From assembly GCA_046728175.1 (NCBI GenBank), contig JBKPEA010000005.1, positions 12,795 through 76,794 of the forward strand: DNA of 64,000 bases. The letters are read 5' to 3'. The notes below the pieces were generated by a model. It had not been told where the DNA came from and did not search any database. It saw nothing but the letters and a program-made list of their open reading frames with translations. Position numbers and translations under genes: made by a program. The DNA is from Thermodesulfobacteriota bacterium (GTDB lineage: Bacteria > Desulfobacterota > Binatia > Binatales > Binataceae). Every line of letters starts with the position of its first letter. Positions within the stretch are counted from its first letter, which is position 1. Shown piece after piece: positions 1 through 64,000 of the stretch.

Positions 1-25
1 AGCGGGCAGGCAAGGAGTTATCGCG

Positions 26-1261
26 ATGGCAAAACCCGCGCCGGTTTATATCCTGGGAGGAGCGCAGACCGACTTCGCCCGCAATTGGTCCAAGGAAGGC
101 AAGCACTTCGTGGCCATGATGCGCGAGGCGGTCCTGGGCGCGCTGGAAGCTCAAAAGATCGAGCCCAAGGAAATCCAGACCGCTCACGTGGGCAACTTTG
201 CCGCCGAGCTGTATGCCAAGCAGGGGCATGTCGGTGCATTCTTCGTGGAAATCGATCCGGCGTTCAGCGGGTTACCGACCTCGCGCCATGAGGCTGCGTG
301 TGCATCAGGCTCGATCGCGATTCTCGCCGCCTCCGCCGAGATCGAGGCCGGTCGGTACGATCTCGCCTGCGTCACCGGCGTCGAGCAGATGAAAACCGTC
401 GATTCCACGACCGGCGGCGACTACCTGGGAACCGCGGCATGGTACGAGCGCGAAGCGAAGGGCATCGAGTTTCCATTTCCCAAGCTGTTCGGCCGCCTGG
501 GCGACGAGTATGACAAGCGCTTCGGGCTCAAGGACGAACATCTCGCGCACATTTCGGCGGTGAACTATTCGAACGCCAAACGCAATCCCAACGCGCAGAC
601 CCGCAACTGGTTCATGAGCGAGAGCCATGCCCAGCAGCAATCCAAGTTCAATACCGTCATCGGCGGACGGATCAAGGTTAGCGATTGTTCGCAGGTGACG
701 GATGGCGGCGTCGCATTGTTTCTCGCCTCGGAAAAGTTCGCCAGCCAGTGGGCCAAACGCAACAACCAGAGCCTGGGCAATATTCCCAGGATTCTCGGCT
801 GGGGACATCACACCGCTCCCCTCGAATTCGATGCCAAGGTTGCCGAGAGCAAGGACGATCCATACGTGCTCCCGCATACCAGGCAGGCGATTCTCGATGC
901 GTTGCGGCGCGCGGGCGTCGCTGGCGTGGAACAGCTCTCGGGAATTGAAACCCACGATTGCTTCACGACCTCGGAATACATGGCGATCGATCATTTCGGG
1001 CTGACCAGGCCTGGCGAATCGTGGAAGGCGGTCGAGGGTGGCGTGATCGAGCTGGGAGGGAAGTGCCCTATCAATCCGTCGGGTGGACTGATCGGTGCAG
1101 GTCATCCGGTGGGAGCGACGGGCGTACGCCAGATGTTGGATTGCTGGCGACAGATCACGCAAAGCGCTGGTGAGTATCAGGTCGAAGACGCGAAGACCTT
1201 CGCGATGCTGAACATCGGTGGCAGCGGCACGACCAGCTGCGTGTTCGTAGTCGGCAAGTAA
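26..1261 (+). CDS. Thiolase family protein (acetyl-CoA C-acyltransferase / SCP-x-like thiolase)
   Basis: 411-aa ORF; thiolase-like N-terminus (YILGGAQTDFARN), active-site Cys context (ACASGS), C-terminal GHPVGATGVRQ thiolase motif. Confidence 0.85.
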   Translation: MAKPAPVYILGGAQTDFARNWSKEGKHFVAMMREAVLGALEAQKIEPKEIQTAHVGNFAAELYAKQGHVGAFFVEIDPAFSGLPTSRHEAACASGSIAILAASAEIEAGRYDLACVTGVEQMKTVDSTTGGDYLGTAAWYEREAKGIEFPFPKLFGRLGDEYDKRFGLKDEHLAHISAVNYSNAKRNPNAQTRNWFMSESHAQQQSKFNTVIGGRIKVSDCSQVTDGGVALFLASEKFASQWAKRNNQSLGNIPRILGWGHHTAPLEFDAKVAESKDDPYVLPHTRQAILDALRRAGVAGVEQLSGIETHDCFTTSEYMAIDHFGLTRPGESWKAVEGGVIELGGKCPINPSGGLIGAGHPVGATGVRQMLDCWRQITQSAGEYQVEDAKTFAMLNIGGSGTTSCVFVVGK

Positions 1262-1285
1262 GCCAAGAGAACCGGAGAAAGCGAA

Positions 1286-1326
1286 GCGGTGGCTCGGGAA
1301 AACCAGTCGCCGTTTCTTTTTCAAGC
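1286..1326 (+). terminator. Putative rho-independent terminator after thiolase gene
   Basis: Imperfect GC hairpin (cggtggct...agtcgccg, two G-U pairs) followed by TTTCTTTTTC; convergent gene arrangement. Confidence 0.3.
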
Positions 1327-1485
1327 TGGAACATCGGTTCTGAGCGCGTGCGGTTGCACGGTCGCGCGAACCCGGGATCTGCCATCCCGCCAACCGGCGA
1401 CCTAGGGTGCCGCCAACCAAACTAAGGTAAAAGGCCCGGCAGCATTTAAATCGCGTAGACCCGCGGACCAACGAGCGAGGTCATT

Positions 1486-2190
1486 CTATTTCGAAGAGTG
1501 CGAGAGGCGCATCGCCAACAGCATCGGCCAGTTGAGGTAGCGCCCGGCGCGCGGAAGGGTAGCGGCGATTTCCGAGGTCATCGCCCGCTCGACCATCTCG
1601 TCGAAGACCAGGCCGGTTCGCCTTGCCGCCATCACGAAATCGGAAATCCTATACTCGCGTCCGGCCGGATACACCTTGGTTCCGGTCACAGGATCGTTAA
1701 AGCGCGCCCGCACGCCCCCAAGGTTCATCGCGGGGTGGAGCGTCGTCACGATGACGAAGCCGCCGCGGCGGCAGATTCTGTCGAGTTCCGCCAGATACGG
1801 CTCTAGGGCGGGAACGTGCTCGGCAACCAGCCCGGAAATGACTCGATCGAAGGACGAGCCCGGGAGCGGCAACCGCAAGCAATCGGCGCAGAGGAAAGCG
1901 ATCCGATCGGCGTTCGGTTTGGCGCGCGCGCGTTCTATCATTCCAAGGGAAAAGTCCAGACCGACCACTCGTGCACCCGCGCTCGCAAAGCGCAGCGCGT
2001 GGCGGCCGGTTCCCGTACCAACGTCCGCAATCGTGAGCCCGCGCACCTCTCCCATCATCCGGATGACTTCGGGCTCTTCCAGCGCGACGAGCGGATTGCC
2101 GTCGCTGTCGTACACCTCCGACCAGCGGTCGTAGCCCTGGCGCGTGGGGACAACGATCTCCGGGACATCGGAAGGCATGTTGCCGATCAT
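1486..2190 (-). CDS. Class I SAM-dependent methyltransferase
   Basis: VGTGTGRHALRFA motif I, LDFS motif; start chosen at ATG 2190 preceded by GGTGGAG RBS (ORF track extends to 2268). Confidence 0.8.
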   Translation of the reverse strand: MIGNMPSDVPEIVVPTRQGYDRWSEVYDSDGNPLVALEEPEVIRMMGEVRGLTIADVGTGTGRHALRFASAGARVVGLDFSLGMIERARAKPNADRIAFLCADCLRLPLPGSSFDRVISGLVAEHVPALEPYLAELDRICRRGGFVIVTTLHPAMNLGGVRARFNDPVTGTKVYPAGREYRISDFVMAARRTGLVFDEMVERAMTSEIAATLPRAGRYLNWPMLLAMRLSHSSK

Positions 2191-2261
2191 ACTCCACCTG
2201 AGCGGCGAGCAAAGGTGACGCGTCTGCTGCCTCGGTGAGACGGTTGGCTTACGATGGCGCG

Positions 2262-3164
2262 ATGGCAAGGCGACTCGCGGTTACTCTGGTCGATGTGTTC
2301 AGTTCGCGTCCGTTAAGCGGAAATCAGCTTGCGGTGTTTCATGATGCCGGCAGGCTTACGGCCGCCCAGATGCAGTCGCTCGCCCGCGAGATGAACTTCA
2401 GCGAGTCAACTTTCGTGATTCCCGCGGCGCACCCCTCCGACCCCGTCCGAGTCCGCATCTTTACTCCGCGCCGGGAGATTCCGATGGCCGGACACCCTAC
2501 CGTTGGTACCGCTTGGGTGCTGGCATCGCGCGGGGAGCTGCGAATCGGAGCCGCTACCCTGCGCCTTGGGGTGGGCGACACCATGGTTACCGTCGAAGGG
2601 AAGGCGCGAAACCCGTCCTTTGTATGGATGTTCCACCGGCCGGCGGAGTTCGGCGAGCGGCGCAACGACCGCGATCGCATTGCCACCGGTCTCGGAATCG
2701 ATACCGACGACGTGCGCGGCGATTTACCAATCGAGGCCGTTTCCACCGGAAACCCGTTTCTGTTTGTTCCGCTCAGTTCCGTCGACGCGCTTAAGCGTTG
2801 CGTCTCAAGTCCGTCTGCCCTGCGCACGCTCTTCGAGGGCGCTCCAAGAATGCTGCCGGTGTACCTCTTTGTTTGCGAGAAATCACCGACGCGGTCGGTG
2901 CGCGCGCGAATGTTCGCGCCGCATACGGACGGAATCGCCGAAGACCCGGCGACCGGTAGCGCTGCCGCGCCACTGGGCGCATACCTGCGCGCTCACGGCG
3001 TTATCGGGTCCACCGCGCGCGCACGCTTTCGGGTAATTCAAGGAATCGAGATGGGCCGCCGCAGTGAAATAACCGTCGAAGTGCTCAACCGTGCCGGCGA
3101 CGGCCCGTCGATAAGAATCGGAGGACGCTGCACCATCGTCGGCCAGGGTCAAATGCGCCTCTAG
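2262..3164 (+). CDS. PhzF family phenazine-biosynthesis-like isomerase
   Basis: VFSSRPLSGNQLAVF N-terminus and overall PhzF/YddE-like sequence, ~300 aa. Confidence 0.8.
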   Translation: MARRLAVTLVDVFSSRPLSGNQLAVFHDAGRLTAAQMQSLAREMNFSESTFVIPAAHPSDPVRVRIFTPRREIPMAGHPTVGTAWVLASRGELRIGAATLRLGVGDTMVTVEGKARNPSFVWMFHRPAEFGERRNDRDRIATGLGIDTDDVRGDLPIEAVSTGNPFLFVPLSSVDALKRCVSSPSALRTLFEGAPRMLPVYLFVCEKSPTRSVRARMFAPHTDGIAEDPATGSAAAPLGAYLRAHGVIGSTARARFRVIQGIEMGRRSEITVEVLNRAGDGPSIRIGGRCTIVGQGQMRL

Positions 3165-3195
3165 CTTCCCTCTTCTATTATTCTGCACAGCGAAA

Positions 3196-3218
3196 CGACC
3201 CCGGCGCGCGGCATTTTT
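3196..3218 (+). terminator. Putative terminator (GC-rich short hairpin + T7 run)
   Basis: ccccggcgcgcggc followed by attttttctc directly after phzF-like stop. Confidence 0.3.
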
Positions 3219-3226
3219 TCTCATGC

Positions 3227-3650
3227 TCATGCTGCGGCGGTATATTTGCCCAATACGAAATTCCATCCGCCGTCGTAACTCTTGCCTGCCGCGGTGGCCT
3301 TGGCCCCCACGTCCCAGCCGCGGTGCTCCACTTCCACGCGCGTCGCGTTGCCTTCCGCGAACGAACCGAACCTCGACTTCGGTCGGACCTTCCCAGTCCG
3401 GGTCCTGCCAGGTGAACACGATTCGAGCAGCTCACGCGCGGTCACGTGTCCGACTATGAATTCCTCGCCATCGGTGAAACGCTCATAAAAGCGGCCACCC
3501 TTTCGCGTTTCCAGGTAGATTTCCTCGGCCCGCTCACGCCCGAAGTGAAAAACTTTCTTTCAGGGGCCACCATGAACCGATGTGCTTCGTAAACAAGCTG
3601 AACGCGTCTTCCAAGGGGCGTTTCACAGTCACCAATTTTCTTACCGTCAT
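3227..3650 (-). pseudogene. SRPBCC (AHSA1/polyketide-cyclase-like) family protein, frameshifted
   Basis: N-terminal MTVRKLVTVKRPLEDAFSLFTKHIGSWWPLKE in one frame, continues RFYERFTDGEEFIVGHVTARELLESCSPG...RVEVEHRGWD in another; shift in gaaagaaagttttt run near 3560. Confidence 0.6.
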
Positions 3651-3681
3651 CGCGCTCTATTTCACCGGGGGAATTTTGGTA

Positions 3682-3712
3682 GAGAATATGTAACCTTTAG
3701 TTACATATTCTC
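3682..3712. promoter_or_regulatory. Perfect 13-bp inverted repeat (GAGAATATGTAAC-ctttA-GTTACATATTCTC), candidate operator in divergent intergenic region
   Basis: Seen directly; AT-rich palindrome between divergent SRPBCC gene (-) and Kelch lipoprotein operon (+). Confidence 0.35.
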
Positions 3713-3947
3713 AAGACCCTACATCAACGCCGTCCGGGGGGGAGTAAGCTCCGGTACCAATCCACCTCTTCCTGACCGGCGAATAACCCTGTCCTACCAT
3801 GCCAACTGGCTCTTCCGCGGGCTGCGGCAGCTAGTCGCGATCCGATGGGAGCAGTTCGGAACGCGGCAAAACCGCCTTTTAACCTTGGCGTAAGCGGCCT
3901 ATTATTCCGCCGGTCAGTCCAATGATTTTTCGAGGGGGGAGTTTCTT

Positions 3948-5234
3948 GTGAATGGATGGCGTCATTGGGGGGCAACGTTGGCCGCCCTCTTTCTGTTTTC
4001 ATGCGCGGGCGGCGAAATTGCCGAGCAGCCCAGCTACATCACCAATCAGCAGGGCGTGCGTGTGGAGGAACTAGCAATGACCACACCGCGGGCCGACCAG
4101 TCCGCAGCTGCACTACAAGACGGTCGTGTGCTGATTGCGGGGGGTACCACTAACGCGAACGTCGGCGGAGTTACTTCCACCGCCGAGATCTACGATCCCA
4201 ACGCGAAATCGTTCACCGCAACCGGGTCCATGACCGTGCCGCGGCAAGGTGCAACCGCGACGCTCCTGAATGATGGACGGGTCTTGCTCGCGGGCGGCGT
4301 ACAAAACATTGGATTTCGTGCCGAGCTATCCAGCGCTGAATTGTACGATCCTGTCGCAGGCACCTTCACCGCGACCGGCTCTATGCAAACGCCGCGCGAG
4401 GGCCACACCGCAACCCTCCTACGCGACGGCCGAGTACTGGTAGCCGGAGGAAGTGACAACGGAGTTCACACCCTCGATTCGGCGGAGATCTATGATCCCC
4501 GCTCGGGTGCCTGGCATTTCGCCGGCCACATGACGGTGCCGCGCGTGGCGCATATCGCCGTGCTGGTCCGGAGCGGCCAGGTGCTGATCGCGGGCGGAGG
4601 CCGCGGCGACATGCCGGGCGGTTACATCGTCTACCAAACCGCGGAAACCTATAGTCCGGAGCTTAAGCAATTCAACCGGGTGCCTGCTCGTATGAACAGT
4701 GATCGAGTCGGCGCCGGGGCTCTGCTGCTCAACGATGGGCGCGCGCTGATCGTGGGCGGCAAAAGCGGCAAGGTCCTCACCTCCTTCGGGCCGGGCACGC
4801 TCAACCTCAACTCCATGGCGCCTTTGAACACGGCTGAAACTTACGACCCCAAGTCGAGCAGCTTTGTATCGACCGGAAACCTGCAGGCTCCCCACTATCT
4901 TCCGCGCCTGGTCAAACTGCAGGATGGCAAGGTCCTGGTTACCAGTGGCTGGAAGATTCAGGGGCCGGTGGTCGTGGGGATGGCCGACGCCGAGGTCTTT
5001 CTGCCCGGCACCAATGGTTTCAGCCAGGTTGCGCCGATGCATGTGGCGCGGCTGCAGAATTCCTCCACCCTGCTCCCGGACGGCGACGTTCTGGTCGCAG
5101 GCGGAGTGGACCGGAACAGCCTGGTTACGGCCTCGGTCGAGTTTTACGATTCGAGGGCGCATCGTTTCGTCGTGCGCGGCGCGGGTTCAACTCCGCCGGG
5201 GAATCAGCCAAGCTCGATGGGTACCACGGAATGA
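3948..5234 (+). CDS. Kelch-repeat (beta-propeller) lipoprotein
   Basis: Signal peptide with lipobox LFSCAGG; six or more repeats of DGRVL(I/L)AGG...AE(I/L)YDP Kelch/galactose-oxidase-like motif. Confidence 0.7.
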   Translation: MNGWRHWGATLAALFLFSCAGGEIAEQPSYITNQQGVRVEELAMTTPRADQSAAALQDGRVLIAGGTTNANVGGVTSTAEIYDPNAKSFTATGSMTVPRQGATATLLNDGRVLLAGGVQNIGFRAELSSAELYDPVAGTFTATGSMQTPREGHTATLLRDGRVLVAGGSDNGVHTLDSAEIYDPRSGAWHFAGHMTVPRVAHIAVLVRSGQVLIAGGGRGDMPGGYIVYQTAETYSPELKQFNRVPARMNSDRVGAGALLLNDGRALIVGGKSGKVLTSFGPGTLNLNSMAPLNTAETYDPKSSSFVSTGNLQAPHYLPRLVKLQDGKVLVTSGWKIQGPVVVGMADAEVFLPGTNGFSQVAPMHVARLQNSSTLLPDGDVLVAGGVDRNSLVTASVEFYDSRAHRFVVRGAGSTPPGNQPSSMGTTE

Positions 5235-6844
5235 GGCGCGGTATGAGCGAACCATCCAAGCAATTGCCAGATTTTTCGCTGAATGATCTGTCCGGAACCG
5301 CACACACCTTCCCTGCGGGCCGCGCCGCGATGCTCTGTTTCGTCAAGGAAGATTGTCCGACCTGCGCCATTGCGATGCCGCTGATCGAGGGGTTTCATCG
5401 CGCGTTCGGTTCCAAGGTCGCGGTGCTCGCCATCGGTCAGGACGCCACTGGAAATCGCGTGCTCGCCCAGCGCCATTCGCTCACCTGCCCGCTGCTCGAC
5501 GATTCCGCTCTGCGCGTGTCGTTCGCCTACGGCTTCGATACCGTCCCGATGACGTTTTTCGCCGATGGGGCCGGCAATCAACTGCAGAGCTTCGCGGGTT
5601 TTGTGCGAAGCGACTGGCGATCGCTGGCAAGCGAGCTTGCGCAAATGACAGGATTGCCCGAGCCCGCGATCGATTGGGCGACCCTGCCGGAGTGGCGCGC
5701 GGGATGCGGTTCCAAAGCGGTCGAACCCGGAATTGCTGAACGGCTTGAAGCCGAGGCGCGCGGCGATCGTATGCAGGCCCGCCGCATCGAGTTGGGCGAA
5801 GGCGAGGACGTGTTCGAATTCATGTTCGAGCGCGGTCTTACCGACGGACTGCCGGTCGTCCCACCCACGCCCGAGCGGGTGGCGTGGATGCTTACCGGCA
5901 CCCGGCGTGATCCACGCGACATCGTCGCGACCGTGGCACCGAATCTGGCGCCCCTGACCGTCGAAAAGGTTGCCGTCAACGCGGTAATGGCGGGATGCCG
6001 TCCCGCTTATCTGCCGGTGGTGATCGCCGCGCTGGAAGCGGTCTGCACCGATACCTTCAATATCCACGGCGTGATGGCCACCACCTGGGGCGCCACCCCG
6101 GTGATTATTGTCAATGGACCAATTCGCCGGCGGCTCGGCATGAACATGGGAATCATGGCGCTCGGCTATGGCAGTCGACCCAACGCCACCATCGGCCGCG
6201 CGGTGAAACTGGTGCTGCGCAATGTGGGCGGCTCGCGTCCTGGTGATATCGAGCGCTCCGCGCTTGGAGCGATCGGCAAATTCACCACCTGCTTCGCGGA
6301 ATGGGAAGAGCGCAGTCCCTGGGAGCCGCTGCACGTCGAGCGCGGCTTCCTGAAGGACGAAAGCGTGGTAACGGTCTTCGGACTGGAAGCGGGCTCGCGG
6401 CAGATCGCGGATCAAACCTCGCGCACCGCTCGCGCGCTGGTAGGCTCGCTCGGCCTGGGACTGGAAGCGTGTTGGCATCCGAAGCAGCACGGTTCCGGTG
6501 AGGTGCTGCTGGTGATTTCACCGGAGCACGCCGACACCATCGCCCGCGACGAATGGAGCAAAGCGCAGGTGCGCAATCGAATTCAGGAAATCACGGCGCG
6601 CCCGCTGCGAGAGCTGCTCCCGGACGCGGAGAGCGGCGAAGGCATGCCCCTGAAGGCCTTTGGCCTCAAGGACCCGACGCCCGAGCAGCTCGATCAGAGA
6701 ATTCCGAAGTTTCGCTCCGCCGCGAATATCAATATTATCGTGGCGGGTGGTGAAGGCGGGAAGTTCTCCGCCGTGTTCGCCGGATGGGTTTCCGGACCGA
6801 TGGGCTCATCCAGCGTGAGCCGCCGAATCGAGGAGCTGCCATGA
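5231..6844 (+). CDS. Thioredoxin-fold (CPTC) domain fused to ~390-aa uncharacterized domain; putative partner of downstream selenoprotein
   Basis: N-terminal redoxin-like region with CPTC CxxC motif; start ATG overlaps Kelch stop (ATGA); stop overlaps next gene start (ATGA at 6841-6844). Confidence 0.6.
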   Translation: MRRGMSEPSKQLPDFSLNDLSGTAHTFPAGRAAMLCFVKEDCPTCAIAMPLIEGFHRAFGSKVAVLAIGQDATGNRVLAQRHSLTCPLLDDSALRVSFAYGFDTVPMTFFADGAGNQLQSFAGFVRSDWRSLASELAQMTGLPEPAIDWATLPEWRAGCGSKAVEPGIAERLEAEARGDRMQARRIELGEGEDVFEFMFERGLTDGLPVVPPTPERVAWMLTGTRRDPRDIVATVAPNLAPLTVEKVAVNAVMAGCRPAYLPVVIAALEAVCTDTFNIHGVMATTWGATPVIIVNGPIRRRLGMNMGIMALGYGSRPNATIGRAVKLVLRNVGGSRPGDIERSALGAIGKFTTCFAEWEERSPWEPLHVERGFLKDESVVTVFGLEAGSRQIADQTSRTARALVGSLGLGLEACWHPKQHGSGEVLLVISPEHADTIARDEWSKAQVRNRIQEITARPLRELLPDAESGEGMPLKAFGLKDPTPEQLDQRIPKFRSAANINIIVAGGEGGKFSAVFAGWVSGPMGSSSVSRRIEELP

Positions 6845-7362
6845 AGCAGGTAATCGTCGATCCCACCGATGAGCGCGTGCCGATACGGCGCACGCTCACT
6901 GAACGCTCCGGGCAGATCAGAGGCCGGGTCGCGATGCTTGATATCGCCAAGCCGCGCGGCGACGTGCTGATGAATCGCTTGGCCGAGCATCTCGGTAAGC
7001 GGCTGCCCGCGGTAGAAATCAAACGCTACCGCAAACCGACCTTTACCAAGCCGGCGCCGGAAGATCTGCGCCGCCGCATCGCGGAGGAAAGCGACTTCGT
7101 CATCGAAGCGCTCGCCGATTGAGGGTCGTGCACGACGTGCAGTGTGCACGACTCCGTATGGTTCGAAGTTAATCGCAAGCCCGCGGTGATGATCGCTTCC
7201 GACGTATTTGTCGATGCCGCCGAAAAGCAAGCGGCTGCACTCGGACTGCCCGAAGTGCGGCGGGTTTTCGTGCCCCATCCGATTCAGGATGCAACCGACG
7301 ACGAAATGCGTGCCAAGGCCGACGCGATCGTCGAGCGGGTAATCGACGCGCTGAAGAAGTGA
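6841..7362 (+). CDS. UGSC-type selenoprotein (in-frame UGA=Sec at 7120-7122; UxxCxxC motif), 173 aa if read through
   Basis: ORF track shows 6784..7122 ending at TGA and 7144..7362 in the same frame; codons are GAT TGA GGG TCG TGC ACG ACG TGC = D-U-G-S-C-T-T-C; downstream VPHPIQD resembles the glycine reductase protein B C-terminal region; stable hairpin begins 1 nt after the UGA. Confidence 0.7.
7123..7154 (+). promoter_or_regulatory. Putative bacterial SECIS stem-loop immediately 3' of in-frame UGA
   Basis: GGGTCGTGCAC / GTGCACGACTC form a 9-11 bp perfect stem (7125-7133 pairs with 7144-7152) with a 10-nt apical loop 12-21 nt downstream of the UGA. Confidence 0.5.
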
Positions 7363-7446
7363 GCCTCGGGTATCGGGAATTTGCGCCGCGCCCCAAGCTA
7401 TGCGACCGGGATTGCGTGCGTATGGGCCGGCGCTGCCCAGGGAAAG

Positions 7447-8278
7447 CCCGGCGGCGTTCTTCCTGATGGTTAACCCCACCAGCCCAGCGGTCGGGTACTA
7501 TCTGTTGTCGGTGGCAGACGGAGTCCGCTTTTGCGGAAGTTCAAGCGGCGTTCCTGAAACATCAGGTGCTGTTCTTCCGTGACCAGGAGTTAAATCGAGA
7601 TCGGCAAAGAGCATTTGCGCGGCGCTTCGCCACCCTGAACATCCATCCCTTCGATCAGCCGCTCAAGGATGAAGGCTATCCGGAATTCGTCGTGTTCCAG
7701 AGGGACCAGCAATACCCGTATGTCGCGCAGGCGCGGCACGCTGACTTGACATGCTTACCTGAGCCGCCGCTGGATTCGGTGCTGCGATGCGTGGTCGCGC
7801 GCCACCGCTCGGCGGCGATACGATGTGGGTGAGCATGTGTGCGGCTTACGAGGCGCTCCCGGACAAGATGCAGCACCTGCTCTCCGGGCTAATCGCAATT
7901 CACGATACCAGGCGAGTGTTCGGTCTGTCGGCGGATATCGTCGCGAGGAGATCAGCGACAGCGAGGGAGACAGGCTGCGCAGCATGTCCGCGGAGCATCC
8001 GATGGTTCGCACCCATCCTCAAAGCCGTCGCAAAGGGCTGTTCGTCAACTGGCACTTCACCGCCTCGATCAAGGCATGAAATCCGCGGAGAGTGCGGCGC
8101 TGCTGAACTTTCTTTATCGTCACATCGAACTGCCAGATTTCATTTGCCGCTTCCGATGGCAAAGGGACTCGGTGGCGATGTGGGCAATCGCTGCACCCGG
8201 CATCGCGCGGTCGGCGACAATTGCTCCGCGGAACGTCGCCTCGAGCGCGTGACAATCAACGGCGACAAGCCGTTCTAG
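7447..8278 (+). pseudogene. TauD/TfdA family Fe(II)/2-oxoglutarate dioxygenase, multiply frameshifted
   Basis: TauD-like segments spread over three frames: AEVQAAFLKHQVLFFRDQEL, WHTD-like HADLTCLPEPPLDSVLRCVVA, PPLGGDTMWVSMCAAYEALPDKMQ, EHPMVRTHPQSRRKGLFVNWHFT, CTRHRAVGDNCSAERRLERVTINGDKP; at least four frame changes. Confidence 0.7.
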
Positions 8279-8452
8279 TTTTGCTGCTAGGAATTTCGCG
8301 TCGCGCGCCATCCGTGCGGACTCCTCCGCTTCTCGGCATAATCACGACACGGTAGCCAGTAGAAGGAACCCGCGAAGCGGTGCTTGGAGGCGGCGAAACC
8401 GGGCGGATGCTATTATTCGACTGGGCGCTCAGCTCTCCTTGACTCTTTCGGA

Positions 8453-9505
8453 ATGGATCACTCGGTTCAACCACCCCCACGACGCATCGTTGTAAAAGAA
8501 GTCAATTGGCTCGGCGACCTGGTTATGAGCCTGCCCGCCTTGCGCGCGATTCGTCGTTCCTTTCCGGGTGTGCACATTTCCGTTCTGACCAAGAGTGAGT
8601 TGGCGAGCTTCTTCGATGGAGTGGAATGGCTAGACGAAGTAATTCCCTACTCGGTCCACCCCAGCATTCGAGGTCTTGGCGATCGACGCGCGGTAGTTAA
8701 CACGATCCGATCGCGCGGATTCGACTTGGCCGTCTTGTTTCCCAACAGCTTCGAATCCGCATTGTGGGTGCGGATGGCGCGAATTCCGCGCCGGGCCGGG
8801 TACATAAGCGACGGACGCGGCCTGATGCTTACGCACAAGCTCAAGCCGCCTCCGCAGGCCATAAATGATCACCAGGTTCACTACTGGCTCGCCATGGTGC
8901 GGGGCACAATCGGCGCATCAGGAAACCCACAGGATTTTGCTCTGACCGCCGACCCAAACCACTTGCAGGAGATGGGCGTGTGGCTCGATGCGCATCGCCG
9001 GCGTAGTGGTTCACCCTTGATTGCTATCGCCCCCGCAGCTTCGTTCGGACCCGCCAAGGAGTGGCCGACGAAGCATTTCGTCCAGCTCATCAATGACCTC
9101 GCCGAGCGTCACGCTGCCGAATGCGTGCTGGTAGGTGCGCCCAACGAGCGTCCGCAATGTGCATCGATCGCATCCGCCTCACGCCGCGGTGCGCTGATCG
9201 CCGCCGGAGAAACCAGCGTTGGCCAGCTGGTAGCGTTGCTCAAGTTGGCCGATGGGTTTGTCGGCAATGATTCAGGCGCGATGCACGTCGCGGCTGCGCT
9301 GGGACGGCCCACGGTAGGAATTTTCGGTTCTACAAACCCCGCGAGGACCGGGCCGCTGGGACCGAGAACCCGGGTTCTCTGGCAACATCTCATCTGCAGC
9401 CCCTGCCTCGCGCGCACCTGCCGCTTCGGGCACTACAACTGTCTCCGGGAAATTACTCCCGCGGACGCCCTCGACGCTTTGCTCGCGCTGGGCGCGATAC
9501 AATGA
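8453..9505 (+). CDS. Glycosyltransferase family 9 (LPS heptosyltransferase, WaaF/WaaC-like)
   Basis: RIVVKEVNWLGDLVMSLPALRAIRRSFP N-terminal GT9 motif, GNDSGAMHVAAALGRPTVGIFG C-terminal motif. Confidence 0.75.
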   Translation: MDHSVQPPPRRIVVKEVNWLGDLVMSLPALRAIRRSFPGVHISVLTKSELASFFDGVEWLDEVIPYSVHPSIRGLGDRRAVVNTIRSRGFDLAVLFPNSFESALWVRMARIPRRAGYISDGRGLMLTHKLKPPPQAINDHQVHYWLAMVRGTIGASGNPQDFALTADPNHLQEMGVWLDAHRRRSGSPLIAIAPAASFGPAKEWPTKHFVQLINDLAERHAAECVLVGAPNERPQCASIASASRRGALIAAGETSVGQLVALLKLADGFVGNDSGAMHVAAALGRPTVGIFGSTNPARTGPLGPRTRVLWQHLICSPCLARTCRFGHYNCLREITPADALDALLALGAIQ

Positions 9506-9564
9506 CCGGGTTTCTTGTGCCGCCACGTTGCAATATTCTGACAAGCTAACGTCCGGGTGAAGCC

Positions 9565-10584
9565 ATGAAACTCAAGGAACTCGCCGCTCGTTTGGAACTG
9601 GAACTGCGTGGCGACGGGGATACTGAGATTTTCGCCCCTGCGCCAATCGAAGCGGCCGGTCCTGGCATGATCACGTTCGTGGCCGCCGAGAAATTCGCAC
9701 CTGCCCTCGAGCGAACTTCGGCGGCGGCGGCCATTGTCGCGCGCGAATTCGTCGACCAGGCGCCGTGCCCGGCACTGATCAGCGCGAATCCTTACGTCGA
9801 CTTTGCGCGCACGGTTGGGATTTTTTTCCCACCGTATCGTCCTCGGCCGGGAATCGACCCGAGCGCGCAAATCGCGCCCGGTGTGAAGCTTGGCGAGAAC
9901 GCGTCGGTTGGACCGAACGCGGTAATCGGCGCAGGTACCACGCTGGGCCGCAACGCGGTGCTCCACGCCAATGCCACCATCTATCCAAACGTTCGCATCG
10001 GCGACGATTTCACCTGCCACAGCCAGGCGGTGGTTCGCGAAGGGTGCACGATCGGCAACCGGGTGACGATTCTCGATGGAGCTGTAATTGGTGCGGACGG
10101 GTTCGGCTTCGTAGAAGATCGTGGTGGCCTGGTTAAGATTCCCCAGGTCGGGACCGTGGTTCTCGAGGACGACGTCGAGATCGGCGCCAAGTCGACCGTC
10201 GACCGGGCAATGCTCGGTGCCACAGTTTTACACCGTGGCGTGAAACTCGACGACCAGGTCCATATCGGCCACAACTGCGAAGTCGGAGATTACACGCGGC
10301 TGTGCGCGCAGGTCGGCATCGGCGGCTCAACCAAGATCGGCAAATGGTGCCTGTTCGGCGGCCAGGCCGCCGCGCCCGATCACCTCACGATCGGGGATCG
10401 CGTGATGGTCGCGGCGCGGGGCGCACTGCATCGGGATACACCCGATGGCGCGATCATGGCGGGTTGCCCGGCCGTCGAGATCGGGGTTTGGCGCCGCTAT
10501 GTTGCGGGTTGGCCACGTCTGACGGAAATTCTGCGACGCCTGCGCGCGCTCGAAAAACAGCTGGAGGACAATGAGGACAGGTGA
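9565..10584 (+). CDS. lpxD: UDP-3-O-(3-hydroxyacyl)glucosamine N-acyltransferase
   Basis: LpxD-type N-terminus followed by left-handed beta-helix hexapeptide repeats; 339 aa. Confidence 0.85.
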   Translation: MKLKELAARLELELRGDGDTEIFAPAPIEAAGPGMITFVAAEKFAPALERTSAAAAIVAREFVDQAPCPALISANPYVDFARTVGIFFPPYRPRPGIDPSAQIAPGVKLGENASVGPNAVIGAGTTLGRNAVLHANATIYPNVRIGDDFTCHSQAVVREGCTIGNRVTILDGAVIGADGFGFVEDRGGLVKIPQVGTVVLEDDVEIGAKSTVDRAMLGATVLHRGVKLDDQVHIGHNCEVGDYTRLCAQVGIGGSTKIGKWCLFGGQAAAPDHLTIGDRVMVAARGALHRDTPDGAIMAGCPAVEIGVWRRYVAGWPRLTEILRRLRALEKQLEDNEDR

Positions 10585-10620
10585 GCTGGTAGCTCGCTCG
10601 CGAGCCGCTGGGGGACGAGG

Positions 10621-10827
10621 GTGAAACTGGTCGCACTCATAGGTCTGCTGGTTGTTGGCCTGGGGCTCAGCGGGTGTATCTGGCTGGCCATCCCCGGACT
10701 CGCCTACACCGGCTATCAATATGAAAAGACCGGCAAGCTACCGGGCATGCCGTCCACCTCGCAAGCCTCGTCCGGCAGCAAACCCCAAGCGTCCGCCCAA
10801 GCGACGCCTTCCGACAATATCGAATGA
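10621..10827 (+). CDS. Small lipoprotein (hypothetical)
   Basis: Signal peptide with lipobox LSGC; S/Q-rich tail; 68 aa. Confidence 0.4.
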   Translation: MKLVALIGLLVVGLGLSGCIWLAIPGLAYTGYQYEKTGKLPGMPSTSQASSGSKPQASAQATPSDNIE

Positions 10828-10857
10828 CGATAGCCCCAATCGCCAAGGAGCCTCACT

Positions 10858-12177
10858 TTGCCGACCAAAGATAACGTGCGTTTCGCGCCCGCGGACGGGA
10901 AGCTCGGTGTCCTGATTCCCGGACTCGGCGCAGTGAGCACGACCTTCATCGCGGGGGTCGAGGCGGTCAAGCGTGGTCTGGGATTGCCAATCGGCTCGTT
11001 GACCCAGCTCGCGACGGTGCGTCTGGGCAAGCGCACCGAAGGTCGCACACCCCTGATCAGGGACTTCGTCCCGCTCGCGTCGATAAACGATCTGGAATTC
11101 TGCGGTTGGGATATTTTTGAGGATAACGCGTACCAGTCAGCCCGCAATGCCGCAGTGCTGGATCCGGCCCTGATCGAAAAGGTGCGCGAGCCGCTCGAAA
11201 AAATTCACCCCATGGAGGCCGTGTTCGATCGCGAGTACGTACGCCGGATCAATGGTCCGAACGTGAAGGAAGGCCGCAACAAAATGGAAAAGGCCGAGAT
11301 GCTGATGGAAGACATCCGGCAATTCCAGGCGCGCACCGGCGTCAAGCGCATGGTGATGATTTGGTGCGGCTCCACCGAGGTGTTCCATACCCCATCGCAA
11401 GTGCATCAGTCCCTCAAGCGATTCGAGCACGGACTTCAAAAGAATGACCTGGAAATAGCGCCGAGCCAGATTTACGCATACGCGGCGCTCAAGATGGGAA
11501 TTCCATACGCCAACGGCGCACCCAACCTGACGACGGATACACCGGCGCTGCTCGAACTCGCGCGTGAGAAGAACGTCCCGATCTGCGGTAAGGATTTCAA
11601 AACCGGACAGACCTTTATAAAAACACTCATCGCGCCCGGACTGAAGGCACGAATGCTCGGGCTGTCGGGATGGTTCTCTACCAATATCCTTGGTAACCGC
11701 GACGGGGAGGTGCTGGACGACCCCGGATCGTTCAAATCAAAGGAGGAAACCAAGCTGTCGGTGCTCGATCAGATACTGCAACCGCGGTTGTACCCGCAGC
11801 TCTACGGCGATGTGTTTCACTCGGTGCGGATCAACTACTATCCGCCGCGCGGCGACGCCAAGGAAGGCTGGGACAACATCGATCTCTTCGGATGGCTCGG
11901 CTACCCGATGCAGATCAAGATCGACTTTTTGTGCCGCGATTCAATCCTCGCGGCGCCGCTGGTGCTCGACCTGGTACTGTTCCTGGACCTGGCCCGTCGC
12001 GCCGGCATGCACGGAATCCAGGAATGGCTCTCGTTCTTCTTCAAGGCTCCGATGCACGCACCGGGGCTCTACCCGGAACACGACATTTTTATTCAGCTCA
12101 TGAAGCTCAAGAACACGCTGCGCTGGATGCGCGGTGAGGATCTGATAACCCACCTGGGGCTCGAATATTACGACTAG
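10858..12177 (+). CDS. Inositol-3-phosphate synthase (myo-inositol-1-phosphate synthase)
   Basis: 439 aa; conserved GWDI, ANGAPN, SGWFSTNILGNRDGEVLDDP motifs of the bacterial/archaeal Ino1 family; TTG start. Confidence 0.85.
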   Translation: MPTKDNVRFAPADGKLGVLIPGLGAVSTTFIAGVEAVKRGLGLPIGSLTQLATVRLGKRTEGRTPLIRDFVPLASINDLEFCGWDIFEDNAYQSARNAAVLDPALIEKVREPLEKIHPMEAVFDREYVRRINGPNVKEGRNKMEKAEMLMEDIRQFQARTGVKRMVMIWCGSTEVFHTPSQVHQSLKRFEHGLQKNDLEIAPSQIYAYAALKMGIPYANGAPNLTTDTPALLELAREKNVPICGKDFKTGQTFIKTLIAPGLKARMLGLSGWFSTNILGNRDGEVLDDPGSFKSKEETKLSVLDQILQPRLYPQLYGDVFHSVRINYYPPRGDAKEGWDNIDLFGWLGYPMQIKIDFLCRDSILAAPLVLDLVLFLDLARRAGMHGIQEWLSFFFKAPMHAPGLYPEHDIFIQLMKLKNTLRWMRGEDLITHLGLEYYD

Positions 12178-12207
12178 CGCCCGGCCTGCCTTTTCTGGAA
12201 TTACCTG

Positions 12208-12600
12208 GTGCGCGGACTTATTCTGATAGCAATCGGCGGCGCGATCGGCAGCGTGGGACGCTACTACGCGTCGCGCGTGATCATGCTACTCAGCGGCGGA
12301 GTGTTTCCCTTCGGTACCCTGTTCGTGAACGTAAGCGGCGCGATCGCTATCGGATTCCTGGCAGCCCTGTCCGCCCCGGAGAGTCCCTTCTTTGTAACCC
12401 CGCAGGCGCGCCTGTTCTTCATGACCGGAATCTGCGGCGGATATACGACCTTCTCGACCTTCAGCCTTGAGACGATGGCGCTGATCGGCGATGGGCAATG
12501 GATCGCTGCCTCTCTGAACGCGGTCGGCTCGGTTCTGCTGTGCCTGGCCGCCGTGTGGCTGGGGAGCGTGGCGGCACAATTGATGGGCCGCGGTGTTTAG
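12208..12600 (+). CDS. crcB: Fluoride ion channel CrcB/FluC
   Basis: 130 aa, four TM segments, GTLFVNVSGA and GGYTTFSTFS signature motifs. Confidence 0.85.
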   Translation: MRGLILIAIGGAIGSVGRYYASRVIMLLSGGVFPFGTLFVNVSGAIAIGFLAALSAPESPFFVTPQARLFFMTGICGGYTTFSTFSLETMALIGDGQWIAASLNAVGSVLLCLAAVWLGSVAAQLMGRGV

Positions 12601-12602
12601 CG

Positions 12603-12947
12603 ATGCACGTTCCACGGGAGGCGGTTCTACTGCGAATTTTCATTGGCGAAGAGGATCGGATTAAGGGCCGTCCGCTGTACGAAGCGATCGTCCTGAAAGC
12701 GCGCGAAGCCGGACTGGCCGGCGCGACGGTCCTGCGCGGCCCGATGAGCTTTGGCAAGAGCAGCACGCTGCACACCGCCAAGGTTCTGCGGCTCAGCGAG
12801 GACTTGCCGATCGTAATCGAGATTGTCGATACTGAGGAAAAGATCGACGCGTTCCTGCCGGTGCTCGACCCGATGATGGGCTCCGGACTGGTCACGCTTG
12901 AGCGCGTGCAGGTACTGCAGTACGGCGACAGCAACGGAAAGAACTGA
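12603..12947 (+). CDS. DUF190 (PII-like) domain protein
   Basis: LLRIFIGEEDRIKGRPLYEAIVLKAREAGLAGATVLRG; starts 3 nt after the crcB stop. Confidence 0.7.
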   Translation: MHVPREAVLLRIFIGEEDRIKGRPLYEAIVLKAREAGLAGATVLRGPMSFGKSSTLHTAKVLRLSEDLPIVIEIVDTEEKIDAFLPVLDPMMGSGLVTLERVQVLQYGDSNGKN

Positions 12948-12962
12948 CCGGCGGAGCTAGCC

Positions 12963-13364
12963 ATGGAGAGAAAATACCTCAACCCACCCACTTTGCTTCA
13001 GCCGCGCGGCTACACGCACGTCGTGACCGTGGAGGGCGGCGGCAAGATGGTCTTCATCTCCGGACAAGTCGCGGTAGACAAGGACGGAAAGCTGGTCGGA
13101 CCGGGCGATTTGAAGACCCAGATTCGGCAGGCTGCGAGCAACTTGAAGCTCGCGCTGCAGGCCGCGGGCGCGACCGCTGCCGATCTCGTCAAGACCAATA
13201 CCTATATCGTCAACTACAAGCAGGCCGACTACTCGGCGCTGCGCGAGGCGCGCGCGGAGCTGTTCCCCGCCGGTGAGCCCCCCGCGTCGACGCTGGTCGG
13301 GGTAACCTCGCTTGCAGTCGACGGCCTTATGGTCGAGATGGAAGCGATTGCGGTAGTGAAGTGA
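12963..13364 (+). CDS. RidA family (YjgF/TdcF-like) enamine/imine deaminase
   Basis: 133 aa; PRGYTHVV, ISGQVAVDKDGKLVG, NTYIVN, STLVGV motifs. Confidence 0.85.
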   Translation: MERKYLNPPTLLQPRGYTHVVTVEGGGKMVFISGQVAVDKDGKLVGPGDLKTQIRQAASNLKLALQAAGATAADLVKTNTYIVNYKQADYSALREARAELFPAGEPPASTLVGVTSLAVDGLMVEMEAIAVVK

Positions 13365-13527
13365 GCCCCTACGGTCCGTCCTGGACACGATGGTAGCCGC
13401 GCACTGACTCCGCGGCGCTCCGCGGTTTTGCTGGTCATCGCAGCATAAGAGTTGTTTTCCGAGTGGCCTTTCCCGCCGCTGAGGCGGTGAGCCGCGCGCC
13501 GTTTTAGCCACAGGGCCGATCGGGAAT

Positions 13528-14385
13528 TTGACTCTGGCGCCCGCCTTTGATGACTTGGCTCGCATGGCTGGCTTCGACGAGTCCACCTATGGCGAGCGCA
13601 TCGCAGACGTCTACGACGAATTCTTTACCACCCCCACCAACGCCGTGGACGCGGTCGCGTTTCTCGCTTCCGTCGCCGGAAGCCGGCGCGTGCTGGAACT
13701 GGGAATCGGTACGGGCAGAATAGCGCTGCCGCTGGCTGCGCGAGGCCTCAAGGTTTCGGGCATCGACTCGTCTCCGAGGATGGTCGAGAAACTTCACGAC
13801 AAGCCGGGCGGGGATGCAATTCCGGTCGCGCTTGGAAACTTTGTCGACGTCAAAGTCCCGGGACAGTTCTCGCTGATCTACGTGGTATTCAGCACCTTCT
13901 TTGGTGGACTGTTCACCCAGGAAGACCAAATTCGATGTTTCGACCGCGTGGCCCGTCATCTCACCGACGAAGGTGTCTTCGTGCTGGAAGCGTTTGTACC
14001 GGATGTCTCGCGCTTCGATCGCGGACAACGAACCTCGACTATCTATCTGGATACCGAAACCGCGGTAATCGACTCGGCCAAGCACGATCCAGTCACCCAG
14101 CGGGTCCAGGCCGCGCATATGATCGTCCGCGAAGATGGAAACCGCCTCTATCCGGTCCAGGTCCGTTACGCCTGGCCATCGGAGCTGGACCTGATGGCGC
14201 GGCTGGCCGGCATGAGACTGCGCGAGCGCTGGGGTGGATGGCGCCGAGAATCTTTCACCGCGTTGAGCCCCCTTCACGTGAGCGTCTACGAAAAAGTCCG
14301 CGCGGTGACCGGGCCATCGACAAATGCGAAACAGCGTCAGCGGGTTAAGAGCTCGCCCCGCCCCGGCAAACGCGGGCGCGCTTGA
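13528..14385 (+). CDS. Class I SAM-dependent methyltransferase
   Basis: VLELGIGTGRIALPLAARG motif I, IDSSPRM motif II. Confidence 0.7.
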   Translation: MTLAPAFDDLARMAGFDESTYGERIADVYDEFFTTPTNAVDAVAFLASVAGSRRVLELGIGTGRIALPLAARGLKVSGIDSSPRMVEKLHDKPGGDAIPVALGNFVDVKVPGQFSLIYVVFSTFFGGLFTQEDQIRCFDRVARHLTDEGVFVLEAFVPDVSRFDRGQRTSTIYLDTETAVIDSAKHDPVTQRVQAAHMIVREDGNRLYPVQVRYAWPSELDLMARLAGMRLRERWGGWRRESFTALSPLHVSVYEKVRAVTGPSTNAKQRQRVKSSPRPGKRGRA

Positions 14386-14395
14386 CAGGTGTCGT

Positions 14396-15655
14396 ATGAA
14401 CGCAATCGAAGAACGCTTTCGCAAACAAACGGTCAGGTCCGCGCAACTCGCGGAACGCGCGGAGCACGTGATGCCGGGCGGTGACACGCGCACCACCACC
14501 TACCATCGGCCTTACCCGCTCGCCATCGATCGCGGCGAAGGACCGTTTCTGTTCGACGTCGATGGCAACCGCTATATCGACTTGCTCGGGAATTACACCA
14601 GCCTGGTTCACGGGCACGCCTACCCGCCGATCGCCGAGGCGGTCGCGCACGCCGCGCGCAACGGCACGGCGTGGCCAGCACGGTCGCGGGCGCAGATCGA
14701 ATTGGCAGAATTATTGTGCGAAAGAATTCCCTCGGTGGAGAGCGTTCGTTTCTGCAACTCCGGTACCGAGGCTGGCATGCTGGCAGCGCAGGTCGCGCGC
14801 CATCTGACCGGACGCAAGTTCGTGGTGATGGCGCGCTATGGATACCACGGGTCGTACGATGACCTGGAATTGGGCCTGCTTGGCCACGACGGCGAGCGGA
14901 CCCTGCTCGGTGAATTCGGCCGTGCCGACACTTTCGAACAGCTATTGGCGCAACGCGGATCGGAAATCGCCGCGGTATTTCTGGAACCGGTGCTTGGCTC
15001 TTCCGGGGTGGTTGCGCCGCCGCAGGGGTTTCTGCAGCGGGTTGCAGACGACGCCCATCGGGCGGGCGCACTGTTCGTGCTCGACGAGGTCATAACGCTG
15101 CGCCTGTCGGAAGGCGGCGCGCAGCAGATCTTCAAGCTCAAGCCCGACCTCACCATGATGGGGAAGATCATCGGGGGCGGCCTGCCGGTGGGCGCGCTGG
15201 GTGGAAGAGCGGACATTATGGCATCGTTCGATCCACGGGAGCGCCACTCGCTGCTCCATTCAGGAACCTTCAACGGTAACGTGCTCACCTGCTCTGCAGG
15301 AAAGGTCTCGGTGCGCGAGCTGACCCAGGAGCGCATCGACAAGATGGAAGCCCAGGCCAAGCGTCTCGCCGAGGAATTCAAGCGTCGGGCGCGACAGTCA
15401 GAAGTTCCCTTCTCCGTCCGGCAATTCGGTTCGCTTATGAACATCTTTTTCACTAATGTCGCGCCGCCGGCGACGATCGTTCGGGAGGATATTCGGACGA
15501 TGGCACAGTTTCATCTCGCCGCGCTCAATCACGGACTTTTCATCGCACCGCGCGGCCTGATCGCGCTTTCGACCGTTATCAGCGACAATCTCGTGGAAGA
15601 GATCTGCGAACGCGTCGCACAAGCGATGACGGACGTCGCACGCCAGCTAGTATAA
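14396..15655 (+). CDS. Class III aminotransferase (glutamate-1-semialdehyde aminomutase-like)
   Basis: NSGTEAG, DEVITLR, lysine-containing MMGKIIGGGLP region; start ATG 14396. Confidence 0.8.
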   Translation: MNAIEERFRKQTVRSAQLAERAEHVMPGGDTRTTTYHRPYPLAIDRGEGPFLFDVDGNRYIDLLGNYTSLVHGHAYPPIAEAVAHAARNGTAWPARSRAQIELAELLCERIPSVESVRFCNSGTEAGMLAAQVARHLTGRKFVVMARYGYHGSYDDLELGLLGHDGERTLLGEFGRADTFEQLLAQRGSEIAAVFLEPVLGSSGVVAPPQGFLQRVADDAHRAGALFVLDEVITLRLSEGGAQQIFKLKPDLTMMGKIIGGGLPVGALGGRADIMASFDPRERHSLLHSGTFNGNVLTCSAGKVSVRELTQERIDKMEAQAKRLAEEFKRRARQSEVPFSVRQFGSLMNIFFTNVAPPATIVREDIRTMAQFHLAALNHGLFIAPRGLIALSTVISDNLVEEICERVAQAMTDVARQLV

Positions 15656-15888
15656 GCGGTTCTACAGCGTTACCTGGCGAGGTCATTAACCTAGTTGACA
15701 CGCGCGTCGTCTGTTTTTTGGCGACCCTTTCTTCATCGCTCCCGGGTCGCGCAGAACGGAACGTTTCGTTCCGACTTAGGGCCCGACACCGCATCGGTCG
15801 ACGACCCCCCATGACAACTCCGCAAGCGGCAGTTGTCGGTTGGTCGCCGAACAAAGAGCTGCCTTTATCTCAGCGCGGGCTTGCGCGT

Positions 15889-16419
15889 TCAGCGCGGGCG
15901 CCTGGCGCGGCGGCGCATCAGGCGATCGAGCGGATTCGCGAAGCCCTCAAGCTCATTCCATACCTTGCGGACCAGCTTACGGCGCTTGAGATAGTTCATA
16001 ACTTCGAGCCGGAGCCCGTCGGGATCGTTGAAAAAAACCGCATAGTAGTCGGGCGAGTATTCCGGCCACAGGCGCGGCCCCTCTGCTTTGATGTTCAGCG
16101 CCCGTAGCTTGCGCGCGACCTGATCGACGGCCGCCCGGTTAGCGACTCGCAGAGACAGGTGGTGTAGCCCGGGGGCATACGAATCATGTTTAGCTCGATG
16201 GTGCGCTGGGCGAATGGAGACCTGGAAACTCCGATTGTAGTAGTGGCAGTGCGGCTCGCCACCGATTGCTGCGGTTCCCTTCTTGAATCCCAGCGCCCTC
16301 ATCAGGCGATCGTAAAAGCGGCTCGAGCCCGCGAAATCGCTTACCGTCAGATAGACGTGGTCGACGCCGATCAGATCGGCCGAGGAGTCCTGCTTTGGAG
16401 CGGGGCCGCGACGCCGCAT
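15889..16419 (-). CDS. VOC family protein (glyoxalase/bleomycin-resistance/dioxygenase fold)
   Basis: VDHVYLTVSDFAGSSRFYDRLMRALGF and LHHLSLRVANRAAVDQ VOC half-domains. Confidence 0.6.
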   Translation of the reverse strand: MRRRGPAPKQDSSADLIGVDHVYLTVSDFAGSSRFYDRLMRALGFKKGTAAIGGEPHCHYYNRSFQVSIRPAHHRAKHDSYAPGLHHLSLRVANRAAVDQVARKLRALNIKAEGPRLWPEYSPDYYAVFFNDPDGLRLEVMNYLKRRKLVRKVWNELEGFANPLDRLMRRRARRPR

Positions 16420-16859
16420 CAGGCCGCCTTGAGCTCCGAGGTGCAGTGCGCGCACTTGGTAGCCGCGAGCGGAATCTTGCTCAAACAGTAGGGACAGTCC
16501 TTATCCACCGGCACGGGCGGGGCCGGACTCACGAGGCGATTCATCTGCTTCACCAGGAGGAACATCGCGAACGCCACGATGACAAAGTCGATAATCGTAT
16601 TGATGAAGGAACCGTAGGCAACAATCGGCGCTCCTGCCGTCCTGGCCGCGGCCACCGAAGGAAAGGTTTTTTCGGACAGGTTGACGTACAGGCTGGTGAA
16701 GTCGACTCTCCCCAGTAGGAGTCCAATCGGCGGCATGATCACGTCATTGACTAATGAAGTCGTGATCTTGCCGAACGCGGCGCCCATGACAAAGCCGACC
16801 GCGAGGTCAACCACGTTTCCTCGCATCGCAAATTCCTTGAAATCGGAAAGCATAGACAT
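16419..16859 (-). CDS. mscL: Large-conductance mechanosensitive channel
   Basis: [26 protein letters not shown] canonical MscL N-terminus, 146 aa. Confidence 0.85.
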
Positions 16860-17219
16860 AGTTAGTGGCCTCCTTGTCAGGTATCGAGTTCATGTCACAT
16901 AGCAATCGAACCCCTCATCGCGCGAGGGTTTTGCACGTCGCCACCCAGAGTTTCGTGACTATGCGCCAATGCTACGGGAGCCGCCCTTCGAGCCGCGCCG
17001 CGGCGGTTCGCGGAGGTGCCGTTCCGCGAGCCGGACGCGATGTGGTGTCGTCACGTCAGTCAGTCGAGTCGCATGGTGAAAGTCCGCTGGGAAGGTGCCC
17101 AGGTCCCGCCCGCCGCTCAGCGGATGGTGCCGTGAAGCCTTTTCGCTGCGACGGCCGCTGCGATAGTGTATCGGCTGAAGTGCGCATCATGGGCCAGGCC
17201 GGAGAAAAGGAGAGTGGTC

Positions 17220-18692
17220 ATGTCGAGCAATGGCAAATCCAAGACGATTCATGATCGCCTGGGCCATCCGGTAATCGATGCGGATGGGCACTATCTGGAA
17301 TTTGGACCCTCGATTATCGACTATCTGAAGCGGGTTGCGGGCGACAAAGTCGCGCAGACCTTCGTCGGGCGCAACGAGCGCGTGGCGCACGTACTTAATC
17401 AAACTCCCGAGGAGCGACGCGAACAGCGGCGGGCCCAGGAAGCTTTCTGGGCGGCGCCGACCAAGAACACGCGCGACCGCGCAACCGCGCTGCTGCCGCG
17501 GCTGCTCTACGAACGCCTCGATGAACTCGGGTTCGACTTCACCGTGCTCTATCCTACCGCCGGCCTCGGTGTCCCGTTCATTCCCGAAGAGGAATTGCGG
17601 CGCGCGACCTGCCGCGCATTCAACATGTACGTGGCGGATCATTTCCGCGAATTTTCCGATCGGATGACGCCTGCGGCGGTGATCCCGATGTACTCCCCGA
17701 CGGAAGCGCTCGAGGAACTGGAATATGCCGTGCACACCCTGGGACTCAAAGTCATCGTGATGGGCAGCATGGTGCGCCGGCCCATCAAGGCGGTGGAGCG
17801 CAAAGCACCGGCGGCGGGCCGCTACGCTTCCTGGTATGACACGCTTGGGCTCGATAGCGAACACGACTATGACGCGGTCTGGGCAAAGTGTGTCGAGCTA
17901 GGCGTCTCCCCGACCTTCCACACCGGGTCGCGCGGAATCGGTTTCCGCGTTTCGCCGACCAACTTCACCTATAACCACATCGGCCATTTCGCGACCGCGA
18001 GCGAAGCCGTATGCAAAGCCATCTTCATGGGCGGCGTGACGCGCCGTTTCCCTACCCTGAAACTCGGATTTCTGGAAGGGGGTGTGGGATGGGCCTGCAC
18101 CTTGTACTGCGATCTGATCGGCCATTGGAAAAAGCGCAACCTCAGGGCGTTGGAGGAGGTTAATCCCGCCAACCTCGACCGCGCCCTGCTGTCAGAGTTA
18201 ATCCGTCGCTACGGCGGAGAAGAGCTCGCGCGGCGCTCCGAGGCTTCCCGCAGCATCGCCAGCGGCCAGCGCAGCGACGCGGTGGGCGGCATTCGTCAAC
18301 TCGATGATTTTGCGGCGTGCAAGATCGAATGCGCCGAGGATATCCGCGATCTGTTTGTGAAGAACTTCTATTTCGGCTGCGAGGCTGATGATCCGATCAA
18401 CGCGTGGGCATTCAACCGGCGTGCGAATCCCTACGACGCGCGGCTCAACACCCTGTTCGGGTCGGACATCGGGCATTTCGATGTGGTGGACATGGCCGAG
18501 GTACTGATCGAAGCGCACGAACTGGTCGACGACGGCTTGATCACTCCGGACGACTTCCGCGACTTCGTGTTCGAAAGCCCGGTGCGATTCTGGGGAGAGG
18601 GGAATCCCAACTTCTTCAAGGGCACGTCGGTGGAGAGTGACGCTGCGAAGCTGCTTCGCGACAACTCCGCGCATGCTGCCGCGTCGCTCTGA
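17220..18692 (+). CDS. Amidohydrolase-2 family metal-dependent hydrolase
   Basis: VIDADGHYLE N-terminal motif, TIM-barrel hydrolase-like; ~490 aa. Confidence 0.6.
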   Translation: MSSNGKSKTIHDRLGHPVIDADGHYLEFGPSIIDYLKRVAGDKVAQTFVGRNERVAHVLNQTPEERREQRRAQEAFWAAPTKNTRDRATALLPRLLYERLDELGFDFTVLYPTAGLGVPFIPEEELRRATCRAFNMYVADHFREFSDRMTPAAVIPMYSPTEALEELEYAVHTLGLKVIVMGSMVRRPIKAVERKAPAAGRYASWYDTLGLDSEHDYDAVWAKCVELGVSPTFHTGSRGIGFRVSPTNFTYNHIGHFATASEAVCKAIFMGGVTRRFPTLKLGFLEGGVGWACTLYCDLIGHWKKRNLRALEEVNPANLDRALLSELIRRYGGEELARRSEASRSIASGQRSDAVGGIRQLDDFAACKIECAEDIRDLFVKNFYFGCEADDPINAWAFNRRANPYDARLNTLFGSDIGHFDVVDMAEVLIEAHELVDDGLITPDDFRDFVFESPVRFWGEGNPNFFKGTSVESDAAKLLRDNSAHAAASL

Positions 18693-18715
18693 GCACAGAG
18701 AAGGAGTGCTGCCGG

Positions 18716-19120
18716 TTGGACAAGCCATACCGCGGTCTCCTGCTTACGGTCCTCGCGATTCTCTTCGCGCTGGCCGCAATCCAGGACATTCTCAAACCTC
18801 TGCATCTGGAGGGGCCCACCACCGGATTGGTCTTTCTTGGAACCCGCTTGAGCGGCCCAGGCAACCTCGTAATGAGCGTGGTGCTCGCGATCTTCCTGGC
18901 CATCTACGCGGTCGGGATCTGGCGGATGAACAAATATGCCCTAACACTGGGATTCATCTACGCCGTCTACGTGCTGTTCAACATTGTTGTCTTCCCGATC
19001 AGATATGCGGGGGAGAACAATGGCTCGCCCGCATTCCTATTGGGTTTCGTCATCGGCGCCATCGCGATTCCGTGGGCCGCCGCAATATCGCTGTGGCGTC
19101 GTCGCGATGAACTCGTGTAG
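18716..19120 (+). CDS. Hypothetical membrane protein (4 TM)
   Basis: Hydrophobic segments; TTG start; no family recognised. Confidence 0.4.
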   Translation: MDKPYRGLLLTVLAILFALAAIQDILKPLHLEGPTTGLVFLGTRLSGPGNLVMSVVLAIFLAIYAVGIWRMNKYALTLGFIYAVYVLFNIVVFPIRYAGENNGSPAFLLGFVIGAIAIPWAAAISLWRRRDELV

Positions 19121-19172
19121 TTCCGTCAATGCGAAGGCTTTGCGCCCGCGGCACGCGCACTAAGCTGACCAC

Positions 19173-20408
19173 TCACCTTGCTGGGCGGACCTCGTCTTTC
19201 AGCGGGAGTAGCGCCAAGTATGAGCCGAACGCGCTGATGAGCGAATACACGATCGCCCATCGATAGCTGCCCGTGCGATCCACGATCATACCGGCGAGCG
19301 GGGGACCCAGCAGGGCGCCGACGCCCCCGCTCGTATAGAGAAGTCCCATCATGGTGCCGAGCTTGCTGACTCCGAACAGCTCAGCGATCACCGCCGGCGA
19401 CAGCGCGACGAATCCGCCGTAGCCCGCCCCGAGCACCAACGCGAAAGCCACCAGCACCAGGTAGGTACTGCCAACCAGCCAGATCGCAAAACTCACCGCC
19501 AGCACGAAGTAGCAGGTCTTCAAAAGAAAGATGACGCTGATACGATCCGCGAGCGCGCCCAGACCCAATCGCCCCACGACACTGGCGCCGCCAATCGCTC
19601 CGACCAGCGCGGCCGCCGCGACTTCGCTGGTCCCGTGATCATGGGCGAACGCCGGCAGATAAACGAACGGCACGAACAGCGCCAGCGAAGACAAAAACGA
19701 GTTGAGATACAGAAGGCCGAACGTGGGTGTTCGAATTGCCTCACGCACATTGATTTGGCTCGGCACCACGTGGACGGGCGGACGCTCGACGGCGGCGGCA
19801 CACGCGATCAGCACCCCCCCGCCGACAATTCCGAACACGATATCAGTGGTGCGCCATCCGAGGTGCCTTATCAGGGCCGCGGCCAGCGGCGCGACGGCCA
19901 CAGTCCCGCAGCCAATTCCTGCGACCGCGATCCCCATGGCCGTGTTGCGCCGTTTAAGAAACCATCCCGCCACCACTGCCACCATCGGGACGTAGGCGGT
20001 GGCGATTCCGGTTCCGACTCCGATGCTGTATGTGAGGTAGCCGATCCACAGGCGGTCGATGAACCCGGTTAGAATGAGTCCGGTCGCCATCACCAGCCCG
20101 CCGACAGAAACTACAATCCGCGGGCCGAACCGATCGGCAAGGTGCCCCGCGAGCGATCCGCTCATTGACGAGACGAACACGGTCAGTGAAAAGACCACGG
20201 CGGTCTCCCCGCGCGCGGCGCCGAATTCAAGCGCCATGGGTTTGAAAAACGCGCCGAAACTGTAGGCGACGCCGTACGCCACGAACATCGCAACGAACGC
20301 CGCCCCGGTGATTCGCCACGCGCGCGGCGAATCGAACAGCTCAAGCGCGCGTTGCACGTCGCGGCTAAGCGGCGCAGCCGAGTCGGAAATTTCCATGCGC
20401 AGGAGCAA
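19173..20408 (-). CDS. MFS transporter
   Basis: 12 predicted TM helices; GHLADRFGPR MFS motif. Confidence 0.8.
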   Translation of the reverse strand: MLLRMEISDSAAPLSRDVQRALELFDSPRAWRITGAAFVAMFVAYGVAYSFGAFFKPMALEFGAARGETAVVFSLTVFVSSMSGSLAGHLADRFGPRIVVSVGGLVMATGLILTGFIDRLWIGYLTYSIGVGTGIATAYVPMVAVVAGWFLKRRNTAMGIAVAGIGCGTVAVAPLAAALIRHLGWRTTDIVFGIVGGGVLIACAAAVERPPVHVVPSQINVREAIRTPTFGLLYLNSFLSSLALFVPFVYLPAFAHDHGTSEVAAAALVGAIGGASVVGRLGLGALADRISVIFLLKTCYFVLAVSFAIWLVGSTYLVLVAFALVLGAGYGGFVALSPAVIAELFGVSKLGTMMGLLYTSGGVGALLGPPLAGMIVDRTGSYRWAIVYSLISAFGSYLALLPLKDEVRPAR

Positions 20409-20525
20409 ACTCGCTCAGAGACGGGCCCGATGCAAGCTTGCAGGCCAGGGCGCAGGCCCGGTAGCGTCCACACCAATGGCCAGAGGATTTTGCGCCGCCC
20501 CGACTCGGCAAGTAAGTTGAGCCCT

Positions 20526-21932
20526 ATGAGCACCGCTCAGATTCGCAGCTTCGTCGACAACCTGTGGAACCAGGAGATCATTCCTGCGCTGATTGAGTTC
20601 GGGCGGATCCCCAACAAGTCGGTCTCCTTCGATCCCGAATGGGAATCGCACGGGCACATGCAGCGCGCCGTTGAACTGCTGAGCAGATGGGCGCAGCGCC
20701 ATGCGCTTCCCGGCATGATGCTCGAGGTCGCGCACATCGAAGGGCGCACGCCGCTGATCTTCATCGATGTGCCCGGAACCTCCAATGATCAGGTGCTGCT
20801 CTACGGCCATCTGGACAAACAGCCCGAGATGGCAGGCTGGCGCAAAGGTCTAGACCCGTGGGCTCCGGTGCGCGAAGGCGACCTGCTCTACGGTCGCGGC
20901 CTTGCCGACGATGGTTACGCGATGTTCGCCTGTCTGGCGGCGCTCGGCGCCTTGCATGCTGCGAAAATCCCGCACGCGCGCTGCACGATTATTATCGAGG
21001 CCTGCGAAGAAAGCGGCAGCTTCGATTTGCCGCCATACATCGATCTGCTCGCGGAGCGCATCCGGCGTCCCAGCCTGGTCATCGCGCTCGATTCGGGATG
21101 CGAGAACTATGAGCAGCTCTGGTGCACGACATCATTACGCGGGCTTGCCGGCGGAACCCTGCGCGTGGAGATGCTTACCGAGGGCATCCACTCCGGGGCA
21201 AGCGGCCAGGTGGCGGACACCTTTCGGGTCGCGCGTCATTTACTTGATCGCATCGAGAACCCGGAGACCGGCGCGGTCAGCGATCCAGCCTTCAACGTCG
21301 CCATTCCGCCCGCGCGGCTGAACGAGATTAAGGCGTCGGTACAAGGCATCGCACGAGGGGCTAGCGACTTGCCACTGGTCGAGGGCGCCGCACCCGTGAC
21401 GCACGACGTCGTTGAACGCATCATCAACAGCACCTGGCGCCCCGCTCTTGCGATAATCGGCGCGGAAGGTCTCCCCCCGGCTTCCAACGCCGGCAACGTG
21501 CTCAGACCGATGACGGCTCTCAAGTTGTCGCTCCGCCTCCCACCAAACTGCAATTCACACAAGGCGTCCGCGCGGCTCAAGGCACTGTTGGAATCGAACC
21601 CTCCCTACGGTGCGAAGGTGAGCTTCGCTGCTGACTGGGAAGCAGACGGATGGGACGCGCCCGAATTTGCTCCCTGGCTAAAAAAATCCATGGCTGAGGC
21701 TTCTCGAGCCTACTTCGGCAAACCGGCTGCATACATGGGACTGGGTGGAACGATTCCATTTATGGCGATGCTCGGCGAACGCTTCCCTCAGGCCCAGTTT
21801 CTTATCACCGGCGTCCTGGGTCCGCGCTCGAACGCTCATGGCCCCAACGAATTCCTGCACATCCCGACCGGCCGAAGCGTGACCTGCTGCGTGGCCCAAG
21901 TGATCGCCGATCACTTTCGCGATTCCGCGTGA
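20526..21932 (+). CDS. M20 family metallopeptidase/dipeptidase
   Basis: LYGHLDKQP, GRGLADDGYAM, EACEESGS metal-ligand motifs; start ATG 20526. Confidence 0.8.
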   Translation: MSTAQIRSFVDNLWNQEIIPALIEFGRIPNKSVSFDPEWESHGHMQRAVELLSRWAQRHALPGMMLEVAHIEGRTPLIFIDVPGTSNDQVLLYGHLDKQPEMAGWRKGLDPWAPVREGDLLYGRGLADDGYAMFACLAALGALHAAKIPHARCTIIIEACEESGSFDLPPYIDLLAERIRRPSLVIALDSGCENYEQLWCTTSLRGLAGGTLRVEMLTEGIHSGASGQVADTFRVARHLLDRIENPETGAVSDPAFNVAIPPARLNEIKASVQGIARGASDLPLVEGAAPVTHDVVERIINSTWRPALAIIGAEGLPPASNAGNVLRPMTALKLSLRLPPNCNSHKASARLKALLESNPPYGAKVSFAADWEADGWDAPEFAPWLKKSMAEASRAYFGKPAAYMGLGGTIPFMAMLGERFPQAQFLITGVLGPRSNAHGPNEFLHIPTGRSVTCCVAQVIADHFRDSA

Positions 21933-22077
21933 TGAGCGAGCCCGGATCCGCTTTGCGGAGGCCGTGTGATGCTGCGGTCCTAAGTATCGTGATTTTGTTT
22001 CACGGGCGCGGGGAGTTCTTCTTGTGAGCTTCAGCCCGCGCCGCCGGTGACTGCCACAGGCGCAGGAGCACCGCCGA

Positions 22078-22836
22078 TCACGGGACGACCACCGAACCGC
22101 CGCTGATGCTGATAACCTCCCCGCTGATGTAAGAGGACAGGTCACTCGCAAGAAATAGCGCGAGGTTAGCGACTTCGCGCGGCTCACCCAGTCTTCCCAT
22201 CGGGTTGCGCTTCTTCGATGCCTCGAACATCTGCTTGGGATAAATCCGTTCGAGGAACGGGTTGTAAATAACGGTCGGTGCGATGGCATTGACCCGAATC
22301 CCCTTGCCTGCCAACTCACCGGACGCCGCCCGCGTCAGGCCCATCACTCCCGCCTTGGCGGCTGAATAAGCAGCTTCGCCGCCCGACGATGCGAGCCACC
22401 CGGCCGCGGATGCCATATTCACGATTGCGCCCTTGCCTTGTTCCATCATGTGCGGCACGACCGCGCGAATCGCCCAAAAGGTCCCACGCAGACATACGTT
22501 CATTACCAGGTCCCAGGTCTCGTCCTTGAGCTGCCAGATGGGCTCTAGCTTGTTGATGCCGGCGTTGTTGAAGAGGATATCTATGCGTCCGTATTTCTCG
22601 TGGGTCTTGGCGACCGCGCCCTCTATCTGATCGCGTTGGGTCACGTCGACCGGAATCCCGAGCACCTCGCGTTTGAACTGCTCGCCCAGCTCGGCTGCGG
22701 TCTCCTCGGTGCGCTTGGCGTGCGCATCGGTAATAACCACGGTCGCGCCCTCTTCCAGAAAACGGGCTGCCACTGCATGACCGATTCCGACTCCCGCCCC
22801 CGCGGTGATCAACGCAACCCTGTTCTGTAGCAGCAT
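22078..22836 (-). CDS. SDR family oxidoreductase
   Basis: TAGAGVGIG Rossmann motif, NNAG, YSAAKAG catalytic motif; ATG 22836 with GGAGGT RBS. Confidence 0.85.
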   Translation of the reverse strand: MLLQNRVALITAGAGVGIGHAVAARFLEEGATVVITDAHAKRTEETAAELGEQFKREVLGIPVDVTQRDQIEGAVAKTHEKYGRIDILFNNAGINKLEPIWQLKDETWDLVMNVCLRGTFWAIRAVVPHMMEQGKGAIVNMASAAGWLASSGGEAAYSAAKAGVMGLTRAASGELAGKGIRVNAIAPTVIYNPFLERIYPKQMFEASKKRNPMGRLGEPREVANLALFLASDLSSYISGEVISISGGSVVVP

Positions 22837-23145
22837 GGTGTACCTCCGACGCTTCGATCCAATAGCTGCCCGCTTAGCTGCACGATTGTCAACTCGCGGA
22901 GTGGCGGCCCCTACACCGTGCGGCGAAGCGCCGGTCGCCACTCAAAGATCTGATCGCAAGGACAGATGAACTATGGGAAGGCGACAAGGGATGGTCGATT
23001 TCCGAGGCAATGTGTCCCGCTAGTTGCACTAACGCAGGGGCGAGGGCGTGGTACGTCAACCACGGAGGTTGCAAACGCCTCGCTGCTGCTACTGGCGAAT
23101 TGATCGCCAGGCTGAAGACCTAAGCGAATGGCTTAAGTGGCCCTT

Positions 23146-23547
23146 CTATTTCTGTGTACGACGACCCTGTGACTCGTCGAAGTACCGCATAGCACATACG
23201 ACGTTCCCCTCCGTATCTCTGAATTGGATTAACTCACCGACGGTGGGAATCGTCATCTTGGGTACGATGACCTGGCCGCCCTCGCGTCCGATCATCGCCG
23301 CGATCTCGTCGACATCATCCACGGAGATGGTGCACTGAAAGCCGACGCAGCGATCCTCGTCCTTGGGCCGCTCGTGCACGGCCCCGTGGATGCCGGGATC
23401 GTTCTCGTCCCCGGTGGCTATTATGAAAAAGCCGGGCGGGCCCCATGGCGAGAACCGCCATCCGAATACCCTTTCGTAGAATTTACGCGCGCGATCAACG
23501 TCATCGGCGTGCACGTCGAAGTGCGCGATGTTCCTTGCAACCATCAT
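23146..23547 (-). CDS. VOC family protein (glyoxalase-like)
   Basis: HFDVHADDVDRARKFYERVFGW; 133 aa. Confidence 0.7.
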   Translation of the reverse strand: MMVARNIAHFDVHADDVDRARKFYERVFGWRFSPWGPPGFFIIATGDENDPGIHGAVHERPKDEDRCVGFQCTISVDDVDEIAAMIGREGGQVIVPKMTIPTVGELIQFRDTEGNVVCAMRYFDESQGRRTQK

Positions 23548-23651
23548 GAGACCTCCATCGCACTAGATATGTGATCTTGGCAGAGACGTTACCGGAGGCG
23601 CTCGCGACGTCCTGCCAGATTATAGCGGCAATGCGTCAAGCCCAGATGAGC

Positions 23652-24827
23652 TCAATCGATCTTGAATGCGCGGGTTTCGTCGATGAGCTGCTTCAACCAT
23701 TTCATATAAGGAGTGCCGCCTGTTCCACGCGGATCATCGGTCCATCGATTGATATATTCCTGAGCCCAATCGAAGTGGACTGAACGAAATTCCGCCATCG
23801 CATCGAGGACGGCGTTGTAGTGCTGCTTGCTCGCGAACGCACGGACACTCGGCATCGACTCCACCATCTCGAGCAATCGACGATGCTCGGCCGGCATATA
23901 GTTGCGCATATCGATCAGATGGTTGGTCAACATCGACGGCCGATGCGGAATCTTCATGAATGCGACCAACAGCGGCATGATACTGCTCTGCGCTCCGGTC
24001 TCGCCGCGAAAATTCATCCGCAGCCGCGCCGCCGAGCCGGCGGCGACCCGACCGCCAGGCACCTCGGCCTCGTACTCAACGTCTTCGAAAAAGCGAATGT
24101 AGGGGCGGAAAGTCTTGTAGTAGAGCGCAGGGCTCATCTTCTCCGGAATTCGCCGCAATACTCGAACCTGATCATTTACCGCGCCGGCAATTTTCTCCAC
24201 CGTGTCATCCACGGATGAGGATGCGTTCGTATCCAGCGCCACCTGAGCCGCCGCCACCGCGTCGAGAATCCGAGCGGCAGTGGCCTCGATCTCGACGTGA
24301 ACCAGGATGAACCAGTGCTCGTCGTAGAGATGAACAAAATTCTGAACGGTGTCGATGTTTCCAAGCGCGATCGGCTGGTTGGGGCGGAACCGCTTCCAGT
24401 TATAAAGGGCATAGCCGTCGTAACTCAGAATCGGCGGTCGATTCAGGAGCCTACAGGCACGGCACAGCGGGACGGCCAGGTTCGCCGGCAACACTCTGCT
24501 CGGTTCCTCACCCACCTGGTTGATATACGCGGATGCAAGAAAGCCGACCCGTAGGTAGTACAGCTGGAGTTGCGGAAGATCGCTCGCCTGCACACGACCT
24601 TCCGGCCAAAGAGGAATCTGGAGCGAACGCGCATAACGGCGAAAGCTGCGGTCTTGCAAGAGGCTCGGGAGATCGCGCCCGATTTCGTCCAGCGCCGAGA
24701 ATTCGGAATCGTAAGGAAACCGCGTCAGTGGATCATGCTCAGGCAGAAATCCACGCGAGCGAAATTTGGCCTCGATGAATCCTCGGCCGCTCGAATCTTC
24801 TGCCGTATCGCATCCCGCCTCAGGCAT
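23652..24827 (-). CDS. Indoleamine 2,3-dioxygenase (IDO)-like heme dioxygenase family protein
   Basis: FRGETGAQSSIMPLL matches the conserved GGSAGQSS region of the IDO family; 391 aa. Confidence 0.5.
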   Translation of the reverse strand: MPEAGCDTAEDSSGRGFIEAKFRSRGFLPEHDPLTRFPYDSEFSALDEIGRDLPSLLQDRSFRRYARSLQIPLWPEGRVQASDLPQLQLYYLRVGFLASAYINQVGEEPSRVLPANLAVPLCRACRLLNRPPILSYDGYALYNWKRFRPNQPIALGNIDTVQNFVHLYDEHWFILVHVEIEATAARILDAVAAAQVALDTNASSSVDDTVEKIAGAVNDQVRVLRRIPEKMSPALYYKTFRPYIRFFEDVEYEAEVPGGRVAAGSAARLRMNFRGETGAQSSIMPLLVAFMKIPHRPSMLTNHLIDMRNYMPAEHRRLLEMVESMPSVRAFASKQHYNAVLDAMAEFRSVHFDWAQEYINRWTDDPRGTGGTPYMKWLKQLIDETRAFKID

Positions 24828-25095
24828 CCAAGCACCTCCTCAGCGGCACCTCATCTAGATCATACGCCCCAGCGCCCCAATCTTTAATCGCGTTGCTTAG
24901 ACCGTCCCCTGGCCAGGCATTCACCCTGGAATAGAAAAGAGCGCGCGCGCTTTCATCGGTTGTTGCCTCCGTAGTCAGACAGGGTACACGCGACCGCAGT
25001 CCAGCCGCCACGTACGGATCACAAAACGCCTCAACTGCTCTAGTTTGCGTGTCCCAATTTCTTCTCCGACGCAGTGAATCGAACGGCAACCGCAG

Positions 25096-25953
25096 TCAGC
25101 GGAATGACGAGTCAGCAGGAGATTTTGGGGGAGCTTCGTTCATCAGCGAGCGGAGCTGTTGGAGAACGACCGGTTGCAGAAGGATCTCGTGGCCCAAATC
25201 CTTCAGGACCCGCACCTGCACATTGCCGCCGTTGGCTTCCATCCTGCGCGCAAAGGCGAAGGTGAGCGACGGTGGCGTTACCGGATCCACGCTGCCCACG
25301 ACCATCCGCACGATCGTGTCTCTGGGAATCTGCTCAGCGTGATCCTGCGGCGAAACCGCGCGGACCGGAATGAGCCAAAAGGGATTCCATTGATGCTTCA
25401 TCATGCCCCAGCGGAACACAGGCACGTCGCAAGGGCACGACACCAGCAACGCGCCCCGAGCCACACGAGGAAAGAGTGCAAGGATGTCCGCCGCGATCGT
25501 CGAACCACCGGAATGGCCCACCAGCGTGAGATCTGCAGCATGATAGCGAACCATCAGTGCCTCGGCGGCACTGGCCACGCTCGCGATGTCATCGAGTGTA
25601 TAGTTGTCAGCTAGAGCGAAGCCCCGATCGCCCTCACTCCGTCCTCCCATTCCGTCCTGGTAGCCTGGACGTAGCACACCCACGCCCACGACATCATCCA
25701 GAGCCGCCGCCGCATGGTCAGCGAACACGTACTGATAGGACGGATTTGCGGAAGGTGCATCGCCATGGATCACGACGATGAGATGCGGATGTGTCGAGAG
25801 CTTCGCGCTCTCATAGGCGCGCCCCGCGAGCAGCCAACGACCGCCTTGCACCCGGACTGGCTGGCCGGCAGCAGAAGCCGCGGAAACATGGATAAGGAGG
25901 GTGACGACCATCGCGCCAATGGCAGCTACGAACGGGCGCATCAACGTTCCCAT
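25096..25953 (-). CDS. Secreted alpha/beta hydrolase
   Basis: Signal peptide; GHSGGS nucleophile elbow; HGD motif. Confidence 0.65.
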   Translation of the reverse strand: MGTLMRPFVAAIGAMVVTLLIHVSAASAAGQPVRVQGGRWLLAGRAYESAKLSTHPHLIVVIHGDAPSANPSYQYVFADHAAAALDDVVGVGVLRPGYQDGMGGRSEGDRGFALADNYTLDDIASVASAAEALMVRYHAADLTLVGHSGGSTIAADILALFPRVARGALLVSCPCDVPVFRWGMMKHQWNPFWLIPVRAVSPQDHAEQIPRDTIVRMVVGSVDPVTPPSLTFAFARRMEANGGNVQVRVLKDLGHEILLQPVVLQQLRSLMNEAPPKSPADSSFR

Positions 25954-26327
25954 CGCGATCACCCTTTCGGGTGAATGGTCCAGGGACCGGCTGACCAGTT
26001 TGTTTCTGTCCACACGCGCCATTTATCGCCCGCATTTCAGCGCTGAAATCGTAGCGGACGAAAATATCGAACCGAGGCGGCCACTACGTCTCCAAGCAGA
26101 CTGACGGCCTCAACGAAGCTTCTTCCGCGGGATCGTCGTGTACAAATTGGCCGGACGAGACCAGAACGGAAGATATCCTGCGGAGGCGGCAGCGCGCCAC
26201 TACGAATGTTTACCGATTTTGAAGGAGAGCAAGGCCCACCCGCACTGGCTCTCCGAGGTCGGCCTTAGCGAAAGTAGCTACCTGGCGACAGCCTCTCAGA
26301 GTTGACGGTCGCCACGAGGCGCTGAGC

Positions 26328-27434
26328 TTACCTAGGGCGTCGTCGGAAGTTGGGTCCGAAGATGAGACCGGTAGGTGCATTTAGCGTGGTGGCGGACCCA
26401 ATCAGGAAGGTCCCCGGATTTACCGCGCCACTCCCCGTGAGCTGCCCAGCTTTAAAGATCGCGGTGCTCTTGTTGGCATCATCGGAAACGACCAGATCGC
26501 CCAAGTTGTTAAAACTGACTCCTTGCGGGTCCGCGATGGTGACACCAACCCTGGTCATCAAGGGGGTGAGCTGAATCGCGGGGGCCGGGGTGCCACTCGC
26601 CGTCAAGGAACTGGCGACAAACTCCACCACCAAGGGTCCAGAATAATGCCCTCGTTCGAGAACCAGGTCACCAGCCGTGTCGAAGACCAGGCCCCATGGC
26701 CCGTCGATGCTTGCGAATGTGGGATTGGCGTTGGAGCTCAGCCGTGGGACTTCCATACCCCCGGAGGTTGGAATGTGGGCGCTGTTAACCACGAATATCT
26801 GCGCGGCGCCGTTGTCGGCCAAATACAAATTCCCCCTTACTGAACGCCAGTCCCACGATCCCGGTGGAACCGCTGATTTGGAATACCGCTGCAGGCACTA
26901 GTCCGGTCCCGCTTACCGAGGTCAATTGGGCCGTGGTGAAAAGGAATATTACATTCACCCCCGGGTCGGCGACGTACAGGTTGCCAACCCTGTCAAACAC
27001 GCCGAACTGAGGAAAGACGAACGGGGCACACCGCCGGAATTCGTAATCGCGAACGTCGGTGTCGGCGAGTCGTTGGTACGGAGAGATCTCAGTCGGGCAT
27101 TGCTGAACGTGAAGACCCCTTCGGTGGTATCTCCCGTGCCATCGCCGAGGTCGACGACCCACAGATTGTTGTGAGTGTCAAAGACCGTATCCTGCGGAGA
27201 AAAGAACGAGCCGCTCATATTGATCAAACTCGGCTTCGGACTGGTGACGCTCCCGCTCGAAGTCTGCCCGCCTGAGAACTCCGGAACGGTCGAACCGCCA
27301 CTGTTTGCCTCCCACAGTCCGGTAGTTACGGTCTGGGCCAGAGTCCTGTGAGCGCTCGACGCGAGCAAAAATCTCCCGACGAGTACGGTTACGCCGATGC
27401 GCCAGAATTCCGTGCGTATTGATTGCTCGAGCAT
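26328..27434 (-). pseudogene. NHL-repeat beta-propeller secreted protein, frameshifted into three ORFs
   Basis: Signal peptide at 27434 ORF; repeated NLWVVD / NLYVADPG / DLVVSDD NHL-like motifs continue across ORFs 26955-27434, 26785-27162 and 26328-26828 in different frames. Confidence 0.5.
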
Positions 27435-27649
27435 TCATATCGCTAGATCCTCCCTTGAAATTCAGATACCTACGGGCCCCCTTGGGACCCGCGCGCTTTC
27501 GTGATGCAGATGAGATCCGGTACTTCCGTGCAAATCTGGTTTCTCGGCGGTCCCCTGGAGCGACGGGTTCGTCGAGCCTTTTTGCGCAAAGCTTTCATGG
27601 AAAAAAAGGTCGACATATCCTCAAGTCCGGGATGGCAACCAAGTAATCG

Positions 27650-27850
27650 GTCGCGGTAGGTCCTACCGCTTGATAGCTATCTTGAGATGCTTTGTCTTTA
27701 ATCAGTGTGCAACCACTGATTCTTTTGATCTTTATAGATTTTAATATTGAACAGACAATTTATTGCTCTTTATATATTATTTATAAGATGAAATCGAATG
27801 ACCAATAATTATAAAGAATCATAGCTGCTTTAAGACTGCGTTAAAGGGTG
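27650..27850. other. AT-rich (~25-30% GC) island in otherwise GC-rich DNA; contains inverted repeat AATCAGTG-n7-CACTGATT
   Basis: Seen directly; lies between divergent NHL pseudogene and cupin gene. Confidence 0.6.
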
Positions 27851-28040
27851 AGCGTCTTTCGGCAACCTTCTATCCGTCGCCAGCGAACCGTTCTGCTCGG
27901 ATTCAGGATCAAATCTCGCGGAGCAGTCAGACCACCGAGCTGGCAGCAAGGAGTGCCAGGGCGCGGTGTGCGGCCTTAGGAGCGCGGCATGGTCGAGGCC
28001 CTTCTTGGAGTGTTATGCATTCGAGTGGAGGGTCAGTCTG

Positions 28041-28403
28041 ATGAAATATACCCGCATCTACGCCGATTCCGAGGGCGAATCGCATCTTCAAGACGTCGAT
28101 CAGGAGATGAAGCCCGCGGACCACGCCTCGACGATGTCGGAACTGATCGCGGCTAAGGGAGTGATCTTCCGTGAAAGCCGCAGCGGCGAATACTTCGTTG
28201 ATTGGCACAATGCGCCGCGTCGCCAATTCGTGGTGAATCTGATCGGTGAAATAGAAATTCAGACCAGTGATGGTGAGATCCGCCGTTTTGGCCCCGGATC
28301 GATCCTTCTGGCCGAGGACCTCAGCGGTAAGGGACACATCTCGCGCGGGATCGGAAACGGAAAACGCGAGGTGCTGTTCATTCCCTTGAGCGACCCCAAG
28401 TAG
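28041..28403 (+). CDS. Cupin-like small protein (hypothetical)
   Basis: 120 aa; beta-rich with GxxxxxxG spacing typical of cupins; weak. Confidence 0.4.
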   Translation: MKYTRIYADSEGESHLQDVDQEMKPADHASTMSELIAAKGVIFRESRSGEYFVDWHNAPRRQFVVNLIGEIEIQTSDGEIRRFGPGSILLAEDLSGKGHISRGIGNGKREVLFIPLSDPK

Positions 28404-28850
28404 AAAATCGACATCATCAGGATCGGCGGCTATCAAAGCCAGGGAGGGGCGAAGACCAGGAGCTATTTGCGAGGGAGTACGCTGCAGCTTTATCGACGCG
28501 AGCTTCCCGGAGGGAAGAGTTATTGCCGTTTGTTCTGTGTTCCGCGACCGAACTGCCAATAGTCGTCGCCATCACTGAGATCGGTCCTCGCTTGAACATC
28601 ATGCGGACGGAAATCGCGACCGCCCCAAAGTGCAGTTCTGCTATCATCCAGCTGTTCCGCGGCCACCGACGCAACGCTTCTGCCAGTCCAGTCGGAGATG
28701 GCTAGCGCGACGGACTGAGCCAGTCCCCGCCGCGCAGTAGATCCTTGCTTGGCGCATCTCACGGTCGAATTGTGAGGCCACGGTAGACGTCACTCTTTAC
28801 CAGTCCTAAAAACTCTGCCGTCCAGCTATTGAGTTTTGCTGGGATGCGGG

Positions 28851-28888
28851 TCAAATAAAGACGGCTCGGCACCGATGGGGCCGAGCCG
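28851..28888 (-). terminator. Rho-independent terminator (minus strand)
   Basis: Perfect 9-bp stem CGGCTCGGC/GCCGAGCCG with 9-nt loop, followed on the minus strand by TCTTTATTTGA. Confidence 0.45.
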
Positions 28889-29055
28889 GCCAGAGGGTGG
28901 ACTGGTTATGGCATCTAGGGGGAGGCATTTAGTAACCATGCTTGGGGGTCGAATCTCCCCCGGTTCAGGTTCGAGCTCCCGCCTGACGCGTTTGAGACAC
29001 TAGCCATACCGGCGATTGTTGGCATCGGGCGGTGAACTGCGGACACTGGATAACT

Positions 29056-29301
29056 ATGACTCTGCTGGCGACCCTGCTAATGGGTTGCGCGTCGCAGTCA
29101 TCACCATGCCGCTCGCTTTACCCGCAAGGTCCGGATACCGAAGGAGCGCGAGAATATTGTCGAGATCTGGAACCACTAAGAGCTCTCGAGATAGCTGCAG
29201 CAGACGAAGCCTACGAGCTGCTTAAGGGAGTGGGGCTGATGCCCAGTGCGACGTCTGGTGTGAGTCGAATCTTAGATACATCAGCTGCGCCCGCCCCATA
29301 A
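29056..29301 (+). CDS. Small lipoprotein (hypothetical)
   Basis: MTLLATLLMGCAS lipobox; 81 aa. Confidence 0.35.
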   Translation: MTLLATLLMGCASQSSPCRSLYPQGPDTEGAREYCRDLEPLRALEIAAADEAYELLKGVGLMPSATSGVSRILDTSAAPAP

Positions 29302-29390
29302 CTCTGCAATTGCCTTTTCAAAGATCGGCCGACCGGCATCGGAATCGCTTACGAAGTCTGGGCAAAAGTCGGAGAGTTCCCGAAGATCGG

Positions 29391-30420
29391 TTACAACGTT
29401 GCCAGCGCTTCGGACGCCAACGCGCGCCTCATCTCACCCGCGCGGCGCGCGAGACGGGCGGCCTGGCCTGACCACATATTCATAAACGCGTTCGAGCCGG
29501 AAGGTTCGGATTTAGCCCTCAGCGGGACAACCGCGCTGCTCGCGAGTGGAAAATTCGGCAAAGCTGACGCAATCGGACCAACTTCCAGCATCAGCCGATT
29601 AACAATGCCCCGCGCCGGGCGGCCAGTGAACACGTTGGTGATCATCGTGTCGTCATCGGTAGCATGACTCAGTGCTTCGAGATGCAGTGGAGGCACCTCG
29701 GCCTCCGGACAGAATAAATATGCAGTACCGATCTGGACAGCAGATGCACCCAGTATGAGCGCCGCGACGATCCCCGCGAGCACCCGCTATTCCCCCGGCC
29801 GCGATGACCGGAACCCCGACTGCGTCTACGACTTGCGGCACTAGCGCGAAGGTTCCAACTTGCCGAGCCATGTCGTCGGTAAGAAAGTTCCCGCGATGGC
29901 CCCCCGCCTCGAACCCCATTGCGATGATCGCATCGCAGCCGTGAGATTCAAGCCACCGCGCTTCACGCACCGTCGTCGCCGAAGCTACCACGCGTGCCCT
30001 GGTCGCCTTGACGCGGTCAAGGAGATGCTTGGCGGGCAAGCCAAAATTGAAGCTGACAATTTGGGGTTTGAACTCCTCTATGAGGGCGCACGATTCGGCA
30101 TCGAAAGGTCTACGGGACGGAGCGGCTACCGGAGCTTCGGGATCCAGTCCAAGCTCGAGATAATAGGGCTTAAGCAACGCCCGCCATGCTAACTCGCGCT
30201 CTTGGTCTCGGATCGGAGGGGTGTGACAGAAGAAGTTGAGATTCAATCGGCCGCGACGTCGCCCGACGTATTGTCTCTGACGCGGTCCTGATCTCACCGC
30301 CACCGAGTTGTGCGCAGGGCAAAGAACCCAACCCGCCGGCCTCGCTAACTGCAATCGCGAGCGCAGCGGTTCCCGGACCGGCCATCGGCGCCTGGACGAT
30401 GGGAAACTAAATACCCGAAC
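29391..30420 (-). pseudogene. Nitronate monooxygenase (NMO/2-nitropropane dioxygenase family), frameshifted
   Basis: MAGPGTAALAIAVSEAGGLGSL N-terminus, GFEAGGHRG and VPVIAAGGIA core, ILGASAVQIGTAYL C-terminus lie in three different frames. Confidence 0.65.
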
Positions 30421-30470
30421 AGGTCGAGGATACGTTGATCGGGCCATGCTTTCATCGTGGTTTGGCTACC

Positions 30471-32561
30471 TTACATAAACTCACAGATATCCGCAGCGGT
30501 CTCGTCCGCGGCGTGTACCTCGCGCGAAATGTCCGGCTTCGAGAATCTGGACGACGGCGTTTGGAAGATCGCGTCCTCCGGCTCCGAGATTTCAAACGAC
30601 TGATCGTCTTTCTCCCCTAACGATAGACTTTCCTGTTGAGTTCCGCGAAGCGAGGCTCCCATGTGCTTGACCGCATCCTGGCAGGCGGCCAGGAACAGAC
30701 GCAGAAAGCGACACAGGATCTTGTGTTGCGGCAAAGCCATACCTGAAAGCACTCGATTGCAAATCCGGCGAGCGAGGCCACAGCGGCTGGATAGCCTGGC
30801 CGAGGGATTATTCGGTTCGCTGCATGTGGAAGTGATCAAGCTCTGTAAACCAGGTTGATGATTTAAGTTTGCGATCCGCTGGTTGGTGCATTCGATCTCC
30901 GGGCCTTCGGCCCCGCAGGAATACCGAAATTCCAGTTTGGCCTCAGAACCGTCGCGGTAGCCCTGTATCGTATGAAGCAAGAGTATTACTCGATGTTCTT
31001 TTTCATCGACGTGGTCAAACTTCCAATGGTCGAATTCGGAAATATTACCTGACCGCCGCTCTTCTTCCGTTACGTTTACGTATCCTTCGCTATCAGGCAC
31101 CAACTGAATGGTGCCGTCATTCTGGGCTTTCCAACAAAGTGTCAATGTGCTTGCCCAGAGAAGTCCCCAGCGGCACGGCGAGTATTCCAGTCGCCGTCCT
31201 GGACTAAACGATTTCCCCGTATTGCTGGAATGCCAGCATTCCACGAACCGCGCGAGTATAGCCTGCTGACTGATTTGTGCGGATGGAGATGGCGATGGAA
31301 GCGGGCTCGCCGAGTTTTCCAACGACTGCGTCGGCGGCAGAGAGGGTAGAGCAGCGGATACCAGCTTGTCAGTCGAGGCCGTTTTTGCAATCTCGGCCTG
31401 CGACGGTTGCGGCGTCGAATTGACCTTGCCAATCGCAATCCGTCGCCGCCACGCGGTCGAAGAAAACAGCAGCGTTGCACGAAGTGCGAGGACGAAAAAT
31501 GCAGCAAACGAGAGTGGTAACCACCCGAATCGGCTTTCCGTTCCTCCTCCTAGCAGCGTGCGGCAGTAGGGACAGGCTGTAGCGTCGGCCGGGATCGAAG
31601 GGAGGCAATTTCGACACAAGATCTCATGCACCGAGACCCTGCTGGAGGTATCCTGCACTGACACTGGGCGGCTCGCTCCCGCCGGCCCCCGCTGCAATAC
31701 CATCGTGGGAACATCTGACTGCGGTCCGGCAACAGTCGTGGCGTTTGGCAGACCCTGAGGTCCTCCCTCGATTAACCGCATCCGTCGCCTGAATTCGTGG
31801 GCACTGTGTATGCGCTGATTGACATCATTAGGCAAGCGATTCATCGACGAGTTCCGCGAGAGCGGGACTGATCTTGGGTGCTAGTTCACTCGTCGGCGGA
31901 AAGCTGAACGGTGGCGCGGCCGTTGGGTCGCGCCCGGTCAACAGATGATGCAACGTCGCACCGAGCGCGTAGAGGTGCGAGCGGGCCTCAACCTTTCCGA
32001 AATACTGTTCGGGCGGCGCGTAACCCTGGGTGCCGATCATCGTCGCGGTATTTTAGGCTGGAAGTGACACGAGATGCCGAAGTCCACCATCTTGACCCGA
32101 CCATTGGCTTTAACAATCACATTTGATGGCTTCAAATCGCGGTAGATGATCGGCGGCGTCAGACCGTGCAGGTACTCGAGTGCTTCGAGAACCTGTGTCG
32201 CGACGGCGATCACGAACGTTTCATCCAGCCTGCCGCCAGCCGCAGTCAGCTGCTCGTCGAGCGTCCGTCCTGGCACATATTGCATGACCAGGTAATGCCG
32301 GTTGTTCTCGCTGAAGCGGTCAAAGATTCGCGGGATAAATTCGCTTTCGAGTTCGGCCAAGAGGTCGGCTTCGCGTTCAAAGGCAGCAATCGCCGCCGCC
32401 TGGTCGGAGGGGCGGGTGAAGCTATCAATCATTTCTGCCAGTGCAGCCTGGCGCTTTAGATGCACGTCCTCGACCAGATAGGCGGGCTTCATTCCACCGC
32501 CGCCCAACTCGCGGACAACCCGATAGCGTTCGCCGATCACCGCGCCAGGGTTCAGCATCAA
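30471..32561 (-). pseudogene. Hanks-type Ser/Thr protein kinase with zinc ribbon, TM helix and Cys-rich extracytoplasmic domain; two frameshifts
   Basis: YRDLKPSNV and DFGIS motifs, then frame change in A4 run before IGTQGYAPPEQ, second change before NDVNQRIHSAHEFRRRM; downstream CRNC..CPYC ribbon and TM segment. Confidence 0.6.
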
Positions 32562-32917
32562 CTCTGGGTTTCCAAGCTTGAATAGCCGTTAACACAGGCC
32601 GACCGGTTGTTGCGACCCTCCCATCTTTGCGAGATTGATCTAGTTTATTGCACTTTAAGTGTAAGTAGATAGCGCCGCCTTGCTTGGTCCCTGGGGTTGG
32701 CCGGCTCGTTCCTCTCCTGCGCGTGCGGTCGACCTCGTGGACCTATTTCCATCAGGCTCCGGGTACGCGTGCGGCATCGACAACCAAACGAGGTGCAAGA
32801 ACAGGGGCCCCTTACGTCGTCAATCTTTTGGGCATTCAACTGCGAAACGCCAAAAGCACCGGTCAAAAATCCGCCCCCATCTAACCTCTATTCCAGCAAG
32901 AGACCGACACGCAGCTA

Positions 32918-32958
32918 GCACCCGAATCGGCGGGAGCCTTGCCCGCCGATCCGGGTGC
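32918..32958. other. Long GC hairpin (17-bp arms, one mismatch, 7-nt loop)
   Basis: GCACCCGAATCGGCGGG agccttg CCCGCCGATCCGGGTGC; intergenic, ~190 nt past the 3' end of the 33144-34622 gene. Confidence 0.4.
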
Positions 32959-33143
32959 TTGTGATCTGGTGCAGCGCTAAATACCGATTCAGGGCCAGCG
33001 CGCGTTAGCGCCAGCTGAGCAGGATTTGCTGCTGTTAGTTTCATACCATTTCGCATCCTGAGCCGTCGGCGTTTTTGCGGGACACGCGGAGGTGGGTGCG
33101 CTGAGCCAGAAGACCGACCACCTCGCGCGTGTTTGTCACGAGG

Positions 33144-34622
33144 TTAACGATCGTCGCTATCTTCGCCCTGCGAGGCGGGAACCGGGGGATTCACTGACAC
33201 CAGCGACCCCGACATTACCCAGGCCTTTTGACTAGGTGCAAACCGGGGGGCAAGCAATCCATCGTTTATTTCCCGCGTGATCGCAAAGCGATTGTACTGC
33301 GTAGAGGGAATGAACAGTCGTGAGTTGTCCGAGAATCCGTCCGAAGCGGTGTCGACATCGCCTTCCGCCGCCGAGACGACACCGTCGTGATTCGCATCAA
33401 CCCGTGCAACTTCTGCCGCGTATGCATCAAACAGGCGCGTGTCGAAGTCTGTCACACCGGGTTCGAACGACGCGCGACGCTCGTAGACGTCCAGGAAGAT
33501 CTCGTTGGCCAGACCGCTCGGAATGAACCGCTGGCGGAATTCGCGCTGCGAATCATCGTCGGCGTCGAACTTGTCGGGGTCGCGTGGTCCGGAGGCCTGC
33601 AACACGCCCTTGTTATTGGGATTGTCGCCGTAGGTAACCGGATCGTTCTTTATCCCGTTCGGTCCCGACCCAGGGACTATCGATTGTAGAGCCCCGACCT
33701 GACCTTTCTCGAATGTTCCCGGAATGCCGCCGGTAAATGGAAGCTCGTACAGTGGATGAATCCAGTTTGTGGTGTAGTTGAACTCCCAATAAGCGTGACC
33801 GTCGCTCTGCTGAAGGGTGTTCCAGGCGCCCATGCTCAATTGAATTGGGACCACGTTGGTCTGAGAGTCCGGAAAGTGATCGCTGGGCGATGGGAAGTGA
33901 GGTTTCTCGCCATCGGTAGTGAAGAAATTCTCCGGGGTTGCGTTGTTGTCGCTGAGAGCGGCCGCATCCGCAGGCAGAAGCGCGCCGAATTGAGCGTGAC
34001 CGTCGCGGCGGGGAGCGGGGTTGACCGGAGCTATTCTTAAGTCGTGAATCATCCAGCCTTCGTACCAGCCGCTCTCATTGTTAATCACGAACAAGTTCGA
34101 AATGTCGGTGAAGACATCGATGAATGCGCGCACGTTGTTCGGGTCTGTCGGCAACCCGGGCTTGGGCTCGAGGACGAGCCGCACCGATCCGATGGTGGGT
34201 AAGCCGCAGTCTGCACCGGTGGCCGTGAGCATCGCGGTATCGTTCACGCCGGGAATCAGGCTGGTGAATGGGTTTGGTTCAAAACCCGAAGTGTCCAGCA
34301 AGTAATACTGGAAAAGTTGGCTAGGCTTTGCCTTGAACGGAGGTGTGTCAGTGTGAGCTTCTGCGTATGCCTGAGTAGGCAGCTGACTGTGCGGTCGACT
34401 CGCCATCCGAGCTAGCTGTTCTTTAAGCGGTGCGGGCAGATCTACGATGTCCCCGCGATTTACGACCCTAGCGACATCGGCATTCGCCCGCGGGTTGGGA
34501 TGGCATGGCCGCGGAGGCTGCTCCCCGTAGGCCGAGCTCCAGGCCAGCGCTGTGATCACCGAAGCGCAGAGTGCGACCTTTCGGAACCAACCTTCCTCTG
34601 TGGACCAAAACGAGACACGCAT
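33144..34622 (-). CDS. Secreted hypothetical protein with a C-terminal EF-hand-like Ca-binding loop
   Basis: Signal peptide; DANHDGVVSAAE matches the DxDxDGxIxxxE EF-hand loop consensus; no family recognised. Confidence 0.45.
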   Translation of the reverse strand: MRVSFWSTEEGWFRKVALCASVITALAWSSAYGEQPPRPCHPNPRANADVARVVNRGDIVDLPAPLKEQLARMASRPHSQLPTQAYAEAHTDTPPFKAKPSQLFQYYLLDTSGFEPNPFTSLIPGVNDTAMLTATGADCGLPTIGSVRLVLEPKPGLPTDPNNVRAFIDVFTDISNLFVINNESGWYEGWMIHDLRIAPVNPAPRRDGHAQFGALLPADAAALSDNNATPENFFTTDGEKPHFPSPSDHFPDSQTNVVPIQLSMGAWNTLQQSDGHAYWEFNYTTNWIHPLYELPFTGGIPGTFEKGQVGALQSIVPGSGPNGIKNDPVTYGDNPNNKGVLQASGPRDPDKFDADDDSQREFRQRFIPSGLANEIFLDVYERRASFEPGVTDFDTRLFDAYAAEVARVDANHDGVVSAAEGDVDTASDGFSDNSRLFIPSTQYNRFAITREINDGLLAPRFAPSQKAWVMSGSLVSVNPPVPASQGEDSDDR

Positions 34623-35837
34623 GGTCTTGTTACCTCCTTGCACGATTGATTTGGTTGATGTGTGAAGGGAAATTTTCCCTTTTCGAGAAAAGACTGGCTT
34701 CCATTGTGAAGAGAGTCAAGAGACAAAGATCTCGCAGGGACCGGAGATCGCAAATTTTCAGGAACTGAGGGACAAGCAAGGCGCAGCTTCACAATCCAGG
34801 CTCACTCCCTTAAAACACTGTGTTAATCATTTGGTAGTTAGGAGTACCGGCGCGTTAATTAGGAAGCACTCGTTACAAAGGGCTGAAGCGACCTGGAAAA
34901 ACGACGAGGTGAGCTGGCTGCTCCTCCATCCGATGCAGCCACGTCGGAGGAGTCGCATATTGAGGGAACTCGTTTCGTTGGAAAGTAGTGAGAATCCTGG
35001 TGACCCAGATGATTGCGCAACCTCGGACTCCCGCCGACCGTCACTGCAACAGGCTTCTGGTCATGGATGATATCGAGGCCGCGCCCATAGGTAGCTGGTT
35101 CGATGGCGGAGCTGTTAGGCAGCTTCAGGCGACGACCGGCATTCCTTCATGCTGATGGGGCTCTACCCGATAATTCGTTTTTCAGGATTCTTATTGATCG
35201 TTTTCAAGATGAGGGGGTGGGTTAGCCTTTTTCTGCATGCACTGGATTGCTGGGGTAGTCGTCTTGATTTCGGACCCCGCTGCGATCTCCGGGGGGAAGC
35301 ATGATGCGCGAATCACTGAGTTGGTCATCTGCGGTTCAAAGAAAATATATTGACACCCGCAAGCTTCGGTCTCGGAAATCTTCCTGGCGCCTTCTGCTTG
35401 TTCAGCGGTAGACAGTTTCGACGAGACCGGCGCACCGGACCCCAGAGTTCCATGACGGCCCAGACGCAAGGGGAAGTCTCTTATATTGGCGCTGCTCGTC
35501 TCTAGCTCAGTTGATGTTTTCCAAATGGTACAGCGATATGATGTGCAACTTTCGTAGTATGACTCTGCCATGCCCACGCCAACCGACAAACAGCCAGGTT
35601 GTAAGGTGCAGGCAACGGCTTCATCGGGTTTTGCAGGAACCGCCGTCCGAAAAGGCATTCAGCCTCGTTGAGTCTTCGAGGATTTGCGGCTCAACGTGTG
35701 CAGGGAGGAACCATGCCGCTCGGTGGCCTAGGGAACTTAAGATTCGGTGTAGAGGCCTGTGGAAGGACAGTCGTTCTTGCAAATCGTGATCAAGCTCGCA
35801 CGAATCCTGACGGATCGAGTATGCGGTGGGCCCGCTT

Positions 35838-37649
35838 TTAAATCGGGGTTCCGAGTCTCTGCTTGCTCTCCGCCCGAACATCGGCGGCTTCCCTATCTCG
35901 TTGGCTGGCAGAAGGCCCAATTGCCAGCCGCCGTATGGCGCGACGCGCTTCGCGTCCATTCCTGAACACCTGCCAGCAACCCGCAGATAGAAACTCGGAC
36001 GAGCACGCGATCGCGGCGGGCCCGCCCGCAATGATCTTAAGGTGTGGTAAGTCTTTCTTGAGATCGCGGATCAGTGCCGTCACAGACGCTACACACTCTG
36101 CAACGGTGCACGTAAGACAGACAAGGTCAGGTGCGTATCTTCCCACAAATTCGCGCATTTCCTGCGCTGATTGCTTTTCGCTTACGAAGATTGCTACCCC
36201 ACCGTCCTGTCGTAACAACTCCAGCACCATCAGCAGCCCGAGATTGTGGACCTCAGCGGGAGCGCAAAGGCCCACAATTCGCCGGCGCGAAGAGGGCCGC
36301 GGCCGGTCGAAACGGTCTCCAAGATCCACAATCAGCCGACGAGTGATTTCGACTATAGTTTCCAGATTTCGCTCATTGATGTTCCCATGATCGAAATCAT
36401 CGCCCATCATCACGATCGCGGGAGTCATCAAATCGGAGAAGGTGGCGTCCAAACCATGTTCGTCGCAATATCGAATCGCGAGCGAATGTGCGCCGGAATG
36501 ATCTAATTCCAGCAACCGACGATAGTAGTCGTAACTCTCATTCGACGGTGTTTCGGCTCCCAGCAGGATTCCGAGAAAACCGAGCGGCGGCACATAGTCG
36601 CCCGCTACCTTAAGACACGCCGTGAGCGGGATAGCAATAAGAAGTCCTGGCACACCCCAGAGCCACGCCCAGTACGTCGTCGAGATCAGAAGTGCGGCAG
36701 GCGCAACACCAATTCCGCGCCCGATCACAAATGGTTCGATCAAATGGGCTGCGATCTGATCGAGCACCACGAAGGAAATGATCACCTCGATCGATCTGCT
36801 CCATCCGGGAAACACTGCAACAGCCACCATCGTCGGAAACAGCGCGGAGCCCAGCGCGCCTATATACGGAATGAACCGTAGCAGGAAGGCCAACATCCCC
36901 CACAATTCGGGATTGGGCAGCCCCAGCATCCACATGATCGCCGCTACGGCTAGTCCGTAACCCAAGTTGATCAAAGAAAAGAACAGCAGGTACCGCCCAA
37001 CCGCCTCTCCCGCGGATTCGAGAGCTTGCCTCGCTATCGTGATACCGCCACGCGCGGCCAATCGCACCATCCGGTCGCGCAAGTCCTTTCTTGCGTAAAG
37101 GAGAAAAAACAATAGCACGATGATCAGGGTGCCCTCCGCCGCGTCGCTCGCGATCGGCAGCGCCTGTTTTACAAGCTCGCCACTATTCGGCAATCCCGCG
37201 GTCGTTTGGCGGGCGGAGAACGAACGAGGAGCTTCCCATCGCAGCTGGTGCTGTACATTGGCGATCCCATCCTTCACTCTCTGCACCCAGTCCGGTGTAT
37301 TTTTCTCCACCGAAGCAATTTTGATCGCAATGTTGTCCGAGTAGTCAGCGACGCGCACGGCGACGGAAGTCAATTCGACGGTAAGGAAGTATACGATCAC
37401 GGCCAACGCCATGATCGTCATCAACACTATCGCCGCAGCGCTCAACGCTCGGCCTACGGGTTTTTCCAAACGCGTCGCGATAGGGCTGAAGATAACTGCG
37501 AGTACCATCGCGATCGCCAGCGGCAGCAGTAGATCTTTAGCCGCATATAGCACCGCGGTGGCGATGATCACGCCCAGAAGGACTCGAATTGCAGTAGACC
37601 GATCGTCGTCACTGCATTCTGAGTCATCGCTAAGTAATTGTCCGTTCAC
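35838..37649 (-). CDS. AI-2E family transporter (PerM/YdiK-like) fused to C-terminal cobalamin (B12)-binding domain
   Basis: Single 603-aa ORF; 8 TM AI-2E core (~aa 20-380) then a helical region and a Rossmann-like B12-binding fold IVGLCAPAEVHNLGLLMV...KIIAGGPA (ExHxxG variant of DxHxxG). Confidence 0.7.
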   Translation of the reverse strand: MNGQLLSDDSECSDDDRSTAIRVLLGVIIATAVLYAAKDLLLPLAIAMVLAVIFSPIATRLEKPVGRALSAAAIVLMTIMALAVIVYFLTVELTSVAVRVADYSDNIAIKIASVEKNTPDWVQRVKDGIANVQHQLRWEAPRSFSARQTTAGLPNSGELVKQALPIASDAAEGTLIIVLLFFLLYARKDLRDRMVRLAARGGITIARQALESAGEAVGRYLLFFSLINLGYGLAVAAIMWMLGLPNPELWGMLAFLLRFIPYIGALGSALFPTMVAVAVFPGWSRSIEVIISFVVLDQIAAHLIEPFVIGRGIGVAPAALLISTTYWAWLWGVPGLLIAIPLTACLKVAGDYVPPLGFLGILLGAETPSNESYDYYRRLLELDHSGAHSLAIRYCDEHGLDATFSDLMTPAIVMMGDDFDHGNINERNLETIVEITRRLIVDLGDRFDRPRPSSRRRIVGLCAPAEVHNLGLLMVLELLRQDGGVAIFVSEKQSAQEMREFVGRYAPDLVCLTCTVAECVASVTALIRDLKKDLPHLKIIAGGPAAIACSSEFLSAGCWQVFRNGREARRAIRRLAIGPSASQRDREAADVRAESKQRLGTPI

Positions 37650-37810
37650 CGAACATGAGATGACGACGTTACAAAATTAAGTTAGCATCGCCATTAAGAT
37701 CAGCCTGATTCGAATTCGGTCAATCCTGTTTCGGCTTCAGCAATGGCCAACCACACGCCGTTGCCATTACACCGCTCAGCTAACGTTACACTGGCATGGT
37801 CCGAGGAATC

Positions 37811-38017
37811 TTAGGATCGCCTTTTTTTGCGCGACGGCACCTTTGCACCGCTCCGACGCGCTTCTGACAAGCCGATCGCAATCGCCTGCTTTCTGCTTTT
37901 GACTTTCTTTCCCGAGCGCCCCGACCTCAGCGTTCCGTGTTTTCGTTCGTGCATCGCACGTTTGACTTTCTTCGATGCCTTGGGTCCATATTTCCGCCTC
38001 GAAGCTTTCCTGGCCAT
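37811..38017 (-). CDS. Small basic protein (hypothetical, stress-associated type)
   Basis: MARKASRRKYGPKASKKV...KHGTLRSGRSGKKVKSRKQAIAIGLSEARRSGAKVP; GGAGAA RBS. Confidence 0.45.
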   Translation of the reverse strand: MARKASRRKYGPKASKKVKRAMHERKHGTLRSGRSGKKVKSRKQAIAIGLSEARRSGAKVPSRKKRRS

Positions 38018-38078
38018 AGCCGATTCTCCTTTCTCGACCAACACCCAGCGCGTGTTAGACGGCTATTTTTCCACAATC

Positions 38079-38560
38079 GCAATCGCCCCATTTCGAGACG
38101 ACTGAATTGCTCCTGGGTCCATTGAAGATGCTCTTCTTCTTCCGGCTCCACTTCCGAGACGGCTGCGTTCAACACATCGAGAATCTTTGCATCATCGGTT
38201 TGACGGGCGATCTTACCGAGCAACTCCCAATCCGCGTGATCCTTAGTCTCGGCGAGTATGATGTTCTCGATTGCATTGATTTCGGCCGCCCCGCCTGTCA
38301 GCCCATTGGTCATCGTCTTGAGCAGAGCTTCAGCCTTCCTTACTTGGTCGCGATCTTTGCTCCCGAACTAATGTATTAGGATCCAGGCCGAGCTGCCGGA
38401 TGACTCGGGTCAGGATCGTTTCATGCTTTCGCGTCTCCCGAAACAGAGCGGAACCTCTTCTAGAGCAGCAATCACTATGCCATCTTGAGTCTATCACTAC
38501 TCTTTGGAAACGAACCGAACTTATTTGTGGAACCCATCTGCAGGCTTTCAAATGGAGCAT
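38079..38560 (-). pseudogene. DUF892/YciF-like ferritin-like protein, fragmented
   Basis: ETILTRVIRQLGLDPNTL in one frame and KDRDQVRKAEALLKTMTNGLTGGAAEINAIENIILAETKDHADWELL...EEEEHLQW in another. Confidence 0.35.
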
Positions 38561-38795
38561 CTACGCGCCGTTCCGATTGAAAACAGAAACTGTGAAACTC
38601 TCGCTCATTCCAAGACCGTCCTGGCGACCCGATCTTTGGCTACGGCAGGTCAGAACCCACTTAGACGAGACAAATCTGCGTGCGCGCCCTATTCACGCAG
38701 AAGCGTGCTGAATGAAAACCTTTCTCGTTTCAGGTTTTCGCACTCGGAGGAATTTCGTCTACAGTTGGCGCCGTGGACAACGTTGGCGCGGATTT

Positions 38796-39650
38796 CTACG
38801 ATGGGCGCGCTCGGCCCCGGGAACACCTCGAACGCGTCTGCCCGCCCCTCTCGCGCGAGGGCCCCCGACCGCGGTGGCCAGCTGCTTCCTCCCTATTCGA
38901 AGGCTTCGTGCCCCGCGAGGCCAGCGAATCCTTCAGCGCCTTCATCAGGTCGATCGTCTTAGCAGGTCTTCGCGCAGGCGCGATGGTCAATTCCTCGCCG
39001 GCTACTTTCTCCTTTGCCAGCTTCAGATCCTGCGATAGGTGTCCTCGAATTGCTCGGCCCCGAACTCCTCTTTTGAGAGACCCTCGATCAAACGTTCCGC
39101 AAGCTTTAGCTCCGAACTCTTCAGCGACCTCCTCGCACTCTGCACGATCTCCCTGCACGGCCGGATTTCGTCAGCGTAGTGCATCGTATGTGACATCAAG
39201 ACGTTTTCATAAGGACGAATTAGCGCGAGGTGCTCCTTGCCGCGCATTACCAATTTTGCTAGCGCCGCTCGCCGGCTCTTTGCATGGCAACCTTTAGCAG
39301 GTGGCAGGCTTTGGCACTGGAAGCACTGCATCCCAGGAGATAGGCAGAAACAAAGTACACCGGATCAACCGCCGCCATCGGAATGAACTGCAATATGTCG
39401 ATCTCGCTCCAGACTCGACCTTTTCAGCTCCTTTGTCGTAAAACTGACATACTCCCCCTTTCGAATCTGAAAGCCATGCACCAGTTCGCTGCGCTCGAGG
39501 GCTCCTTCTCCTTGATGCAATAGAGTTATTCGCATATCCGGCTCTTATCTTTCGCTTGGAGCAGGTCGGCGTACAGAGTTCGAGCGAGTCGCCGCAAATA
39601 GTTCGACCGGAATCGAGACGAGCCCAAGGAAGGCTACTTCGTGAGATCGC
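38796..39650 (-). pseudogene. ku: Ku (NHEJ DNA end-binding protein), multiply frameshifted
   Basis: MARKAIS then EVAFLGLVSIPVELFAATRS N-terminus, middle ERLIEGLSKEEFGAEQFEDTYRRI, C-terminal KTIDLMKALKDSLASRG; spread over three frames. Confidence 0.6.
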
Positions 39651-40077
39651 TTTACGCGCCATCCTGGGTCTCCTCTCTTACTGCCAAAAAACTCGCCAAC
39701 TTGGACCGTCTGATTTTTTAATACGTCTCGCCGATTCACCACTTGAGCAAGCTTTTGAAAAAGGTCATCGCATTAAGTCATGTTCGAGCCCGCGATAGCT
39801 TCCTTAGTCCGATATCAACGTCAACTTTTTTTGCACATGACAATTCGCGTTCCAGCGACCAACGCTGCGCTTAGAAACCAAATGACCAGGAACTCTTGCC
39901 ATCAGATTCGATGCGGCACAGTCGGAGTGGGCAGCTATCGGCAAAGGGAGGCTTTCAAACTTGCGCGGTATCTCGAAAGAGCCACGCTAGCCGGTTCGGC
40001 TAAATCCGAAACCGCTCCGCATACGTTTTCTTGAATTCCAACCCGTGGCCGGGCCGAGAGCGGTCGGGTGCGGCCCT

Positions 40078-41045
40078 TCAGTCTCGCGGCCGTACCGCGC
40101 CCTCGAACAACATTCGCTCGATTCGATCGTGATCGTGAAAGAACTCCAGGTGGACCGCGGGCCGGACCGCGCAACACGCATGAACCTGAAGCGCCGGACA
40201 ACAATACGCCGACAGCGGAATCGATCGAGACTCACAAAGCGCCGCGACCCGGAGAAACCCCCTCAACCCCGCGCATCGCGATGCGTCGGCCTGCAAGACG
40301 TCGACCGCGCCGTGCGTGATCATCCGATTGAAATACGGAAGGTCATAATCGTATTCACCCGCCGCGATGTCCATCCCGGCCGGCGCGCGATCCCGCAGCA
40401 TCCGCAACCCATCCAGGTCGTCCGATGACACCGGTTCCTCGAACCAGCTAACACCGAACTCCTGCAACTGCTCGGCCAAGACCAGCGCTTGTTTGCGCTA
40501 GTAAGCCCCATTCGCATCCACGAAGAGAGCGGTCCGCGGTCCGATTGCCTGGCGCGCGGCCCTGACTCTGGCAGCATCCTGATCGGGTTCGCGCCCAATC
40601 TTCATTTTCACTTTCGTATACCCCCCGCCGCCCACTTCCCGAGTTGCTCTTGCAGCCGTGCACGGTCGTACGAAGTGAAACCGCCGCTGCCGTATACTTC
40701 GATGCGATCGCGAGCCGCGCCGAGCAGATCCACCAGGGGAATGATGCTTTCAGGTCCCCCAGCGCCGCATCGACCGCCGCGATCCCATCGAGCAAATTCC
40801 GGGACGTCCGAGATTCCGAACCGCGTGAACCATTGCCGACCAATTGCCGTCAATCTGCATTGCGTCGCGCTCGCGAATCAGGGGGGGCGAGCAGATCATG
40901 GATCACCACTGAAGTGGCGCGGTCCGCGCACGTATAGCCGACACCCCAATGACCCGCGGCTAAGACTTCAACCGTCACTATGGTCGTGGAATCCCACTCA
41001 AGCGTGCCGTCTGACTCTGGATAGTCGGTGGGAATGCGGCAAACG
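40078..41045 (-). pseudogene. Enolase-superfamily enzyme (mandelate racemase/muconate lactonizing family), frameshifted
   Basis: N-terminal RIPTDYPESDGTLEWDSTTIVTVEV, middle IIPLVDLLGAARDRIEVYG, C-terminal GVSWFEEPVSSDDLDGL..IAAGE in different frames. Confidence 0.6.
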
Positions 41046-41098
41046 GTGACCCGTGGTTTCTTCGACTTTGGCGACAGAGCTGCTCATCGCGCGCCGTT

Positions 41099-42840
41099 TC
41101 AGATCAGCTCGCGAATTCGGTCACCGAACACCGTGTACGCGATTTTTTCACGATTCGGCTCGCCCTTGATCAGCGATTCAGCGAAGTGCTTCGCCTGCTC
41201 GAAAGTCACCTTCGCCGGCATTGGCGGCTCAAGAGCATCCACTTCCGCCTCGATCAGGGCGGGACCCGGCTGGGCCAGCGCCTCCTCGAGGATTTGGCCG
41301 CATTGGGTCTGCTCCTTGATTGTGAAGCCCTGCGCCCCGCATGCGCGTGCGTACGCGGCGAAGTCGATCGGTTGAAGATCGACTCCATACTCGGGCACGC
41401 CCAAGAAGACCATCTGCTCCCATTTAATCTGTCCCAAGGTATTGTTCTTGACCACCACGATCTTGACCGGCAGTTGGTACTTCACGCAGGTCACCAGCTC
41501 GGCCATCAACATGGAGAATCCGCCGTCGCCGACAAACGCCACACATTGGCGATCCGGATACGCCACTTGCGCGCCGATCGCATATGGCAGCCCGCACGCC
41601 ATCGTCGCCAGGGTCCCTGACACCGAATGCATTTGGCCACGCTTGACGCGAATATGGCGCGCCCACCACGTGGTGATCGTTCCGGAATCGCAAGTCACGA
41701 TTGCGTCGGAACGCAGCCGCTGCCAAGCTCGTGCGCAACGACTTGCGGTTTCATCGGATGGTCCGCTCGTGTAGCGCGCCGCAACATCAACTCCTCCCAC
41801 TCGCGTGCCCCCTCCTGCGCTTTCTCGAGAAACGAGCGGTCCTCCTTGCGTTTGAGTAACGGGAGTAGAGCATCGAGCGCTTTCCGGCAGTCTCCGACCA
41901 ATCCCGACTCGACCGGATACCGGAGCCCAATACGGACCGCATTCAGATCGATCTGCACGGCGCGCGCCTGATCAGGCTTGGGCAGGAATTCGATGTACGG
42001 AAACGAGCTGCCCACGATTAACAAGGTGTCACAGCTTTCCATTGCATCCTGTGAAGGAGTCGTGCCGAGTAGACCGATTCCGCCTGTCGTGTACGGACTG
42101 TCATCCGGAACGCACGCTTTCCCGAGCAGTGCCTTGACGATCGGCGCGGCCAGCATCTCCGCGGTCTTTTCGAGCTCGTTGCCAGCGCCCAGGGCCCCCG
42201 CGCCGGCAAGAATCGTCACGCGCCTGCCTGCGTTCAGAATTTCGGCAGCCCGCCGCAGGTCATCCGGATTTGGAATCGAACCGGACCCTACAAAGCGCAG
42301 CGAGGTATGATGTGCCAGATTCCGCGCAGATCTCTGCTGCTTCGACATCATCTGCACGTCGGTCGGAATAGTCACGTGCGAAACACTGCGATAGGCAAGC
42401 GCTGTCCGGCACGCCAGATCCGTGACGGTCTCAACATGCTCGACTCCCATGACACGTGCGTTGTACGCGGCGACGTCCATGAAAAGCTTGTCGAGTTCGA
42501 CGTCCTGCTGCGAATGAGTACATAGCAGGTCGTGGTGGTGAAGCCCGGTTATTGCCAATACCGGAGCACCATCGAACTTTGCGTCGTAAAGTCCGTTCAG
42601 AAGATGGATACCGCCCGGGCCGGAAGTAGCGAGGCATACGCCAAGACGCCCCGTGAACTTCGCATACGCGCACGCCATGAGGGCCGCCGCCTCCTCGTGC
42701 CTGACCTGGACAAATCGGACAGTCTCCTGCTTTCTGCGCAGCGCTTCCATGACGCCATTGATGCCGTCGCCCGGCAACCCGAACACGGTATCGACGCCCC
42801 AAGCGACCAGTCTTTCGATGAGGATATCTGCTGCTGTCAT
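41099..42840 (-). pseudogene. Thiamine-diphosphate-dependent pyruvate oxidase/PoxB-like enzyme with one frameshift near 41740
   Basis: 394-aa N-terminal part (GVCLATSGPGGIHLLNGLYDA) and 233-aa C-terminal part (VAFVGDGGFSMLMAEL TPP motif) are in different frames but contiguous. Confidence 0.7.
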
Positions 42841-43119
42841 TTGCTTTCTTGTGAGATACCCAGGTCGAAAGCAAGACACAGGCCCGGTAAAACTGCTTCT
42901 AGACGCCGGTCAATTCGGCGATCACGGGCATTCGGAAGAAATTGCACACTCGCGTATCAAACCGAAATTCTTGTCACTTTTACTCAAACAATCGAATCTC
43001 GACCAAAGCTCACGGTACGCTTGCTTAAGTTTATTTGCTGCGTCGATTCACCGGTTCAGACATAATAAATGCCCCTACTCTTGCTGCTTACCGATCCGCA
43101 TCTGCATTTCCAAAAATCG

Positions 43120-43890
43120 ATGCCAGAGATTCGAATAGGAACTTCCGGCTGGAACTACCGCGAATGGCGCGGCAGCTTCTTTCCGGCTGATTTGCCAATG
43201 AGGAAGTGGCTCGCCTTCTACGCCACGCAGTTCAACTCGGTGGAGATCAACTACTCTTTCTATCGATTGCCTTCGGAGCAGACCTGCGAGTCATGGTACC
43301 TGCAGACACCGAACAGCTTCCGATTCGCGTTGAAAGCATCGCGGTATCTGACTCACATCAAGCGCCTCGTCGATGTACGCGATGCGTGGGACACCTTCCT
43401 CGCGCGCATCTCGACCCTGAAGCATAAGTTGGGGCCCATCCTGTTACAGTTCCCTTCGACATTCACTGCCACCAGCGATAATCTTCGATCACTGGCCTCC
43501 TTCCTCGAATATGCCGCACACCAGCAATCGGCGCCCCGACTCGCGATGGAATTTCGTGACGAGTCATGTTTTGGCAGCGCGACGCTGGCTGTTCTGAGGG
43601 AGCATCGGGCCGCCCTGGTGATCTCTCACTCCAGCAGGTATCCCGTCCCCGATTTGATCGCGACGGCGCCAATCAGCTACTTCAGGTTCCACGGACCACA
43701 AGCGATGTTCGCTTCTTCGTACCGGCCCGTGGAGCTTTCACGATGGGCCGCTCAGATCACTGAACGGATGCCAACTACACACTCGATTTACGCCTATTTC
43801 AATAACGATTCCGGGGGTCACGCACCGCGAAATGCCGCGATGCTGCGGCAGCAGGTAAAATCGCGATTGAAGGAAAGACGCGAGTCCTAG
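43120..43890 (+). CDS. DUF72 family protein (YecE-like)
   Basis: IRIGTSGWNYREWRGSFFP, YATQFNSVEINYSFYRLP, YAYFNND motifs. Confidence 0.8.
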   Translation: MPEIRIGTSGWNYREWRGSFFPADLPMRKWLAFYATQFNSVEINYSFYRLPSEQTCESWYLQTPNSFRFALKASRYLTHIKRLVDVRDAWDTFLARISTLKHKLGPILLQFPSTFTATSDNLRSLASFLEYAAHQQSAPRLAMEFRDESCFGSATLAVLREHRAALVISHSSRYPVPDLIATAPISYFRFHGPQAMFASSYRPVELSRWAAQITERMPTTHSIYAYFNNDSGGHAPRNAAMLRQQVKSRLKERRES

Positions 43891-43905
43891 ACCTGAGCTC
43901 AAGAA

Positions 43906-44862
43906 TCACTCGACCGGTCCGAGCAAGCGACCCGATGCAGCTTTCGAGGAGTCTCGGTCATTCGCCATTGCGAAGGTGGACGCAGAAAGCCGCCGACGCA
44001 ACCCCGCGTAATGCCGGCTTTTACGCATCGACTCGACGAAATCCCGCGCACTCTCCGCCAGGCGGATTTCCTTTTCCTTGATGCGACGAATGAGCTTCAC
44101 CGCGTTTGGATCGCGCGGAAGGTCCTCGAAGGTTTCGGCCGCCCGCTGCCCGAGCGTCAATTCATCATGCCACGCACCCACCCGATTCTGCACTTGCTTG
44201 AGCCAATCGGCGCCGCGCTCGAGTTCCGGGTCCGGGTACAACTTCAGCTCCAGTTTGAGTGCATAACGAAGACTTTTGGACTTGATCCTCACTTGATGCA
44301 GACCGGTGCTGGTATTGTCCCCAATGAAATCATCGATGCTTGCCAGCCATTTCTCCCAGCAATGTTTGATTAAACTGCGCAAATCCCGAACGAAATGTCC
44401 GGAGCCACACTCCTGCTTTGCCAGCTTCTTCAATTTCGAAGCCGTAGCCTTGACGGGCAGCGATCTTCGGACTCGGAAAAATCGCTTCGACGCCTGCCGA
44501 TGCGTCTTTTGTGTGCGCTTACTCAACGTGCGCCAATAGGGTCGCTCAGTGCGAGGCTCGCGTCGATGATGCACCTTGTCTATTTCAGCGAGCACTACAT
44601 CGGTATCCCGCCAATCGCCCAACACGTGGCGGAATTTCTGTAGCTTTCGACGCAGGCGTTTGGCTCTTCCCCCCTGGCTATTAATTCCGCAAGTCTCGAC
44701 CACCGCCTGAAGGTGGCGCGTGGCCTTGCGAAAATCATGCACTGCTTCCGAATCCGCTCTCTCGACAATGTCGTCGAATCGTTCTTCAAGTTGGCGCGCA
44801 CGTCGCTTCGCCTGGCGTCGGAATTCTTTTGCGAGTTCTTTGCGTTGAGACATAGCCGTCAC
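43906..44862 (-). CDS. CHAD domain-containing protein
   Basis: Helical, His/Arg-rich; VHDFRKATRHLQ and HQVRIKSKSLRYALKL CHAD-like repeats. Confidence 0.55.
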   Translation of the reverse strand: MTAMSQRKELAKEFRRQAKRRARQLEERFDDIVERADSEAVHDFRKATRHLQAVVETCGINSQGGRAKRLRRKLQKFRHVLGDWRDTDVVLAEIDKVHHRREPRTERPYWRTLSKRTQKTHRQASKRFFRVRRSLPVKATASKLKKLAKQECGSGHFVRDLRSLIKHCWEKWLASIDDFIGDNTSTGLHQVRIKSKSLRYALKLELKLYPDPELERGADWLKQVQNRVGAWHDELTLGQRAAETFEDLPRDPNAVKLIRRIKEKEIRLAESARDFVESMRKSRHYAGLRRRLSASTFAMANDRDSSKAASGRLLGPVE

Positions 44863-44872
44863 CGCCTTCTTC

Positions 44873-45938
44873 TCAGCGTCGAAAGGGCGGAATTTCGGTG
44901 CTGCGAATTCCAGTTCTCATCTGCTGCGGCATTGCTGCTCTGGTGGGCTGATGCGCGACGCGGCGATCGCCTCGAGTGACCTTCTCCTCGCGGCTGAAAT
45001 GCGGGACGATTTTCTCCGAGTAGAAGCGGAAGAAGTCGCGTTGATTGGGCCCCACCTGGTGGACGTATACGTGATCGAAACCCGCATCCATGAATGTCTG
45101 GACTCCAGCGATGTGCGTTTCAGGATCGGGACCGAGAGGCATGCCTTCTGTGATCTTGTCCGGGTCCATGATGGCGATCGCTTCCTCGAAGTGGGACGGC
45201 AGCGGCAGATCGGTCATTAAGTGTCCGCCAATTCCCGGGTTGGACCAGTATTTGCGCACCGCTCCTGCCGCTTCTTCTTCGCTGCGTGCCTAACATACGG
45301 TCAACTGACCGTACCGCGGTTTGCCCAGGCCGCCTGCGCGCTCGAAGCCGCACACGAGCTCTGAATTGGGTTCAAGACTGGTCAGGCCGTCGCCCACCCG
45401 CCCGGCCAGTTCGGCGGCGCCTGGCCTGCTCGCTGCGACCATGATCGAGGGCGGCTCACGGGAAGAGTGAAGATCCGGGGGCGATCGATCGTGAAGTATT
45501 TCCCCTCGTGCGTCTGCCATCCGCCGCGCCACAGCAAGCGAATTGCCGAGATCGCTTCTTCAAGCATCTCGAGCCATTGATGAGGCGTCGGCCAGCGCTT
45601 CCCGGTGATGTGCTCGTTGAGCTGTTCTCCGGTTCCCACTCCGAGAAAGAAGCGGCCAGGCAGCAGCGCGGCTGAGGTAGCCGCACCTTGGGCTACCAGT
45701 GCAGGACTTATCCGCATAGTCGGGCATGTGACCCCAAGCCTGAGCCGTTGCGTCGGCTGTGAAATGCCGCCTATCACGCTCCATACGAAAGGACTGTCCG
45801 GTTGCGGGTTTGTCCAGGATGAAAGTGATCCGAAATCAGCGAGAAATTGAAGCCCGCATCCTCGGCTTCTTGCGCGTAGGTGACGAGATCGGCAGGAGCA
45901 GTCTCCTCGCTGGAAAGAGAATATCCAAGTTCGGTCAT
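44873..45938 (-). pseudogene. LLM-class F420/flavin-dependent oxidoreductase (luciferase-like), fragmented in three or more frames
   Basis: MTELGYSLSSEE..FNFSLISDHFHP, RLRLGVTCPTMRISPALVAQ, FFLGVGTGEQLNEH, DHVYVHQVGPNQRDFFRFYSEKIVPHF segments in different frames. Confidence 0.6.
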
Positions 45939-46501
45939 GATGGGTGCTCCACGACGGCGACGACGATTCCCCTTTTCCCTGAAGCAAAGAACAGGCCCTA
46001 CGAAAGTTGGCGCCGCTCCGTCGGCGCTCGATGGTGATTCAGGAAGCCGGAATAAACTGCCGACTGACGCGTCAAAATTAGATTCTTCCCCGCATGAGCT
46101 CCAGTCCGCTATCCAAAGCTTGCTGACAAAGACAGATGCTTGAAGGCAGATCGCCCACCGATGCAATGCCGCGGTGCACTCTCTGCTTCTTTATTTCAAC
46201 ACGGCATCAGCCATGAGCAGTATTCCGCCAACTGATGAGGTGACCGGAATAACTTCGCTGATTCTCGCTTGCGATGGCGCTGCCGATTCTTGGAATCGTG
46301 GTGTATGGTTTTCGCAGTGGGATGGACTTCCCTCGGTTTCGGTTCATTCGGGGTAATGATCGCCGTCGCAATCGTTTATTATCTGATTCTCAGCGTCAGG
46401 TTGCGCCATCGCCAGCGCTAGTCGCGCAAATCCGCAAAAATAGGCAAACCATAGTATTGAATCGCGCTTGTTTCATCGCAAGTTTAACCTAGCTCTGGGA
46501 C

Positions 46502-47416
46502 CTAACGCATCGCTTCCAGATACTTTTGAGCTTTGCTTAGTGAAGTGGCACTTCGATCGATCCTAGACCATGCATCACCTTTTTTTGCGATACGACGCAG
46601 CACCGTTTTGATGCTGTACTTCTGCGCATTAAGGCCCTTTGCCAAGGCCTCCGGCCAGGTCAGTGGCGTCGCCACCGGAGCGCCTTCCCTTGCACGCACC
46701 GAGTATGGCGCTACCGCGGTTTGTGCGCGCGAGTTTCGCAGGTAGTCGAGGAAGATCCTCCTGCCGCGCCGCTCCTTACGTTGTTCCACTGTCAGCTCCC
46801 GCGGATGCCGCTTCGCCATCAGGGTGGCAAGCTCCCGCGCAAAATCATGGACCCTGTCGAAGTCCGCGGATCGGTCCAGGGGCACCACGATATGCATTCC
46901 GCGCGATCCGGTAATTTGCGCAAAAGAGGTCAACTCCAAATCGTCCAGCATCTGCTTGAACGTGCGCGCCGCCGACTGCACCGCGGCGAAATCAGCCGTG
47001 GATGGATCCAGGTCGATTATCATCCGGTCGGGATGGTCGATCCTATCGCGCCGGGAGAGACCCGAGTGAATCGTGATGCAATTTTGCTCGGCCAGGTAAA
47101 TCAGCGTGGCGGCATCGTCGGCCACGACCTCGGTAACCTTGCCGCCGATCTTCCGAAGCGCGACCCGGTCGATCCAGCGCGGAAAATATTCGGGAACTTC
47201 CCGATTGAAAAAGCCCTGCCGCCCGATTCCGTCAGGATAGCGCTCCATGATCAGGGGCCGGCCCGTGACATGCGGCACCATCACTTTCGCGACCTCTGCA
47301 TAGTATTCGACCAGCTCAGCCTTGGTGATTCCGCTCTTTGCGAACAGGACTTTGTCGGGATGGGTCAGCTTGACCACATGGCCGCCGGCGCGAATGTCGA
47401 TGGTCTTTGTCCTCAT
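46502..47416 (-). CDS. ligD: LigD polymerase/primase (PrimPol-like) domain protein
   Basis: VVKLTHPDKVLF, ITGSRGMHIVVPL, RGRRIFLDYLRNSRAQTAVAPYSVRAREGAPVATPLTW motifs. Confidence 0.8.
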   Translation of the reverse strand: MRTKTIDIRAGGHVVKLTHPDKVLFAKSGITKAELVEYYAEVAKVMVPHVTGRPLIMERYPDGIGRQGFFNREVPEYFPRWIDRVALRKIGGKVTEVVADDAATLIYLAEQNCITIHSGLSRRDRIDHPDRMIIDLDPSTADFAAVQSAARTFKQMLDDLELTSFAQITGSRGMHIVVPLDRSADFDRVHDFARELATLMAKRHPRELTVEQRKERRGRRIFLDYLRNSRAQTAVAPYSVRAREGAPVATPLTWPEALAKGLNAQKYSIKTVLRRIAKKGDAWSRIDRSATSLSKAQKYLEAMR

Positions 47417-48414
47417 ACGGACGCCCGCTCGCGAACGATTTCGCGTGGGCGCTTGTCGTAGCGCAGCCCGCGGAAACTAGGATGCCGGAGTTTTCCGTCC
47501 CGCGTCCATTCCGAGAATGCAAATTCCCCCATCAGCCGCGGCGCGATCCAGGTCGCGTGCCGCTCCCCGACTTCATCGAGGAATGGACGTTCCCTTCGTC
47601 GCATACGATTCATTCGTTCGCGCAGCTTCAACCGCGTCGATACGCTGAATCCCGTTCCGACTTTTCCGGCGTACCGAAGTCTGCCGTCCTGGTAGTAACC
47701 GACCAGTAACGCTCCGAAGCCTTTCGCGCTGCCGCGCGGCTCCGTGAAGCCGCCGATGACGAGTTCCTGCCCCTGCGAGCATTTGAACTTGAGCCAGTTC
47801 GGAGAGCGGCCCGAGACATACGGAGAATCGGCACGTTTGGCGAGCAAGCCCTCCCACCCTCTGGCGCAGGCTTCCGCGAAATATCTCTCCCCATGTTTCT
47901 GCCGATGCGCAGTGAATCGAATGGGGGCATCGAAGCTGAGCGCCCCCCGCAATAGCTCTTTACGCTCCAGCAACGGCAACGCGCTCGTGTCGTAGCGATC
48001 AAGATAGAGCAAGTCGAAGAGATAGAAGAACACGCGGACTTTGCTCTGGCTCGCCTCCTGGGATCGAATCTGCATCCGCTCCTGCAACTTCATAAAGCTG
48101 GTTTGCGACCCGGAAAATGCCACCACTTCGCCATCAACGGCGAAGCTCTGCGGGAGCTGCTTCCGGAGCGCTTCGGCCAGTTCCGGGTAGGTCTGATTGA
48201 GATCCTTCCGATTGCGGCTCATCAACTGGACTCGCCTGCCGGAAACGAACGCGAGCACCCGCTGCCCATCAAATTTCCGCTCGAAAATCCAATCCGGATT
48301 GGAAAAGCGGGTCTGCGTAAGCGTCGCCAGCATCGGTGAGATCCAGCGCGGAGCCGAAGCGGCCTTGAGCAGCGCGCGACTTGCGGGTGGTAATTGACGC
48401 ACCGGATCGGTCAT
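47413..48414 (-). CDS. ligD: ATP-dependent DNA ligase (LigD ligase domain)
   Basis: ERKFDGQR KxDG adenylation motif, EGLLAKR, WLKFK; 4-nt overlaps with both flanking genes. Confidence 0.85.
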   Translation of the reverse strand: MTDPVRQLPPASRALLKAASAPRWISPMLATLTQTRFSNPDWIFERKFDGQRVLAFVSGRRVQLMSRNRKDLNQTYPELAEALRKQLPQSFAVDGEVVAFSGSQTSFMKLQERMQIRSQEASQSKVRVFFYLFDLLYLDRYDTSALPLLERKELLRGALSFDAPIRFTAHRQKHGERYFAEACARGWEGLLAKRADSPYVSGRSPNWLKFKCSQGQELVIGGFTEPRGSAKGFGALLVGYYQDGRLRYAGKVGTGFSVSTRLKLRERMNRMRRRERPFLDEVGERHATWIAPRLMGEFAFSEWTRDGKLRHPSFRGLRYDKRPREIVRERASV

Positions 48415-49052
48415 GCGTGCGGGCCGCCGTGCTGAGCCATTTGCTCGACTGTCTTTCCGCTGACTACCGATGTCCGCTCCTTTCGGACGGGTTCCTTACG
48501 CGTACTCGCGTTTTCATCGCGGCCCTTGATAAGAAACCAGCGCCGCTCGCGGCCCCGTCCTACTCGTTGCAAGACAAATCGGCCCTTGAGCTTCTTGCCC
48601 AAAAGTTCAAAGACCAGGTGTCCGTCCCGAATAGCGCGACCGGCGTCCTTGATCGTTTCCGCAGGTCCGCGAGTCACATTTTTCCAGGTGCCACGATCCC
48701 ATACGATTACGGCGCCGGCGCCGTATTGCTTGGCAGGGATGACGCCCTCGAATTGAGCGTAGTCTATCGGATGATCTTCGGTCGGAACCGCCAGGCGCTT
48801 CACCTTGGGATCGATGGAAGGTCCTTTGGGAACCGCCCACGATTTCAGGACATCGTCCACCTCCAGCCGGAAATCATAGTGCATCGCCCGCGCATCATGT
48901 TGCTGGATAACGAACACCGGTTTCCCGCCGGGGTTATGCGCGCGCCCACGCGGCTCCGGAGTCTTGGCGAAGTCGCGCTTACGCTTATAAGTCTTGATGC
49001 TCATTGCATGGTATTGTTTTCTTGATTTATCTTCGTCGCGAATCAGCGGCAT
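48411..49052 (-). CDS. ligD: LigD 3'-phosphoesterase domain protein
   Basis: FVIQQHDARAMHYDFRLE, LKSWAVPKGPS, EDHPIDYAQFEGVIP motifs. Confidence 0.8.
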   Translation of the reverse strand: MPLIRDEDKSRKQYHAMSIKTYKRKRDFAKTPEPRGRAHNPGGKPVFVIQQHDARAMHYDFRLEVDDVLKSWAVPKGPSIDPKVKRLAVPTEDHPIDYAQFEGVIPAKQYGAGAVIVWDRGTWKNVTRGPAETIKDAGRAIRDGHLVFELLGKKLKGRFVLQRVGRGRERRWFLIKGRDENASTRKEPVRKERTSVVSGKTVEQMAQHGGPHA

Positions 49053-49231
49053 TTTTATTTAGGTCCGCGTGCTGTCATGATCGCGCGCATGCGATTCCCG
49101 ACACTGTTATGGCCGCAGTGGCATACTGACGCGCCTTCATCGCGTATATCTGACTCGCATTCGTCGGAACAGTACTTTTCGACCGCTCGTAGCGGCGCAG
49201 TTTCAGAGCTTGTGTGAGCATTTAATCATCT

Positions 49232-49271
49232 TTTGGATGTGGGAATGACCCTTTGGATGTGGGAATGACCC
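49232..49271. repeat. Perfect tandem direct repeat 2 x 20 bp (TTTGGATGTGGGAATGACCC) plus partial third copy
   Basis: Seen directly in the 417-bp intergenic region between ligD-PE (-) and the 49470 gene (+). Confidence 0.7.
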
Positions 49272-49469
49272 TTTGATTGACAGCATCATCCATGCCATCG
49301 CTGTGTTCCGCTCATTACCTTTGCCTTTGTTTGCTTGAATTGTGATCTAGCGAGCGGATACCCACATCCGGTTTCAGCCGCATCGCCAGGCTGTATTTCG
49401 ACATACATCGGGAAATGCTTTTCCGGCACAGTCCATGCTTAATCTGAAATTCCGAAAGGAGAATCCATT

Positions 49470-49727
49470 ATGAATAGCAGATTTTTTATCATCGCCCTCG
49501 TCATCGCATCATTACTCGGCTCGACCGCCTGCTTTAGTTACAAAAAGGAAGTAAACGAAACACCGCCTTCCTCTACCACGGTCGTACAGCCGCCTTCCTC
49601 CACCACGGTGGTTCAGCCCGTCAATCCGACGTCCAGCACGACTTCCCAGACCAGCACCACTACTGACAGCGAAGGGAACACCGTCGAACGGAACCGTTCG
49701 ACTACAACGACCACGCCGGGTTACTGA
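49470..49727 (+). CDS. Small secreted Ser/Thr/Pro-rich protein with internal PPSSTTVVQP repeat
   Basis: Signal peptide; tandem 10-aa repeat; 85 aa. Confidence 0.4.
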   Translation: MNSRFFIIALVIASLLGSTACFSYKKEVNETPPSSTTVVQPPSSTTVVQPVNPTSSTTSQTSTTTDSEGNTVERNRSTTTTTPGY

Positions 49728-50229
49728 CAACTTCCAGCAATTCGCTTGATCGACACGCGTTCAGCGCTCGTCCGGCTCGTCGCGCCAGCAAGAATTTCCC
49801 GGTTCACACCGCCTCGAGCCGGATTGGAAAACCCGACGCCTAGGTCAGGCCTGAGCAGGGCAGTTGCTCAGGTTTCCTCCTCAGACGCACAGAGTGTCAA
49901 ATGGCAAGAGCAAACACTGACCACAATAGCACTCAAAGATCGGCGTCACGCGACCGTAGACAAACGCCGATTTGGCAGGAGTGGCTACACGATTTCCTGT
50001 TAGAGATGCTCGCAGTCGAAATAGACGGCTTAAAGCTTTACGAAAAAAGATCAGCGAAATCCATCATACGGAATTTGTAAATAGGCTCACCGAATTTCTT
50101 CACCAGACAGATTCCATGTTGAAGTATGTACAGAAATGTTGACCGCGTCTGGAGCGAGCGCCGACTATCGGAGCGCGGGTGCTGAAGCGGCCGATCACAA
50201 GGCTCAAGGACTCATCTCCACTAAGCTAC

Positions 50230-50514
50230 CGCTAAGGTACCGCACGAGCTGACCGACCTGAACAACATCGAAAATCTAGTCCTCGCCGAGACCAAGGATT
50301 ATTGGAACTGGGAGACGCTCGCATCGCTCGAAAAGAAGATTGCGATCCCGAGCTGAGGGGCATGGTCCCTCGAGCAGTCCGCGAGGTGCGCGCACAAGAA
50401 AAGACTCATCTGCACTGGAACGAGCGCACTCTTACCACCTTGGCAATGGAAGCAGCGATGAAGGGGCCGGCAGTCGTCGAAACCGAAGCTACGGAGCATA
50501 CTGACTTGGGCTAA
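50230..50514 (+). pseudogene. Second degraded DUF892/YciF-like fragment (paralog of the 38079-38560 remnant)
   Basis: NIENLVLAETKDYWNWETL and EKTHLHWNERTLTTLAMEAAMKG parallel the AIENIILAETKDHADWELL / EEEEHLQWTQEQFSRLEMG segments of the other copy. Confidence 0.3.
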
Positions 50515-51378
50515 AGGAGGCCTTCCGAGTGGCGACCACGAAAGAGCGACGGCGGCGCGCCAGAATATCGAGAAGGCTGCGGCAGCGGCGTACAGGAAAC
50601 GGACTATCGCTAACTGCCGAAGTCAATTGGTACCGAACTGGGCAAGAACTGCGCCGCCGCCCGCAAGAACCGCGCTCATTAAAGGCAGGAATAACCGTGA
50701 AGTTGGAAGAGCTGCGCAACGGACTCCGGTTTGGGTACCGGGTGGGAAGGGGATAGATTCCGGCGACCGTAACCCGGCTCGATCAAAGCGAGACGTTTCC
50801 CAAATTCAAAACCTGGCCGCGGGAGCGATCCGATTGTCACGGTGGAAATTTGTCTCGATAACGATCGCGCAAAGCCTCAATTTGAAAAGGTCAATGCGTG
50901 CCTCTGCGCACCCCCGAGCCCGCGTCGACAGGTAAGGATAGACCATGCACCATTGACGAGCTGCGGATTGGCAGGCGCATCGTCTTTCCGTTTGATTTCG
51001 GTTTCGTTCTTTCGATGTTCGCTGAAGATCGCGGAATAGGATAAGCCGACCCTTGTCCGTCCTCGTCGGACTAAAAGGAATGCGTAGAATTTTCCGGCTT
51101 CTACGGGTAGTGAATCGCTCCTGATACGGGGCGCCAAGGTAATGGCGAATCGAACCTGTCGCGTGAGTCCCTGGTTTGATCAGCACGAGCCTTAATGTCA
51201 TCGGTTTCGGTTTGCGATTCAGAGGAACAATCTCGGAGACGGAATAATTTCCGAACTCATGCCATCACTCATTTAGCGAGCGATATCCTTGATTCTTCTT
51301 GTCGTAAAATCGCTTGGCATCAGCCTTGCACCCATTCTCTATGAGCTTCGGCTCGAGAGTTTCTACGAGGCGCAGAAA

Positions 51379-51702
51379 ATGAACACGTTATATGAGAAGG
51401 CAGTTTGCTTCACAGGAATAGCAGGTCTCGTTGGTCTAATCGCCGCGGGAGGTGCCTTCGCCGGTCAGACCGCAGGTCAATATATTGACGACTCAACGAT
51501 TACTGCACGCGTGAAGACCGCCTTCATGGGTGATCCTCAGGTCAAGGCGCATGAAATCAACGTCAAGACTTACAATGGAGTTGTTGAGCTTAACGGTTTT
51601 GTGGACTCTTCGAATATGATCGCAGAAGCTACCCAGGATGCCGAAAAAGTTCCGGGCGTTCGCGAGGTAGACAACAACCTCGCGATCAAAAATCGGCAAT
51701 AG
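51379..51702 (+). CDS. BON domain protein (OsmY-like)
   Basis: Signal/TM segment then IDDSTITARVKTAFMGDPQVKAHEINVKTYNGVVELNGFV BON motif. Confidence 0.7.
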   Translation: MNTLYEKAVCFTGIAGLVGLIAAGGAFAGQTAGQYIDDSTITARVKTAFMGDPQVKAHEINVKTYNGVVELNGFVDSSNMIAEATQDAEKVPGVREVDNNLAIKNRQ

Positions 51703-51764
51703 AATTTTTCTGCGCGTAGCTGTTTTCATAGTTTAGGACGGAAAGGATGCGAGAGCTGCTGCAC

Positions 51765-51794
51765 GGTATGTTAAACAACGGTATCTTAAACAAC
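51765..51794. repeat. Imperfect tandem direct repeat (GTATgTTAAACAACG / GTATcTTAAACAACG) just upstream of csbD
   Basis: Seen directly, ends 5 nt before the CsbD ORF. Confidence 0.5.
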
Positions 51795-51799
51795 GAGGA

Positions 51800-52009
51800 T
51801 TGCTTGCTATGAACAAGAATCAGGCCAAAGGAAGCTGGAATCAACTAAAAGGCGAGATTAAGAAACACTGGGGCGCCATTACGGACGATGACCTCATGGA
51901 AGCCGAGGGTGATATTCAGAAACTCGCTGGTAAGATCCAGAAGCGAACCGGAGACAAACAAGCAGATATAGAGCGATGGTTGAAAGAGAACTACGAAGAT
52001 CGCATGTAA
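51800..52009 (+). CDS. csbD: CsbD family general stress protein
   Basis: KGSWNQLKGEIKKHWGAITDDDL...GKIQKRTGDKQADIE canonical CsbD sequence. Confidence 0.8.
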   Translation: MLAMNKNQAKGSWNQLKGEIKKHWGAITDDDLMEAEGDIQKLAGKIQKRTGDKQADIERWLKENYEDRM

Positions 52010-52546
52010 TTAAGTCAAACCTTGAGCTTCATCGGTGCCCTTCTCTTTTCGGCCTTCAGAGCTTGCATCCGCCTGAAGGCCGAATATCTGCGAATATCTG
52101 CTCAACCGACGCATCCTAGGTTCGACCATCGTCTTTCTGAGCGAATTTACGCGGCAAGGTCGCGATCACAGCAGAAACAGATGTAAGCAGAACAGGTGCA
52201 TCGTCTGTCGGTCGCCGAAGTCGCCATTTCGTGCGTTTGAGCTAAGCGCCGTTTCAGAGCATTGTCCACTGGATATTGTGGCAGATCACACTAGTGACGC
52301 GCGTCAGCAGCGTGAGTCATCTAGGAAAATGTCAACTATCCTTTGTACGCTGATCCTCGGAGGCTTTCACCTAACCAAATGTTGATGGGTAGCCCTGAAG
52401 TAAGCCTCAAATCGTGCAGCTAAACCTTTTGCTGGCATCTAGGTCGAGCAGAGACGACCTTTTGATGCTGATAAAACTGGCTCACGGTTGAAAGTGAGCG
52501 CTCCCCATCGAACAGATTCGCGGTAAAGAGACAACCAAAGTGGTCA

Positions 52547-54130
52547 ATGTTTGACAAATTGTCCGGCGGGAGATCTAAGGAAATGGCGGAAGAAAAGAAA
52601 CTGAGCGGATTCGACTTCGCGAAGGGCGTCGCTCTCGCCAGGTTTAGCGGGGACGGCATGCTGCTGGGTCACACCAAGGGCGAGGCCGTAATGGTGGTTC
52701 GGCGCGCCGATACCTACTTCGCCATAGGCGCGTCCTGCACCCATTATGGTGCCCCGCTGACTGAAGGCCTCTTGGTAGATGATACAGTCCGATGTCCGTG
52801 GCATCACGCCTGCTTCAGTCTTCGCACCGGTGAGGCGCTCCGCGCGCCAGCGCTTGACGCGGTTAGTTCCTGGAAGGTCGAAACGAGCGATGGCAAGCTC
52901 TTCGTGCGCGAAAAACATCCCGAGAAGAAAAAGCCGGGTAAGTCTGTGAGATCGCCTGAAAACATCGTCATCGTGGGAGGCGGCGCAGCAGGTAATGCCG
53001 CGGGGGAAATGTTGCGGCGGGAAGGATGTTCCGGCAAAGTCACGATAATAAGTGCGGACAATGCCGTTCCATATGACCGGCCAAATCTCTCGAAGGACTT
53101 TCTTGCTGGTACCGCCACGGAGGAGTGCATTCCACTGCGCTCGATGGACTTCTATCGCGAGCGTGAGATCGAACTGCTGCTGAATACACGGATCGCGGCG
53201 ATCGATCCGCGGGAGAAGACCGTCCTTCTTGCCGATGGCGGTCGGCGCAAATTTGATGCGTTGCTCCTCGCTACGGGTGCTGCACCTATTGAGCTGAAGG
53301 TTCCCGGTGCAGACTCGCCGCATGTTTCCTACTTGCGCTCTCTTAACGATTGTCGCGTGATCATTGGCAGCGCCGCCAGAGCTAAGCGAGTCGTGCTAGT
53401 AGGGGCGAGCTTTATCGCGATGGAGGTTGCGGCTTCTTTAATTCAGAGAAAGCTGCAAGTCCACGTCGTCGCGCCGGAGGCGGTACCGATGGAAAAAATT
53501 CTCGGACCACGGGTGGGCGAATATCTGCGCCGTCTGCACGAACGCAACGGGGTCGTGTTCCATCTGCAGCAGAGTGTTGCCGCCATCGACGAACACACGG
53601 TCACGCTGAGAGGTGGCCAGTCGATCGAGGCCGACCTCGTGGTGGTCGGGATCGGTGTCAAACCGATCGCTGATCTGGCCGAACGAGCGGGGATCAAAAC
53701 CGACAACGGCGTCTTGGTGAACGAGTATCTCGAGACCAGCATTCCTCAGATCTTTGCGGCTGGAGACATCGCGCGTTGGCCCGATCTCCTGACGGGTGAC
53801 AATATTCGCGTCGAGCATTGGGTCGTGGCCGAACGCCAGGGACAGACGGCAGCACAGAACATACTCGGCCGCCGTCAGCGGTTCGCCACGGTGCCGTTCT
53901 TCTGGACCAGCCAGTACGATTTCACGCTCAACTACGTCGGACACGCCGAGAAGTGGGACAAGCTGGATTTGGAGGGGAGTCCCGAAGAACACGACTGCAA
54001 GCTCTCATTTAAGCGCAGTGGCAGGACGATCGCAGTGGCCACCGTTGGGCGCGACCGCGAGAACCTAGAACACGAACTTGCGATGGAGCGGGCTCTTCAA
54101 ACGGTCATGGGCACTCTGGCAAAGAACTGA
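52547..54130 (+). CDS. Rieske [2Fe-2S] domain fused to FAD/NAD(P)-dependent pyridine nucleotide-disulfide (ferredoxin-reductase/AIF-like) oxidoreductase
   Basis: CTHYGAPL...CPWHHACF Rieske ligands; IVIVGGGAAGNAA and VLVGASFIAMEVA dinucleotide folds. Confidence 0.75.
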   Translation: MFDKLSGGRSKEMAEEKKLSGFDFAKGVALARFSGDGMLLGHTKGEAVMVVRRADTYFAIGASCTHYGAPLTEGLLVDDTVRCPWHHACFSLRTGEALRAPALDAVSSWKVETSDGKLFVREKHPEKKKPGKSVRSPENIVIVGGGAAGNAAGEMLRREGCSGKVTIISADNAVPYDRPNLSKDFLAGTATEECIPLRSMDFYREREIELLLNTRIAAIDPREKTVLLADGGRRKFDALLLATGAAPIELKVPGADSPHVSYLRSLNDCRVIIGSAARAKRVVLVGASFIAMEVAASLIQRKLQVHVVAPEAVPMEKILGPRVGEYLRRLHERNGVVFHLQQSVAAIDEHTVTLRGGQSIEADLVVVGIGVKPIADLAERAGIKTDNGVLVNEYLETSIPQIFAAGDIARWPDLLTGDNIRVEHWVVAERQGQTAAQNILGRRQRFATVPFFWTSQYDFTLNYVGHAEKWDKLDLEGSPEEHDCKLSFKRSGRTIAVATVGRDRENLEHELAMERALQTVMGTLAKN

Positions 54131-55070
54131 GCATCACAGCTGGATCGAGGAACCCGGATGGTTCCCGGCGGAAGTAGTCGAAATCGAGTTCGTCGATCAC
54201 ACTGGCGGGCGGCGGTTTACACATTTCCTGGAGAGCTCGACTCAGGTGCCTGAAACATCTGCGGCCGAGAATCTGGAAGGCGAACGCAAGACTGTCACCG
54301 CGCTGTTCGCCAACATCAAGGGCTCTATGGATCTTTCGGCGCCGTTGTTCGCGATGACCTGGCCATTATGATTTGGCTGATCTGCCGGGAACTGTGTTGC
54401 CTTGCTCTGAGTGATTAGACCGAAAAGAACTATTCGATATGAAGCGCTACATCCTTCGTGTGCAGGTGTCCGCCGCTGACTTTTTCGAGTCGCTTCCCAC
54501 TTTAAATTCACCGAGGTGACGCAGCTCCTTACCCCTCCGGGTGTACGCATCACGGACCTGCTATTCGGTCCCATTGAGAAAGAAGCTTCCGGTGTAAATC
54601 CATTGTCGATCCTGGCCTGAGAGGTCTAGATCCCATAGCCACCCAGATTGTCATATCCGACGGCGACAATCTTTTTGTTCGCAGAGTTATAGCTGATCGC
54701 TCCGTGGCCTTTTAGGGGAGTCGGGCTTTTCCGCCGAGCTTGGGCGATTTTCCTTTAGTAAAGTTAGGGAAACCGTTTCCTCTTCTTGTTTTCCAAACTG
54801 TGCACCCTCGAAATAACAGCCGTCACGCGGCCACCTAACCTGAGTCCCGCCGGGGGGGCAGGAAAGGCCCCGCAAGAAAGGTCGGTGCAACCCGCTGGCA
54901 CGAATATCGCGTTCGCAAACGGCATCGAGCTTGAGATCAAGAACTACCGAACTACGCGGGCCCCATGCGACGCGCGGGGACCACTTGCGTCCGAGGTGGC
55001 CAACGACCACTCGTTGTTTGGTTTAGGCAGGCGCATGGGTTTACCACGCAGGGGGAGGGGATAATAACGT

Positions 55071-55772
55071 TTAATGTTTGGATTCTGCCGAGTGGCCCAA
55101 CAGATTCGCCAATTCCTTCTGTTTTCGGCCGAGCTTGCTCATAAACGCGTCGAAGCCCTGGTCTTTGATCACTCGGTCGAATTGAATGCGATAGTTGCCG
55201 ATCATGCTGACGCCGTTGATTTCAATGTCGTAGATCCTCCACTCCTCGCCTTTTAGCTCGAGCTCGAAATTCAGCTTGGTCGTCTCGCCGTTGGCCTGGA
55301 CCACATACGTATCGACTTGGGCGTGATCCGTCCCATTTAGAGTCTGGCCGACAAACGTGAACTTAAGGTCTAGATAGCCCTGGATTCGGTTCAGGTAGGC
55401 GTCTTCGATGAAGGCGGTAAACAGCTGAATGAAGTCGCGGCGCTGGCTGTCAGATAGATCCTGCCAATGTTTACCTAAGGCCGAGCGCGCCATGACCGGA
55501 AGGTCTAGATGCGGTTCGGCTAAACTGCGGAGCTGCGCGCGGCGTTGCTCCACAGGGATGCCAGGGATTTGTAAAATGTGCGTAGCCTGGTCGACGAGGG
55601 TTTTGACATTAGAAAGCGGTGGTTCCGGCGACGCGGAAGAGACTGAACAGAGTGTGAAGAACGCTGCTGTCATCAAGAGCAGTGCACTAACAACCGCGCT
55701 GGACAGGATAATTTTCGGAGAAAATCTCAAGGCCAACCGTGGAAAGACGCTCGCTCTGAAGGAATTATACAC
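55071..55772 (-). CDS. MlaC/Ttg2D family phospholipid-binding periplasmic protein
   Basis: Signal peptide; FIEDAYLNRIQGYLDLKFTFVG and EWRIYDIEINGVSMIGNYRIQF Tgt2/MlaC motifs. Confidence 0.65.
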   Translation of the reverse strand: MYNSFRASVFPRLALRFSPKIILSSAVVSALLLMTAAFFTLCSVSSASPEPPLSNVKTLVDQATHILQIPGIPVEQRRAQLRSLAEPHLDLPVMARSALGKHWQDLSDSQRRDFIQLFTAFIEDAYLNRIQGYLDLKFTFVGQTLNGTDHAQVDTYVVQANGETTKLNFELELKGEEWRIYDIEINGVSMIGNYRIQFDRVIKDQGFDAFMSKLGRKQKELANLLGHSAESKH

Positions 55773-56196
55773 CTAGGCACCGTCGGGCCTTCAAGAAAAT
55801 TGTTGATTCGGCCCGATCATAGTCTCTCGAGCTCCAGACCTAGGCTCACATCGCTTTACACCGCGGTGCTCAAATGACAAATGCGCACCTGGCGATTGCC
55901 GCGCCCGGTTCTCGCATTTGCGTCTAATTGACAAAAGCGAGCTATCTCGTTTTCGACGTTGTCGTAATCGTTTGCACTACAAGTGCAAATAATTAAACGC
56001 CTGACCTTTTATAGGTTGAACCGAAAGTCCGCAAACATGAAAGTGCGCAGCGTCGCGGTCACAAAGGCAACCGCAGGGCTTCGGCGGAACGACAGCAGCC
56101 CAAGAGCGAACCCCTGTTTCGTCCAGCAGAGATTCGGTCACCAAGGTTTCAACTGGCCAGCGATGATTCTACTATTTCACCAACAACATGGCGGCA

Positions 56197-57472
56197 CTAT
56201 ACGGGTCGGCTGAACCAACCGGACGTAAGGACGAGCGGACGCGGAGACCGCCTCTTCAGGCGATCTCCGCAAGGTTGCGTTTCGTCAGTCCTTCTTGGGA
56301 TAGAGCCCGGGCCAAACAGATCGGAGAGATCGTTCGTGCCAGCAGTGGCGGCATCACCCAAGTACGGCTGCCCCACGTGGAAAATATTCTCCATGGCGCG
56401 CAGGTCGGAGGAATGCGTGAAGTTGACCGGGCTGGCAAATGGCTTACCGCCACTCTGGCGGGCATCCTCCGAGATGATTATTTCACCGATGGTGTGATCG
56501 AAGTCATCGGCGTTGTCGCCCGAAACGCCATCCTGTTCGGATTCGTCGAACCAGATGATTATTACGCCGTGGTCCTGGTAGGCCTTCGACGCCATAATCA
56601 TCGGAATGACTAAGCTAAGGAAGTTGTCTCCCTGCCGGATCTTCGCCGCGTCGCCCGTGAGGCCCTGGAACCCCCGTCAGCGTGGTGTGCATATCGTTGT
56701 ACTGGTCGGGTGTGATCCAGTTGTAATCGGCCACAGCGTCATTGGCCAGGTCGGCGGCCAGTTGCTGTAGTGGCGCATATTGCAAGCGCATCGGATTCGA
56801 AGTGCTGAAATCACAACTGCCATTGGTATCGTCGAAAAAGACCATCGGGTTGTGCTTGGCAGCGTAGTTGAATTGGTTGGAGCCGTTGTAGGCGTTGGTG
56901 CCGGACGCAAAGATCCCTAAGAAGCTCTGCAGCGGCACAGTCCAATCGCTTTGGGGTTCGACCGCATTGTCGAGCGTGGCTCCGTCCGGGGTCAGATCGA
57001 TGTCCTCCTGGTACGACTTCCAGGTTTTTCCGGCATTAGTGATGAAGGTGGCAAGATGCTGGGTGGTGTTCTGGACCGTAGGGGCACCATTGGTGCCGCA
57101 CGGATCGTCGTCATTGAGCACGCCAAAATTGGTGCCCGCCTCCGACCATAAGTAGTTTGGCTCGGAAGGATGGATGTGAAGATTGTTGCCGGTCGAGGTG
57201 GCCAGGACGTTGTGATACGCGGTGGCGTACGACACCTGACCGCTGATCGACGAGGTTCCGTTCACGAGGCTGTTGATATAGGGTGCGTCAGGGTTCTGGA
57301 AAATCTGCTGAATGCCGCCGGTGAATTGATTCGCGGGCTGTGCCCAATTGTGGTTTTCCATCGCAATAACGAAAACGGTCTTGACGTTATCGGCCCAAGC
57401 GCCGCTGAAACCGCCAAGCCACAGGAGCAGGGTGCACATACCAACGATGTGCAGACGTCTGGAGTGCTGCAT
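56197..57472 (-). pseudogene. PF04185 phosphoesterase family (AcpA/phospholipase C-like), one frameshift in a G5 homopolymer
   Basis: Signal peptide, VFVIAMENHNW, HPSEPNYLW; ...YNDMHTTLTG then frame change at ggggg (~56650) into FQGLTGDAAKIRQGDNFLSLVIPMIMASKAYQDHGVIIIWFDESEQ. Confidence 0.65.
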
Positions 57473-57797
57473 TTTCGCGATCCTCCCAAAAATTTAAAGT
57501 TTAGAACCGTGACGTAGGCGGGAGCGGGGCGCCGGACTAAAGCCGACAGCACTCCAACCACGCGTCAGGGAGTGGTTAGCAAGACAGTTTTGCGGGCTGA
57601 TGGCGAGCGAATTAAGCGCCAAGAAATTGCGGATGAAGGGATCGCTAACGGTCTCGTCGAGCGCATCGAGCAGTTTAACCGCACGGAGCGGCAGAAAGTT
57701 CCCGCGACGATCATTAGACTAGGCAGAATTGCCTGAAGTGTTCGCTAACTTGGATTCCGTCCTTGAACCGTTGTTCATAGTACACTTGCTCCAGTAG

Positions 57798-58133
57798 TTA
57801 AGGTGCATTTAGGCGGCGGAATTTCTTCTCCGCGATGGTCAGGATCTTCCAGATCAGCGCCTCGGCATTGGCGACCTTCTTGTAGCGGCGGGCGGCGTCG
57901 GTTCGCAGCCGCACCGCCGGGAACGGCGACTCCACCACGTTGGTGGTGCGCAGATGGATCCAGTGACCTTTGGGAAAGCGATAAAAGGTCACCATCCGTT
58001 CCCAGTCGCAGCTCAGCGTCCGGACCGCCTTAGTGTAAGGCTTGCGATAACGGGCGGCACATTCGCCTCCTATAGTAACCAAGACAAGTTTTCGCGGTCT
58101 GGTCATGAAGGCTAAAAACTTGTATTGTGCCAA
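57798..58133 (-). mobile_element. IS256 (Mutator) family transposase, C-terminal fragment only
   Basis: DWERMVTFYRFPKGHWIHLRTTNVVESPFPAVRLRTDAARRYKKVANAEALIWKILTIAEKKFRRLNAP matches the IS256 transposase C-terminus; no N-terminal part or inverted repeats found. Confidence 0.6.
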
Positions 58134-58489
58134 CTTCTAAAGTGCAGCCTGACCGTTGCGTTTAGGCAAGCGATCGAAGAGAAAAGTCAACGGTTTTCGG
58201 GTTATGTTTCTAATCGTCGCGGGTTCCTGTTTTCATCGTGTGCCTAAGGCAGGACATGAGAACCGACTTCATCGGGCTGCTTGGCTTACTCGCGGGAATC
58301 CTGGTGCCCGAAATCGCTCTCTGCGCGCTTGAAGTCGCGCCGCTGCCAACTCCAAAAATCCCAGTGATGATCGCGCAGACAGTCGCTGGCGCTCGTCCAA
58401 ACCATCTACGACGGGATGGGCTTCACCGCCCAAGTCCGATAACGCGCCGGTGACTCGCCCGGTCTTCAACCGATCAATTCGCAGGTCAT

Positions 58490-59896
58490 ATGACACGGAA
58501 CAAAACGATTTTGGGCGTTGTATCGATCTGGCTGGCGATCTCGGGAGTGGTGCGAGCACAAGTCACTCCGGTGAGGGTCAATGACTTGCTAAACAGCCTG
58601 GGGGCAGACACGCATATCATTCAAGGTATCGATGCCCCGGAACAGGTTATCGCGGCGTTGCAGTATAGCGGCTTGCGCAATATTAGGGAGGACGCAACAC
58701 ACGACCCGGCGATGCACGCAAATCTCTGCGCTATTCATGCGGCAACTGGGGCGATGGTCGATGAATTACCGAACGTGGATTCCGACCCGAACAACATCCA
58801 GGACAGTCTCACGCAATATGAGGCACTGGCGGCGTGCGGTGCGATATTGGCTGTGGAGGGACCGAATGAGCCTAACAACTTCAACTTCAGGTACCTCGGT
58901 AGCACGTGCTCCGTGAGTGGGAGCTTTGGTGCATGCGCGCGGTATCAAGCAGCGCTGTATCAGGCAGTGAAAGCAGATCCGAAGCTGGCTGGCGTGCCTG
59001 TTTGGTCGATGACTGAGCCTGCCGCTGAGCCGGACAACCAGGGATTGCAGTTCTTAACTATTCCGGCAGGCGCCGGCACCGTGATGCCGGGCGGTACCGT
59101 GTTCGCGGACGTTGCCAACCTGCATAACTATGTTCAAGGCAACGGCCAGACTGCAACCGCGGACAACCAAGCCTGGTCCGCCGAATCCAACGGATTCGCT
59201 CAAGGTCCTTGGGACGGACTGGAGGGAGAATTCATCGGTCAAACTTGGTCGAAGCGGTTCCCCGCTGCACCTGTTTCCACAGGCCCCAACCTGCCGAAGG
59301 TAACGACGGAAACCGGCTGGCCATCGACGAATATCACGCAGGACCAGCAAGGAAAGCTTTTGGTCAATGTCTTTCTGTCGGCAGCCAAAGAGAATTGGTC
59401 GCACACCTTTATCTACCTGATGTTCGACGAACCTAGCGCCGGAAACAGTGGCTACGGGCTATTCGCTGCAGAGCCAGGCTCGAATACGACTACCGCGACG
59501 CCGAAGTTGTCGGGGACTTACATCCACAACATGACGACCATTTTGCACGACACTACCTCGGCGTTCACACCGATCGCGCTCAATTGTTCGATTCCTGGCG
59601 AGCCCGCTACAGTGCACGACCTGCTAATGCAGAAGAGCGATGGCACCTACGAACTCGCGGTGTGGGGCGATCAAGTTATCGGGAAGAGTAACCCCGTTAC
59701 CGTTAATTTGGGCAGCACAATCGCGACCGTTAAGGTCTACGATGTAACGAGAGGCGCCACGCCTATTCAGGTTCTGCATAACGTCAGCTCGATCCCCCTC
59801 ACCATGACCGATCATGCGTTCTTTATTGAGTTCGAGGGCAGTGGGCAGCCGACCTCGACTCTCACTGCTATCGGGAAGCCCCCTTCATCATCCTAG
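58490..59896 (+). CDS. Secreted glycoside hydrolase, clan GH-A (GH5/GH39-like TIM barrel)
   Basis: Signal peptide; ILAVEGPNEPNNF contains the clan GH-A NEP acid/base motif; 468 aa. Confidence 0.5.
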   Translation: MTRNKTILGVVSIWLAISGVVRAQVTPVRVNDLLNSLGADTHIIQGIDAPEQVIAALQYSGLRNIREDATHDPAMHANLCAIHAATGAMVDELPNVDSDPNNIQDSLTQYEALAACGAILAVEGPNEPNNFNFRYLGSTCSVSGSFGACARYQAALYQAVKADPKLAGVPVWSMTEPAAEPDNQGLQFLTIPAGAGTVMPGGTVFADVANLHNYVQGNGQTATADNQAWSAESNGFAQGPWDGLEGEFIGQTWSKRFPAAPVSTGPNLPKVTTETGWPSTNITQDQQGKLLVNVFLSAAKENWSHTFIYLMFDEPSAGNSGYGLFAAEPGSNTTTATPKLSGTYIHNMTTILHDTTSAFTPIALNCSIPGEPATVHDLLMQKSDGTYELAVWGDQVIGKSNPVTVNLGSTIATVKVYDVTRGATPIQVLHNVSSIPLTMTDHAFFIEFEGSGQPTSTLTAIGKPPSSS

Positions 59897-59999
59897 TCCA
59901 CGTCAGTCTCCACGCGTGGAATGAAGATTGGCCCCAGGCTGACCGAGGAAACGAGCCTCGAAGTGGAACTATATATTTGTCGACGCCGTCATCATTCAG

Positions 60000-61150
60000 T
60001 GCTCGTCTGCTCGAGCAGCGCCTTGGCGTCCTTCAGGTCGGCGGTGTCGAAGCCCTCAGTGAACCAGTTGTAGATTTCGGCGAGCATCGTGCGTGCCTCG
60101 TCACGTTTACCTTGCTTGGCCATAAGCCGCGACGAGCCTGGTGGTCGCCCCCAGCTCCCACCATTTCGCCGATTGGAGCCTGGCGATTTCGATGGCCTTG
60201 CGAAAGAAGGCTTGGGCTTCGTCCGTCGCAGAGGAATCGCGCATCAGAATCGCTTCGCCCATAAAGACCCGACTCTTGGCGGCCTATTCCCAACTATTCA
60301 ACTCTGGCAAGCACCTCGTCGACCAGTGCAAGAGCCTTGTCGGCGCGGCCGACGCGTGCGTAGACCCCCGGAAGCACGAACTGGCGTGCGGGCGAAAAAG
60401 CGGAAGCCGCCTCCAATTCGGCGACTCCCTCCTCCGTCTGACCAAGCTCGGTCATCGCCCACCCCCTGAGCGCCCGACCCACTAGCAAGCGTTCTTGAAA
60501 GCCGTATTCCTCGCCAAGCGCGATAGTTGCTTCGGCCAACTCTCGCGTAGCCTGGGGCTCGCGCCCGGTAAGCATGCACTTCTCCAGCCAACGGAATCAC
60601 CAAGGCGAGCGTGGGGGCGTGCTTGAGTTGACGGGCGCGGCTCAGTGCCTCGTTGCTCAGCCGGAGAGCCTAATCAGGTTTGCCGAGCGCCAACTGGACT
60701 CGAGCGAGTTGTCCGGGAGCCGTAGCCCATGGATTGGTCGGCAGAAGTTCAGCTGCAGCCCGCAGCTGCGCCGATCCCAAAGTCTTCATTAAATCGCTGA
60801 GCTGCGAAGAGGCCAGGAGCAGATCGCCGGACCCGTAGGCGCCCATCGCAAGCATATTGAACGAAGGGAAGCATCTCTCGGTTCTGATTCCGTTCGGCAA
60901 GTTCCAGACATCGCCTGGCGATCTCGAGGCAGCGGACCACCTCCCCGCGGTTGCCGCCTGACTGAGCTTCGCGATGAGATCGGAAAATGCGATCGAGGAA
61001 TACATTCGGAAACACTGTCCGGCTGGCGCCTCGGCGAGATGAAGGCCTTGCAATGGCGCGACAGTACCGCGTGAGCGCGCTCCAGAATTGGCAAGTGCTC
61101 TGCGCGAAATTCAAAACAGAGAACCCCCGCCGCGGTCGCGTTCATTGCTG
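60000..61150 (-). pseudogene. C-terminal TPR region of a large AAA+/STAND-type signalling protein (remnant, frameshifted, N-terminus absent)
   Basis: Terminal MAKQGKRDEARTMLAEIYNWFTEGFDTADLKDAKALLEQ motif typical of AAA-TPR (adenylyl-cyclase/LuxR-associated) proteins; upstream TPR-like segments in two other frames; truncated by the csoR region. Confidence 0.45.
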
Positions 61151-61228
61151 ATCATCGAAATGCTTTCGCGCCGCTGTGGACTTCATTCGAAGCCGGTGCT
61201 ATACCGTACCCCGTAGGGTATAACGATC

Positions 61229-61507
61229 ATGGGTCATACGATTAAGGAAAAAGGAAAGCTGTTGGCTCGCATGCGGCGAATCCGCGGACAAGTCGAAGCC
61301 GTGGAGCGGGCGCTGGAACAGGAGAAAGGCTGCGCCGCCGTGCTGCACCTGGTAGTCGCCGCGCGCGGCGCGATGAACAGCCTGATGGCTGAGATTATCG
61401 AAGATCATATACGTGAGCACGTCGTTGATCCGGTCCGCGAGCGGAGCACCAGGAGGGGCCGAGGCGCCGAAGAGTTGATCGAGGTCGTCCAGGCATATCT
61501 GAGGTGA
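61229..61507 (+). CDS. csoR: CsoR/RcnR family metal-sensing transcriptional repressor
   Basis: 92 aa; LARMRRIRGQVEAVERALEQEKGCAAVLHLVVAARGA with Cys/His ligand pattern. Confidence 0.85.
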   Translation: MGHTIKEKGKLLARMRRIRGQVEAVERALEQEKGCAAVLHLVVAARGAMNSLMAEIIEDHIREHVVDPVRERSTRRGRGAEELIEVVQAYLR

Positions 61508-61514
61508 GGCTGTC

Positions 61515-63476
61515 ATGGAGCGCTCCACGGAAATAATGACTCCGGAGGAGCAGACCGCGGAGGTCCGCCAAGACTTTCGCGAGCATGAAACTCACGGCTT
61601 CGGATGGGTCGAAGCCGTACGGTTTCTCGGCGTCGCGACGGCGGCGGTGCTGGTGCGATTTCAGCTCGGCGAGCCGATACCGCACGTGAGCCTGATCGGG
61701 ATTGCCGGCGTACTGATCGGTGGATGGCCAATCTTCAAGGAAGCGGCACAGAATATCCCAGGCAGCCGGATGACCATGGAGCTGTCCATGAGCATCGCGA
61801 TCCTGGCGGCCGCCGCCATTTCCGAGTTTTTCACCGCCCTGATCATCATCTTGTTCGTGCTAGCCGCCGAAGTCTTGGAAAATCTCACGGTATCCCGCGG
61901 CCGCCGCGCGATTCGGGATCAACTGGAGCTGCTTCCCACTTCGGTTACGGTCCGTCGCGCCGGAAAAGTTTCCGAGGTTGATGGGAGTGACCTTCGAATC
62001 GGCGATTCGGTCTTGGTGAATCCGGGGGGAGCGATTCCAGTCGACGGCGTGGTCATCAGCGGGCACTCAATCGTCGATCAATCCAGGATAACCGGCGAGT
62101 CGATACCAGCGGAGAAAGTGCGCGGAGCGCTCGTTTACGCAGGGAGCGTGAACCAGTCGGGCGCGCTGGAAATTGCCACTCATCGAATCGGCCGCGATAC
62201 CAGCTACGGCAAGATCATCGAGGCAGTCGAAGCCGCTGAGCGCTCGCGAGCCCCGGTGCAACGTCTGGCTGATCGTTTGGCCAGCTACCTCGTCTGTTTT
62301 GCGGTCGCGGCGGCGGCTCTGACGTTCCTGCTCAGCCATGACATCCGCTCGACCATCTCGGTGATTATCGTAGCCGGTGCATGTGGGATCGCAGCGGGCA
62401 CGCCACTGGCAATCCTGGGAGGAATCGGACGCGCGGCGCGGCGCGGTGCGATCGTAAAGGGAGGACTGTACCTGGAGATTCTTGGGCGCGTGAATACAGT
62501 GGTGCTGGACAAGACTGGGACGTTGACTTTTGGCCGAGCCGTCGTGCAGGCGGCTCTTCCATTCGGCGGGATGTCGGAGAGCGAGTTGATTTCCAGCGCT
62601 GCAACGGCGGAATTGCGCTCCGAACATCCGCTGGGCAAGGCGATTGTCTCCTACGCCACGGCCAAAGGGATCGCGGTAAAGGAGCCCGAGCGCTTTGACT
62701 CCAGCCCCGGGCTCGGAGTCGTTGCCCGAGTCGGCGCTGCGACGATTCTCGCGGGAAATCGCCATTTGATGAGCGAACATAAGATCCTGATTCCACCAGA
62801 TTCAGGATCAGGCATCGGCGGCGTTTCAGAGGTGATGGTCACGAGGAATGGCAAATTCCTCGGCGCAATCGCGATCGCCGACGCGGTTCGGCCGGAGGCG
62901 CGGCACGCCATCAAGGAGTTTGACCGCATGGGGATCGGGACGCTGCTCTTGACCGGCGACGCCGAGCCGGTAGCGAAGGATATCGCCGCTCAGCTCGGGA
63001 TGATGGAATTTGCGGCCGAGCAGCTGCCCGAGGAGAAAGTGGCGCGAATCAGCCATCTGAAGCAGTCGGGACGCGTGGTCGCGATGGTCGGCGACGGAAT
63101 CAACGATGCGCCAGCCTTAACTGCGGCGAACGTGGGAGTGGCGATGGGCTCGGGAACCGACGTCGCGCAAGAGAGCGCGGGCATTGTGCTGCTGGGAAAT
63201 GACCTGCGCAAATTCGCGGAGACCGTGGAAATCGCCCAGTGGACGCGAAGGATTATCTGGCAGAACTTCGCCGGGACTATCGTGGTCGACCTGGCCGGGA
63301 TGGCACTGGCGGCCGCAGGTCTGCTTGACCCGAGCGTGGCGGCGTTCATTCACGTCGCCTCTGAAATGACTTTCATACTTAACTCTGCGCGGCTGCTGCC
63401 GCGAATGGACCGGAGCGCGACGAAACCAGCGACGGCTGTTGAGTCAGAGGACGGCACTCTCGCGAAGGCGGCTTAG
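61515..63476 (+). CDS. P1B-type heavy-metal-translocating P-type ATPase (no N-terminal metal-binding domain, atypical TM6 motif)
   Basis: DKTGTLT, GDGINDAPAL, TGES, 8 TM topology; TM6 reads VIIVAGACGIAAGTPLAI instead of the CPC/SPC/CPH motif. Confidence 0.85.
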   Translation: MERSTEIMTPEEQTAEVRQDFREHETHGFGWVEAVRFLGVATAAVLVRFQLGEPIPHVSLIGIAGVLIGGWPIFKEAAQNIPGSRMTMELSMSIAILAAAAISEFFTALIIILFVLAAEVLENLTVSRGRRAIRDQLELLPTSVTVRRAGKVSEVDGSDLRIGDSVLVNPGGAIPVDGVVISGHSIVDQSRITGESIPAEKVRGALVYAGSVNQSGALEIATHRIGRDTSYGKIIEAVEAAERSRAPVQRLADRLASYLVCFAVAAAALTFLLSHDIRSTISVIIVAGACGIAAGTPLAILGGIGRAARRGAIVKGGLYLEILGRVNTVVLDKTGTLTFGRAVVQAALPFGGMSESELISSAATAELRSEHPLGKAIVSYATAKGIAVKEPERFDSSPGLGVVARVGAATILAGNRHLMSEHKILIPPDSGSGIGGVSEVMVTRNGKFLGAIAIADAVRPEARHAIKEFDRMGIGTLLLTGDAEPVAKDIAAQLGMMEFAAEQLPEEKVARISHLKQSGRVVAMVGDGINDAPALTAANVGVAMGSGTDVAQESAGIVLLGNDLRKFAETVEIAQWTRRIIWQNFAGTIVVDLAGMALAAAGLLDPSVAAFIHVASEMTFILNSARLLPRMDRSATKPATAVESEDGTLAKAA

Positions 63477-63482
63477 TTTATT

Positions 63483-64000
63483 GTGGATTACTCCGGAGTT
63501 CAGCCATGGAACACAAGTAAAACTTCTCACCTCGAACTGTCCGAACTGCGTGCCAAGCTCAGCCGAATGGGAGAACTGGTCATCGATAAGCTCGAGCGAG
63601 CGCTCGGGTGCCTGAAGGAACACAATGTTCGCGACGCTCGCGTGGTTACCGAGCGGGATATCAATGTGAACAGAATGGATATTGACTTGGAAGAGATGTG
63701 CGTTCCTTGCCCTGCATCAGCCGGTGGCCGGGAGACCTCCGGCTCATAACCGCAGCGATGAAGATTACCACCGAACTGGAGCGAATCGGCGACCGGGTAG
63801 TCGACATTTGCAACGGTGTTCACCAGCGCGGCGGCGAGGACCCGATCGAATCGGCATACCGACATCTCTCGACTAGGAGCACTTGCAGCCGCGATGATTC
63901 GCGATAGCATGAACGCATTTTCTGAGGCGGATATCTTGCTGGCCAAGAAAGGTTCCACAGAGACAAGGAGTTTGATGCACCACCTTGGCCTCGAGAGGAC
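63483..64000 (+). pseudogene. PhoU domain protein, two frameshifts within ~30 nt near 63700-63740 (runs off window end)
   Basis: LSRMGELVIDKLERALGCLKEHNVRDARVVTERDINVNRMDIDLEEMC, then ALHQPVAG, then DLRLITAAMKITTELERIGDRVVDI in three frames; GTG start 7 nt after the ATPase stop. Confidence 0.5.

What the first reader, a model, noticed from the sequence alone, without database searches (positions are those of the whole stretch)
3227..64000. Unusually high density of frameshift-interrupted genes, clustered in the second half of the window
At least 14 genes have recognisable family signatures split across two to four reading frames:
- SRPBCC protein (3227-3650);
- TauD dioxygenase (7447-8278, four or more shifts);
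- NHL-repeat protein (26328-27434);
- nitronate monooxygenase (29391-30420);
- Ser/Thr kinase (30471-32561);
- DUF892-like protein (38079-38560 and 50230-50514);
- Ku (38796-39650);
- enolase-superfamily enzyme (40078-41045);
- PoxB-like TPP enzyme (41099-42840);
- LLM oxidoreductase (44873-45938);
- PF04185 phosphoesterase (56197-57472);
- TPR/STAND remnant (60000-61150);
- PhoU (63483 onward).

Meanwhile many long genes are intact (653, 603, 537, 526, 508 aa). Some shifts sit in homopolymers (ttttt near 3560, aaaa near 32040, ggggg near 56650). Others do not (about 41740 and about 63700-63740). This could be genuine gene decay in an accessory or decaying region, homopolymer-type sequencing error, or both. 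It strongly affects how every call in this window should be trusted.
Basis: seen in the sequence. Interest (0 to 1): 0.55.

Follow-up and report, generated by a model that had tools for sequence, protein, structure and literature searches.

The report
Real decaying genes, not sequencing errors
About a quarter of the recognisable genes in this 64-kb piece of an uncultivated soil-type bacterium (probably Binataceae) are genuine broken genes that recur unchanged in other public assemblies; it is ordinary gene decay at unusually high local density, not a sequencing artefact.

Summary
Observation confirmed. I add one more, a transposase remnant.

I mapped about 43 frameshifts, 5 in-frame stop codons and 3 truncated remnants in 15 pseudogenes. 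Lesions per gene range from 1 (TPP enzyme, phosphoesterase) to 7 (Ku).

The lesions are real:
- Three JGI metagenome contigs cover 22.6 kb of the window at 99.93-99.99% identity. They share every lesion, and the only indel difference is one G tract (G5 versus G6).
- A second JGI sample shows the same split gene calls.
- 34 of the 43 frameshifts are not near a homopolymer.
- 36.6 kb of interleaved intact genes, with the same homopolymer density, carry no lesion (P about 1e-15 under a uniform rate).

Thirteen of the 15 pseudogenes lie in 26-64 kb, a lower-GC stretch where about 45% of recognisable genes are dead.

Caveats:
- The lesion spectrum is frameshift-rich.
- Relative-rate tests show no excess amino-acid change, so the decay looks recent or indel-driven.
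- Whether the assemblies come from independent reads could not be checked.

One in-frame TGA (UGSC gene, 7120-7122) is selenocysteine, not a lesion.

The parts
3230..3650 (-). SRPBCC/AHSA1-family pseudogene with 3 frameshifts (junctions 3555-3559, 3425-3431, 3355-3360)
   Evidence: The fragments give no Pfam hit. The repaired 146-aa sequence hits PF08327 at 3-117/125, E 9e-10. It also hits the SRPBCC structures TxnO9 and CalC. No second assembly is available for this locus.
7482..8275 (+). TauD/TfdA dioxygenase pseudogene with 5-6 frameshifts (about 7791, 7922-7986, 8071, 8184)
   Evidence: Pfam fragments are consecutive in four frames. Lesion map.
26328..27434 (-). NHL-repeat beta-propeller pseudogene with 2 frameshifts (27021-27030 at a C4 run; 26833-26834 at a 5-nt C/G run)
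   Evidence: The blade motif continues across frames 1, 0 and 1. NHL hit. Identical in JGI contig L162.
29391..30420 (-). Nitronate monooxygenase pseudogene with 2 single-nt frameshifts (about 30244 and 29766), neither at a homopolymer
   Evidence: Pfam coordinates 12-76 | 106-207 | 207-317 lie in three frames. Lesion map. Identical in L162.
30471..32561 (-). Ser/Thr protein kinase pseudogene with 2 frameshifts inside the kinase domain (about 32050 at an A4 run; about 31845)
   Evidence: DFG, APE and subdomain XI lie in frames f2, f1 and f2. Pkinase covers 1-150 in the fragment and 1-198 with 119 bits when repaired. The same three gene calls (173, 70 and 457 or 386 aa) appear in two JGI samples.
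38059..38459 (-). DUF892/ferritin-like pseudogene a: 2-3 frameshifts, and the N-terminal 55 or so codons are missing
   Evidence: 72-76% identical to intact 182-187-aa homologues. The N-terminus aligns no better than shuffled controls.
38805..39668 (-). Ku pseudogene: 6 frameshifts plus an in-frame TAA at 39526-39528
   Evidence: Frameshift-aware alignment to the Ku ORF of L090, 55% identity. Positions 38956-39668 are identical in L161.
40003..41050 (-). Enolase-superfamily (MR/MLE) pseudogene: 4 frameshifts (40885 in a G7/C7 run, 40781, 40737, 40609) plus TAG 40498-40500 and TGA 40078-40080
   Evidence: Alignment to the syntenic intact ORF of L081, 73% identity. MR_MLE_C hit. Identical in L161.
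41102..42849 (-). PoxB-like TPP enzyme with a single 1-nt deletion at 41720-41721 (context GGCAGCGGC, no homopolymer)
   Evidence: 85% identical over 582 residues to the intact 603-aa ORF of L081, with one lesion only. Pfam N and M domains versus C domain lie in two frames. Identical in L161, and the same split calls appear in sample 3300041966.
44969..45935 (-). Luciferase-like monooxygenase pseudogene: 2 frameshifts (45817, 45458) plus an in-frame TAG at 45290-45292
   Evidence: Alignment to ORFs of L023 and L001. Pfam fragments. The window up to 45163 is covered by L161. The lesions at 45290-45817 lie beyond L161, and only the split gene calls of the 9882-bp contig of sample 3300041966 cover them.
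49970..50479 (+). DUF892/ferritin-like pseudogene b, a diverged paralogue (40% identity) with 4-5 frameshifts
Evidence: Alignment to P0046 and P0049.
56284..57472 (-). PF04185 phosphoesterase with one lesion, in a G tract at 56667-56671
   Evidence: 89% identical over all 397 residues to intact P0166. Homologues read T-G-G-F, which would need a 7-nt G stretch. The window has G5 and JGI contig L163 has G6, so both are out of frame.
57798..58133 (-). Mutator/IS256-family transposase remnant; only the C-terminal 80 or so residues remain
Evidence: PF00872 positions 297-374 of 379 only. Also called in L163.
60007..61110 (-). C-terminal TPR remnant of a large regulator: at least 3 frameshifts, an in-frame TAG at 60670-60672, and no N-terminal domains
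   Evidence: Three-frame reading and junctions. The STAND or cyclase identity of the missing part rests on memory only. Present in L163 with one SNP.
63534..64000 (+). PhoU pseudogene running off the window end, with 3 frameshifts (63703, 63733, 63820-63861)
   Evidence: Pfam 1-49 | 61-87 lie in different frames. The same 88, 69 and 70-aa calls appear in two JGI samples.

Best explanation
The window is chromosomal DNA of an uncultivated bacterium, probably Candidatus Binataceae. At least 15 of about 54 recognisable genes are true pseudogenes.

Shown: the lesions are in the DNA of the population, not in one assembly. They sit in dispensable accessory genes and spare the interleaved genes.
- Dead genes: Ku, two DUF892 stress proteins, TauD, NMO, LLM, a TPP-enzyme/enolase gene pair, a kinase, an NHL protein, a TPR regulator, PhoU, SRPBCC, a phosphoesterase and a transposase.
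- Intact genes in between: LpxD and the lipid A/LPS genes, the P-type ATPase, DUF72, CHAD and the three LigD genes.

Shown: genes stand at different stages of decay.
- One lesion in otherwise 85-89% conserved genes (TPP enzyme, phosphoesterase).
- Three to seven lesions (LLM, SRPBCC, PhoU, TauD, enolase, Ku).
- Truncated stumps (DUF892a, TPR remnant, transposase).

Inferred: selection on these genes was relaxed. Small indels (about as many 1-nt insertions as deletions), a few nonsense mutations and larger deletions then accumulated and were fixed before the sampled strains diverged (at least 99.9% identity).

Inferred: the process is ongoing and stepwise. In the syntenic TPP-enolase pair the enolase gene has six lesions and the TPP gene one, as expected if loss of one step made the other useless.

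The 26-64 kb part, with lower GC, an IS remnant and 7-8 kb without recognisable genes, behaves as a decaying accessory region.
For: 1. Reproducibility.
- L161 equals window 38956-45163 with 1 mismatch and 0 gaps.
- L162 equals window 24963-33079 with 1 mismatch and 0 gaps.
- L163 equals window 55752-64000 with 5 mismatches and 1 indel.
- Contigs of a second JGI sample, 3300041966, have collinear and equally split gene calls.
- 56 of 57 homopolymer runs of 5 or more agree between assemblies.

2. Lesion types that indel errors cannot make.
- Five in-frame stops aligned to sense codons of homologues.
- Three truncated remnants.

3. Distribution.
- 48 lesions fall in 14.0 kb of 14 genes, and none in 36.6 kb of 38 intact genes with equal homopolymer density (8.3 against 8.0 runs of 4 or more per kb).
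- P(no hit in the intact genes) is 9e-16, and simulations never hit fewer than 20 genes.

4. Sequence context.
- 34 of 43 frameshifts have no run of 4 or more within 4 nt.
- No sequence motif is shared by the sites.

5. Intact close homologues exist.
- Phosphoesterase: P0166, 397 aa, 89% identity.
- TPP enzyme and enolase are adjacent and intact in L081 and in the Binataceae MAG locus L002.
- DUF892: intact homologues of 182-187 aa.

6. The ratio of insertion-type to deletion-type shifts, about 19:24, matches natural bacterial pseudogenes (0.76-0.94; PMC6054270).
Against: - Relative-rate tests show no excess amino-acid substitution on the window lineage in any tested pseudogene: enolase 23 against 22, TPP 26 against 34, phosphoesterase 11 against 10, DUF892a 10 against 6, LLM 19 against 35.
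- Frameshifts outnumber in-frame stops 43 to 5. From my own knowledge, typical base-substitution to indel ratios would give more stops and more substitutions per indel.
- I could not establish that the NCBI contig and the two JGI samples come from independent reads or from short-read chemistry. No metadata were available and no paper mentions the samples.
- SRPBCC, TauD and DUF892b have no second assembly.
- Exact indel positions are uncertain by a few to about 20 nt where homologues are distant.
- Single-lesion genes (TPP enzyme, phosphoesterase) could still work as split proteins.
Confidence: 0.85

Rival explanations
1. Sequencing or assembly artefact: the frameshifts are uncorrected indel errors (long-read or homopolymer type, or patches left unpolished), and the genes are intact in the organism.
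For: - Many purported bacterial pseudogenes are assembly errors (PMC11017572).
- The lesion spectrum is dominated by 1-nt indels, 43 against 5 stops.
- The broken genes show no accelerated protein evolution, which is what errors laid over functional genes would look like.
- One G tract differs between assemblies (G5 against G6).
- Independence of the read sets was not verified.
Against: - Three other contigs covering 22.6 kb share every lesion, with only one indel difference, and a second sample has the same split calls.
- 79% of shifts are not at homopolymers.
- 68 runs of 5 or more in intact genes are all in frame.
- Lesions alternate with flawless genes on a 1-2 kb scale (P about 1e-15).
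- In-frame TAA, TAG and TGA codons and truncated remnants are not indel errors.
- Both versions of the G tract are out of frame.
Confidence: 0.07
2. Mixed case: the multi-lesion genes are dead, but some single-lesion genes (TPP enzyme, phosphoesterase) are either still functional as two polypeptides, or switchable through slippage in the G tract (a phase-variation-like switch).
For: - The TPP enzyme and the phosphoesterase are 85% and 89% identical to intact homologues and carry one lesion each.
- The TPP break lies between the middle and C-terminal domains.
- The phosphoesterase lesion is a G tract whose length differs between near-identical strains.
- The three LigD domains show that naturally split genes exist here.
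Against: - Neither observed G-tract length (5 or 6) is in frame, and no in-frame variant was seen.
- The tract is short for a contingency locus.
- The TPP break has a 100-nt frame overlap rather than a clean stop/start junction of the kind LigD has (ATGA overlaps).
- The TPP enzyme's operon partner, the enolase-family gene, is clearly dead.
Confidence: 0.2
3. Recoding: the interruptions are read through by programmed frameshifting or stop-codon reassignment, so the genes are expressed.
For: One in-frame TGA in the window is a genuine recoding site: the UGSC-family gene, with TGA at the U of the U-G-S-C motif and a hairpin 3 nt downstream.
Against: - The 43 shift sites share no slippery motif.
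- The shifts go in both directions.
- They occur up to six times per gene.
- All three stop codons occur, at positions where homologues have Thr, Gly, Trp/Tyr or other sense residues.
Confidence: 0.02

Closest known systems
Multi-lesion pseudogenes of bacteria under relaxed selection (Candidatus Burkholderia leaf-nodule symbionts, PMC6054270; Mycobacterium leprae and Sodalis glossinidius from my own knowledge and the abstract of PMC7067036)
   Same: - Several independent small indels per gene.
- Insertion and deletion counts nearly balanced (0.76 in PMC6054270 against about 0.8 here).
- Pseudogenes interleaved with intact genes.
- Different ages of decay.
- Low local coding density.
   Different: - Here the organism is an uncultivated, presumably free-living environmental bacterium, and only 64 kb are seen.
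- There is no IS expansion, only one remnant.
- No measurable acceleration of amino-acid change.
- Few nonsense mutations relative to frameshifts.
Artefactual pseudogenes from assembly errors (Cooley and Wright 2024, PMC11017572)
   Same: Genes interrupted mainly by 1-nt indels in a draft, metagenome-derived assembly. This is the default suspicion for any MAG.
   Different: - The lesions are reproduced in other assemblies.
- They are not tied to homopolymers.
- They are extremely clustered by gene.
- They are accompanied by stop codons and truncations.
Decaying accessory region or failed horizontal acquisitions (the idea of Lerat and Ochman 2005, from my own knowledge)
   Same: - Lower GC than the neighbouring core genes.
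- An IS remnant.
- Accessory metabolic, regulatory and stress genes.
- Patchy synteny with relatives: in L081 the LigD polymerase gene abuts the TPP gene, whereas here three genes lie between them.
   Different: - No integrase, tRNA or flanking repeat was found.
- Two pseudogenes also lie in the core-like first 26 kb.
- A foreign origin for the region was not demonstrated.

Membership tests
Bacterial pseudogene | Homology to one protein family continues across reading frames or across in-frame stops | tested here: met
   Pfam coordinates are consecutive across frames.
Bacterial pseudogene | Intact full-length homologues exist in relatives | tested here: met
   The TPP enzyme and the enolase-family gene are intact and adjacent in L081 and L002. 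The phosphoesterase has P0166, 397 aa, 89% identity. DUF892 has intact homologues of 182-187 aa. Ku has an intact homologue in L090 and LLM in L023.
Bacterial pseudogene | Lesions are present in the organism's DNA, shown by recurrence in other assemblies or in reads | tested here: met
   Shown at the DNA level for the whole or most of 9 of the 15 loci, plus the downstream end of LLM (no LLM lesion is covered), over 22.6 kb. Shown at the gene-call level in a second sample, which also covers DUF892a and the LLM fragments. Not available for SRPBCC, TauD and DUF892b. Independence of the read sets is unknown.
Bacterial pseudogene | Signature of relaxed selection (excess non-synonymous change) | tested here: not met
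   Tajima relative-rate tests show no excess on the window lineage in five genes. Power is limited, and dN/dS is not computable with homologues this distant.
Bacterial pseudogene | No functional product | not testable with these tools
   This needs transcriptomics or proteomics.
Homopolymer-type sequencing or polishing error | Indels sit in homopolymer runs | tested here: not met
   9 of 43 frameshifts lie within 4 nt of a run of 4 or more (4.2 expected). 4 of 43 lie near a run of 5 or more.
Homopolymer-type sequencing or polishing error | Errors spread over all sequence in proportion to length and homopolymer content | tested here: not met
   There are no lesions in 36.6 kb of intact genes with equal run density. 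P is 9e-16, and 14 genes are hit where 30 are expected.
Homopolymer-type sequencing or polishing error | Not reproducible between assemblies | tested here: not met
   One indel difference in 22.6 kb, and 56 of 57 runs of 5 or more are identical.
Selenocysteine recoding (applies only to the in-frame TGA codons) | TGA at a position where family members have Sec or Cys, followed by a stem-loop | tested here: met
   Met for the UGSC gene only: TGA at 7120-7122 in 'D-U-G-S-C-T', PF24696 hit, and a 13-bp hairpin 3 nt downstream. The enolase TGA at 40078 aligns to Gly in homologues, so it is not recoding.
Phase-variable contingency locus (phosphoesterase G tract) | Tract length varies between strains and includes in-frame (ON) lengths | tested here: inconclusive
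   The length varies, G5 against G6, but both are out of frame. Homologues imply a 7-nt stretch or an interrupted one. No ON variant was seen.
Genome-wide reductive evolution (M. leprae or Sodalis type) | High pseudogene fraction over the whole genome | not testable with these tools
   Only 64 kb were seen: 8% of genes in 1-26 kb and about 45% in 26-64 kb. Neither the source genome nor a close relative was found in the genome collection (best 76% amino-acid identity).

The most novel reading that the evidence does not exclude
This window may be a sample of lineage-wide, ongoing genome decay in a free-living environmental Binataceae population. The mutation spectrum would be dominated by 1-nt indels at non-repeat sites, for instance scars of mutagenic end-joining in long non-replicating phases. 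The bacterium's own Ku gene is now among the casualties, while its LigD genes survive. That would be a rare case of reductive evolution caught early outside a host, and would give a natural data set on indel-driven gene death.
Probability: 0.15. Interest if true: 0.6.

Novelty: new member of a known kind. Interest (0 to 1): 0.3.

Why it matters
Practically, frameshifted genes in metagenome-assembled genomes are usually written off as assembly errors. Here they can be shown to be real, so the gene calls of this contig should be annotated as pseudogenes rather than repaired. Metabolic or repair capacities inferred for this lineage should be discounted: taurine/sulfonate dioxygenase, nitronate monooxygenase, the TPP-enzyme/enolase pair, Ku-dependent end joining and PhoU.

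Biologically, 45% dead genes over 38 kb in an environmental bacterium is unusual. The graded series from one lesion to a stump documents stepwise loss, including an operon partner that followed its neighbour into decay. The frameshift-rich, substitution-poor spectrum is a small open question about how genes die in slow-growing soil bacteria.

Tried and rejected
- **Codon-usage frame plot.** I tried it to find frame switches without homology. Codon bias was too weak and the plot too noisy, so I dropped it.
- **Chimeric query.** I concatenated four repaired genes into one query for the search for homologous proteins. The word pre-filter favoured long fusion proteins and returned only 8 NMO hits, so one search was wasted.
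- **Collection scans.** Scans of genome contigs and metagenome contigs with the TPP fragment found no near-identical relative (best 76% and 83%). They did supply intact syntenic homologues.
- **Exact look-ups.** Five intact ORFs were not on record. For the one with a comparison available (the 603-aa ORF, called as 577 aa) a different start call explains it; one search shows an amino-acid SNP in the 468-aa ORF; the other misses are unexplained.
- **Motif search around the 43 shift sites**. GATC occurs 10 times against 4.6 expected (P 0.014, uncorrected over about 650 k-mers). Nothing survives correction, so a methylation-motif or slippery-site explanation was rejected.
- **tRNA and Rfam scans** for island borders or recoding elements: nothing found.
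- **Pfam on ORFs of the unassigned stretches**: only CsbD.
- **Literature search** for the JGI sample numbers and for Binatia pseudogenes: nothing found.
- **LigD as a frameshift-split gene.** I considered this for the three LigD ORFs and rejected it. Each is a complete domain with an ATGA stop/start overlap, and a relative with at least 90% identity has the same 333-aa ligase.
- **UGSC TGA as a lesion.** I considered this and rejected it in favour of selenocysteine.

Full report
**What the window is.**
- GC falls from 0.61-0.63 in the first 22 kb to 0.52-0.58 between 26 and 60 kb.
- Exact-sequence look-ups show that the proteins encoded here are on record from one NCBI contig of 79,495 bp and from several JGI/IMG metagenome contigs.
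- The LpxD protein clusters at 90% identity or more with a Candidatus Binataceae MAG protein.
- The best genome hits for the TPP enzyme are Binataceae MAGs at 75-76% amino-acid identity, one with the same TPP-enolase gene pair.
- The organism is therefore probably an uncultivated member of the Binatia. No near-identical genome is in the genome or metagenome collections that I could scan by pattern.

**Checking the observation.**
For TauD, NMO, the luciferase-like monooxygenase, the TPP enzyme and PhoU, successive fragments in different frames match successive parts of the same profile.
- For Ku, the enolase-family gene, the kinase, the phosphoesterase and the NHL protein, only one fragment scored. 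The SRPBCC, DUF892 and TPR fragments scored nothing.
- I then joined the fragments at the junctions suggested by the sequence and rescanned. TauD became one hit over profile positions 23-267 of 267 (185 bits against 51 for the best fragment). Ku gave 2-176 of 190 (100 against 39), PhoU 1-87 of 89 (83 against 27), the kinase 1-198 of 263, and the phosphoesterase 67-297 of 356. The SRPBCC sequence now hit AHSA1 (E 9e-10).
- The repaired TauD, NMO, SRPBCC and PhoU sequences align contiguously with solved structures: 1gqw E 2e-51, 5lsm E 6e-94, TxnO9/CalC E 2e-8, 1t72 E 6e-20.
- The repaired 'DUF892-like' sequence finds 189 homologues.
- All 14 loci are confirmed.

**Mapping the lesions.** I wrote a protein-to-DNA aligner that allows frameshifts and stops, and ran it with the closest intact homologues available.

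| Gene | Homologue used | Lesions found |
|---|---|---|
| TPP enzyme | ORF of L081, 85% identity | one missing nucleotide at 41720-41721 in GGCAGCGGC |
| Enolase-family gene (adjacent) | next ORF of L081, 73% | four frameshifts plus TAG 40498-40500 and TGA 40078-40080 |
| Ku | L090 ORF, 55% | six frameshifts and a TAA |
| LLM | L023 and L001 ORFs | two frameshifts and a TAG |
| Kinase | L007 ORF | two shifts that put the APE-containing 70 residues out of frame |
| DUF892a | P0046, P0049 | two or three shifts; N-terminal 55 or so codons lost |
| DUF892b | P0046, P0049 | four or five shifts over 49970-50479 |
| TauD | 1gqw (its N-terminal 28 residues from memory) | five or six shifts |
| NMO | 5lsm | two shifts |
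| Phosphoesterase | intact 397-aa P0166, 89% over full length | one lesion, in a G tract |
| SRPBCC, NHL, TPR remnant, PhoU | read from the three-frame translations | three, two, at least three (plus a TAG), and three junctions |

A Mutator-family transposase survives only as its last 80 or so residues. In total I count about 43 frameshifts, 5 in-frame stops and 3 truncated remnants in 15 pseudogenes.

**Are they real?** Four independent lines say yes.
1. *Other assemblies.* Exact look-ups of intact neighbours and of fragments retrieved JGI contigs from sample 3300079549.
   - L161 matches window 38956-45163 with one mismatch and no gap.
   - L162 matches 24963-33079 with one mismatch and no gap.
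   - L163 matches 55752-64000 with five mismatches and one indel.
   - Contigs of sample 3300041966 gave no DNA, but their gene calls are collinear and equally split over 35.8-45.7 kb, over the 25-35 kb stretch that holds the kinase, NMO and NHL fragments, and from 60.7 kb past the window end.
   - In the 22.6 kb shared at the DNA level, 56 of 57 homopolymer runs of 5 or more agree.
2. *Sequence context.* Only 9 of 43 frameshifts lie within 4 nt of a run of 4 or more (4.2 expected), and only 4 near a run of 5 or more. No k-mer is convincingly enriched at the sites.
3. *Distribution.* Thirty-eight intact genes totalling 36.6 kb, with the same homopolymer density as the pseudogenes, have no lesion. 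Under a uniform rate the probability is 9e-16. Simulated lesions hit 30 genes on average and never fewer than 20, against 14 observed. Broken and flawless genes alternate every 1-2 kb.
4. *Lesion types.* Stop codons aligned to sense residues, and truncated stumps, are not indel errors.

**The one assembly-to-assembly indel is instructive.** The window has G5 and L163 has G6 in the phosphoesterase. Intact homologues read T-G-G-F there, which would need seven nucleotides in that stretch. Both strains are therefore out of frame, by different amounts. This fits a dead gene whose tract keeps slipping. It could also be a miscounted run in one assembly, but in neither case is the gene intact.

**What does not fit neatly.**
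- Tajima relative-rate tests against the nearest homologue, with an outgroup, show no excess amino-acid change on the window lineage: enolase 23 against 22, TPP 26 against 34, phosphoesterase 11 against 10, DUF892a 10 against 6, LLM 19 against 35.
- Frameshifts outnumber nonsense codons about 9 to 1.
- The decay phase has therefore been short in substitution terms and rich in 1-nt indels.
- The balance of insertion-type to deletion-type shifts, about 19:24, is like that of natural Burkholderia pseudogenes and mutation-accumulation lines (0.76-0.94; PMC6054270), so the spectrum is not exotic in that respect.
- I regard this as recent, indel-driven decay. It is also the feature an artefact would produce, which is why I leave 7% on the artefact rival. 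It is also why read-level confirmation is the decisive next step (the context is PMC11017572).

**Wider anatomy.**
- The first 26 kb carries 23 intact genes with full-length Pfam matches and two pseudogenes. The intact genes include thiolase, PhzF, a Kelch protein, GT9, LpxD, inositol-phosphate synthase, CrcB, MscL, an MFS transporter and an M20 peptidase.
- The stretch from 26 to 64 kb carries 16 intact genes, 13 pseudogenes and 7-8 kb without recognisable genes. Its intact genes have GC 0.576 against 0.616 in the first part.
- No tRNA, Rfam element, integrase or bounding repeat marks an island.
- The dead genes have no common function. They are accessory enzymes, regulators and stress or repair proteins.

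**Things that look like lesions but are not.**
- The UGSC-family gene (6784-7362) has an in-frame TGA exactly at the U of its U-G-S-C motif, followed after 3 nt by a 13-bp hairpin. This is selenocysteine.
- LigD is encoded as three ORFs in successive frames that align collinearly with a fused 918-aa LigD of other bacteria. Each is a complete domain joined by ATGA overlaps, and a relative has the same 333-aa ligase. This is a natural split.

**Verdict.** The 'genuine decay' reading is supported and the 'homopolymer error' reading is not. The phenomenon is known in kind. Its local density, and the fact that it can be verified in a metagenome-derived genome, make it mildly interesting.

Noticed in passing
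window 6784-7362 (+), TGA at 7120-7122: A UGSC-family (PF24696) gene has an in-frame TGA at the U of its 'U-G-S-C' motif. A 13-bp hairpin (GGGUCGUGCACGA...UGUGCACGACUCC) starts 3 nt downstream. This is a probable selenoprotein that ORF finders split in two.
   Followed up: partly
window 46502-49052 (-): LigD is encoded as three separate ORFs with ATGA stop/start overlaps: phosphoesterase 48411-49052, ligase 47413-48414 and Prim-Pol 46502-47416. They are collinear with a fused 918-aa LigD in L090 and L091. All three are intact, although Ku, 7 kb away, has 7 lesions.
   Followed up: partly
window 56667-56671; L163 position 10803: The phosphoesterase G tract is G5 in the window and G6 in a 99.93%-identical JGI contig. 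Intact homologues imply 7 nt. It is the only indel difference in 22.6 kb of shared sequence.
   Followed up: yes
window 57798-58133 (-): C-terminal remnant of a Mutator/IS256-family transposase (profile positions 297-374 of 379). It is the only mobile-element trace in the window.
   Followed up: partly
window 54069-54368 (+): An ORF fragment contains 'EGERKTVTALFANIKGSMDL', which resembles the start of a class III nucleotide cyclase domain. That resemblance is from memory only, and there was no Pfam hit. It may be another truncated remnant.
   Followed up: partly
window 37838-38017 (-), 51289-51702 (+), 51803-52006 (+): Small stress-type genes (DUF6496-like, BON domain, CsbD) are intact and sit among the dead Ku and DUF892 genes. 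This looks like a partly decayed stress or dormancy gene neighbourhood.
   Followed up: no
window 40003-42849 against L081 and L002: The TPP enzyme and the enolase-family gene are adjacent in relatives. Here the enolase gene has 6 lesions and the TPP gene 1, which suggests sequential loss within one operon. In L081 the LigD polymerase gene abuts the TPP gene, whereas here DUF72, CHAD and the LLM pseudogene lie between them.
   Followed up: partly
window 62829, 58773, 55765: The three SNPs between the window and JGI contig L163 that fall in intact genes all change the amino acid (ATPase E439Q, 468-aa ORF N95I, MlaC N3T). The number is too small to interpret.
   Followed up: partly
window 27435-29390, 49053-49969, 50480-51288, 54131-55070 and smaller gaps: About 7-8 kb of the second half has no recognisable gene (no Pfam hit on the longest ORFs). 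It may be older, unrecognisable gene remains.
   Followed up: partly
whole window: GATC occurs 463 times against 400 +/- 18 in dinucleotide-preserving shuffles. This is a mild excess and is not linked to the frameshift sites after correction.
   Followed up: partly

What the first reader, a model, noticed from the sequence alone, without database searches (positions are those of the whole stretch)
3948..7362. Three-gene translationally coupled operon: Kelch lipoprotein, CPTC-thioredoxin fusion protein and UGSC selenoprotein
The Kelch lipoprotein stop overlaps the start of the 537-aa protein (ATGA at 5231-5234). That protein's stop overlaps the selenoprotein start (ATGA at 6841-6844). The 537-aa protein has an N-terminal thioredoxin-fold region with a CPTC active site, followed by about 390 aa that I cannot assign to a known family. 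Together with the small UxxCxxC selenoprotein this looks like a split, GrdB/PrdB-like or otherwise novel thiol/selenol redox module, possibly envelope-associated given the lipoprotein. I do not know this gene arrangement as a described system.
Basis: inference. Interest (0 to 1): 0.7.

Follow-up and report, generated by a model that had tools for sequence, protein, structure and literature searches.

The report
Thioredoxin-coupled UGSC selenoprotein enzyme pair
The last two genes of this cluster encode a very widespread, still uncharacterised two-part selenium enzyme: a thioredoxin-fused protein with no solved structural relative, plus the small UGSC selenoprotein; the Kelch lipoprotein gene is only a local neighbour.

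Summary
The three ORFs, both ATGA overlaps, the CPTC motif and an in-frame UGA in a D-U-G-S-C-T-T-C motif are all present, and the UGA is followed by a conserved SECIS hairpin.

The three-gene reading is only partly right. The Kelch lipoprotein occurs only in some Binataceae. The real unit is a pair: [Trx-like CxTC domain + ~350-aa "Cdom"] followed by UGSC.
- 74 of 80 Cdom loci from many phyla have UGSC directly downstream, and 72 of those use UGA.
- 85 of 94 informative UGSC loci, found by DNA motif alone, have Cdom directly upstream.
- The two are fused in both orders in 22 of 92 family representatives.

Most likely this is a cytoplasmic, thioredoxin-driven two-subunit selenoenzyme with an unknown substrate, working like PrdB/GrdB reductases. 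Homology to PrdB is unproven. UGSC is known in the literature as a selenoprotein of unknown function, and a fusion to an "Unknown_1" domain was noted in 2008.

The parts
3948..5234 (+). Kelch-repeat beta-propeller lipoprotein gene (428 aa). It is adjacent and probably co-transcribed, but it is not a conserved member of the module.
   Evidence: Pfam Kelch_6 matches at 5e-31 and Kelch_1 at 2e-26. The lipobox LFSC/AGG has a Cys conserved in orthologues. The gene is present upstream only in L001, L201 and L203. It is absent in L202 and in 79 of 80 genome loci.
5231..6844 (+). Gene for the Trx-like domain + linker + Cdom fusion protein (537 aa from ATG 5231; 533 aa if translation starts at ATG 5243).
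   Evidence: ORF seen. 7593 homologues, the listed best ones full-length, are named 'TlpA family protein disulfide reductase', 'hypothetical' or 'peroxiredoxin' by their sources. Closest homologues start at MSEPS.
5231..5650 (+). N-terminal thioredoxin-like (AhpC/TSA-type) domain. Its C42-P-T-C45 motif is encoded at 5354-5365.
   Evidence: Pfam AhpC-TSA scores 31.9 bits against a cutoff of 26. PDB thioredoxin-family chains 3kcm and 3hdc match. A C-x-T-C motif is present in 69 of 72 homologues that have an N-terminal extension, and it is CPTC in 46. C42 and C45 are 97-98% conserved.
5651..5785 (+). Flexible linker with invariant G158-C159-G160 (Cys codon at 5705-5707).
   Evidence: The model has low pLDDT here, 56-78 over model residues 1-40. 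C159 is conserved in 99% of 95 Trx-Cdom proteins.
5786..6841 (+). Cdom: a ~350-aa domain of an uncharacterised family, the presumed substrate-binding or catalytic subunit. Conserved features are the TDGLPVVPPT motif, VMAG-C256 (codon 5996-5998), T-x-C354 (codon 6290-6292) and G-x-R316-x-N318-ATIG-R323-A.
6841..7362 (+). UGSC-family selenoprotein gene (173 aa, with U94).
   Evidence: PF24696 matches at 1.2e-45 and NF041046 scores 157.9 bits against a cutoff of 125. A UGSC gene lies directly downstream of Cdom in 74 of 80 genome loci.
7120..7140 (+). Sec codon (7120-7122) and the U94-G-S-C97-T-T-C100 redox motif.
   Evidence: Translation. TGA occupies this position in 72 of 74 genome loci, with one TGC and one TAG. 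In the fusion model the motif sits after strand 3, at the N-terminus of helix 3 of a flavodoxin-like fold.
7123..7154 (+). SECIS-like hairpin. The conserved core is at 7136-7150, with an A-G-U-G-U loop.
   Evidence: The window's hairpin has an MFE of -22.3 kcal/mol. The core pairs form in 99-100% of 181 unique homologues, and codon choice is fixed at synonymous sites: AGT for Ser and TGC for Cys. No Rfam family matched.

Best explanation
Genes 5231-6844 and 6841-7362 encode a cytoplasmic, thioredoxin-driven, two-subunit selenoenzyme.

Proposed steps:
1. The UGA at 7120 is read as selenocysteine with the help of the SECIS hairpin just downstream. This gives a small flavodoxin-fold protein (UGSC) with U94-x-x-C97-x-x-C100 at the start of a helix.
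2. UGSC docks rigidly on the ~350-aa C-terminal domain (Cdom) of the upstream protein. Cdom provides the substrate site. Its conserved residues are C256, C354 and an Arg/Asn-rich motif that suggests an anionic, carboxylate-type substrate.
3. The selenol acts as the nucleophile or reductant on the bound substrate and ends in a Se-S (or S-S) bond.
4. That bond is re-reduced by thiol-disulfide exchange through the fused Trx-like domain (C42-P-T-C45). The invariant C159 on the flexible linker may take part. The Trx-like domain is itself reduced by the cell's thioredoxin reductase and NADPH.

The Kelch lipoprotein gene upstream is a lineage-specific neighbour, not a component.

Shown here: Sec decoding signals, bidirectional gene linkage, natural fusions in both orders, conservation of the cysteines, recurrent thioredoxin-system neighbours, and a confident compact model of a natural fusion.

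Inferred: the direction of electron flow, which residues touch each other, and the chemistry. The substrate is unknown. Context in cultured organisms points to organic-acid or CoA-ester catabolism.
For: Linkage:
- 74 of 80 Cdom loci have UGSC directly downstream on the same strand. The loci come from Binatia, Gammaproteobacteria, Dehalococcoidia, Acidobacteriota, Actinomycetota, Alpha/Betaproteobacteria and Myxococcota.
- In the unbiased reverse test, 85 of 94 informative UGSC loci have Cdom directly upstream.

Fusions:
- 22 of 92 Cdom representatives carry PF24696, and both orders occur.
- The model of the natural fusion P0243 has pLDDT 91.9 and pTM 0.92, which indicates a fixed two-domain arrangement.

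Reductant supply:
- C-x-T-C is present in 69 of 72 N-terminal extensions.
- One variant has a ferredoxin-thioredoxin-reductase catalytic domain in place of the Trx domain (P0151).
- Where Cdom is stand-alone, thioredoxin-system genes are adjacent: trxB-trxA-Cdom-UGSC in Arthrobacter; trxB ...Cdom-UGSC in Variovorax; Cdom-UGSC-trxB in Roseovarius; and UGSC-Cdom followed by a Pyr_redox_2 flavoprotein in Haloterrigena.
- The Trx-fused locus L024 (Chloroflexota) also has a TrxR-like gene after UGSC.

Redox residues:
- C42, C45, C159, C256 and C354 are 96-99% conserved.
- Sec is used in 72 of 74 loci, and the SECIS is under constraint.

Cytoplasmic location: neither protein has a signal peptide.

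Importance of the selenoprotein: selA-selB lie next to the pair in 9 of 80 loci.
Against: - No substrate or activity is known. The literature still lists UGSC as of unknown function (PMC1976440, PMC13188914).
- I could not read coordinates from the models, so the proximity of Sec to C256/C354 or to the CPTC motif is not shown.
- Some Cdom genes have no adjacent UGSC (L004, L021, L022, L080 and Haladaptatus).
- Some fused UGSC domains have lost the U/CxxC motif (P0237, P0215). Cdom may therefore have chemistry of its own.
- The U-x-x-C-x-x-C spacing and the five conserved Cys would also fit metal or cluster binding.
- No thioredoxin reductase gene lies next to the pair in this window.
Confidence: 0.6

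Rival explanations
1. The pair is a true, distant GrdB/PrdB-type reductase. UGSC would be a minimal PrdB. Cdom would play the role of PrdA/GrdE, possibly self-cleaving at the invariant G255-C256 to make a pyruvoyl group. The reaction would be a reductive C-N or C-X cleavage via a selenoether and a Se-S intermediate.
For: - The Pfam UGSC model weakly hits a PrdB sequence across the Sec (E 0.0044).
- hhalign of 174 UGSC sequences against 115 real PrdB sequences aligns Sec with Sec. The motifs D[IV]xK..F..DRLxEL, U-G-[ST]-C, E..GIP and P.P are co-linear over 130 columns.
- From established knowledge, grd operons carry trxB-trxA. The trxB-trxA-Cdom-UGSC order in Arthrobacter parallels this.
- Extra Cdom paralogues beside a single UGSC recall the substrate-specific protein B variants of glycine reductase.
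Against: - The hhalign probability is only 17.9% (E 1.3e-3 for a single comparison).
- Pfam GRDB does not match UGSC even at E<=10.
- Cdom has no similarity to PrdB (probability 0.5%) and no match to any Pfam family, which rules out a match to the PrdA/GrdE family Gly_reductase.
- In the model, C256 sits in a turn between two helices, which is not a typical self-cleavage loop.
- No PrdB structure exists for a fold comparison.
Confidence: 0.2
2. The Sec and Cys residues are ligands of an Fe-S cluster or other metal centre at the Cdom/UGSC interface. The enzyme would then be a non-reductive hydro-lyase or isomerase of organic-acid catabolism, with thioredoxin only protecting or activating it.
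For: - U-x-x-C-x-x-C has ferredoxin-like spacing.
- His-Asp follows the motif.
- Five conserved Cys are present.
- The Arthrobacter UGSC carries a NifU-like tail.
- Neighbours include CoA-transferase III, CoA ester lyase, SDR enzymes and TRAP/TTT transporters.
Against: - The third Cys is replaced by Trp or lost in many Cys-type and fused forms: CGSCTAW, CGNCTSW, CGASSSW.
- The recurrent partners are complete electron-supply chains (Trx, TrxR, FTR-like), which is typical of stoichiometric reductases.
Confidence: 0.15
3. This is the first reader's picture: a three-gene, envelope-associated system in which the Kelch lipoprotein works with the Trx-fusion protein and UGSC.
For: In this window the genes are tightly packed, with a 4-nt overlap or an 8-nt gap. 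The same order is found in three Binataceae relatives: L001, L201 and L203.
Against: - Kelch is absent from L202 (70% identical; thiolase lies directly upstream there) and from 79 of 80 loci in other lineages.
- Kelch is exported, as shown by its conserved lipobox. The other two proteins have no signal peptides, and Sec insertion and thioredoxin reduction are cytoplasmic.
Confidence: 0.04
4. The pair acts in selenium metabolism itself, for example selenium trafficking or delivery, rather than on an organic substrate.
For: selA-selB lie immediately next to the pair in 9 of 80 loci from three or more lineages. selB, cysteine desulfurase, TusA and DsrE genes are nearby in Paracoccus ferrooxidans.
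Against: - Haloarchaeal and other plasmid copies use Cys-type UGSC and sit in catabolic clusters with no sel genes in the regions examined.
- From general knowledge, sel genes commonly sit beside the main selenoprotein gene of a genome.
- No selA or selB is present in this window.
Confidence: 0.05

Closest known systems
D-proline reductase PrdB/PrdA and glycine reductase protein B (GrdB/GrdE)
   Same: - A small selenoprotein subunit with U-G-[ST]-C after a beta-strand works with a larger partner subunit.
- Reducing power comes from a dithiol or thioredoxin system. From established knowledge, trxB-trxA are encoded in grd operons. Here trxB/trxA are adjacent or a Trx domain is fused.
- Co-linear short motifs align with Sec on Sec.
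   Different: - Homology is statistically unproven (17.9%).
- The partner Cdom is unrelated to PrdA/GrdE and has no known fold relative.
- No GrdA, GrdC or GrdD genes were seen near the pair.
- The hosts are mostly aerobic heterotrophs and haloarchaea rather than amino-acid-fermenting anaerobes.
UGSC-containing selenoprotein family (PF24696 / NF041046), including the 'UGSC/Unknown_1' fusion of the GOS study (PMC2398784)
   Same: The third gene is a full member. The fusions I found fit the published 'UGSC fused with a conserved domain Unknown_1'.
   Different: - The literature gives no function, no partner operon and no thioredoxin link.
- The GOS paper suggested a Trx-like fold. The model shows a flavodoxin-like three-layer alpha/beta fold instead.
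- I could not confirm that Unknown_1 equals Cdom, because the figure is an image.
TlpA/ResA/AhpC-TSA thioredoxin-like disulfide reductases (the name given to this protein by NCBI and JGI)
   Same: The N-terminal 140 aa have the fold and a CxxC motif.
   Different: - There is no signal peptide or membrane anchor.
- Scores are far below the ResA and MauD family cutoffs (31.8 bits against 170).
- 70% of the protein is the unrelated Cdom, so the database name describes only the accessory domain.
Enzymes with a fused thioredoxin-type reductant domain (from general knowledge: the Trx-MsrA-MsrB protein PilB, Prx-Grx hybrids)
   Same: A catalytic domain whose oxidised Cys or Sec is recycled by a covalently attached Trx-like CxxC domain.
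   Different: Here the catalytic part is split over two polypeptides, one of them a selenoprotein, and the catalytic domain belongs to no characterised family.

Membership tests
UGSC family (seleno)protein (PF24696 / NF041046) | Match to the family HMMs above the curated cutoffs | tested here: met
   PF24696 scores 156.2 bits (cutoff 25) and NF041046 scores 157.9 bits (cutoff 125).
UGSC family (seleno)protein (PF24696 / NF041046) | U/C-G-S-C motif, with the U encoded by an in-frame UGA | tested here: met
   D-U-G-S-C-T-T-C with TGA at 7120-7122. The same codon is TGA in 72 of 74 homologous loci.
Bacterial selenoprotein gene (Sec decoding) | SECIS stem-loop a short distance 3' of the UGA, with a G/U-containing apical loop | tested here: met
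   The hairpin spans 7123-7154. The conserved core is at +17 to +31 with G23 and U24 in the loop, and synonymous sites are fixed across 181 sequences. No Rfam model matched.
Bacterial selenoprotein gene (Sec decoding) | selA, selB, selD and tRNA-Sec present in the genome | not testable with these tools
   None of them is in this 64-kb window. selA-selB lie next to the orthologous pair in 9 other loci.
Thioredoxin-like superfamily (AhpC/TSA, Redoxin) | Trx-fold domain match and a CxxC motif | tested here: met
   PF00578 scores 31.9 bits (cutoff 26) over residues 10-115. The CPTC motif is at residues 42-45. PDB thioredoxin-family chains match.
TlpA/ResA-type extracytoplasmic thiol-disulfide oxidoreductases | Family-level HMM score, plus an N-terminal signal peptide or membrane anchor | tested here: not met
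   NF002854 ResA scores 31.8 bits against a cutoff of 170, and MauD 22.9 against 188.6. The N-terminus MSEPSKQLPDF... has no hydrophobic segment.
GrdB/PrdB selenoprotein B family (PF07355) | Match to the GRDB HMM | tested here: not met
   UGSC and Cdom give no PF07355 hit even at E<=10. Real PrdB sequences do match it.
GrdB/PrdB selenoprotein B family (PF07355) | Profile-profile homology with Sec aligned to Sec | tested here: inconclusive
   hhalign gives probability 17.9% and E 1.3e-3. Sec aligns with Sec and the motifs are co-linear.
GrdB/PrdB selenoprotein B family (PF07355) | Adjacent pyruvoyl proprotein partner (PrdA/GrdE) | tested here: not met
   The partner is Cdom, which matches no Pfam family and is not similar to PrdB. 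No grd or prd genes were seen in the annotated or clustered neighbourhoods.
Kelch/galactose-oxidase-type beta-propeller (first gene) | Multiple Kelch repeats | tested here: met
   Kelch_6, Kelch_1, Kelch_4 and Kelch_3 all exceed their cutoffs.
Radical copper oxidase GlxA (NF052501) | Equivalog-level score | tested here: not met
   90.5 bits against a cutoff of 800.

The most novel reading that the evidence does not exclude
Cdom plus UGSC is a previously unrecognised class of thioredoxin-dependent selenoenzyme. Its catalytic subunit has a fold with no solved relative. It carries out a PrdB/GrdB-style reductive bond cleavage, or another reduction, of an organic acid or CoA-ester type substrate in aerobic bacteria and haloarchaea. 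This activity would be the reason why UGSC is among the most abundant selenoproteins in ocean and freshwater metagenomes.
Probability: 0.35. Interest if true: 0.85.

Novelty: new variant of a known kind. Interest (0 to 1): 0.66.

Why it matters
UGSC has been listed since 2005-2008 as one of the most abundant prokaryotic selenoproteins in aquatic metagenomes (255 Sec sequences in GOS; PMC2398784). A 2026 review still gives it no function (PMC13188914).

This work shows that UGSC almost always comes with one specific partner domain that no database models. It also shows that this pair is wired to the thioredoxin system by fusion or by adjacent trxA/trxB genes. An orphan selenoprotein thereby becomes a defined, testable two-subunit enzyme.

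The work also identifies cultured hosts in which experiments are possible: Arthrobacter, Roseovarius, Variovorax, Paracoccus and haloarchaea. Some of these carry Cys-type versions that are easy to express.

It corrects the database annotation as well. 'TlpA family disulfide reductase' or 'peroxiredoxin' describes only the accessory domain, and UGSC is routinely split into two ORFs.

Tried and rejected
- **Sequence searches for Cdom.** Pfam and NCBIfam (also at E<=10) and PDB sequence searches found nothing.
- **UGSC against the PDB.** The sequence search gave noise only. A PDB search with PrdB found no solved PrdB, so a structural test of UGSC-PrdB homology was impossible.
- **Identity of 'Unknown_1'.** I tried to confirm that it is Cdom from the GOS supplement. 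The figure is an image and the sequence file is truncated.
- **Protein-database search with UGSC.** It returned only 61 hits, mostly truncated at the UGA, so I rebuilt the family from DNA.
- **A third conserved partner gene.** Clustering of neighbouring ORFs found none. CoA-transferase III occurs in 17 of 80 loci, and acyl-CoA dehydrogenase, SDR, TauD, thiolase and MutY in fewer. Their positions are inconsistent or specific to one lineage.
- **Promoter and terminator scan.** It was uninformative.
- **Other searches of the window.** Rfam and tRNA scans found nothing. There is no second copy of the module, and no selA, selB or trxB.
- **Rejected readings.** I rejected UGA as a true stop separating two small ORFs, and I rejected an envelope system that includes Kelch.

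Full report
**1. What is in the window**

Three same-strand ORFs lie at 3948-5234, 5231-6844 and 6841-7362.

- The first encodes a Kelch-repeat beta-propeller (Kelch_6 at 5e-31). Its lipobox Cys is conserved in orthologues.
- The second (537 aa) has an N-terminal thioredoxin-like domain. AhpC/TSA scores 31.9 bits against a cutoff of 26 over residues 10-115, and the domain resembles PDB thioredoxin-family chains. It carries C42-P-T-C45.
- Residues ~141-537 of the second protein match nothing in Pfam, NCBIfam or PDB sequences, even at E<=10.
- The third ORF reads through TGA 7120-7122 to give ...ALAD-U-GSCTTCSVHD... It matches PF24696 UGSC (1.2e-45) and NF041046 (157.9 bits, cutoff 125).

Both ATGA overlaps exist. 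However, the true start of the second gene may be ATG 5243, which has a GAGG 6 nt upstream and gives a 533-aa product like the closest homologues.

**2. The UGA is a selenocysteine codon**

Homology runs across the codon in 74 genome loci and 119 metagenome loci. The codon is TGA in 72 of 74 loci that were found through the neighbouring gene.

A hairpin follows the UGA. Over 181 unique homologues its core (C17-G31 to C21-G27, counting from the U of UGA) is paired in 99-100% of sequences, with G23-U24 in the loop.

Codon choice inside the hairpin is frozen. The Ser at +7 is AGT in 163 of 181 sequences and never TCN, and the Cys at +6 is TGC in 180 of 181. By contrast, the Ser at +2 uses six codons. 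This is RNA-level constraint of the kind expected for a bacterial SECIS. No Rfam family matched.

**3. What the conserved unit is**

The C-terminal domain, which I call Cdom (core ~350 aa), defines a very large family. It has 5299 clusters at 50% identity with E<=1e-3.

In the best 80 loci, UGSC lies directly downstream on the same strand in 74, usually 3-150 nt away. ORF clustering finds a UGSC N-terminal-half ORF in 77. These loci come from Binatia, Gammaproteobacteria, Dehalococcoidia, Vicinamibacteria, Acidimicrobiia, Alpha/Betaproteobacteria and Myxococcota.

For the reverse test I scanned metagenome contigs with a DNA pattern for A-D-UGA-G-S-C-T-[ST]-C only.
- 119 of the 120 hits are true UGSC genes.
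- Of the 94 with at least 300 nt of upstream sequence, 85 have Cdom immediately upstream.
- Two have it about 2.1 kb away, and seven have none.

The two proteins are also naturally fused. 22 of 92 representatives carry PF24696, as UGSC-Cdom and as Cdom-UGSC. Many of these are cut at the UGA by gene callers. This fits the 'UGSC/Unknown_1 fusion' mentioned in the GOS selenoproteome paper (PMC2398784). I could not verify that identity because the figure is an image.

Kelch is different. It is upstream only in L001, L201 and L203 (Binataceae). It is missing in a 70%-identical Binataceae relative, where the thiolase gene directly precedes the pair, and it is missing everywhere else. The three-gene operon is therefore a local arrangement, and the module is the last two genes.

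**4. Anatomy**

Among 95 Trx-Cdom proteins, five cysteines are 96-99% conserved:
- C42 and C45, in the C-x-T-C motif. The motif is CPTC in 46 of the 69 extensions that have it.
- C159, within an invariant G-C-G in the linker.
- C256, in the VMAGC motif.
- C354, in the T-x-C motif.

Other near-invariant Cdom motifs are TDGLPVVPPT, NGP and G-x-R316-x-N318-ATIG-R323-A.

A model of a natural UGSC-Cdom fusion (P0243) has pLDDT 91.9 and pTM 0.92, so the two parts are predicted to pack in a fixed way.

**5. Link to the thioredoxin system**

Besides the fused Trx domain, one representative (P0151) has a ferredoxin-thioredoxin-reductase catalytic domain (CPC...CPC...CHC) in the same position.

Cdom homologues on plasmids of cultured organisms are all annotated 'hypothetical' and lack the fused Trx domain. 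Several of them have thioredoxin-system genes in the cluster:

| Organism or locus | Gene arrangement |
|---|---|
| Arthrobacter sp. ERGS1:01 | trxB-trxA-Cdom-UGSC |
| Variovorax sp. SRS16 | trxB-(2 genes)-Cdom-UGSC |
| Roseovarius sp. THAF8 | Cdom-UGSC-trxB |
| Haloterrigena turkmenica | UGSC-Cdom-pyridine nucleotide-disulfide oxidoreductase |
| L024 (Chloroflexota; Trx-fused) | TrxR-like gene after UGSC |

These are five independent lineages, and they point to the route NAD(P)H -> TrxR -> Trx (free or fused) -> Cdom/UGSC.

From established knowledge, stoichiometric thioredoxin coupling is typical of reductases whose catalytic Cys or Sec is oxidised in each turnover. Examples are glycine reductase, methionine sulfoxide reductases, PAPS reductase and arsenate reductase. 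Clostridial grd operons also carry trxB-trxA.

**6. Most likely mechanism (confidence about 0.6)**

The pair is a cytoplasmic two-subunit selenoenzyme.
- Cdom binds the substrate. The Arg/Asn motif suggests an anionic substrate.
- Sec94 of UGSC is the nucleophile or reductant and becomes Se-S bonded, either to C97 or to a Cdom Cys.
- The fused CPTC domain restores it, possibly via C159 on the flexible linker, at the expense of cellular thioredoxin reductase.

Shown: linkage, fusion, residue conservation, Sec decoding signals, fold class, a compact fusion model and the thioredoxin-system context. Inferred: residue contacts, direction of electron flow and the chemistry.

The substrate is unknown. 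Contexts in cultured hosts are catabolic: LysR regulators, TRAP/TTT transporters, CaiB/BaiF CoA-transferases, CoA ester lyase, SDRs and DUF6282. CoA-transferase III is also the most frequent neighbour in the MAG loci, at 17 of 80. No third gene is universally conserved.

**7. Rivals**

- **(a) A true distant PrdB/GrdB-type reductase.** hhalign aligns Sec with Sec and finds co-linear motifs over 130 columns, but at 17.9% probability. Pfam GRDB does not match, and Cdom is unrelated to PrdB and matches no Pfam family. This remains plausible but unproven (0.2).
- **(b) A metal or Fe-S centre ligated by U/Cys, in a hydro-lyase-like enzyme.** The spacing fits, there are weak fold hints, and the Arthrobacter protein has a NifU-like tail. 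However, the third Cys is often Trp or lost, and the partners are complete electron-supply chains (0.15).
- **(c) A Kelch-containing envelope system.** This is essentially refuted (0.04).
- **(d) A role in selenium metabolism.** This is suggested by selA-selB adjacency in 9 loci. It is countered by the Cys-type copies in haloarchaeal and other plasmid catabolic clusters, where no sel genes were seen in the regions examined (0.05).

**8. Novelty and verdict**

The UGSC family is known, but only as a selenoprotein of unknown function (PMC1976440, PMC9312934, PMC13188914). A fusion to an unknown domain was noted in 2008.

I found the following described in none of the nine papers in the searched library that mention UGSC (the four I read give only unknown function and the 2008 fusion note), and in no Pfam or NCBIfam entry:
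- the near-obligate two-gene unit;
- a partner family that no database models and that has no solved relative;
- the systematic wiring of the pair to the thioredoxin system.

I classify this as a new variant of a known kind, namely thioredoxin-dependent Sec/Cys reductases, with a catalytic subunit of a new family. The window's copy is a typical member, apart from the lineage-specific Kelch neighbour. Interest is 0.66.

Noticed in passing
window 7470-8266: TauD/TfdA-family dioxygenase remnants in three different reading frames lie between UGSC and the heptosyltransferase gene. This is a decayed pseudogene. The relatives L202 and L203 have nothing there, and L201 has a reverse-strand Kelch gene instead.
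   Followed up: partly
L018, L019, L020, L049, L056, L073 (upstream); L032, L035, L051 (downstream): selA and/or selB (confirmed by Pfam for representative loci L020 and L073) lie next to the Trx-Cdom/UGSC pair in Alphaproteobacteria, Actinomycetota and Beta/Gammaproteobacteria; selB is directly adjacent in most. This suggests that UGSC is the main selenoprotein of those genomes. selB is also near the pair in Paracoccus ferrooxidans pFER4.
   Followed up: partly
L028 11861-13959; L078 11528-12535; L209 4348-5262 and 6001-6930; proteins P0136, P0148, P0160, P0179, P0218: Extra stand-alone Cdom paralogues sit right beside a single UGSC gene, and tandem Cdom-Cdom proteins of ~710 aa exist. One UGSC may therefore serve several Cdom variants, which recalls the substrate-specific protein B variants of glycine, sarcosine and betaine reductase.
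   Followed up: no
protein P0151 (470 aa): A ferredoxin-thioredoxin-reductase catalytic-subunit domain (CPC..CPC..CHC; PF02943) is fused to Cdom in the position normally taken by the Trx-like domain.
   Followed up: partly
window 5702-5710 (G158-C159-G160): An invariant Gly-Cys-Gly lies in the low-confidence linker between the Trx domain and Cdom, conserved in 99% of 95 proteins. It could be a swinging-arm thiol.
   Followed up: no
L046 (Blastococcus MAG) and L068 (Lysobacter MAG), Sec position of UGSC: L046 has TAG instead of TGA at the Sec position, which could be an error, a pseudogene or something else. L068 has TGC, giving a Cys form.
   Followed up: no
L201, L202, L203; proteins P0271-P0320: Gene callers split UGSC into ORFs of 92-93 aa and 57-72 aa, or truncate it at the UGA. 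Some database entries show W or G at the Sec position (P0273, P0271). Protein databases therefore badly under-represent this family.
   Followed up: yes
L069, L071, L072 (Binatia): A second module type occurs in Binatia: a stand-alone Cdom without the Trx domain, followed by a UGSC variant with D-U-G-A-C-I-S-C. No second copy is present in this window.
   Followed up: partly
L206 6997-7812 (Arthrobacter sp. ERGS1:01 plasmid): The Cys-type UGSC protein here has a C-terminal NifU-like domain (PF01106, 27.2 bits against a cutoff of 27).
   Followed up: no
L205 7029-7880; L212 754-1650: A DUF6282 (amidohydrolase-like) gene recurs next to Cdom in the haloarchaeal plasmids of Natrinema and Haladaptatus. 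In Haladaptatus, Cdom sits after CoA transferase and CoA ester lyase genes with no adjacent UGSC.
   Followed up: no
window 26-3164 and 8384-12177: The Binataceae synteny block around the pair is thiolase-like, (methyltransferase), PhzF-like, then the pair, then heptosyltransferase, LpxD and inositol-1-phosphate synthase. It is shared in part or whole with L201-L203, and none of these genes is linked to the pair outside this family.
   Followed up: yes

Follow-up and report, generated by a model that had tools for sequence, protein, structure and literature searches.

The window, a 64,000-nt stretch of DNA, very probably carries a genuine selenoprotein gene of the UGSC family in which an in-frame UGA codon is decoded as selenocysteine (Sec). 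Judged by its sequence, the gene is an ordinary member of an already known family, the 'UGSC-containing protein' of Zhang and Gladyshev 2008, which is a recognised selenoprotein family (PMC2398784). In aquatic metagenomes, few selenoprotein families are as abundant as UGSC (PMC2398784, PMC13188914), and no family member has been characterised so far (PMC13188914). The features on which the argument rests are the following.

5231..6844, + strand: conserved partner gene, 537 aa; stop and UGSC start share 4 nt (ATGA)
6841..7362, + strand: complete gene, very likely for a UGSC-family selenoprotein; 173 codons plus stop, Sec at codon 94, single frame
7120..7122, + strand: in-frame UGA, very likely Sec (U94), the first residue of U-G-S-C-T-T-C; TGA in 162/162 homologous loci
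7123..7154, + strand: long hairpin of 11 bp (7123-7133 with 7144-7154) with a 10-nt loop
7135..7143, + strand: three codons without synonymous variation (Thr ACG, Cys TGC, Ser AGT), a single codon being used in 81/81
7136..7150, + strand: family-wide SECIS-like hairpin; 5' arm 7136-7141 (CGUGCA), loop 7142-7144 (GUG), 3' arm 7145-7150 (UGCACG)

One gene across an in-frame UGA

A single reading frame runs from ATG 6841 to TGA 7360-7362, with TGA 7120-7122 as its sole in-frame interruption, and the start codon (6841-6843) overlaps the TGA stop of the upstream gene (6842-6844). The list of open reading frames breaks the gene into two pieces, 6784..7122 and 7144..7362. The first-pass annotation had read these as one gene across the TGA, which is borne out both by the frame and by the TGA found in all homologous loci. 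We also reproduced from the sequence the translation that it had given (...EALAD*GSCTTCSVHD...VPHPIQD..., with ALAD-U-GSCTTC at the UGA). The practical outcome for the window is an annotation fix: two 'hypothetical' ORFs become one selenoprotein gene. Since the terminator of the UGSC gene is TGA as well, local context must tell the Sec UGA from the stop.

Membership of the UGSC family, earlier suggested by the motif, was upheld by searches against the family models. The protein matches NCBIfam NF041046 at 157.9 bits (cut-off 125; profile positions 4-146 of 147) and Pfam PF24696 at 156.2 bits (cut-off 25; profile positions 2-171 of 172), above the curated cut-offs of both, and tblastn matches in 80 genomes cover residues 1-173, running across the TGA. 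As in the family at large, U-G-S-C stands at the same position and Sec forms are far commoner than Cys forms. The window copy shows no essential difference from the rest of the family; its source is a soil lineage resembling Binataceae, and gene callers have broken it up.

The UGA codon is conserved throughout. We compared 81 genome-derived and 81 metagenome-derived sequences, 162 loci in all, from Binatia, Chloroflexota, Gammaproteobacteria and Myxococcota. Codon 94 is TGA in 81/81 of the former and 81/81 of the latter, which is far more than chance would give; neither another stop (TAA or TAG) nor a sense codon occurs there. Every locus continues in frame past it, with amino-acid conservation reaching the C terminus. 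A frameshift or error, thought unlikely from the window alone, is thereby made more so. Cys-containing orthologs aligning at the UGA position, another point raised by the first-pass annotation, do exist as rare homologs (P0004, P0182, P0185-P0188 and P0190-P0194). The motif CGSCTSC occurs in 10 Cys homologs and U/C-x-x-C-x-x-C is conserved; a metagenome scan aimed at Cys-form DNA yielded 80 further Sec forms. Database proteins at UGSC loci end at ALAD or show W or G there; in our reading, the W and G are artefacts that arise when gene callers apply alternative genetic codes.

A conserved hairpin downstream of the UGA

The 6-bp hairpin at 7136-7150 is probably the SECIS. All six of its pairs form in 74/74 and 91/91 distinct sequences. 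Pair 7137-7149 is G-C in 65, G-U in 19 and A-U in 7 sequences, never A-C, and this level of covariation was reached by 0/500 shuffles; the covariation rests on this one pair because the other five never vary. Constraint is also seen at synonymous sites. Among ~75 conserved degenerate amino-acid columns tested in 81 distinct coding sequences, only the codons at 7135-7143 never vary, and it is these that make up the 5' arm of the hairpin and the GU of its loop.

The bacterial SECIS model describes a loop of 3-9 nt, a stem of 4-16 bp and a G in the first two loop positions, at 16-37 nt from the UGA and with a minimum free energy <= -7.5 kcal/mol (PMC13188914). The hairpin at 7136-7150 fits this description, with its 6 bp, a 3-nt GUG loop opening with GU, a start 13 nt after the UGA and a spacing of 19 nt; its folding energy of -7.4 kcal/mol is borderline against the limit. 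As a control we took six Cys-form genes with DNA (five loci fetched individually, and P0004). The hairpin is lost and the Ser codon varied in 4/6 of these, and the stem is kept in 2/6. No Rfam family matches the hairpin, either in the whole window at gathering thresholds or in 7050-7250 at E<=10, where only a chance snoRNA match appeared. As a precise and conserved candidate SECIS, 7136-7150 offers a testable handle on the UGSC family.

The first-pass annotation had picked out a different hairpin, a perfect pairing of 7125-7133 with 7144-7152 around a 10-nt loop. The pairing and the loop stand, and the stem extends to 11 bp, but this is not the conserved SECIS of the family. Nor is its placement 'as expected' for a bacterial SECIS, as had been claimed, since both the 10-nt loop and the 11-nt spacing between UGA and loop fall outside the published model (PMC13188914). 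Going by the homologous sequences, the 9-11 bp hairpin is specific to the lineage of the window gene. The long and the 6-bp hairpins are mutually exclusive because the 3' arm is common to both. Moreover, the long hairpin directly follows the UGA, so at least its lower part would have to unwind once the UGA occupies the A site.

We consider it unlikely that the long hairpin is the functional SECIS in the window lineage and the 6-bp hairpin a by-product of the repeated CGTGCA. This alternative, which may also take another register in which an apical mini-stem (A7135-U7143 and C7136-G7142) carries a GUGCA loop, draws on thermodynamics: folded to minimum free energy, the window sequence adopts the long hairpin, with -18.6 kcal/mol for this hairpin by itself and -23.3 kcal/mol for the 61-nt region, compared with -7.4 kcal/mol for the 6-bp hairpin. 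The apical loop of that fold likewise opens with GU, and an uninterrupted or almost uninterrupted version is present in several Binataceae relatives. The 61-nt fold is by itself only mildly unusual (z = -2.17), because 5/200 shuffles fold as well. Across homologs, 79% and 68% of the cells of the long hairpin pair, with no covariation above that of shuffles. Its central pair is broken in 54/74 and 66/91 distinct homologs and the pairs below this, 7126-7151 and 7127-7150, are broken in 44/91 sequences. Finally, the change of G to A at 7137 always comes with C to U at 7149, which is explicable by the 6-bp hairpin only.

Probable decoding of the UGA as selenocysteine

Conservation of the codon suggests that UGA 7120-7122 is translated as selenocysteine. 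SelB with Sec-tRNA(Sec) would be recruited by the mRNA hairpin 13 nt downstream, 7136-7141 pairing with 7145-7150 below the GUG loop. We infer Sec insertion in this organism from the sequences compared. The window itself holds no tRNA gene and no homolog of SelA, SelB or SelD, as the tRNA search and tblastn agree with the first-pass annotation in finding, and E. coli SelA, SelB and SelD gave no tblastn matches in the window plus 1.7 Mb of related loci. In one UGSC-bearing genome (L043), a tRNA-SeC gene lies 6 kb from the UGSC gene. A crude screen of the window for further in-frame TGA candidates returned none that was convincing; it also missed the UGSC gene and so carries low weight.

Readthrough of the UGA without Sec, by a near-cognate or suppressor tRNA that inserts Trp, Cys or Gly in an organism lacking the Sec machinery, is very improbable. 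It would agree with a window in which no Sec machinery gene or tRNA-Sec is seen and with the W or G at this position in some database entries, which, as stated above, we take to be artefacts of gene callers. The genetic code is standard, however, because the neighbouring genes and the UGSC gene itself end at TGA. Such readthrough also gives no role to a SECIS-like hairpin under synonymous-site constraint, and UGSC is a recognised selenoprotein family (PMC2398784). That the UGA is a true stop, whether in a pseudogene, between two small genes or through a sequencing or assembly error, has a negligible chance of being right: although gene callers split the gene there and the database mostly lists fragments (93-112 and 72 residues), the same codon is TGA in 162/162 independent assemblies from several phyla, the frame continues into a downstream half whose amino acids are conserved, full-length Cys homologs are known, and the identical downstream piece occurs on five independent metagenome contigs.

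A near-obligate partner gene

The UGSC gene is preceded by a gene for a thioredoxin-fused protein, which we term its partner. The N terminus of the partner is a thioredoxin/peroxiredoxin-like domain with an invariant CxTC and an AhpC/TSA match at residues 10-115; residues 131-537 match no Pfam or NCBIfam family even at E<=10. Three cysteines of the partner (C42, C45, C159) never vary, and two more (C256, C354) almost never do. A partner homolog lies immediately upstream of the UGSC gene, on the same strand, in 67/80 genome loci and 70/80 metagenome loci (~137/160). Most loci without an adjacent partner are truncated contigs, and in 13 Chloroflexota loci the partner is not within 10 kb. The partner adjoins Cys-form loci too, and the 4-nt overlap is found in Sec and Cys forms. 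In some proteins, for example P0405, the partner is fused to the UGSC domain, and a second uncharacterised domain, fused or associated, was noted already in the GOS study of the family (PMC2398784).

The large domain of the partner (~350-400 residues) is represented by >5000 representative clusters and has no Pfam or NCBIfam model. A near-obligate partner gene with a large domain of this kind gives a testable handle on UGSC function. A lookup of the exact partner protein sequence in the contig index returned no record, and a single-sequence AF2 model of the 537-residue protein was discarded (pLDDT 33). Besides the partner, the neighbours of the UGSC gene encode a Kelch-repeat protein, a TauD remnant, a glycosyltransferase and LpxD.

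Predicted fold and a possible redox relay

The structure was modelled by AF2 on the Cys homolog P0004, standing for the window protein. The model is a five-fold beta-alpha, flavodoxin-like domain. In it the third helix carries the Sec position at its N-terminal end, with Cys residues further on at +3 and +6; the predicted geometry is that of a redox-active selenol/thiol pair. For UGSC, the GOS paper had put forward a thioredoxin-like fold as a guess (PMC2398784); we did not find a thioredoxin fold around the redox motif, the AF2 model being flavodoxin-like. A PDB sequence search with the UGSC protein gave nothing meaningful.

Conserved adjacency and gene fusion suggest that the UGSC protein acts jointly with its partner, whose gene lies upstream and is translationally coupled. 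In the relay that we tentatively propose, the large uncharacterised domain of the partner would bind the substrate, the Sec/Cys pair of the UGSC protein would supply the reducing chemistry, and the thioredoxin-like CxxC domain of the partner would re-reduce the resulting Se-S bond. Both mechanism and substrate are speculative, and we think the scheme as a whole has somewhat less than an even chance of being correct. If the UGSC-partner pair is a reductase, this would explain the strong retention of Sec, Sec forms greatly outnumbering Cys forms.

Comparison with known systems

The 6-bp hairpin resembles the SECIS of E. coli fdhF in being a small hairpin shortly 3' of the UGA, within the coding region, with G and U opening the apical loop. 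It differs in having a 3-nt loop and no bulged U, and in matching no Rfam model. The fdhF hairpin starts 11 nt after the UGA, compared with 13 nt for the UGSC hairpin, and the stem GUGCA/UGCAC of the latter presumably resembles the fdhF apical stem.

The first-pass annotation had also likened the protein to GrdB/PrdB, which is selenoprotein B of glycine reductase or of D-proline reductase. This is true of the UxxCxxC motif, which GrdB shares, and of a remote similarity that places Sec on Sec; it does not extend to a match with the GrdB model or to genomic context, which is unrelated. Pfam GRDB (PF07355), a model that ends at the Sec position, had no match at E<=10 for the window protein and three homologs. 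When the UGSC family was aligned by hhalign with 28 GOS GrdB/PrdB-like sequences, the profile-profile alignment covered 104 columns with Sec on Sec, at a probability of 71.2%, a P of 3.7e-5 and a score of 39.2, a weak remote similarity. Control maxima were 23.3 for 100 column shuffles and 30.9 for 100 block shuffles, so that 0/200 reached 39.2. No solved structure of the GrdB/PrdB family was found by sequence, and searches of the literature on McrC/Mmp7 with GrdB/PrdB and on Binatota with selenocysteine turned up nothing useful.

The two families are alike in that Sec, with a Cys at +3 (and in GrdB a second one at +6), lies between a hydrophobic beta-strand, which it directly follows, and a helix. 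They differ in length, UGSC having ~170 residues and GrdB/PrdB ~240-440, and in company: the UGSC locus has no grd/prd neighbours (no pyruvoyl subunit GrdE/PrdA, no GrdA/PrdC), its partner being a thioredoxin-fused protein of unknown family rather than a pyruvoyl subunit. GrdB and PrdB have been characterised in amino-acid-fermenting anaerobes, whereas UGSC hosts are mostly soil and ocean lineages. On this comparison of sequences, the link appears to be a weak remote similarity and not family membership. In the selenoprotein B subunits the proposed relay has a loose analogue. Less likely than not is a broader picture in which UGSC and its partner, with its catalytic-looking large domain, would together make up a two-component selenoenzyme, uncharacterised but widespread among soil and marine bacteria, UGSC being a minimal relative of the GrdB/PrdB core that performs reductive Se/S chemistry on a partner-bound substrate. 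Weak though it is, the link to the core of selenoprotein B from glycine and proline reductases has statistical support and provides a further testable handle.

The UGSC gene is one reading frame split at a conserved UGA

The candidate selenoprotein gene overlaps the end of a partner gene directly upstream:

6841–7362, + strand: UGSC gene, 173 codons, from ATG 6841–6843 to TGA 7360–7362, with TGA 7120–7122 (Sec94) as its sole interruption
5231–6844, + strand: partner gene, 537 residues in two parts

A mechanical ORF list cuts the UGSC gene into 6784..7122 and 7144..7362. As the first-pass annotation had recognized, the two pieces share one frame with the TGA between them, and our translation (...FVIEALAD*GSCTTCSVHDSVWFE...VFVPHPIQD...) matches that reading exactly. 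The ATG of the UGSC gene (6841–6843) overlaps the TGA stop of the partner gene (6842–6844). Since both genes terminate at TGA, the standard genetic code applies.

Family models were scored with Cys in place of the internal stop. The 173-residue protein reached 157.9 bits against the NCBIfam equivalog model NF041046 ‘UGSC family (seleno)protein’ (cut-off 125) and 156.2 bits against Pfam PF24696 ‘UGSC’, matching almost the entire length of the latter, in agreement with the family originally proposed. UGSC proteins were first described in the Global Ocean Sampling (GOS) selenoproteome as one of its most abundant selenoprotein families, with a UxxC motif, 255 Sec forms and 21 Cys forms; that study guessed at a thioredoxin-like fold and reported fusions to a domain named Unknown_1 (PMC2398784). 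In a 2026 review the function of the family is still given as uncharacterised (PMC13188914). The locus holds a real selenoprotein gene that ORF callers split wrongly; it belongs to a known family and is an ordinary finding.

Most UGSC matches in a collection of 5.8 billion proteins are fragments, either N-terminal pieces of 95–112 residues that stop exactly at ALAD or C-terminal pieces of 72 residues that begin just past the motif. Many of the 72-residue fragments bear the JGI name ‘alkanesulfonate monooxygenase SsuD/...-like’, which looks mis-transferred. Full-length entries are few. Some show W, G or R in place of Sec (P0001–P0003, P0183, P0184, P0192; P0081, P0100 and others), which we read as the work of gene callers using alternative genetic codes; homologs with a true Cys aligned at the UGA form a minority of entries. 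All 80 genome loci (Binatia, Chloroflexota, Gammaproteobacteria and Myxococcota) have TGA at the Sec codon and a frame that continues beyond it, the nearest relatives being Candidatus Binataceae at 87% identity. The same holds for 80 loci from metagenomes, which belong to a second subfamily (motif GSCTSC). Overall, TGA occupies this codon in 162/162 loci, and TAA or TAG in none. Judged by sequence comparison, this conservation shows that the UGA is no accident and supports its reading as Sec. One metagenome contig, L126, holds two UGSC selenoprotein genes (5936 and 9166, ~3.2 kb apart), both with the TGA and the conserved hairpin described below.

As first noted, Sec machinery is not visible in the window: a tRNA scan found no tRNA gene, and tblastn with E. 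coli SelA, SelB and SelD gave no matches there, nor across related loci totalling 1.72 Mb. A Tepidiformaceae (Chloroflexota) locus, L043, has a tRNA-SeC gene (anticodon TCA, 3955–4052) ~6 kb upstream of its UGSC gene; it is among the 13 loci that lack a partner gene within 10 kb.

A short hairpin downstream of the UGA is conserved

Two hairpins can form 3′ of the UGA:

7123–7133/7144–7154, + strand: long hairpin; loop 10 nt, UGA-to-loop 11 nt, −18.6 kcal/mol in the window
7136–7141/7145–7150, + strand: 6-bp hairpin; loop GUG, 3 nt, UGA-to-loop 19 nt, −7.4 kcal/mol in the window

They are mutually exclusive. The 3′ arm UGCACG is common to both because CGUGCA occurs twice, in the Ser-Cys-Thr and in the Thr-Cys-Ser codons. 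The local fold around them gave z = −2.17 against shuffles, and the window had no Rfam match. The first-pass annotation took the long hairpin for the SECIS element. It exists as drawn, 7125–7133 pairing perfectly with 7144–7152 and the stem extending to 11 bp, but it is not the conserved one. Only 79% of its cells are paired in the genome set of homologs and 68% in the mixed set; 54/74 and 66/91 distinct sequences lack its central pair, two lower pairs are broken in 44/91, and neither homolog set shows covariation beyond shuffles. By contrast, 100% of the cells of the 6-bp hairpin are paired in both sets, with no weak points. Its pair 7137–7149 is G-C in 65 sequences, G-U in 19, A-U in 7 and A-C in 0, a covariation reached by 0/500 shuffles.

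The clearest signal on which hairpin is the SECIS comes from synonymous codons. We compared codon use at ~75 conserved, codon-degenerate amino-acid columns over 81 distinct coding sequences. Only the consecutive Thr ACG, Cys TGC and Ser AGT (7135–7143) show no synonymous variation, each being a single codon in 81/81. All other columns tested vary, and another invariant Ser of the gene uses six codons. The 6-bp hairpin accounts for all three frozen codons: the wobble bases G7137 and C7140 lie in its stem, and AGU for Ser contributes A7141, which pairs with U7145, as well as G and U of the loop. In the second subfamily Thr is replaced by Ser, yet this is coded UCG and the stem is kept. Bacterial SECIS elements are modelled with a loop of 3–9 nt starting with G (usually GG or GU), a stem of 4–16 bp, a UGA-to-loop distance of 16–37 nt and a minimum free energy ≤ −7.5 kcal/mol (PMC13188914). 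The 6-bp hairpin satisfies this model, its energy being borderline; the long hairpin misses it on loop length and spacing.

Six Cys-form genes, a small sample, point the same way. In four, two of the six hairpin pairs are gone and the Ser position is Ala or a differently coded Ser (codons GCA, GCG, GCC and TCA). Another (L167; protein P0188) keeps the six stem pairs with a CGC loop. The last (L169; P0004), with a TGT codon, retains every part of the element, GUG loop included, and is closest to the Sec forms; we read it as a recent Sec-to-Cys conversion. The long hairpin may still have a role in this lineage, being much the stabler in the window (−18.6 versus −7.4 kcal/mol), but its lower part would have to be melted during decoding because the stem begins right after the UGA. 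As the alignments show, it is the hairpin at 7136–7150 that is under RNA-level constraint, and this element would direct SelB-dependent Sec insertion at UGA 7120–7122.

A conserved partner and a predicted redox centre

Residues 10–128 of the partner form a thioredoxin/peroxiredoxin-like domain, and the remainder (~400 residues; 131–537, window 5621–6841) has no Pfam or NCBIfam match at a threshold as loose as E ≤ 10. Conserved positions include an invariant C42-x-T-C45, G158-C159-G-S, D205-G-L-P-x-x-P-P-T, N-A-V-x-A-G-C256, C354 and many Gly, Asn and Arg residues. A full-length partner homolog ends at the UGSC start on the same strand in 67/80 genome and 70/80 metagenome loci. The metagenome loci without one all lie on contigs with <560 nt upstream, and 13 Chloroflexota genome loci have no partner within 10 kb. 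Cys-form loci keep the arrangement and its 4-nt overlap, at 39–42% identity over ~500 residues.

In a library of 1.84 billion proteins the partner C-terminal domain recurs in 5297 representative clusters (E ≤ 1e-3). Many members stand alone at ~350 residues; others, of ~710–740 residues, align to the query in two or three segments, and ten sampled members yielded no family model for the domain. P0405 (560 aa) fuses a UGSC domain to this domain and is probably the same kind of fusion as the ‘UGSC/Unknown_1’ of the GOS study; match positions indicate that P0378 and P0417 are probably fused likewise. The UGSC motif of these three proteins is degraded to CGNC, CGAS or has no Cys. That the two genes are conserved neighbours, translationally coupled and fused in P0405 argues that UGSC and partner act together.

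Two further features flank the pair:

3948–5234, + strand: Kelch-repeat beta-propeller protein, 428 aa, with a lipoprotein-like N terminus (...LFLFSCAGG...)
7540–8280, + strand: TauD/TfdA-family dioxygenase remnant, just downstream of the UGSC gene

The Kelch-gene stop overlaps the partner start by 4 nt, so that the three genes are apparently translationally coupled; the Kelch gene adjoins the module only in Binataceae relatives (17/80 genome loci). The dioxygenase remnant is split over at least three frames (ORFs 7566..7832, 7787..8278 or 7825..8079, 8076..8252) and looks like a frameshifted pseudogene. In a near-identical contig (L081), the 88-residue piece at the equivalent site is a Pfam TauD match.

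An AF2 model built on the Cys homolog P0004 (51% identical; 48-sequence alignment) is confident (pLDDT 88.5, pTM 0.83). It predicts five beta-alpha units, with the Sec/Cys residue at the N terminus of the third helix, right after the third strand. We infer a flavodoxin-like domain in UGSC whose redox centre is Sec94/Cys97(/Cys100). The large domain of the partner would bind substrate, the UGSC Sec/Cys pair would perform reductive chemistry on it, and the partner CxxC domain would re-reduce the resulting Se–S bond.

A possible relation to selenoprotein B

The outline of the first-pass annotation, a UGSC selenoprotein, stands; its choice of hairpin and the strength it gave to a relation with GrdB/PrdB, selenoprotein B of glycine/proline reductase, do not. 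The remaining interest lies in a family without known function, a partner domain that no family model covers and this weak link to selenoprotein B.

GrdB does have a UxxCxxC motif (PMC13188914), but the likeness was overstated. The Pfam GRDB model (PF07355, 347 positions) gave no match to UGSC proteins even at E ≤ 10, a negative that is weak because the model ends at the Sec position: its matches to GOS PrdB/GrdB-like sequences end a few residues before Sec. We attribute this end to the use of sequences truncated at the UGA, so that the conserved region after Sec is absent from the model. A sequence search found no solved GrdB/PrdB-family structure. Moreover, the context of the UGSC gene is unrelated to grd/prd operons.

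The supplementary dataset of the GOS study supplied 28 GrdB/PrdB-like selenoproteins (3/4 tested pass the GRDB cut-off), whose profile we aligned in hhalign with one of 156 UGSC sequences. The alignment (probability 71.2%, P 3.7e-5, score 39.2, 104 columns) places Sec on Sec, followed by the next helix and strand (rGvPxVfVAS with GixTv), and VfVpHPIQD on the PPRxl..fPlG segment. Controls scored lower, at 13.1 for the reversed alignment and at most 23.3 in 100 column shuffles and 30.9 in 100 shuffles of 8-column blocks that preserve the CxxC motif. Hence, the similarity between UGSC and GrdB/PrdB reaches beyond the motif, yet stops short of proving a relationship between the two.

Follow-up and report, generated by a model that had tools for sequence, protein, structure and literature searches.

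The AI-2E family of membrane proteins is large and, to our knowledge, most of its members have neither a known substrate nor a known regulation. Cobalamin is known to regulate through RNA (riboswitches) or through transcription factors and anti-repressors such as CarH and AerR, the latter ligating OHCbl through an additional, upper His supplied by its N-terminal region, and we know of no case in which B12 has been demonstrated to control a membrane transporter directly and post-translationally. Cobalamin-binding domains (CBDs) are in use as optogenetic and chemogenetic modules, and alkylcobalamins are intrinsically photolabile.

In the solved structure of TqsA four helices are followed by two transmembrane helices and two helical hairpins (TMH5-HP1-TMH6-HP2); the protein is a pentamer with both termini in the cytoplasm and a C-terminal elevator transport domain, and its residues L337/S339 touch the neighbouring protomer (PMC9475539). 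On the cobalamin side, the AdoCbl light signature has been described as the elements GxxW, EH, GxxH and GxxxP (W131, E141, H142 and H177 of TtCarH) (PMC11796333). An AI-2E-CBD protein, HaAI-2E (WP_052573826), was the light-insensitive control in the SignatureFinder paper (FEBS J 2024, PMC11796333), where its expressed CBD bound only OHCbl and the protein was classed as light-independent. This control and an unrelated transcriptome mention were all that was found in the literature on a functional link between AI-2E proteins and cobalamin.

The gene described here is encoded on the minus strand of a 64,000-nucleotide stretch of DNA (hereafter the window), and all the features given below lie on that strand. 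It covers positions 35838..37649, stop codon included, and encodes a fusion of an AI-2E transporter and a CBD, as indicated by the ORF list, Pfam and full-length homologs. As the first-pass annotation had stated, it is a single uninterrupted reading frame of 603 aa; an in-frame TAA is located upstream of its GTG start. Residues 1-22 (37584..37649), delimited by the sequence and this upstream stop, form an acidic N-terminal cytoplasmic tail (LSDDSECSDDD) with low pLDDT in the model. The JGI annotation of an identical protein is shorter (577 aa, start at V27), and the 603-aa start is favoured because homologs keep the acidic stretch that precedes V27. At the opposite end a variable basic tail (aa 576-603 and the stop codon, 35838..35924) is poorly conserved, with low pLDDT and a dN/dS of 0.29.

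Residues 23-349 (36603..37583) constitute an AI-2E/TqsA-like membrane domain. Pfam AI-2E_transport (PF01594) matches the whole of it with an E of 4.3e-45, scoring 154.8 bits where the cut-off is 34.3, and is covered from profile position 4 to 322 of 327, which places the protein in the AI-2E family. Moreover, a profile search matched TqsA (7nb6) with an E of 2.3e-29, and Foldseek against 7nb6_A gave an E of 1.6e-10 and a TMt of 0.75 over 355 columns, indicating a TqsA-like fold. The structure model was built from 148 sequences and has a pLDDT of 85-96 in this domain; an earlier AF2 model from 37 sequences was poor in the TM half (pLDDT 40-70). The best explanation for the product is an inner-membrane AI-2E-family protein, TqsA/PerM-like (TC 2.A.86). 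It had been described as a typical 8-TM AI-2E/PerM transporter, of which the family assignment stands and the simple 8-TM bundle does not, given the solved structure of TqsA. Orthology to TqsA (AI-2 exporter subfamily) was rejected, NCBIfam PRK12287 giving 106 bits against a cut-off of 318, and judging from its sequence the gene product should not be named an AI-2 exporter.

The two domains are joined at aa 350-372 (36534..36602), where alignments to homologs and to TqsA, together with the pLDDT, define the C-terminal tail helix of the AI-2E domain (GDYVPPLGFLGILLG) followed by a linker of ~8 residues, AETPSNES. This junction lies near the position of ~36,500 first proposed for it, not exactly there. 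Its residues G350, D351, L362 and L363 are invariant in the family, and the tail helix aligns to TqsA residues ~324-340, L362/G364 corresponding to L337/S339 just before the linker. It is the only low-pLDDT stretch between the membrane and cobalamin-binding domains, and the two-domain model has a pTM of 0.72.

The C-terminal domain begins with a four-helix-bundle subdomain (aa 373-446, 36312..36533), recognized by alignment to the bundle of TtCarH, photocobilin and CtMerR and by helices at 371-380, 384-398, 400-420 and 426-445 in the model. It is followed by a Rossmann-like cobalamin-binding subdomain (aa 457-575, 35925..36281) which is supported by Foldseek, by its beta-alpha pattern in the model (pLDDT 90-98) and by the B12-binding profile PF02310 (aa 457-572, E 2.5e-13), which scored 50.3 bits for the whole protein and 52.7 bits for the isolated C-terminus, the cut-off being 32.1. 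The helical cap profile PF02607 matched weakly (E 0.19). The B12-binding C-terminus that had been predicted from the letters is therefore confirmed by Pfam through PF02310. Foldseek aligned the two subdomains to 5c8a/8c31/9s0h over ~205 columns with a TMt of 0.85-0.86 and an rmsd of 2.5 A (TMt 0.86 for the TtCarH CBD), and by both sequence and fold the closest solved relatives are the photoreceptor CBDs of photocobilin (8j2w/x), CtMerR (8jbs) and TtCarH.

The classical motif D/E-x-H-x-x-G ... S-x-L/T ... G-G is present with the correct spacing. E466-V-H468-N-L-G471 (36237..36254) aligns to E175-x-H177-x-x-G180 of TtCarH and is the predicted lower-axial cobalt ligand motif, in agreement with the earlier reading of ExHxxG as the MetH/CarH/MerR-type motif; the quoted segment IVGLCAPAEVHNLGLL... 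was also found in the protein as first described. T513-C-T515 (36105..36113), the S-x-L/T element, aligns to the S of 'LSA' in TtCarH, and the G-G element is G542-G543 (36021..36026), supported by family conservation. Sequence and model together confirm a predicted CarH/MerR-type B12-binding domain with its His-on ligand motif intact, and we infer that it binds a cobalamin through His468. In addition, a family-specific motif, Y394-C-D-E-H-G-L400 (36450..36470), was identified at the turn between helices 2 and 3 of the bundle from its conservation: of 199 family members, 189 have the Y, 181 the C, 186 the D, 197 the G and 179 the L.

The fusion had been regarded as unusual, and this did not hold. 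A database search for other AI-2E/B12 fusions returned more than 100 non-redundant full-length homologs of 50-77% identity, with at least 120 clusters among the matches listed carrying both Pfam domains at 50-100% identity, and 111 genome loci with the fusion. Nearly all of these loci belong to Candidatus Binataceae, in which the fusion is common and often present as two paralogs per genome; moreover a large degenerate sister branch exists and HaAI-2E had already been published. The fused architecture is thus shown to be a conserved family essentially confined to Candidatus Binataceae. The homolog P0002 is intact in two unrelated samples. The Binataceae genomes that bear the fusion number in the hundreds, are uncultured and come from soil.

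The cobalamin motif is highly conserved within this family: His468 is found in 191/199 members, E or D at 466 in 196, G471 in 181, S or T at 513 in 195, G542 in 188 and G543 in 187. In a second aligned set of the same His branch, the His and all four motif elements are present in 77/77 sequences. A small Binataceae paralog subclade has lost the His (H to N, G to S), and three of the five His-less loci have a His-type paralog of the same genome also in the set. Pairwise identity averages 0.63 in the TM domain, 0.60 in the bundle and 0.56 in the Rossmann subdomain; the TM domain has a dN/dS of 0.09 and the CBD one of 0.10, and that of the bundle subdomain against the homolog L087 is 0.02. The B12 domain is under strong purifying selection. 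At several pocket positions the window copy itself departs from the family consensus, with A465 and S490 where the consensus has G, F419 where it has R and N423 where it has H.

The sister branch is found in Planctomycetota (e.g. Gemmataceae) and other phyla and, with at least 5,540 clusters, is much larger than the His branch. Its members share with the window protein the architecture, a length of ~600-640 aa, the conserved junction residues and 26-32% identity across both domains, but they have lost the cobalamin motif, every element of which was replaced (His to Asp, Gly to Ala, Ser to Ala/Gly, GG to GR). The junction residues Y375, Y376, L379, L380, D383 and A387 are invariant or nearly so in both the His and the Asp branches, whereas the Y394-L400 motif is not kept in the Asp-type one. 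Since the cobalamin motif is complete in 77/77 sequences of the His branch and wholly replaced in the Asp branch, its retention has a reason and is not inertia. Some members of the Asp branch add SpoIIE/PP2C, GAF or a second canonical CBD to the AI-2E/B12-like module, and because the SpoIIE/PP2C and GAF output domains stand downstream of it the module probably serves as a sensory or regulatory unit.

Our preferred reading of the window protein, to which we give middling confidence, is a cobalamin sensor of the His-on type that exerts allosteric control on a transporter of the elevator type. By homology to TqsA the C-terminal half of the membrane domain would be the mobile transport domain of an elevator mechanism, and its extreme C-terminal tail would sit where protomers meet on the cytoplasmic side of the pentamer. 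The binding of cobalamin, or a shift in how it is ligated or in its redox state, may alter the conformation of the tethered domain or its contacts with neighbouring subunits, and the altered domain could in turn switch the transporter on or off, a mechanism extrapolated from the TqsA structure and the behaviour of CarH. The protein would be a post-translational sensor of B12 status built into a transporter, and it presumably acts alone because it has no operon partner: the gene contexts on four long contigs differ completely and, when the flanking ORFs of 85 loci were clustered, no conserved neighbour was found in more than ~25% of the loci. The replacement of the CarH adenosyl-pocket residues, described below, makes a bound form with a small upper ligand (aquo/hydroxo-, methyl- or the like) likelier than AdoCbl. 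Counting against the reading, no cobalamin riboswitch, cobalamin gene or conserved neighbour links the gene to B12 physiology, and the window copy has the pocket departures given above; HaAI-2E, the only AI-2E-CBD protein tested, bound OHCbl alone but, with Arg in place of the ligating His, says little either way. Cobalamin- or light-gated transport or signalling had been suggested from the sequence; we infer the cobalamin part to be the most plausible reading, and the light part was not sustained.

A different explanation is that the domain has no functional cobalamin binding and serves only to gate or scaffold the AI-2E pentamer on the cytoplasmic side, as is presumably the case in the Asp-type relatives. 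A cobalamin-independent role is suggested because most of the superfamily has lost the ligand motif and yet keeps the domain: the sister branch retains domain and junction residues after replacing His, Gly, Ser and GG, the Pfam B12 model misses roughly half of its members, and the small Binataceae paralog subclade is also His-less. Such a role (scaffolding, oligomerisation, gating) could be the main one in the window clade too. Nevertheless the presence of four motif elements in 77/77 sequences at a dN/dS of ~0.1 is hard to explain without ligand binding, and the His-less loci are in three of five cases accompanied by a His-type paralog from the same genome, so that we consider a cofactor-less domain unlikely here.

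It is quite improbable, in our view, that cobalamin or a corrinoid precursor crosses the membrane through the AI-2E domain and is captured or delivered by the tethered domain on the cytoplasmic side. The predicted high-affinity binding domain does sit right where the membrane domain opens to the cytoplasm, and AI-2E substrates are diverse and poorly defined (the NCBIfam names include AI-2, chloramphenicol efflux and sporulation protein). However, no cobalamin riboswitch was detected in the whole window at the gathering threshold or in four homolog loci, and a search directly upstream of the gene in the window and at the homolog locus L001, permissive at E<=1, returned only a chance-level L20 leader (E 0.21). 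Pfam annotation of 40 window ORFs revealed no cobalamin genes, and no btu/cob/cbi neighbours were found. The position of the module before phosphatase and GAF outputs in relatives fits sensing over cargo hand-off, and the ligand motif is absent from most of the superfamily, which also argues against corrinoid transport.

Light gating, in which the CarH-like domain would bind AdoCbl or another alkylcobalamin and Co-C photolysis would switch transport, might be expected from the closest solved relatives, all of them photoreceptor CBDs, and from the photolabile nature of any alkylcobalamin that might be bound; the Glu-His pair is moreover kept in 30/199 family members. Residue alignment to TtCarH 5c8a located the equivalents of the AdoCbl pocket at G416-D-D-F419-D420...L429-E430 (36360..36404), where W131, E141 and H142 of TtCarH correspond to F419, L429 and E430 in the window and to R, Q and Q in the family consensus. 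Position 419 is R in 164 of 199 members, F in 25 and W in none, and GxxxP (GPDTP in TtCarH) becomes SEKQS in the window and GxxxS/T in the family. The window elements are G-D-D-F, L-E, A-E-V-H and S-E-K-Q-S, and of the four-element signature only the His177 equivalent is kept. CarH-style photoreception is unlikely because the AdoCbl light signature is absent, and on these residues an AdoCbl photoreceptor was rejected. So was membership of CarH (the NCBIfam CarH model gives 29.7 bits where 400 are required, and the signature residues are replaced); Pfam found no MerR DNA-binding domain in the protein, whose N-terminus is occupied by the AI-2E membrane domain. HaAI-2E, also without the signature, showed no AdoCbl or MeCbl binding. 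The light gating raised by the first-pass annotation is not borne out in the window protein or in the family consensus, and we give it little credence.

That a frameshift or misassembly joined a transporter gene to that of a B12-binding protein in this contig, as might be feared from the several fragmentary or split neighbours in the window (TPP enzyme, Ku, MR_MLE, luciferase-like), is so improbable as to be negligible, because the uninterrupted fusion recurs with a conserved junction across 111 genome loci and upwards of 100 independent assemblies, the identical protein was also called on a separate JGI contig, and purifying selection acts on both halves in a single frame.

The Binataceae clade is the best natural candidate so far for direct control of a transporter by B12, because every cobalamin-ligating element is kept in it, whereas these elements were lost from HaAI-2E and from thousands of relatives. 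With a defined regulatory input there would also be a handle on the function of the AI-2E family, and a CBD with a native role in controlling a membrane protein could be attractive for engineering, if true. The His and Asp branches offer a ready-made natural experiment on the domain with and without cofactor. A more speculative and rather doubtful extension is that B12 gates the Binataceae proteins directly at the protein level, which would make them the first transporters of this kind; a ring of five His-on CBDs under the AI-2E pentamer would lock or release the elevator domains according to cobalamin status, redox/ligation state, or light-generated hydroxocobalamin as in AerR. The AI-2E unit and the domain would in that case form an ancient sensory cassette, rewired in other phyla to PP2C phosphatase, GAF and GGDEF outputs after loss of the cofactor.

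Among known systems, TqsA/YdiK of E. coli (PDB 7nb6) has the same membrane-domain fold as the window protein, with an identity of only ~23%, and cytoplasmic termini, a pentamer and an elevator-type C-terminal transport domain are expected of it by homology. TqsA, however, ends where the linker of the window protein starts and has no cytoplasmic sensor domain. TtCarH (PDB 5c8a/5c8d) shares the four-helix bundle, the Rossmann CBD and the lower-axial His in E-x-H-x-x-G at ~19-20% identity, with W131, H132, E141, H142 and GxxxP replaced in the window; unlike the window protein, CarH/LitR proteins carry a MerR DNA-binding domain and their output is DNA binding and not a membrane transporter. AerR/PpaA (PDB 7te2) are CarH-like CBDs that sense non-AdoCbl cobalamins and act on the partner they regulate through protein-protein contact. 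The family profile matches AerR 7te2 weakly (E 8.8e-4), no equivalent of its upper His was identified in the window protein, and AerR is a soluble stand-alone anti-repressor. HaAI-2E, annotated in databases only as an AI-2E transporter, resembles the window protein in layout, since in both a single polypeptide without the AdoCbl light signature joins a TqsA-like N-terminal AI-2E domain directly to a CarH-like CBD. It differs in having a third, diguanylate-cyclase domain, whereas the window protein has no output domain (no GGDEF match in Pfam) and ends 28 residues after the CBD. Moreover, HaAI-2E has Arg where the Co-ligating His177 sits, whereas the window protein keeps His468 and the full E-x-H-x-x-G...T-x-T...G-G.

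The AI-2E transporter/cobalamin-binding domain (CBD) gene (35838-37649, minus strand) is a single unbroken frame of 603 aa in the mechanical ORF list, as the first-pass annotation had described it, and begins with GTG, the first start codon downstream of an in-frame TAA. The JGI gene call for the identical protein begins at V27 (577 aa); the longer form is preferred because the acidic LSDDSECSDDD, N-terminal to V27, is kept in homologs. The N-terminal transporter and C-terminal B12-binding domain proposed earlier were both borne out, Pfam assigning residues 23-349 to AI-2E_transport (PF01594; E 4.3e-45, 154.8 bits against a cut-off of 34.3) and residues 457-572 to B12-binding (PF02310; E 2.5e-13, 50.3 bits against a cut-off of 32.1). 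Moreover, the E-V-H-N-L-G motif and the peptide quoted in that annotation lie where it had put them. The helical cap PF02607, also suggested for the C-terminus, gave a weak match (E 0.19).

Positions 32-373 of the family profile matched E. coli TqsA (7nb6; E 2.3e-29). Built from 37 sequences, the first AlphaFold model was of good quality in the CBD only; the second, from 148 sequences with the distant branch included, had a mean pLDDT of 87.1 and a pTM of 0.72 and matched TqsA in Foldseek (E 1.6e-10, TMt 0.75). By cryo-EM TqsA is a pentamer with both termini cytoplasmic, its C-terminal half (TMH5-HP1-TMH6-HP2) is the proposed mobile domain of an elevator mechanism, and L337 and S339 of its C-terminal tail touch the neighbouring protomer at the cytoplasmic side (PMC9475539). 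These residues align with L362 and G364 of the window protein and the first CBD helix begins at residue 371 in the second model, which by homology puts the CBD in the cytoplasm, suspended from the elevator domain where two protomers meet. This location is the most confident of four graded readings, followed in falling order by binding through His468, the type of ligand and the gating of transport.

The C-terminal part of the profile matched photocobilins 8j2w/x (E about 2e-10), the CtMerR CBD (8jbs), the GGDEF photocobilin 8j2y, TtCarH/LitR (E about 3e-4) and AerR (E 9e-4), with marginal matches to methyltransferase corrinoid proteins. Foldseek superposed it on the CBD of the B12 photoreceptor TtCarH (TMt 0.85-0.86, rmsd 2.5 A, about 205 columns) across both the four-helix bundle and the cobalamin-binding Rossmann subdomain, and the first model gave the same result. 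In the residue-level alignment TtCarH G128, E175, H177 and G180 correspond to G416, E466, H468 and G471, G174 to A465 and the Ser of S-x-L to T513; W131, H132, E141 and H142 are replaced by F419, D420, L429 and E430, and GPDTP by SEKQS (490-494). Among 199 family members position 468 is His in 191, 466 is Glu or Asp in 196, 471 is Gly in 181, 513 is Ser or Thr in 195, and 542 and 543 are Gly in 188 and 187, respectively. The CarH Trp position (419) is Arg in 164, Phe in 25 and Trp in none, and the Glu-His pair is retained in just 30. By these residues the protein has kept the whole of the classical base-off/His-on motif for cobalamin, whereas the CarH adenosyl pocket is not preserved. A nearly invariant Y-C-D-E-H/N-G-L (aa 394-400; 36450-36470) lies at the turn between bundle helices 2 and 3 and is confined to the His-type clade, its Cys being Leu in the Asp branch, a sister group.

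When residues 300-603 were compared exhaustively by phmmer with 1.84 billion cluster representatives, 5,487 matched at E<=1e-3 and 1,958 reached E<=1e-10; many of the matches are about 600 aa long and align at 26-36% identity over the end of the membrane domain and the CBD. Of 84 such representatives that are full-length, 69 have Asp and 5 have His at the ligand position. With one of them (P0154) as the query, a further search reached at least 5,540 clusters, those with names being Gemmataceae and about half having no Pfam B12 match. In the joint alignment H468, G471, S/T513 and G542-G543 are present in all 77 His-branch sequences, and the 71 of the Asp branch have D/E/N, A, A/G and G-R there; junction and scaffold residues Y375, Y376, L379, L380, D383, A387, P410, T436, G557 and R569 are common to both. 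Longer relatives add SpoIIE/PP2C, GAF, GAF+SpoIIE or a second CBD of canonical W-EH-H type, from which it seems that other phyla employ AI-2E membrane domains as the input or the anchor of signalling proteins. Such distant relatives are P0160, P0184, P0192, P0241, P0148, whose second CBD has the complete W-EH-H light signature, and P0172, whose second CBD retains W, E and the ligand His with Gln at the H142 position. This spread, together with the common residues and the appended domains, indicates that the fused module is of ancient origin and has found wide use in regulation.

The true His-less members form one small Binataceae paralog subclade of five loci (L064, L065, L066, L074, L076) with H to N and G to S in the motif GVMAPGDAN-LLSLLM, the remaining three non-His rows being truncated or misaligned sequences. 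For three of the five, the genome also contributes a His-type paralog to the set (L064/L075, L076/L054, L065/L052), and this loss is a within-lineage replay of that in the Planctomycete-type branch. Selection acts on both halves of the fusion: pairwise identity averages 0.63, 0.60 and 0.56 in the membrane domain, bundle and Rossmann subdomain, and Nei-Gojobori dN/dS against L087, the nearest DNA relative, is 0.09, 0.02 and 0.15, with 0.29 in the C-terminal tail (rough values, as dS is saturated). As a rival reading, the CBD could be a cofactor-less scaffold. We favour binding of cobalamin through His468, the second most confident reading, since the motif is conserved in the His branch and replaced in the Asp branch; the Binataceae clade would then be the portion of the superfamily that still has the cobalamin site.

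For the CBDs of AdoCbl photoreceptors a light signature of GxxW, EH, GxxH and GxxxP has been published (PMC11796333). The window protein retains the His alone, and in the family consensus GxxH is present and GxxxP has become GxxxS/T. The B12 domain proposed on the transporter stood; its suggested light gating probably did not, the AdoCbl signature being absent. A non-canonical photoreceptor is the rival to which the photocobilin matches lend themselves. With less confidence than for His468, we read the protein as not a CarH-type photoreceptor, its bound ligand probably having a small upper substituent.

Another rival makes the protein a transporter of corrinoids that carries its own acceptor, a reading that the gene's surroundings do not favour. 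The gene is monocistronic and has no genomic partner: no cobalamin-related gene was found among about 40 annotated window ORFs, no Rfam family in the window, no RNA family directly upstream at E<=1 and no riboswitch at four homolog loci. Four long contigs with homologs share no context, and no flanking ORF family recurs above about a quarter of 85 loci. Two homologs have unusually long upstream stretches (1.2-1.35 kb) with no called gene (L001 6645-8001, L003 6759-8001), where Rfam gave nothing beyond a chance-level L20-leader (E 0.21). At 160 bp upstream of the target is the gene for a very basic DUF6496 protein of 77 aa (37811-38044, minus strand; Pfam E 1.8e-22), which other loci do not keep as a neighbour; overlapping it in a different frame is a 128-aa ORF (37927-38313) that Pfam does not match. 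Downstream lies a 499-aa ORF (33144-34643, minus strand), also with no Pfam match, in which a hydrophobic N-terminal segment contrasts with abundant acidic 'DGVVSAAEGDVD'-like sequence in the C-terminal region.

When 5.8 billion proteins were searched by a word index, 661 matched, and the best 120 of these are nearly all of 570-660 aa with both Pfam domains, at 50-77% identity over 88-100% of the query. Full-length matches occur at 111 loci in a scan of one genome per species, so that, with the wider superfamily, the architecture is not rare as first supposed. Named members are nearly all Candidatus Binataceae/Binatus or 'uncultured delta proteobacterium' MAGs from soil and peat, with two outliers (Terriglobales and Acidiferrales), and several genomes have two paralogs (for example, L015/L041 on one contig and L026/L077 on another). 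An artefactual fusion had to be considered because several neighbours are fragmentary (split TPP enzyme, Ku, MR_MLE, luciferase-like), and is rejected since the target ORF is untouched, the fusion recurs in these proteins and loci, its junction is among its best-conserved stretches, P0002 (77% identical) is intact in two unrelated samples, and an identical protein, flanked by the same genes, is encoded on a separate JGI contig.

The fragments run over 38796-42879 (minus strand), with others at 45382-45987, 32037-32561 and 29653-30447. They include a Ku fragment (39023-39331, minus strand; Pfam positions 129-176 of 190 only), MR_MLE_C (40078-40479, minus strand), a TPP enzyme in two overlapping minus-strand ORFs of different frames (41695-42879, N and M domains; 41099-41800, C domain), and luciferase-like, protein-kinase and NMO pieces. 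The independent JGI contig repeats the MR_MLE call, the weak Ku call and the split of the TPP enzyme, which points to genuine pseudogenes or to an assembly feature that reproduces rather than to random errors or indels. About 8 kb from the degraded Ku, NHEJ LigD (46502-49052, minus strand) is found as three adjoining ORFs with overlapping stop and start: Prim-Pol (46502-47416), ATP-dependent ligase (47413-48414) and 3'-phosphoesterase (48411-49052). At L006 a DNA-ligase fragment adjoins the AI-2E-CBD gene; the apparent association with repair and stress genes is a loose one.

The least confident reading is that ligand state gates transport: cobalamin would be held by the CBD via His468, and a change in its state would alter CBD conformation or contacts and so gate the transporter. 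If true, cobalamin-dependent gating would be a finding of high interest. A literature search on AI-2E transporters and cobalamin found one paper alone, the SignatureFinder study (FEBS J 2024), which describes HaAI-2E (WP_052573826) with AI-2E, CBD and diguanylate cyclase domains (PMC11796333). Its CBD bound OHCbl only and was used as a negative control, with no function proposed, and a light response was not predicted (PMC11796333). HaAI-2E has Arg at the His177 position (PMC11796333) whereas the window protein has H468. The latter is a new variant, with the His retained, of an architecture that databases already show and that one paper has noted.
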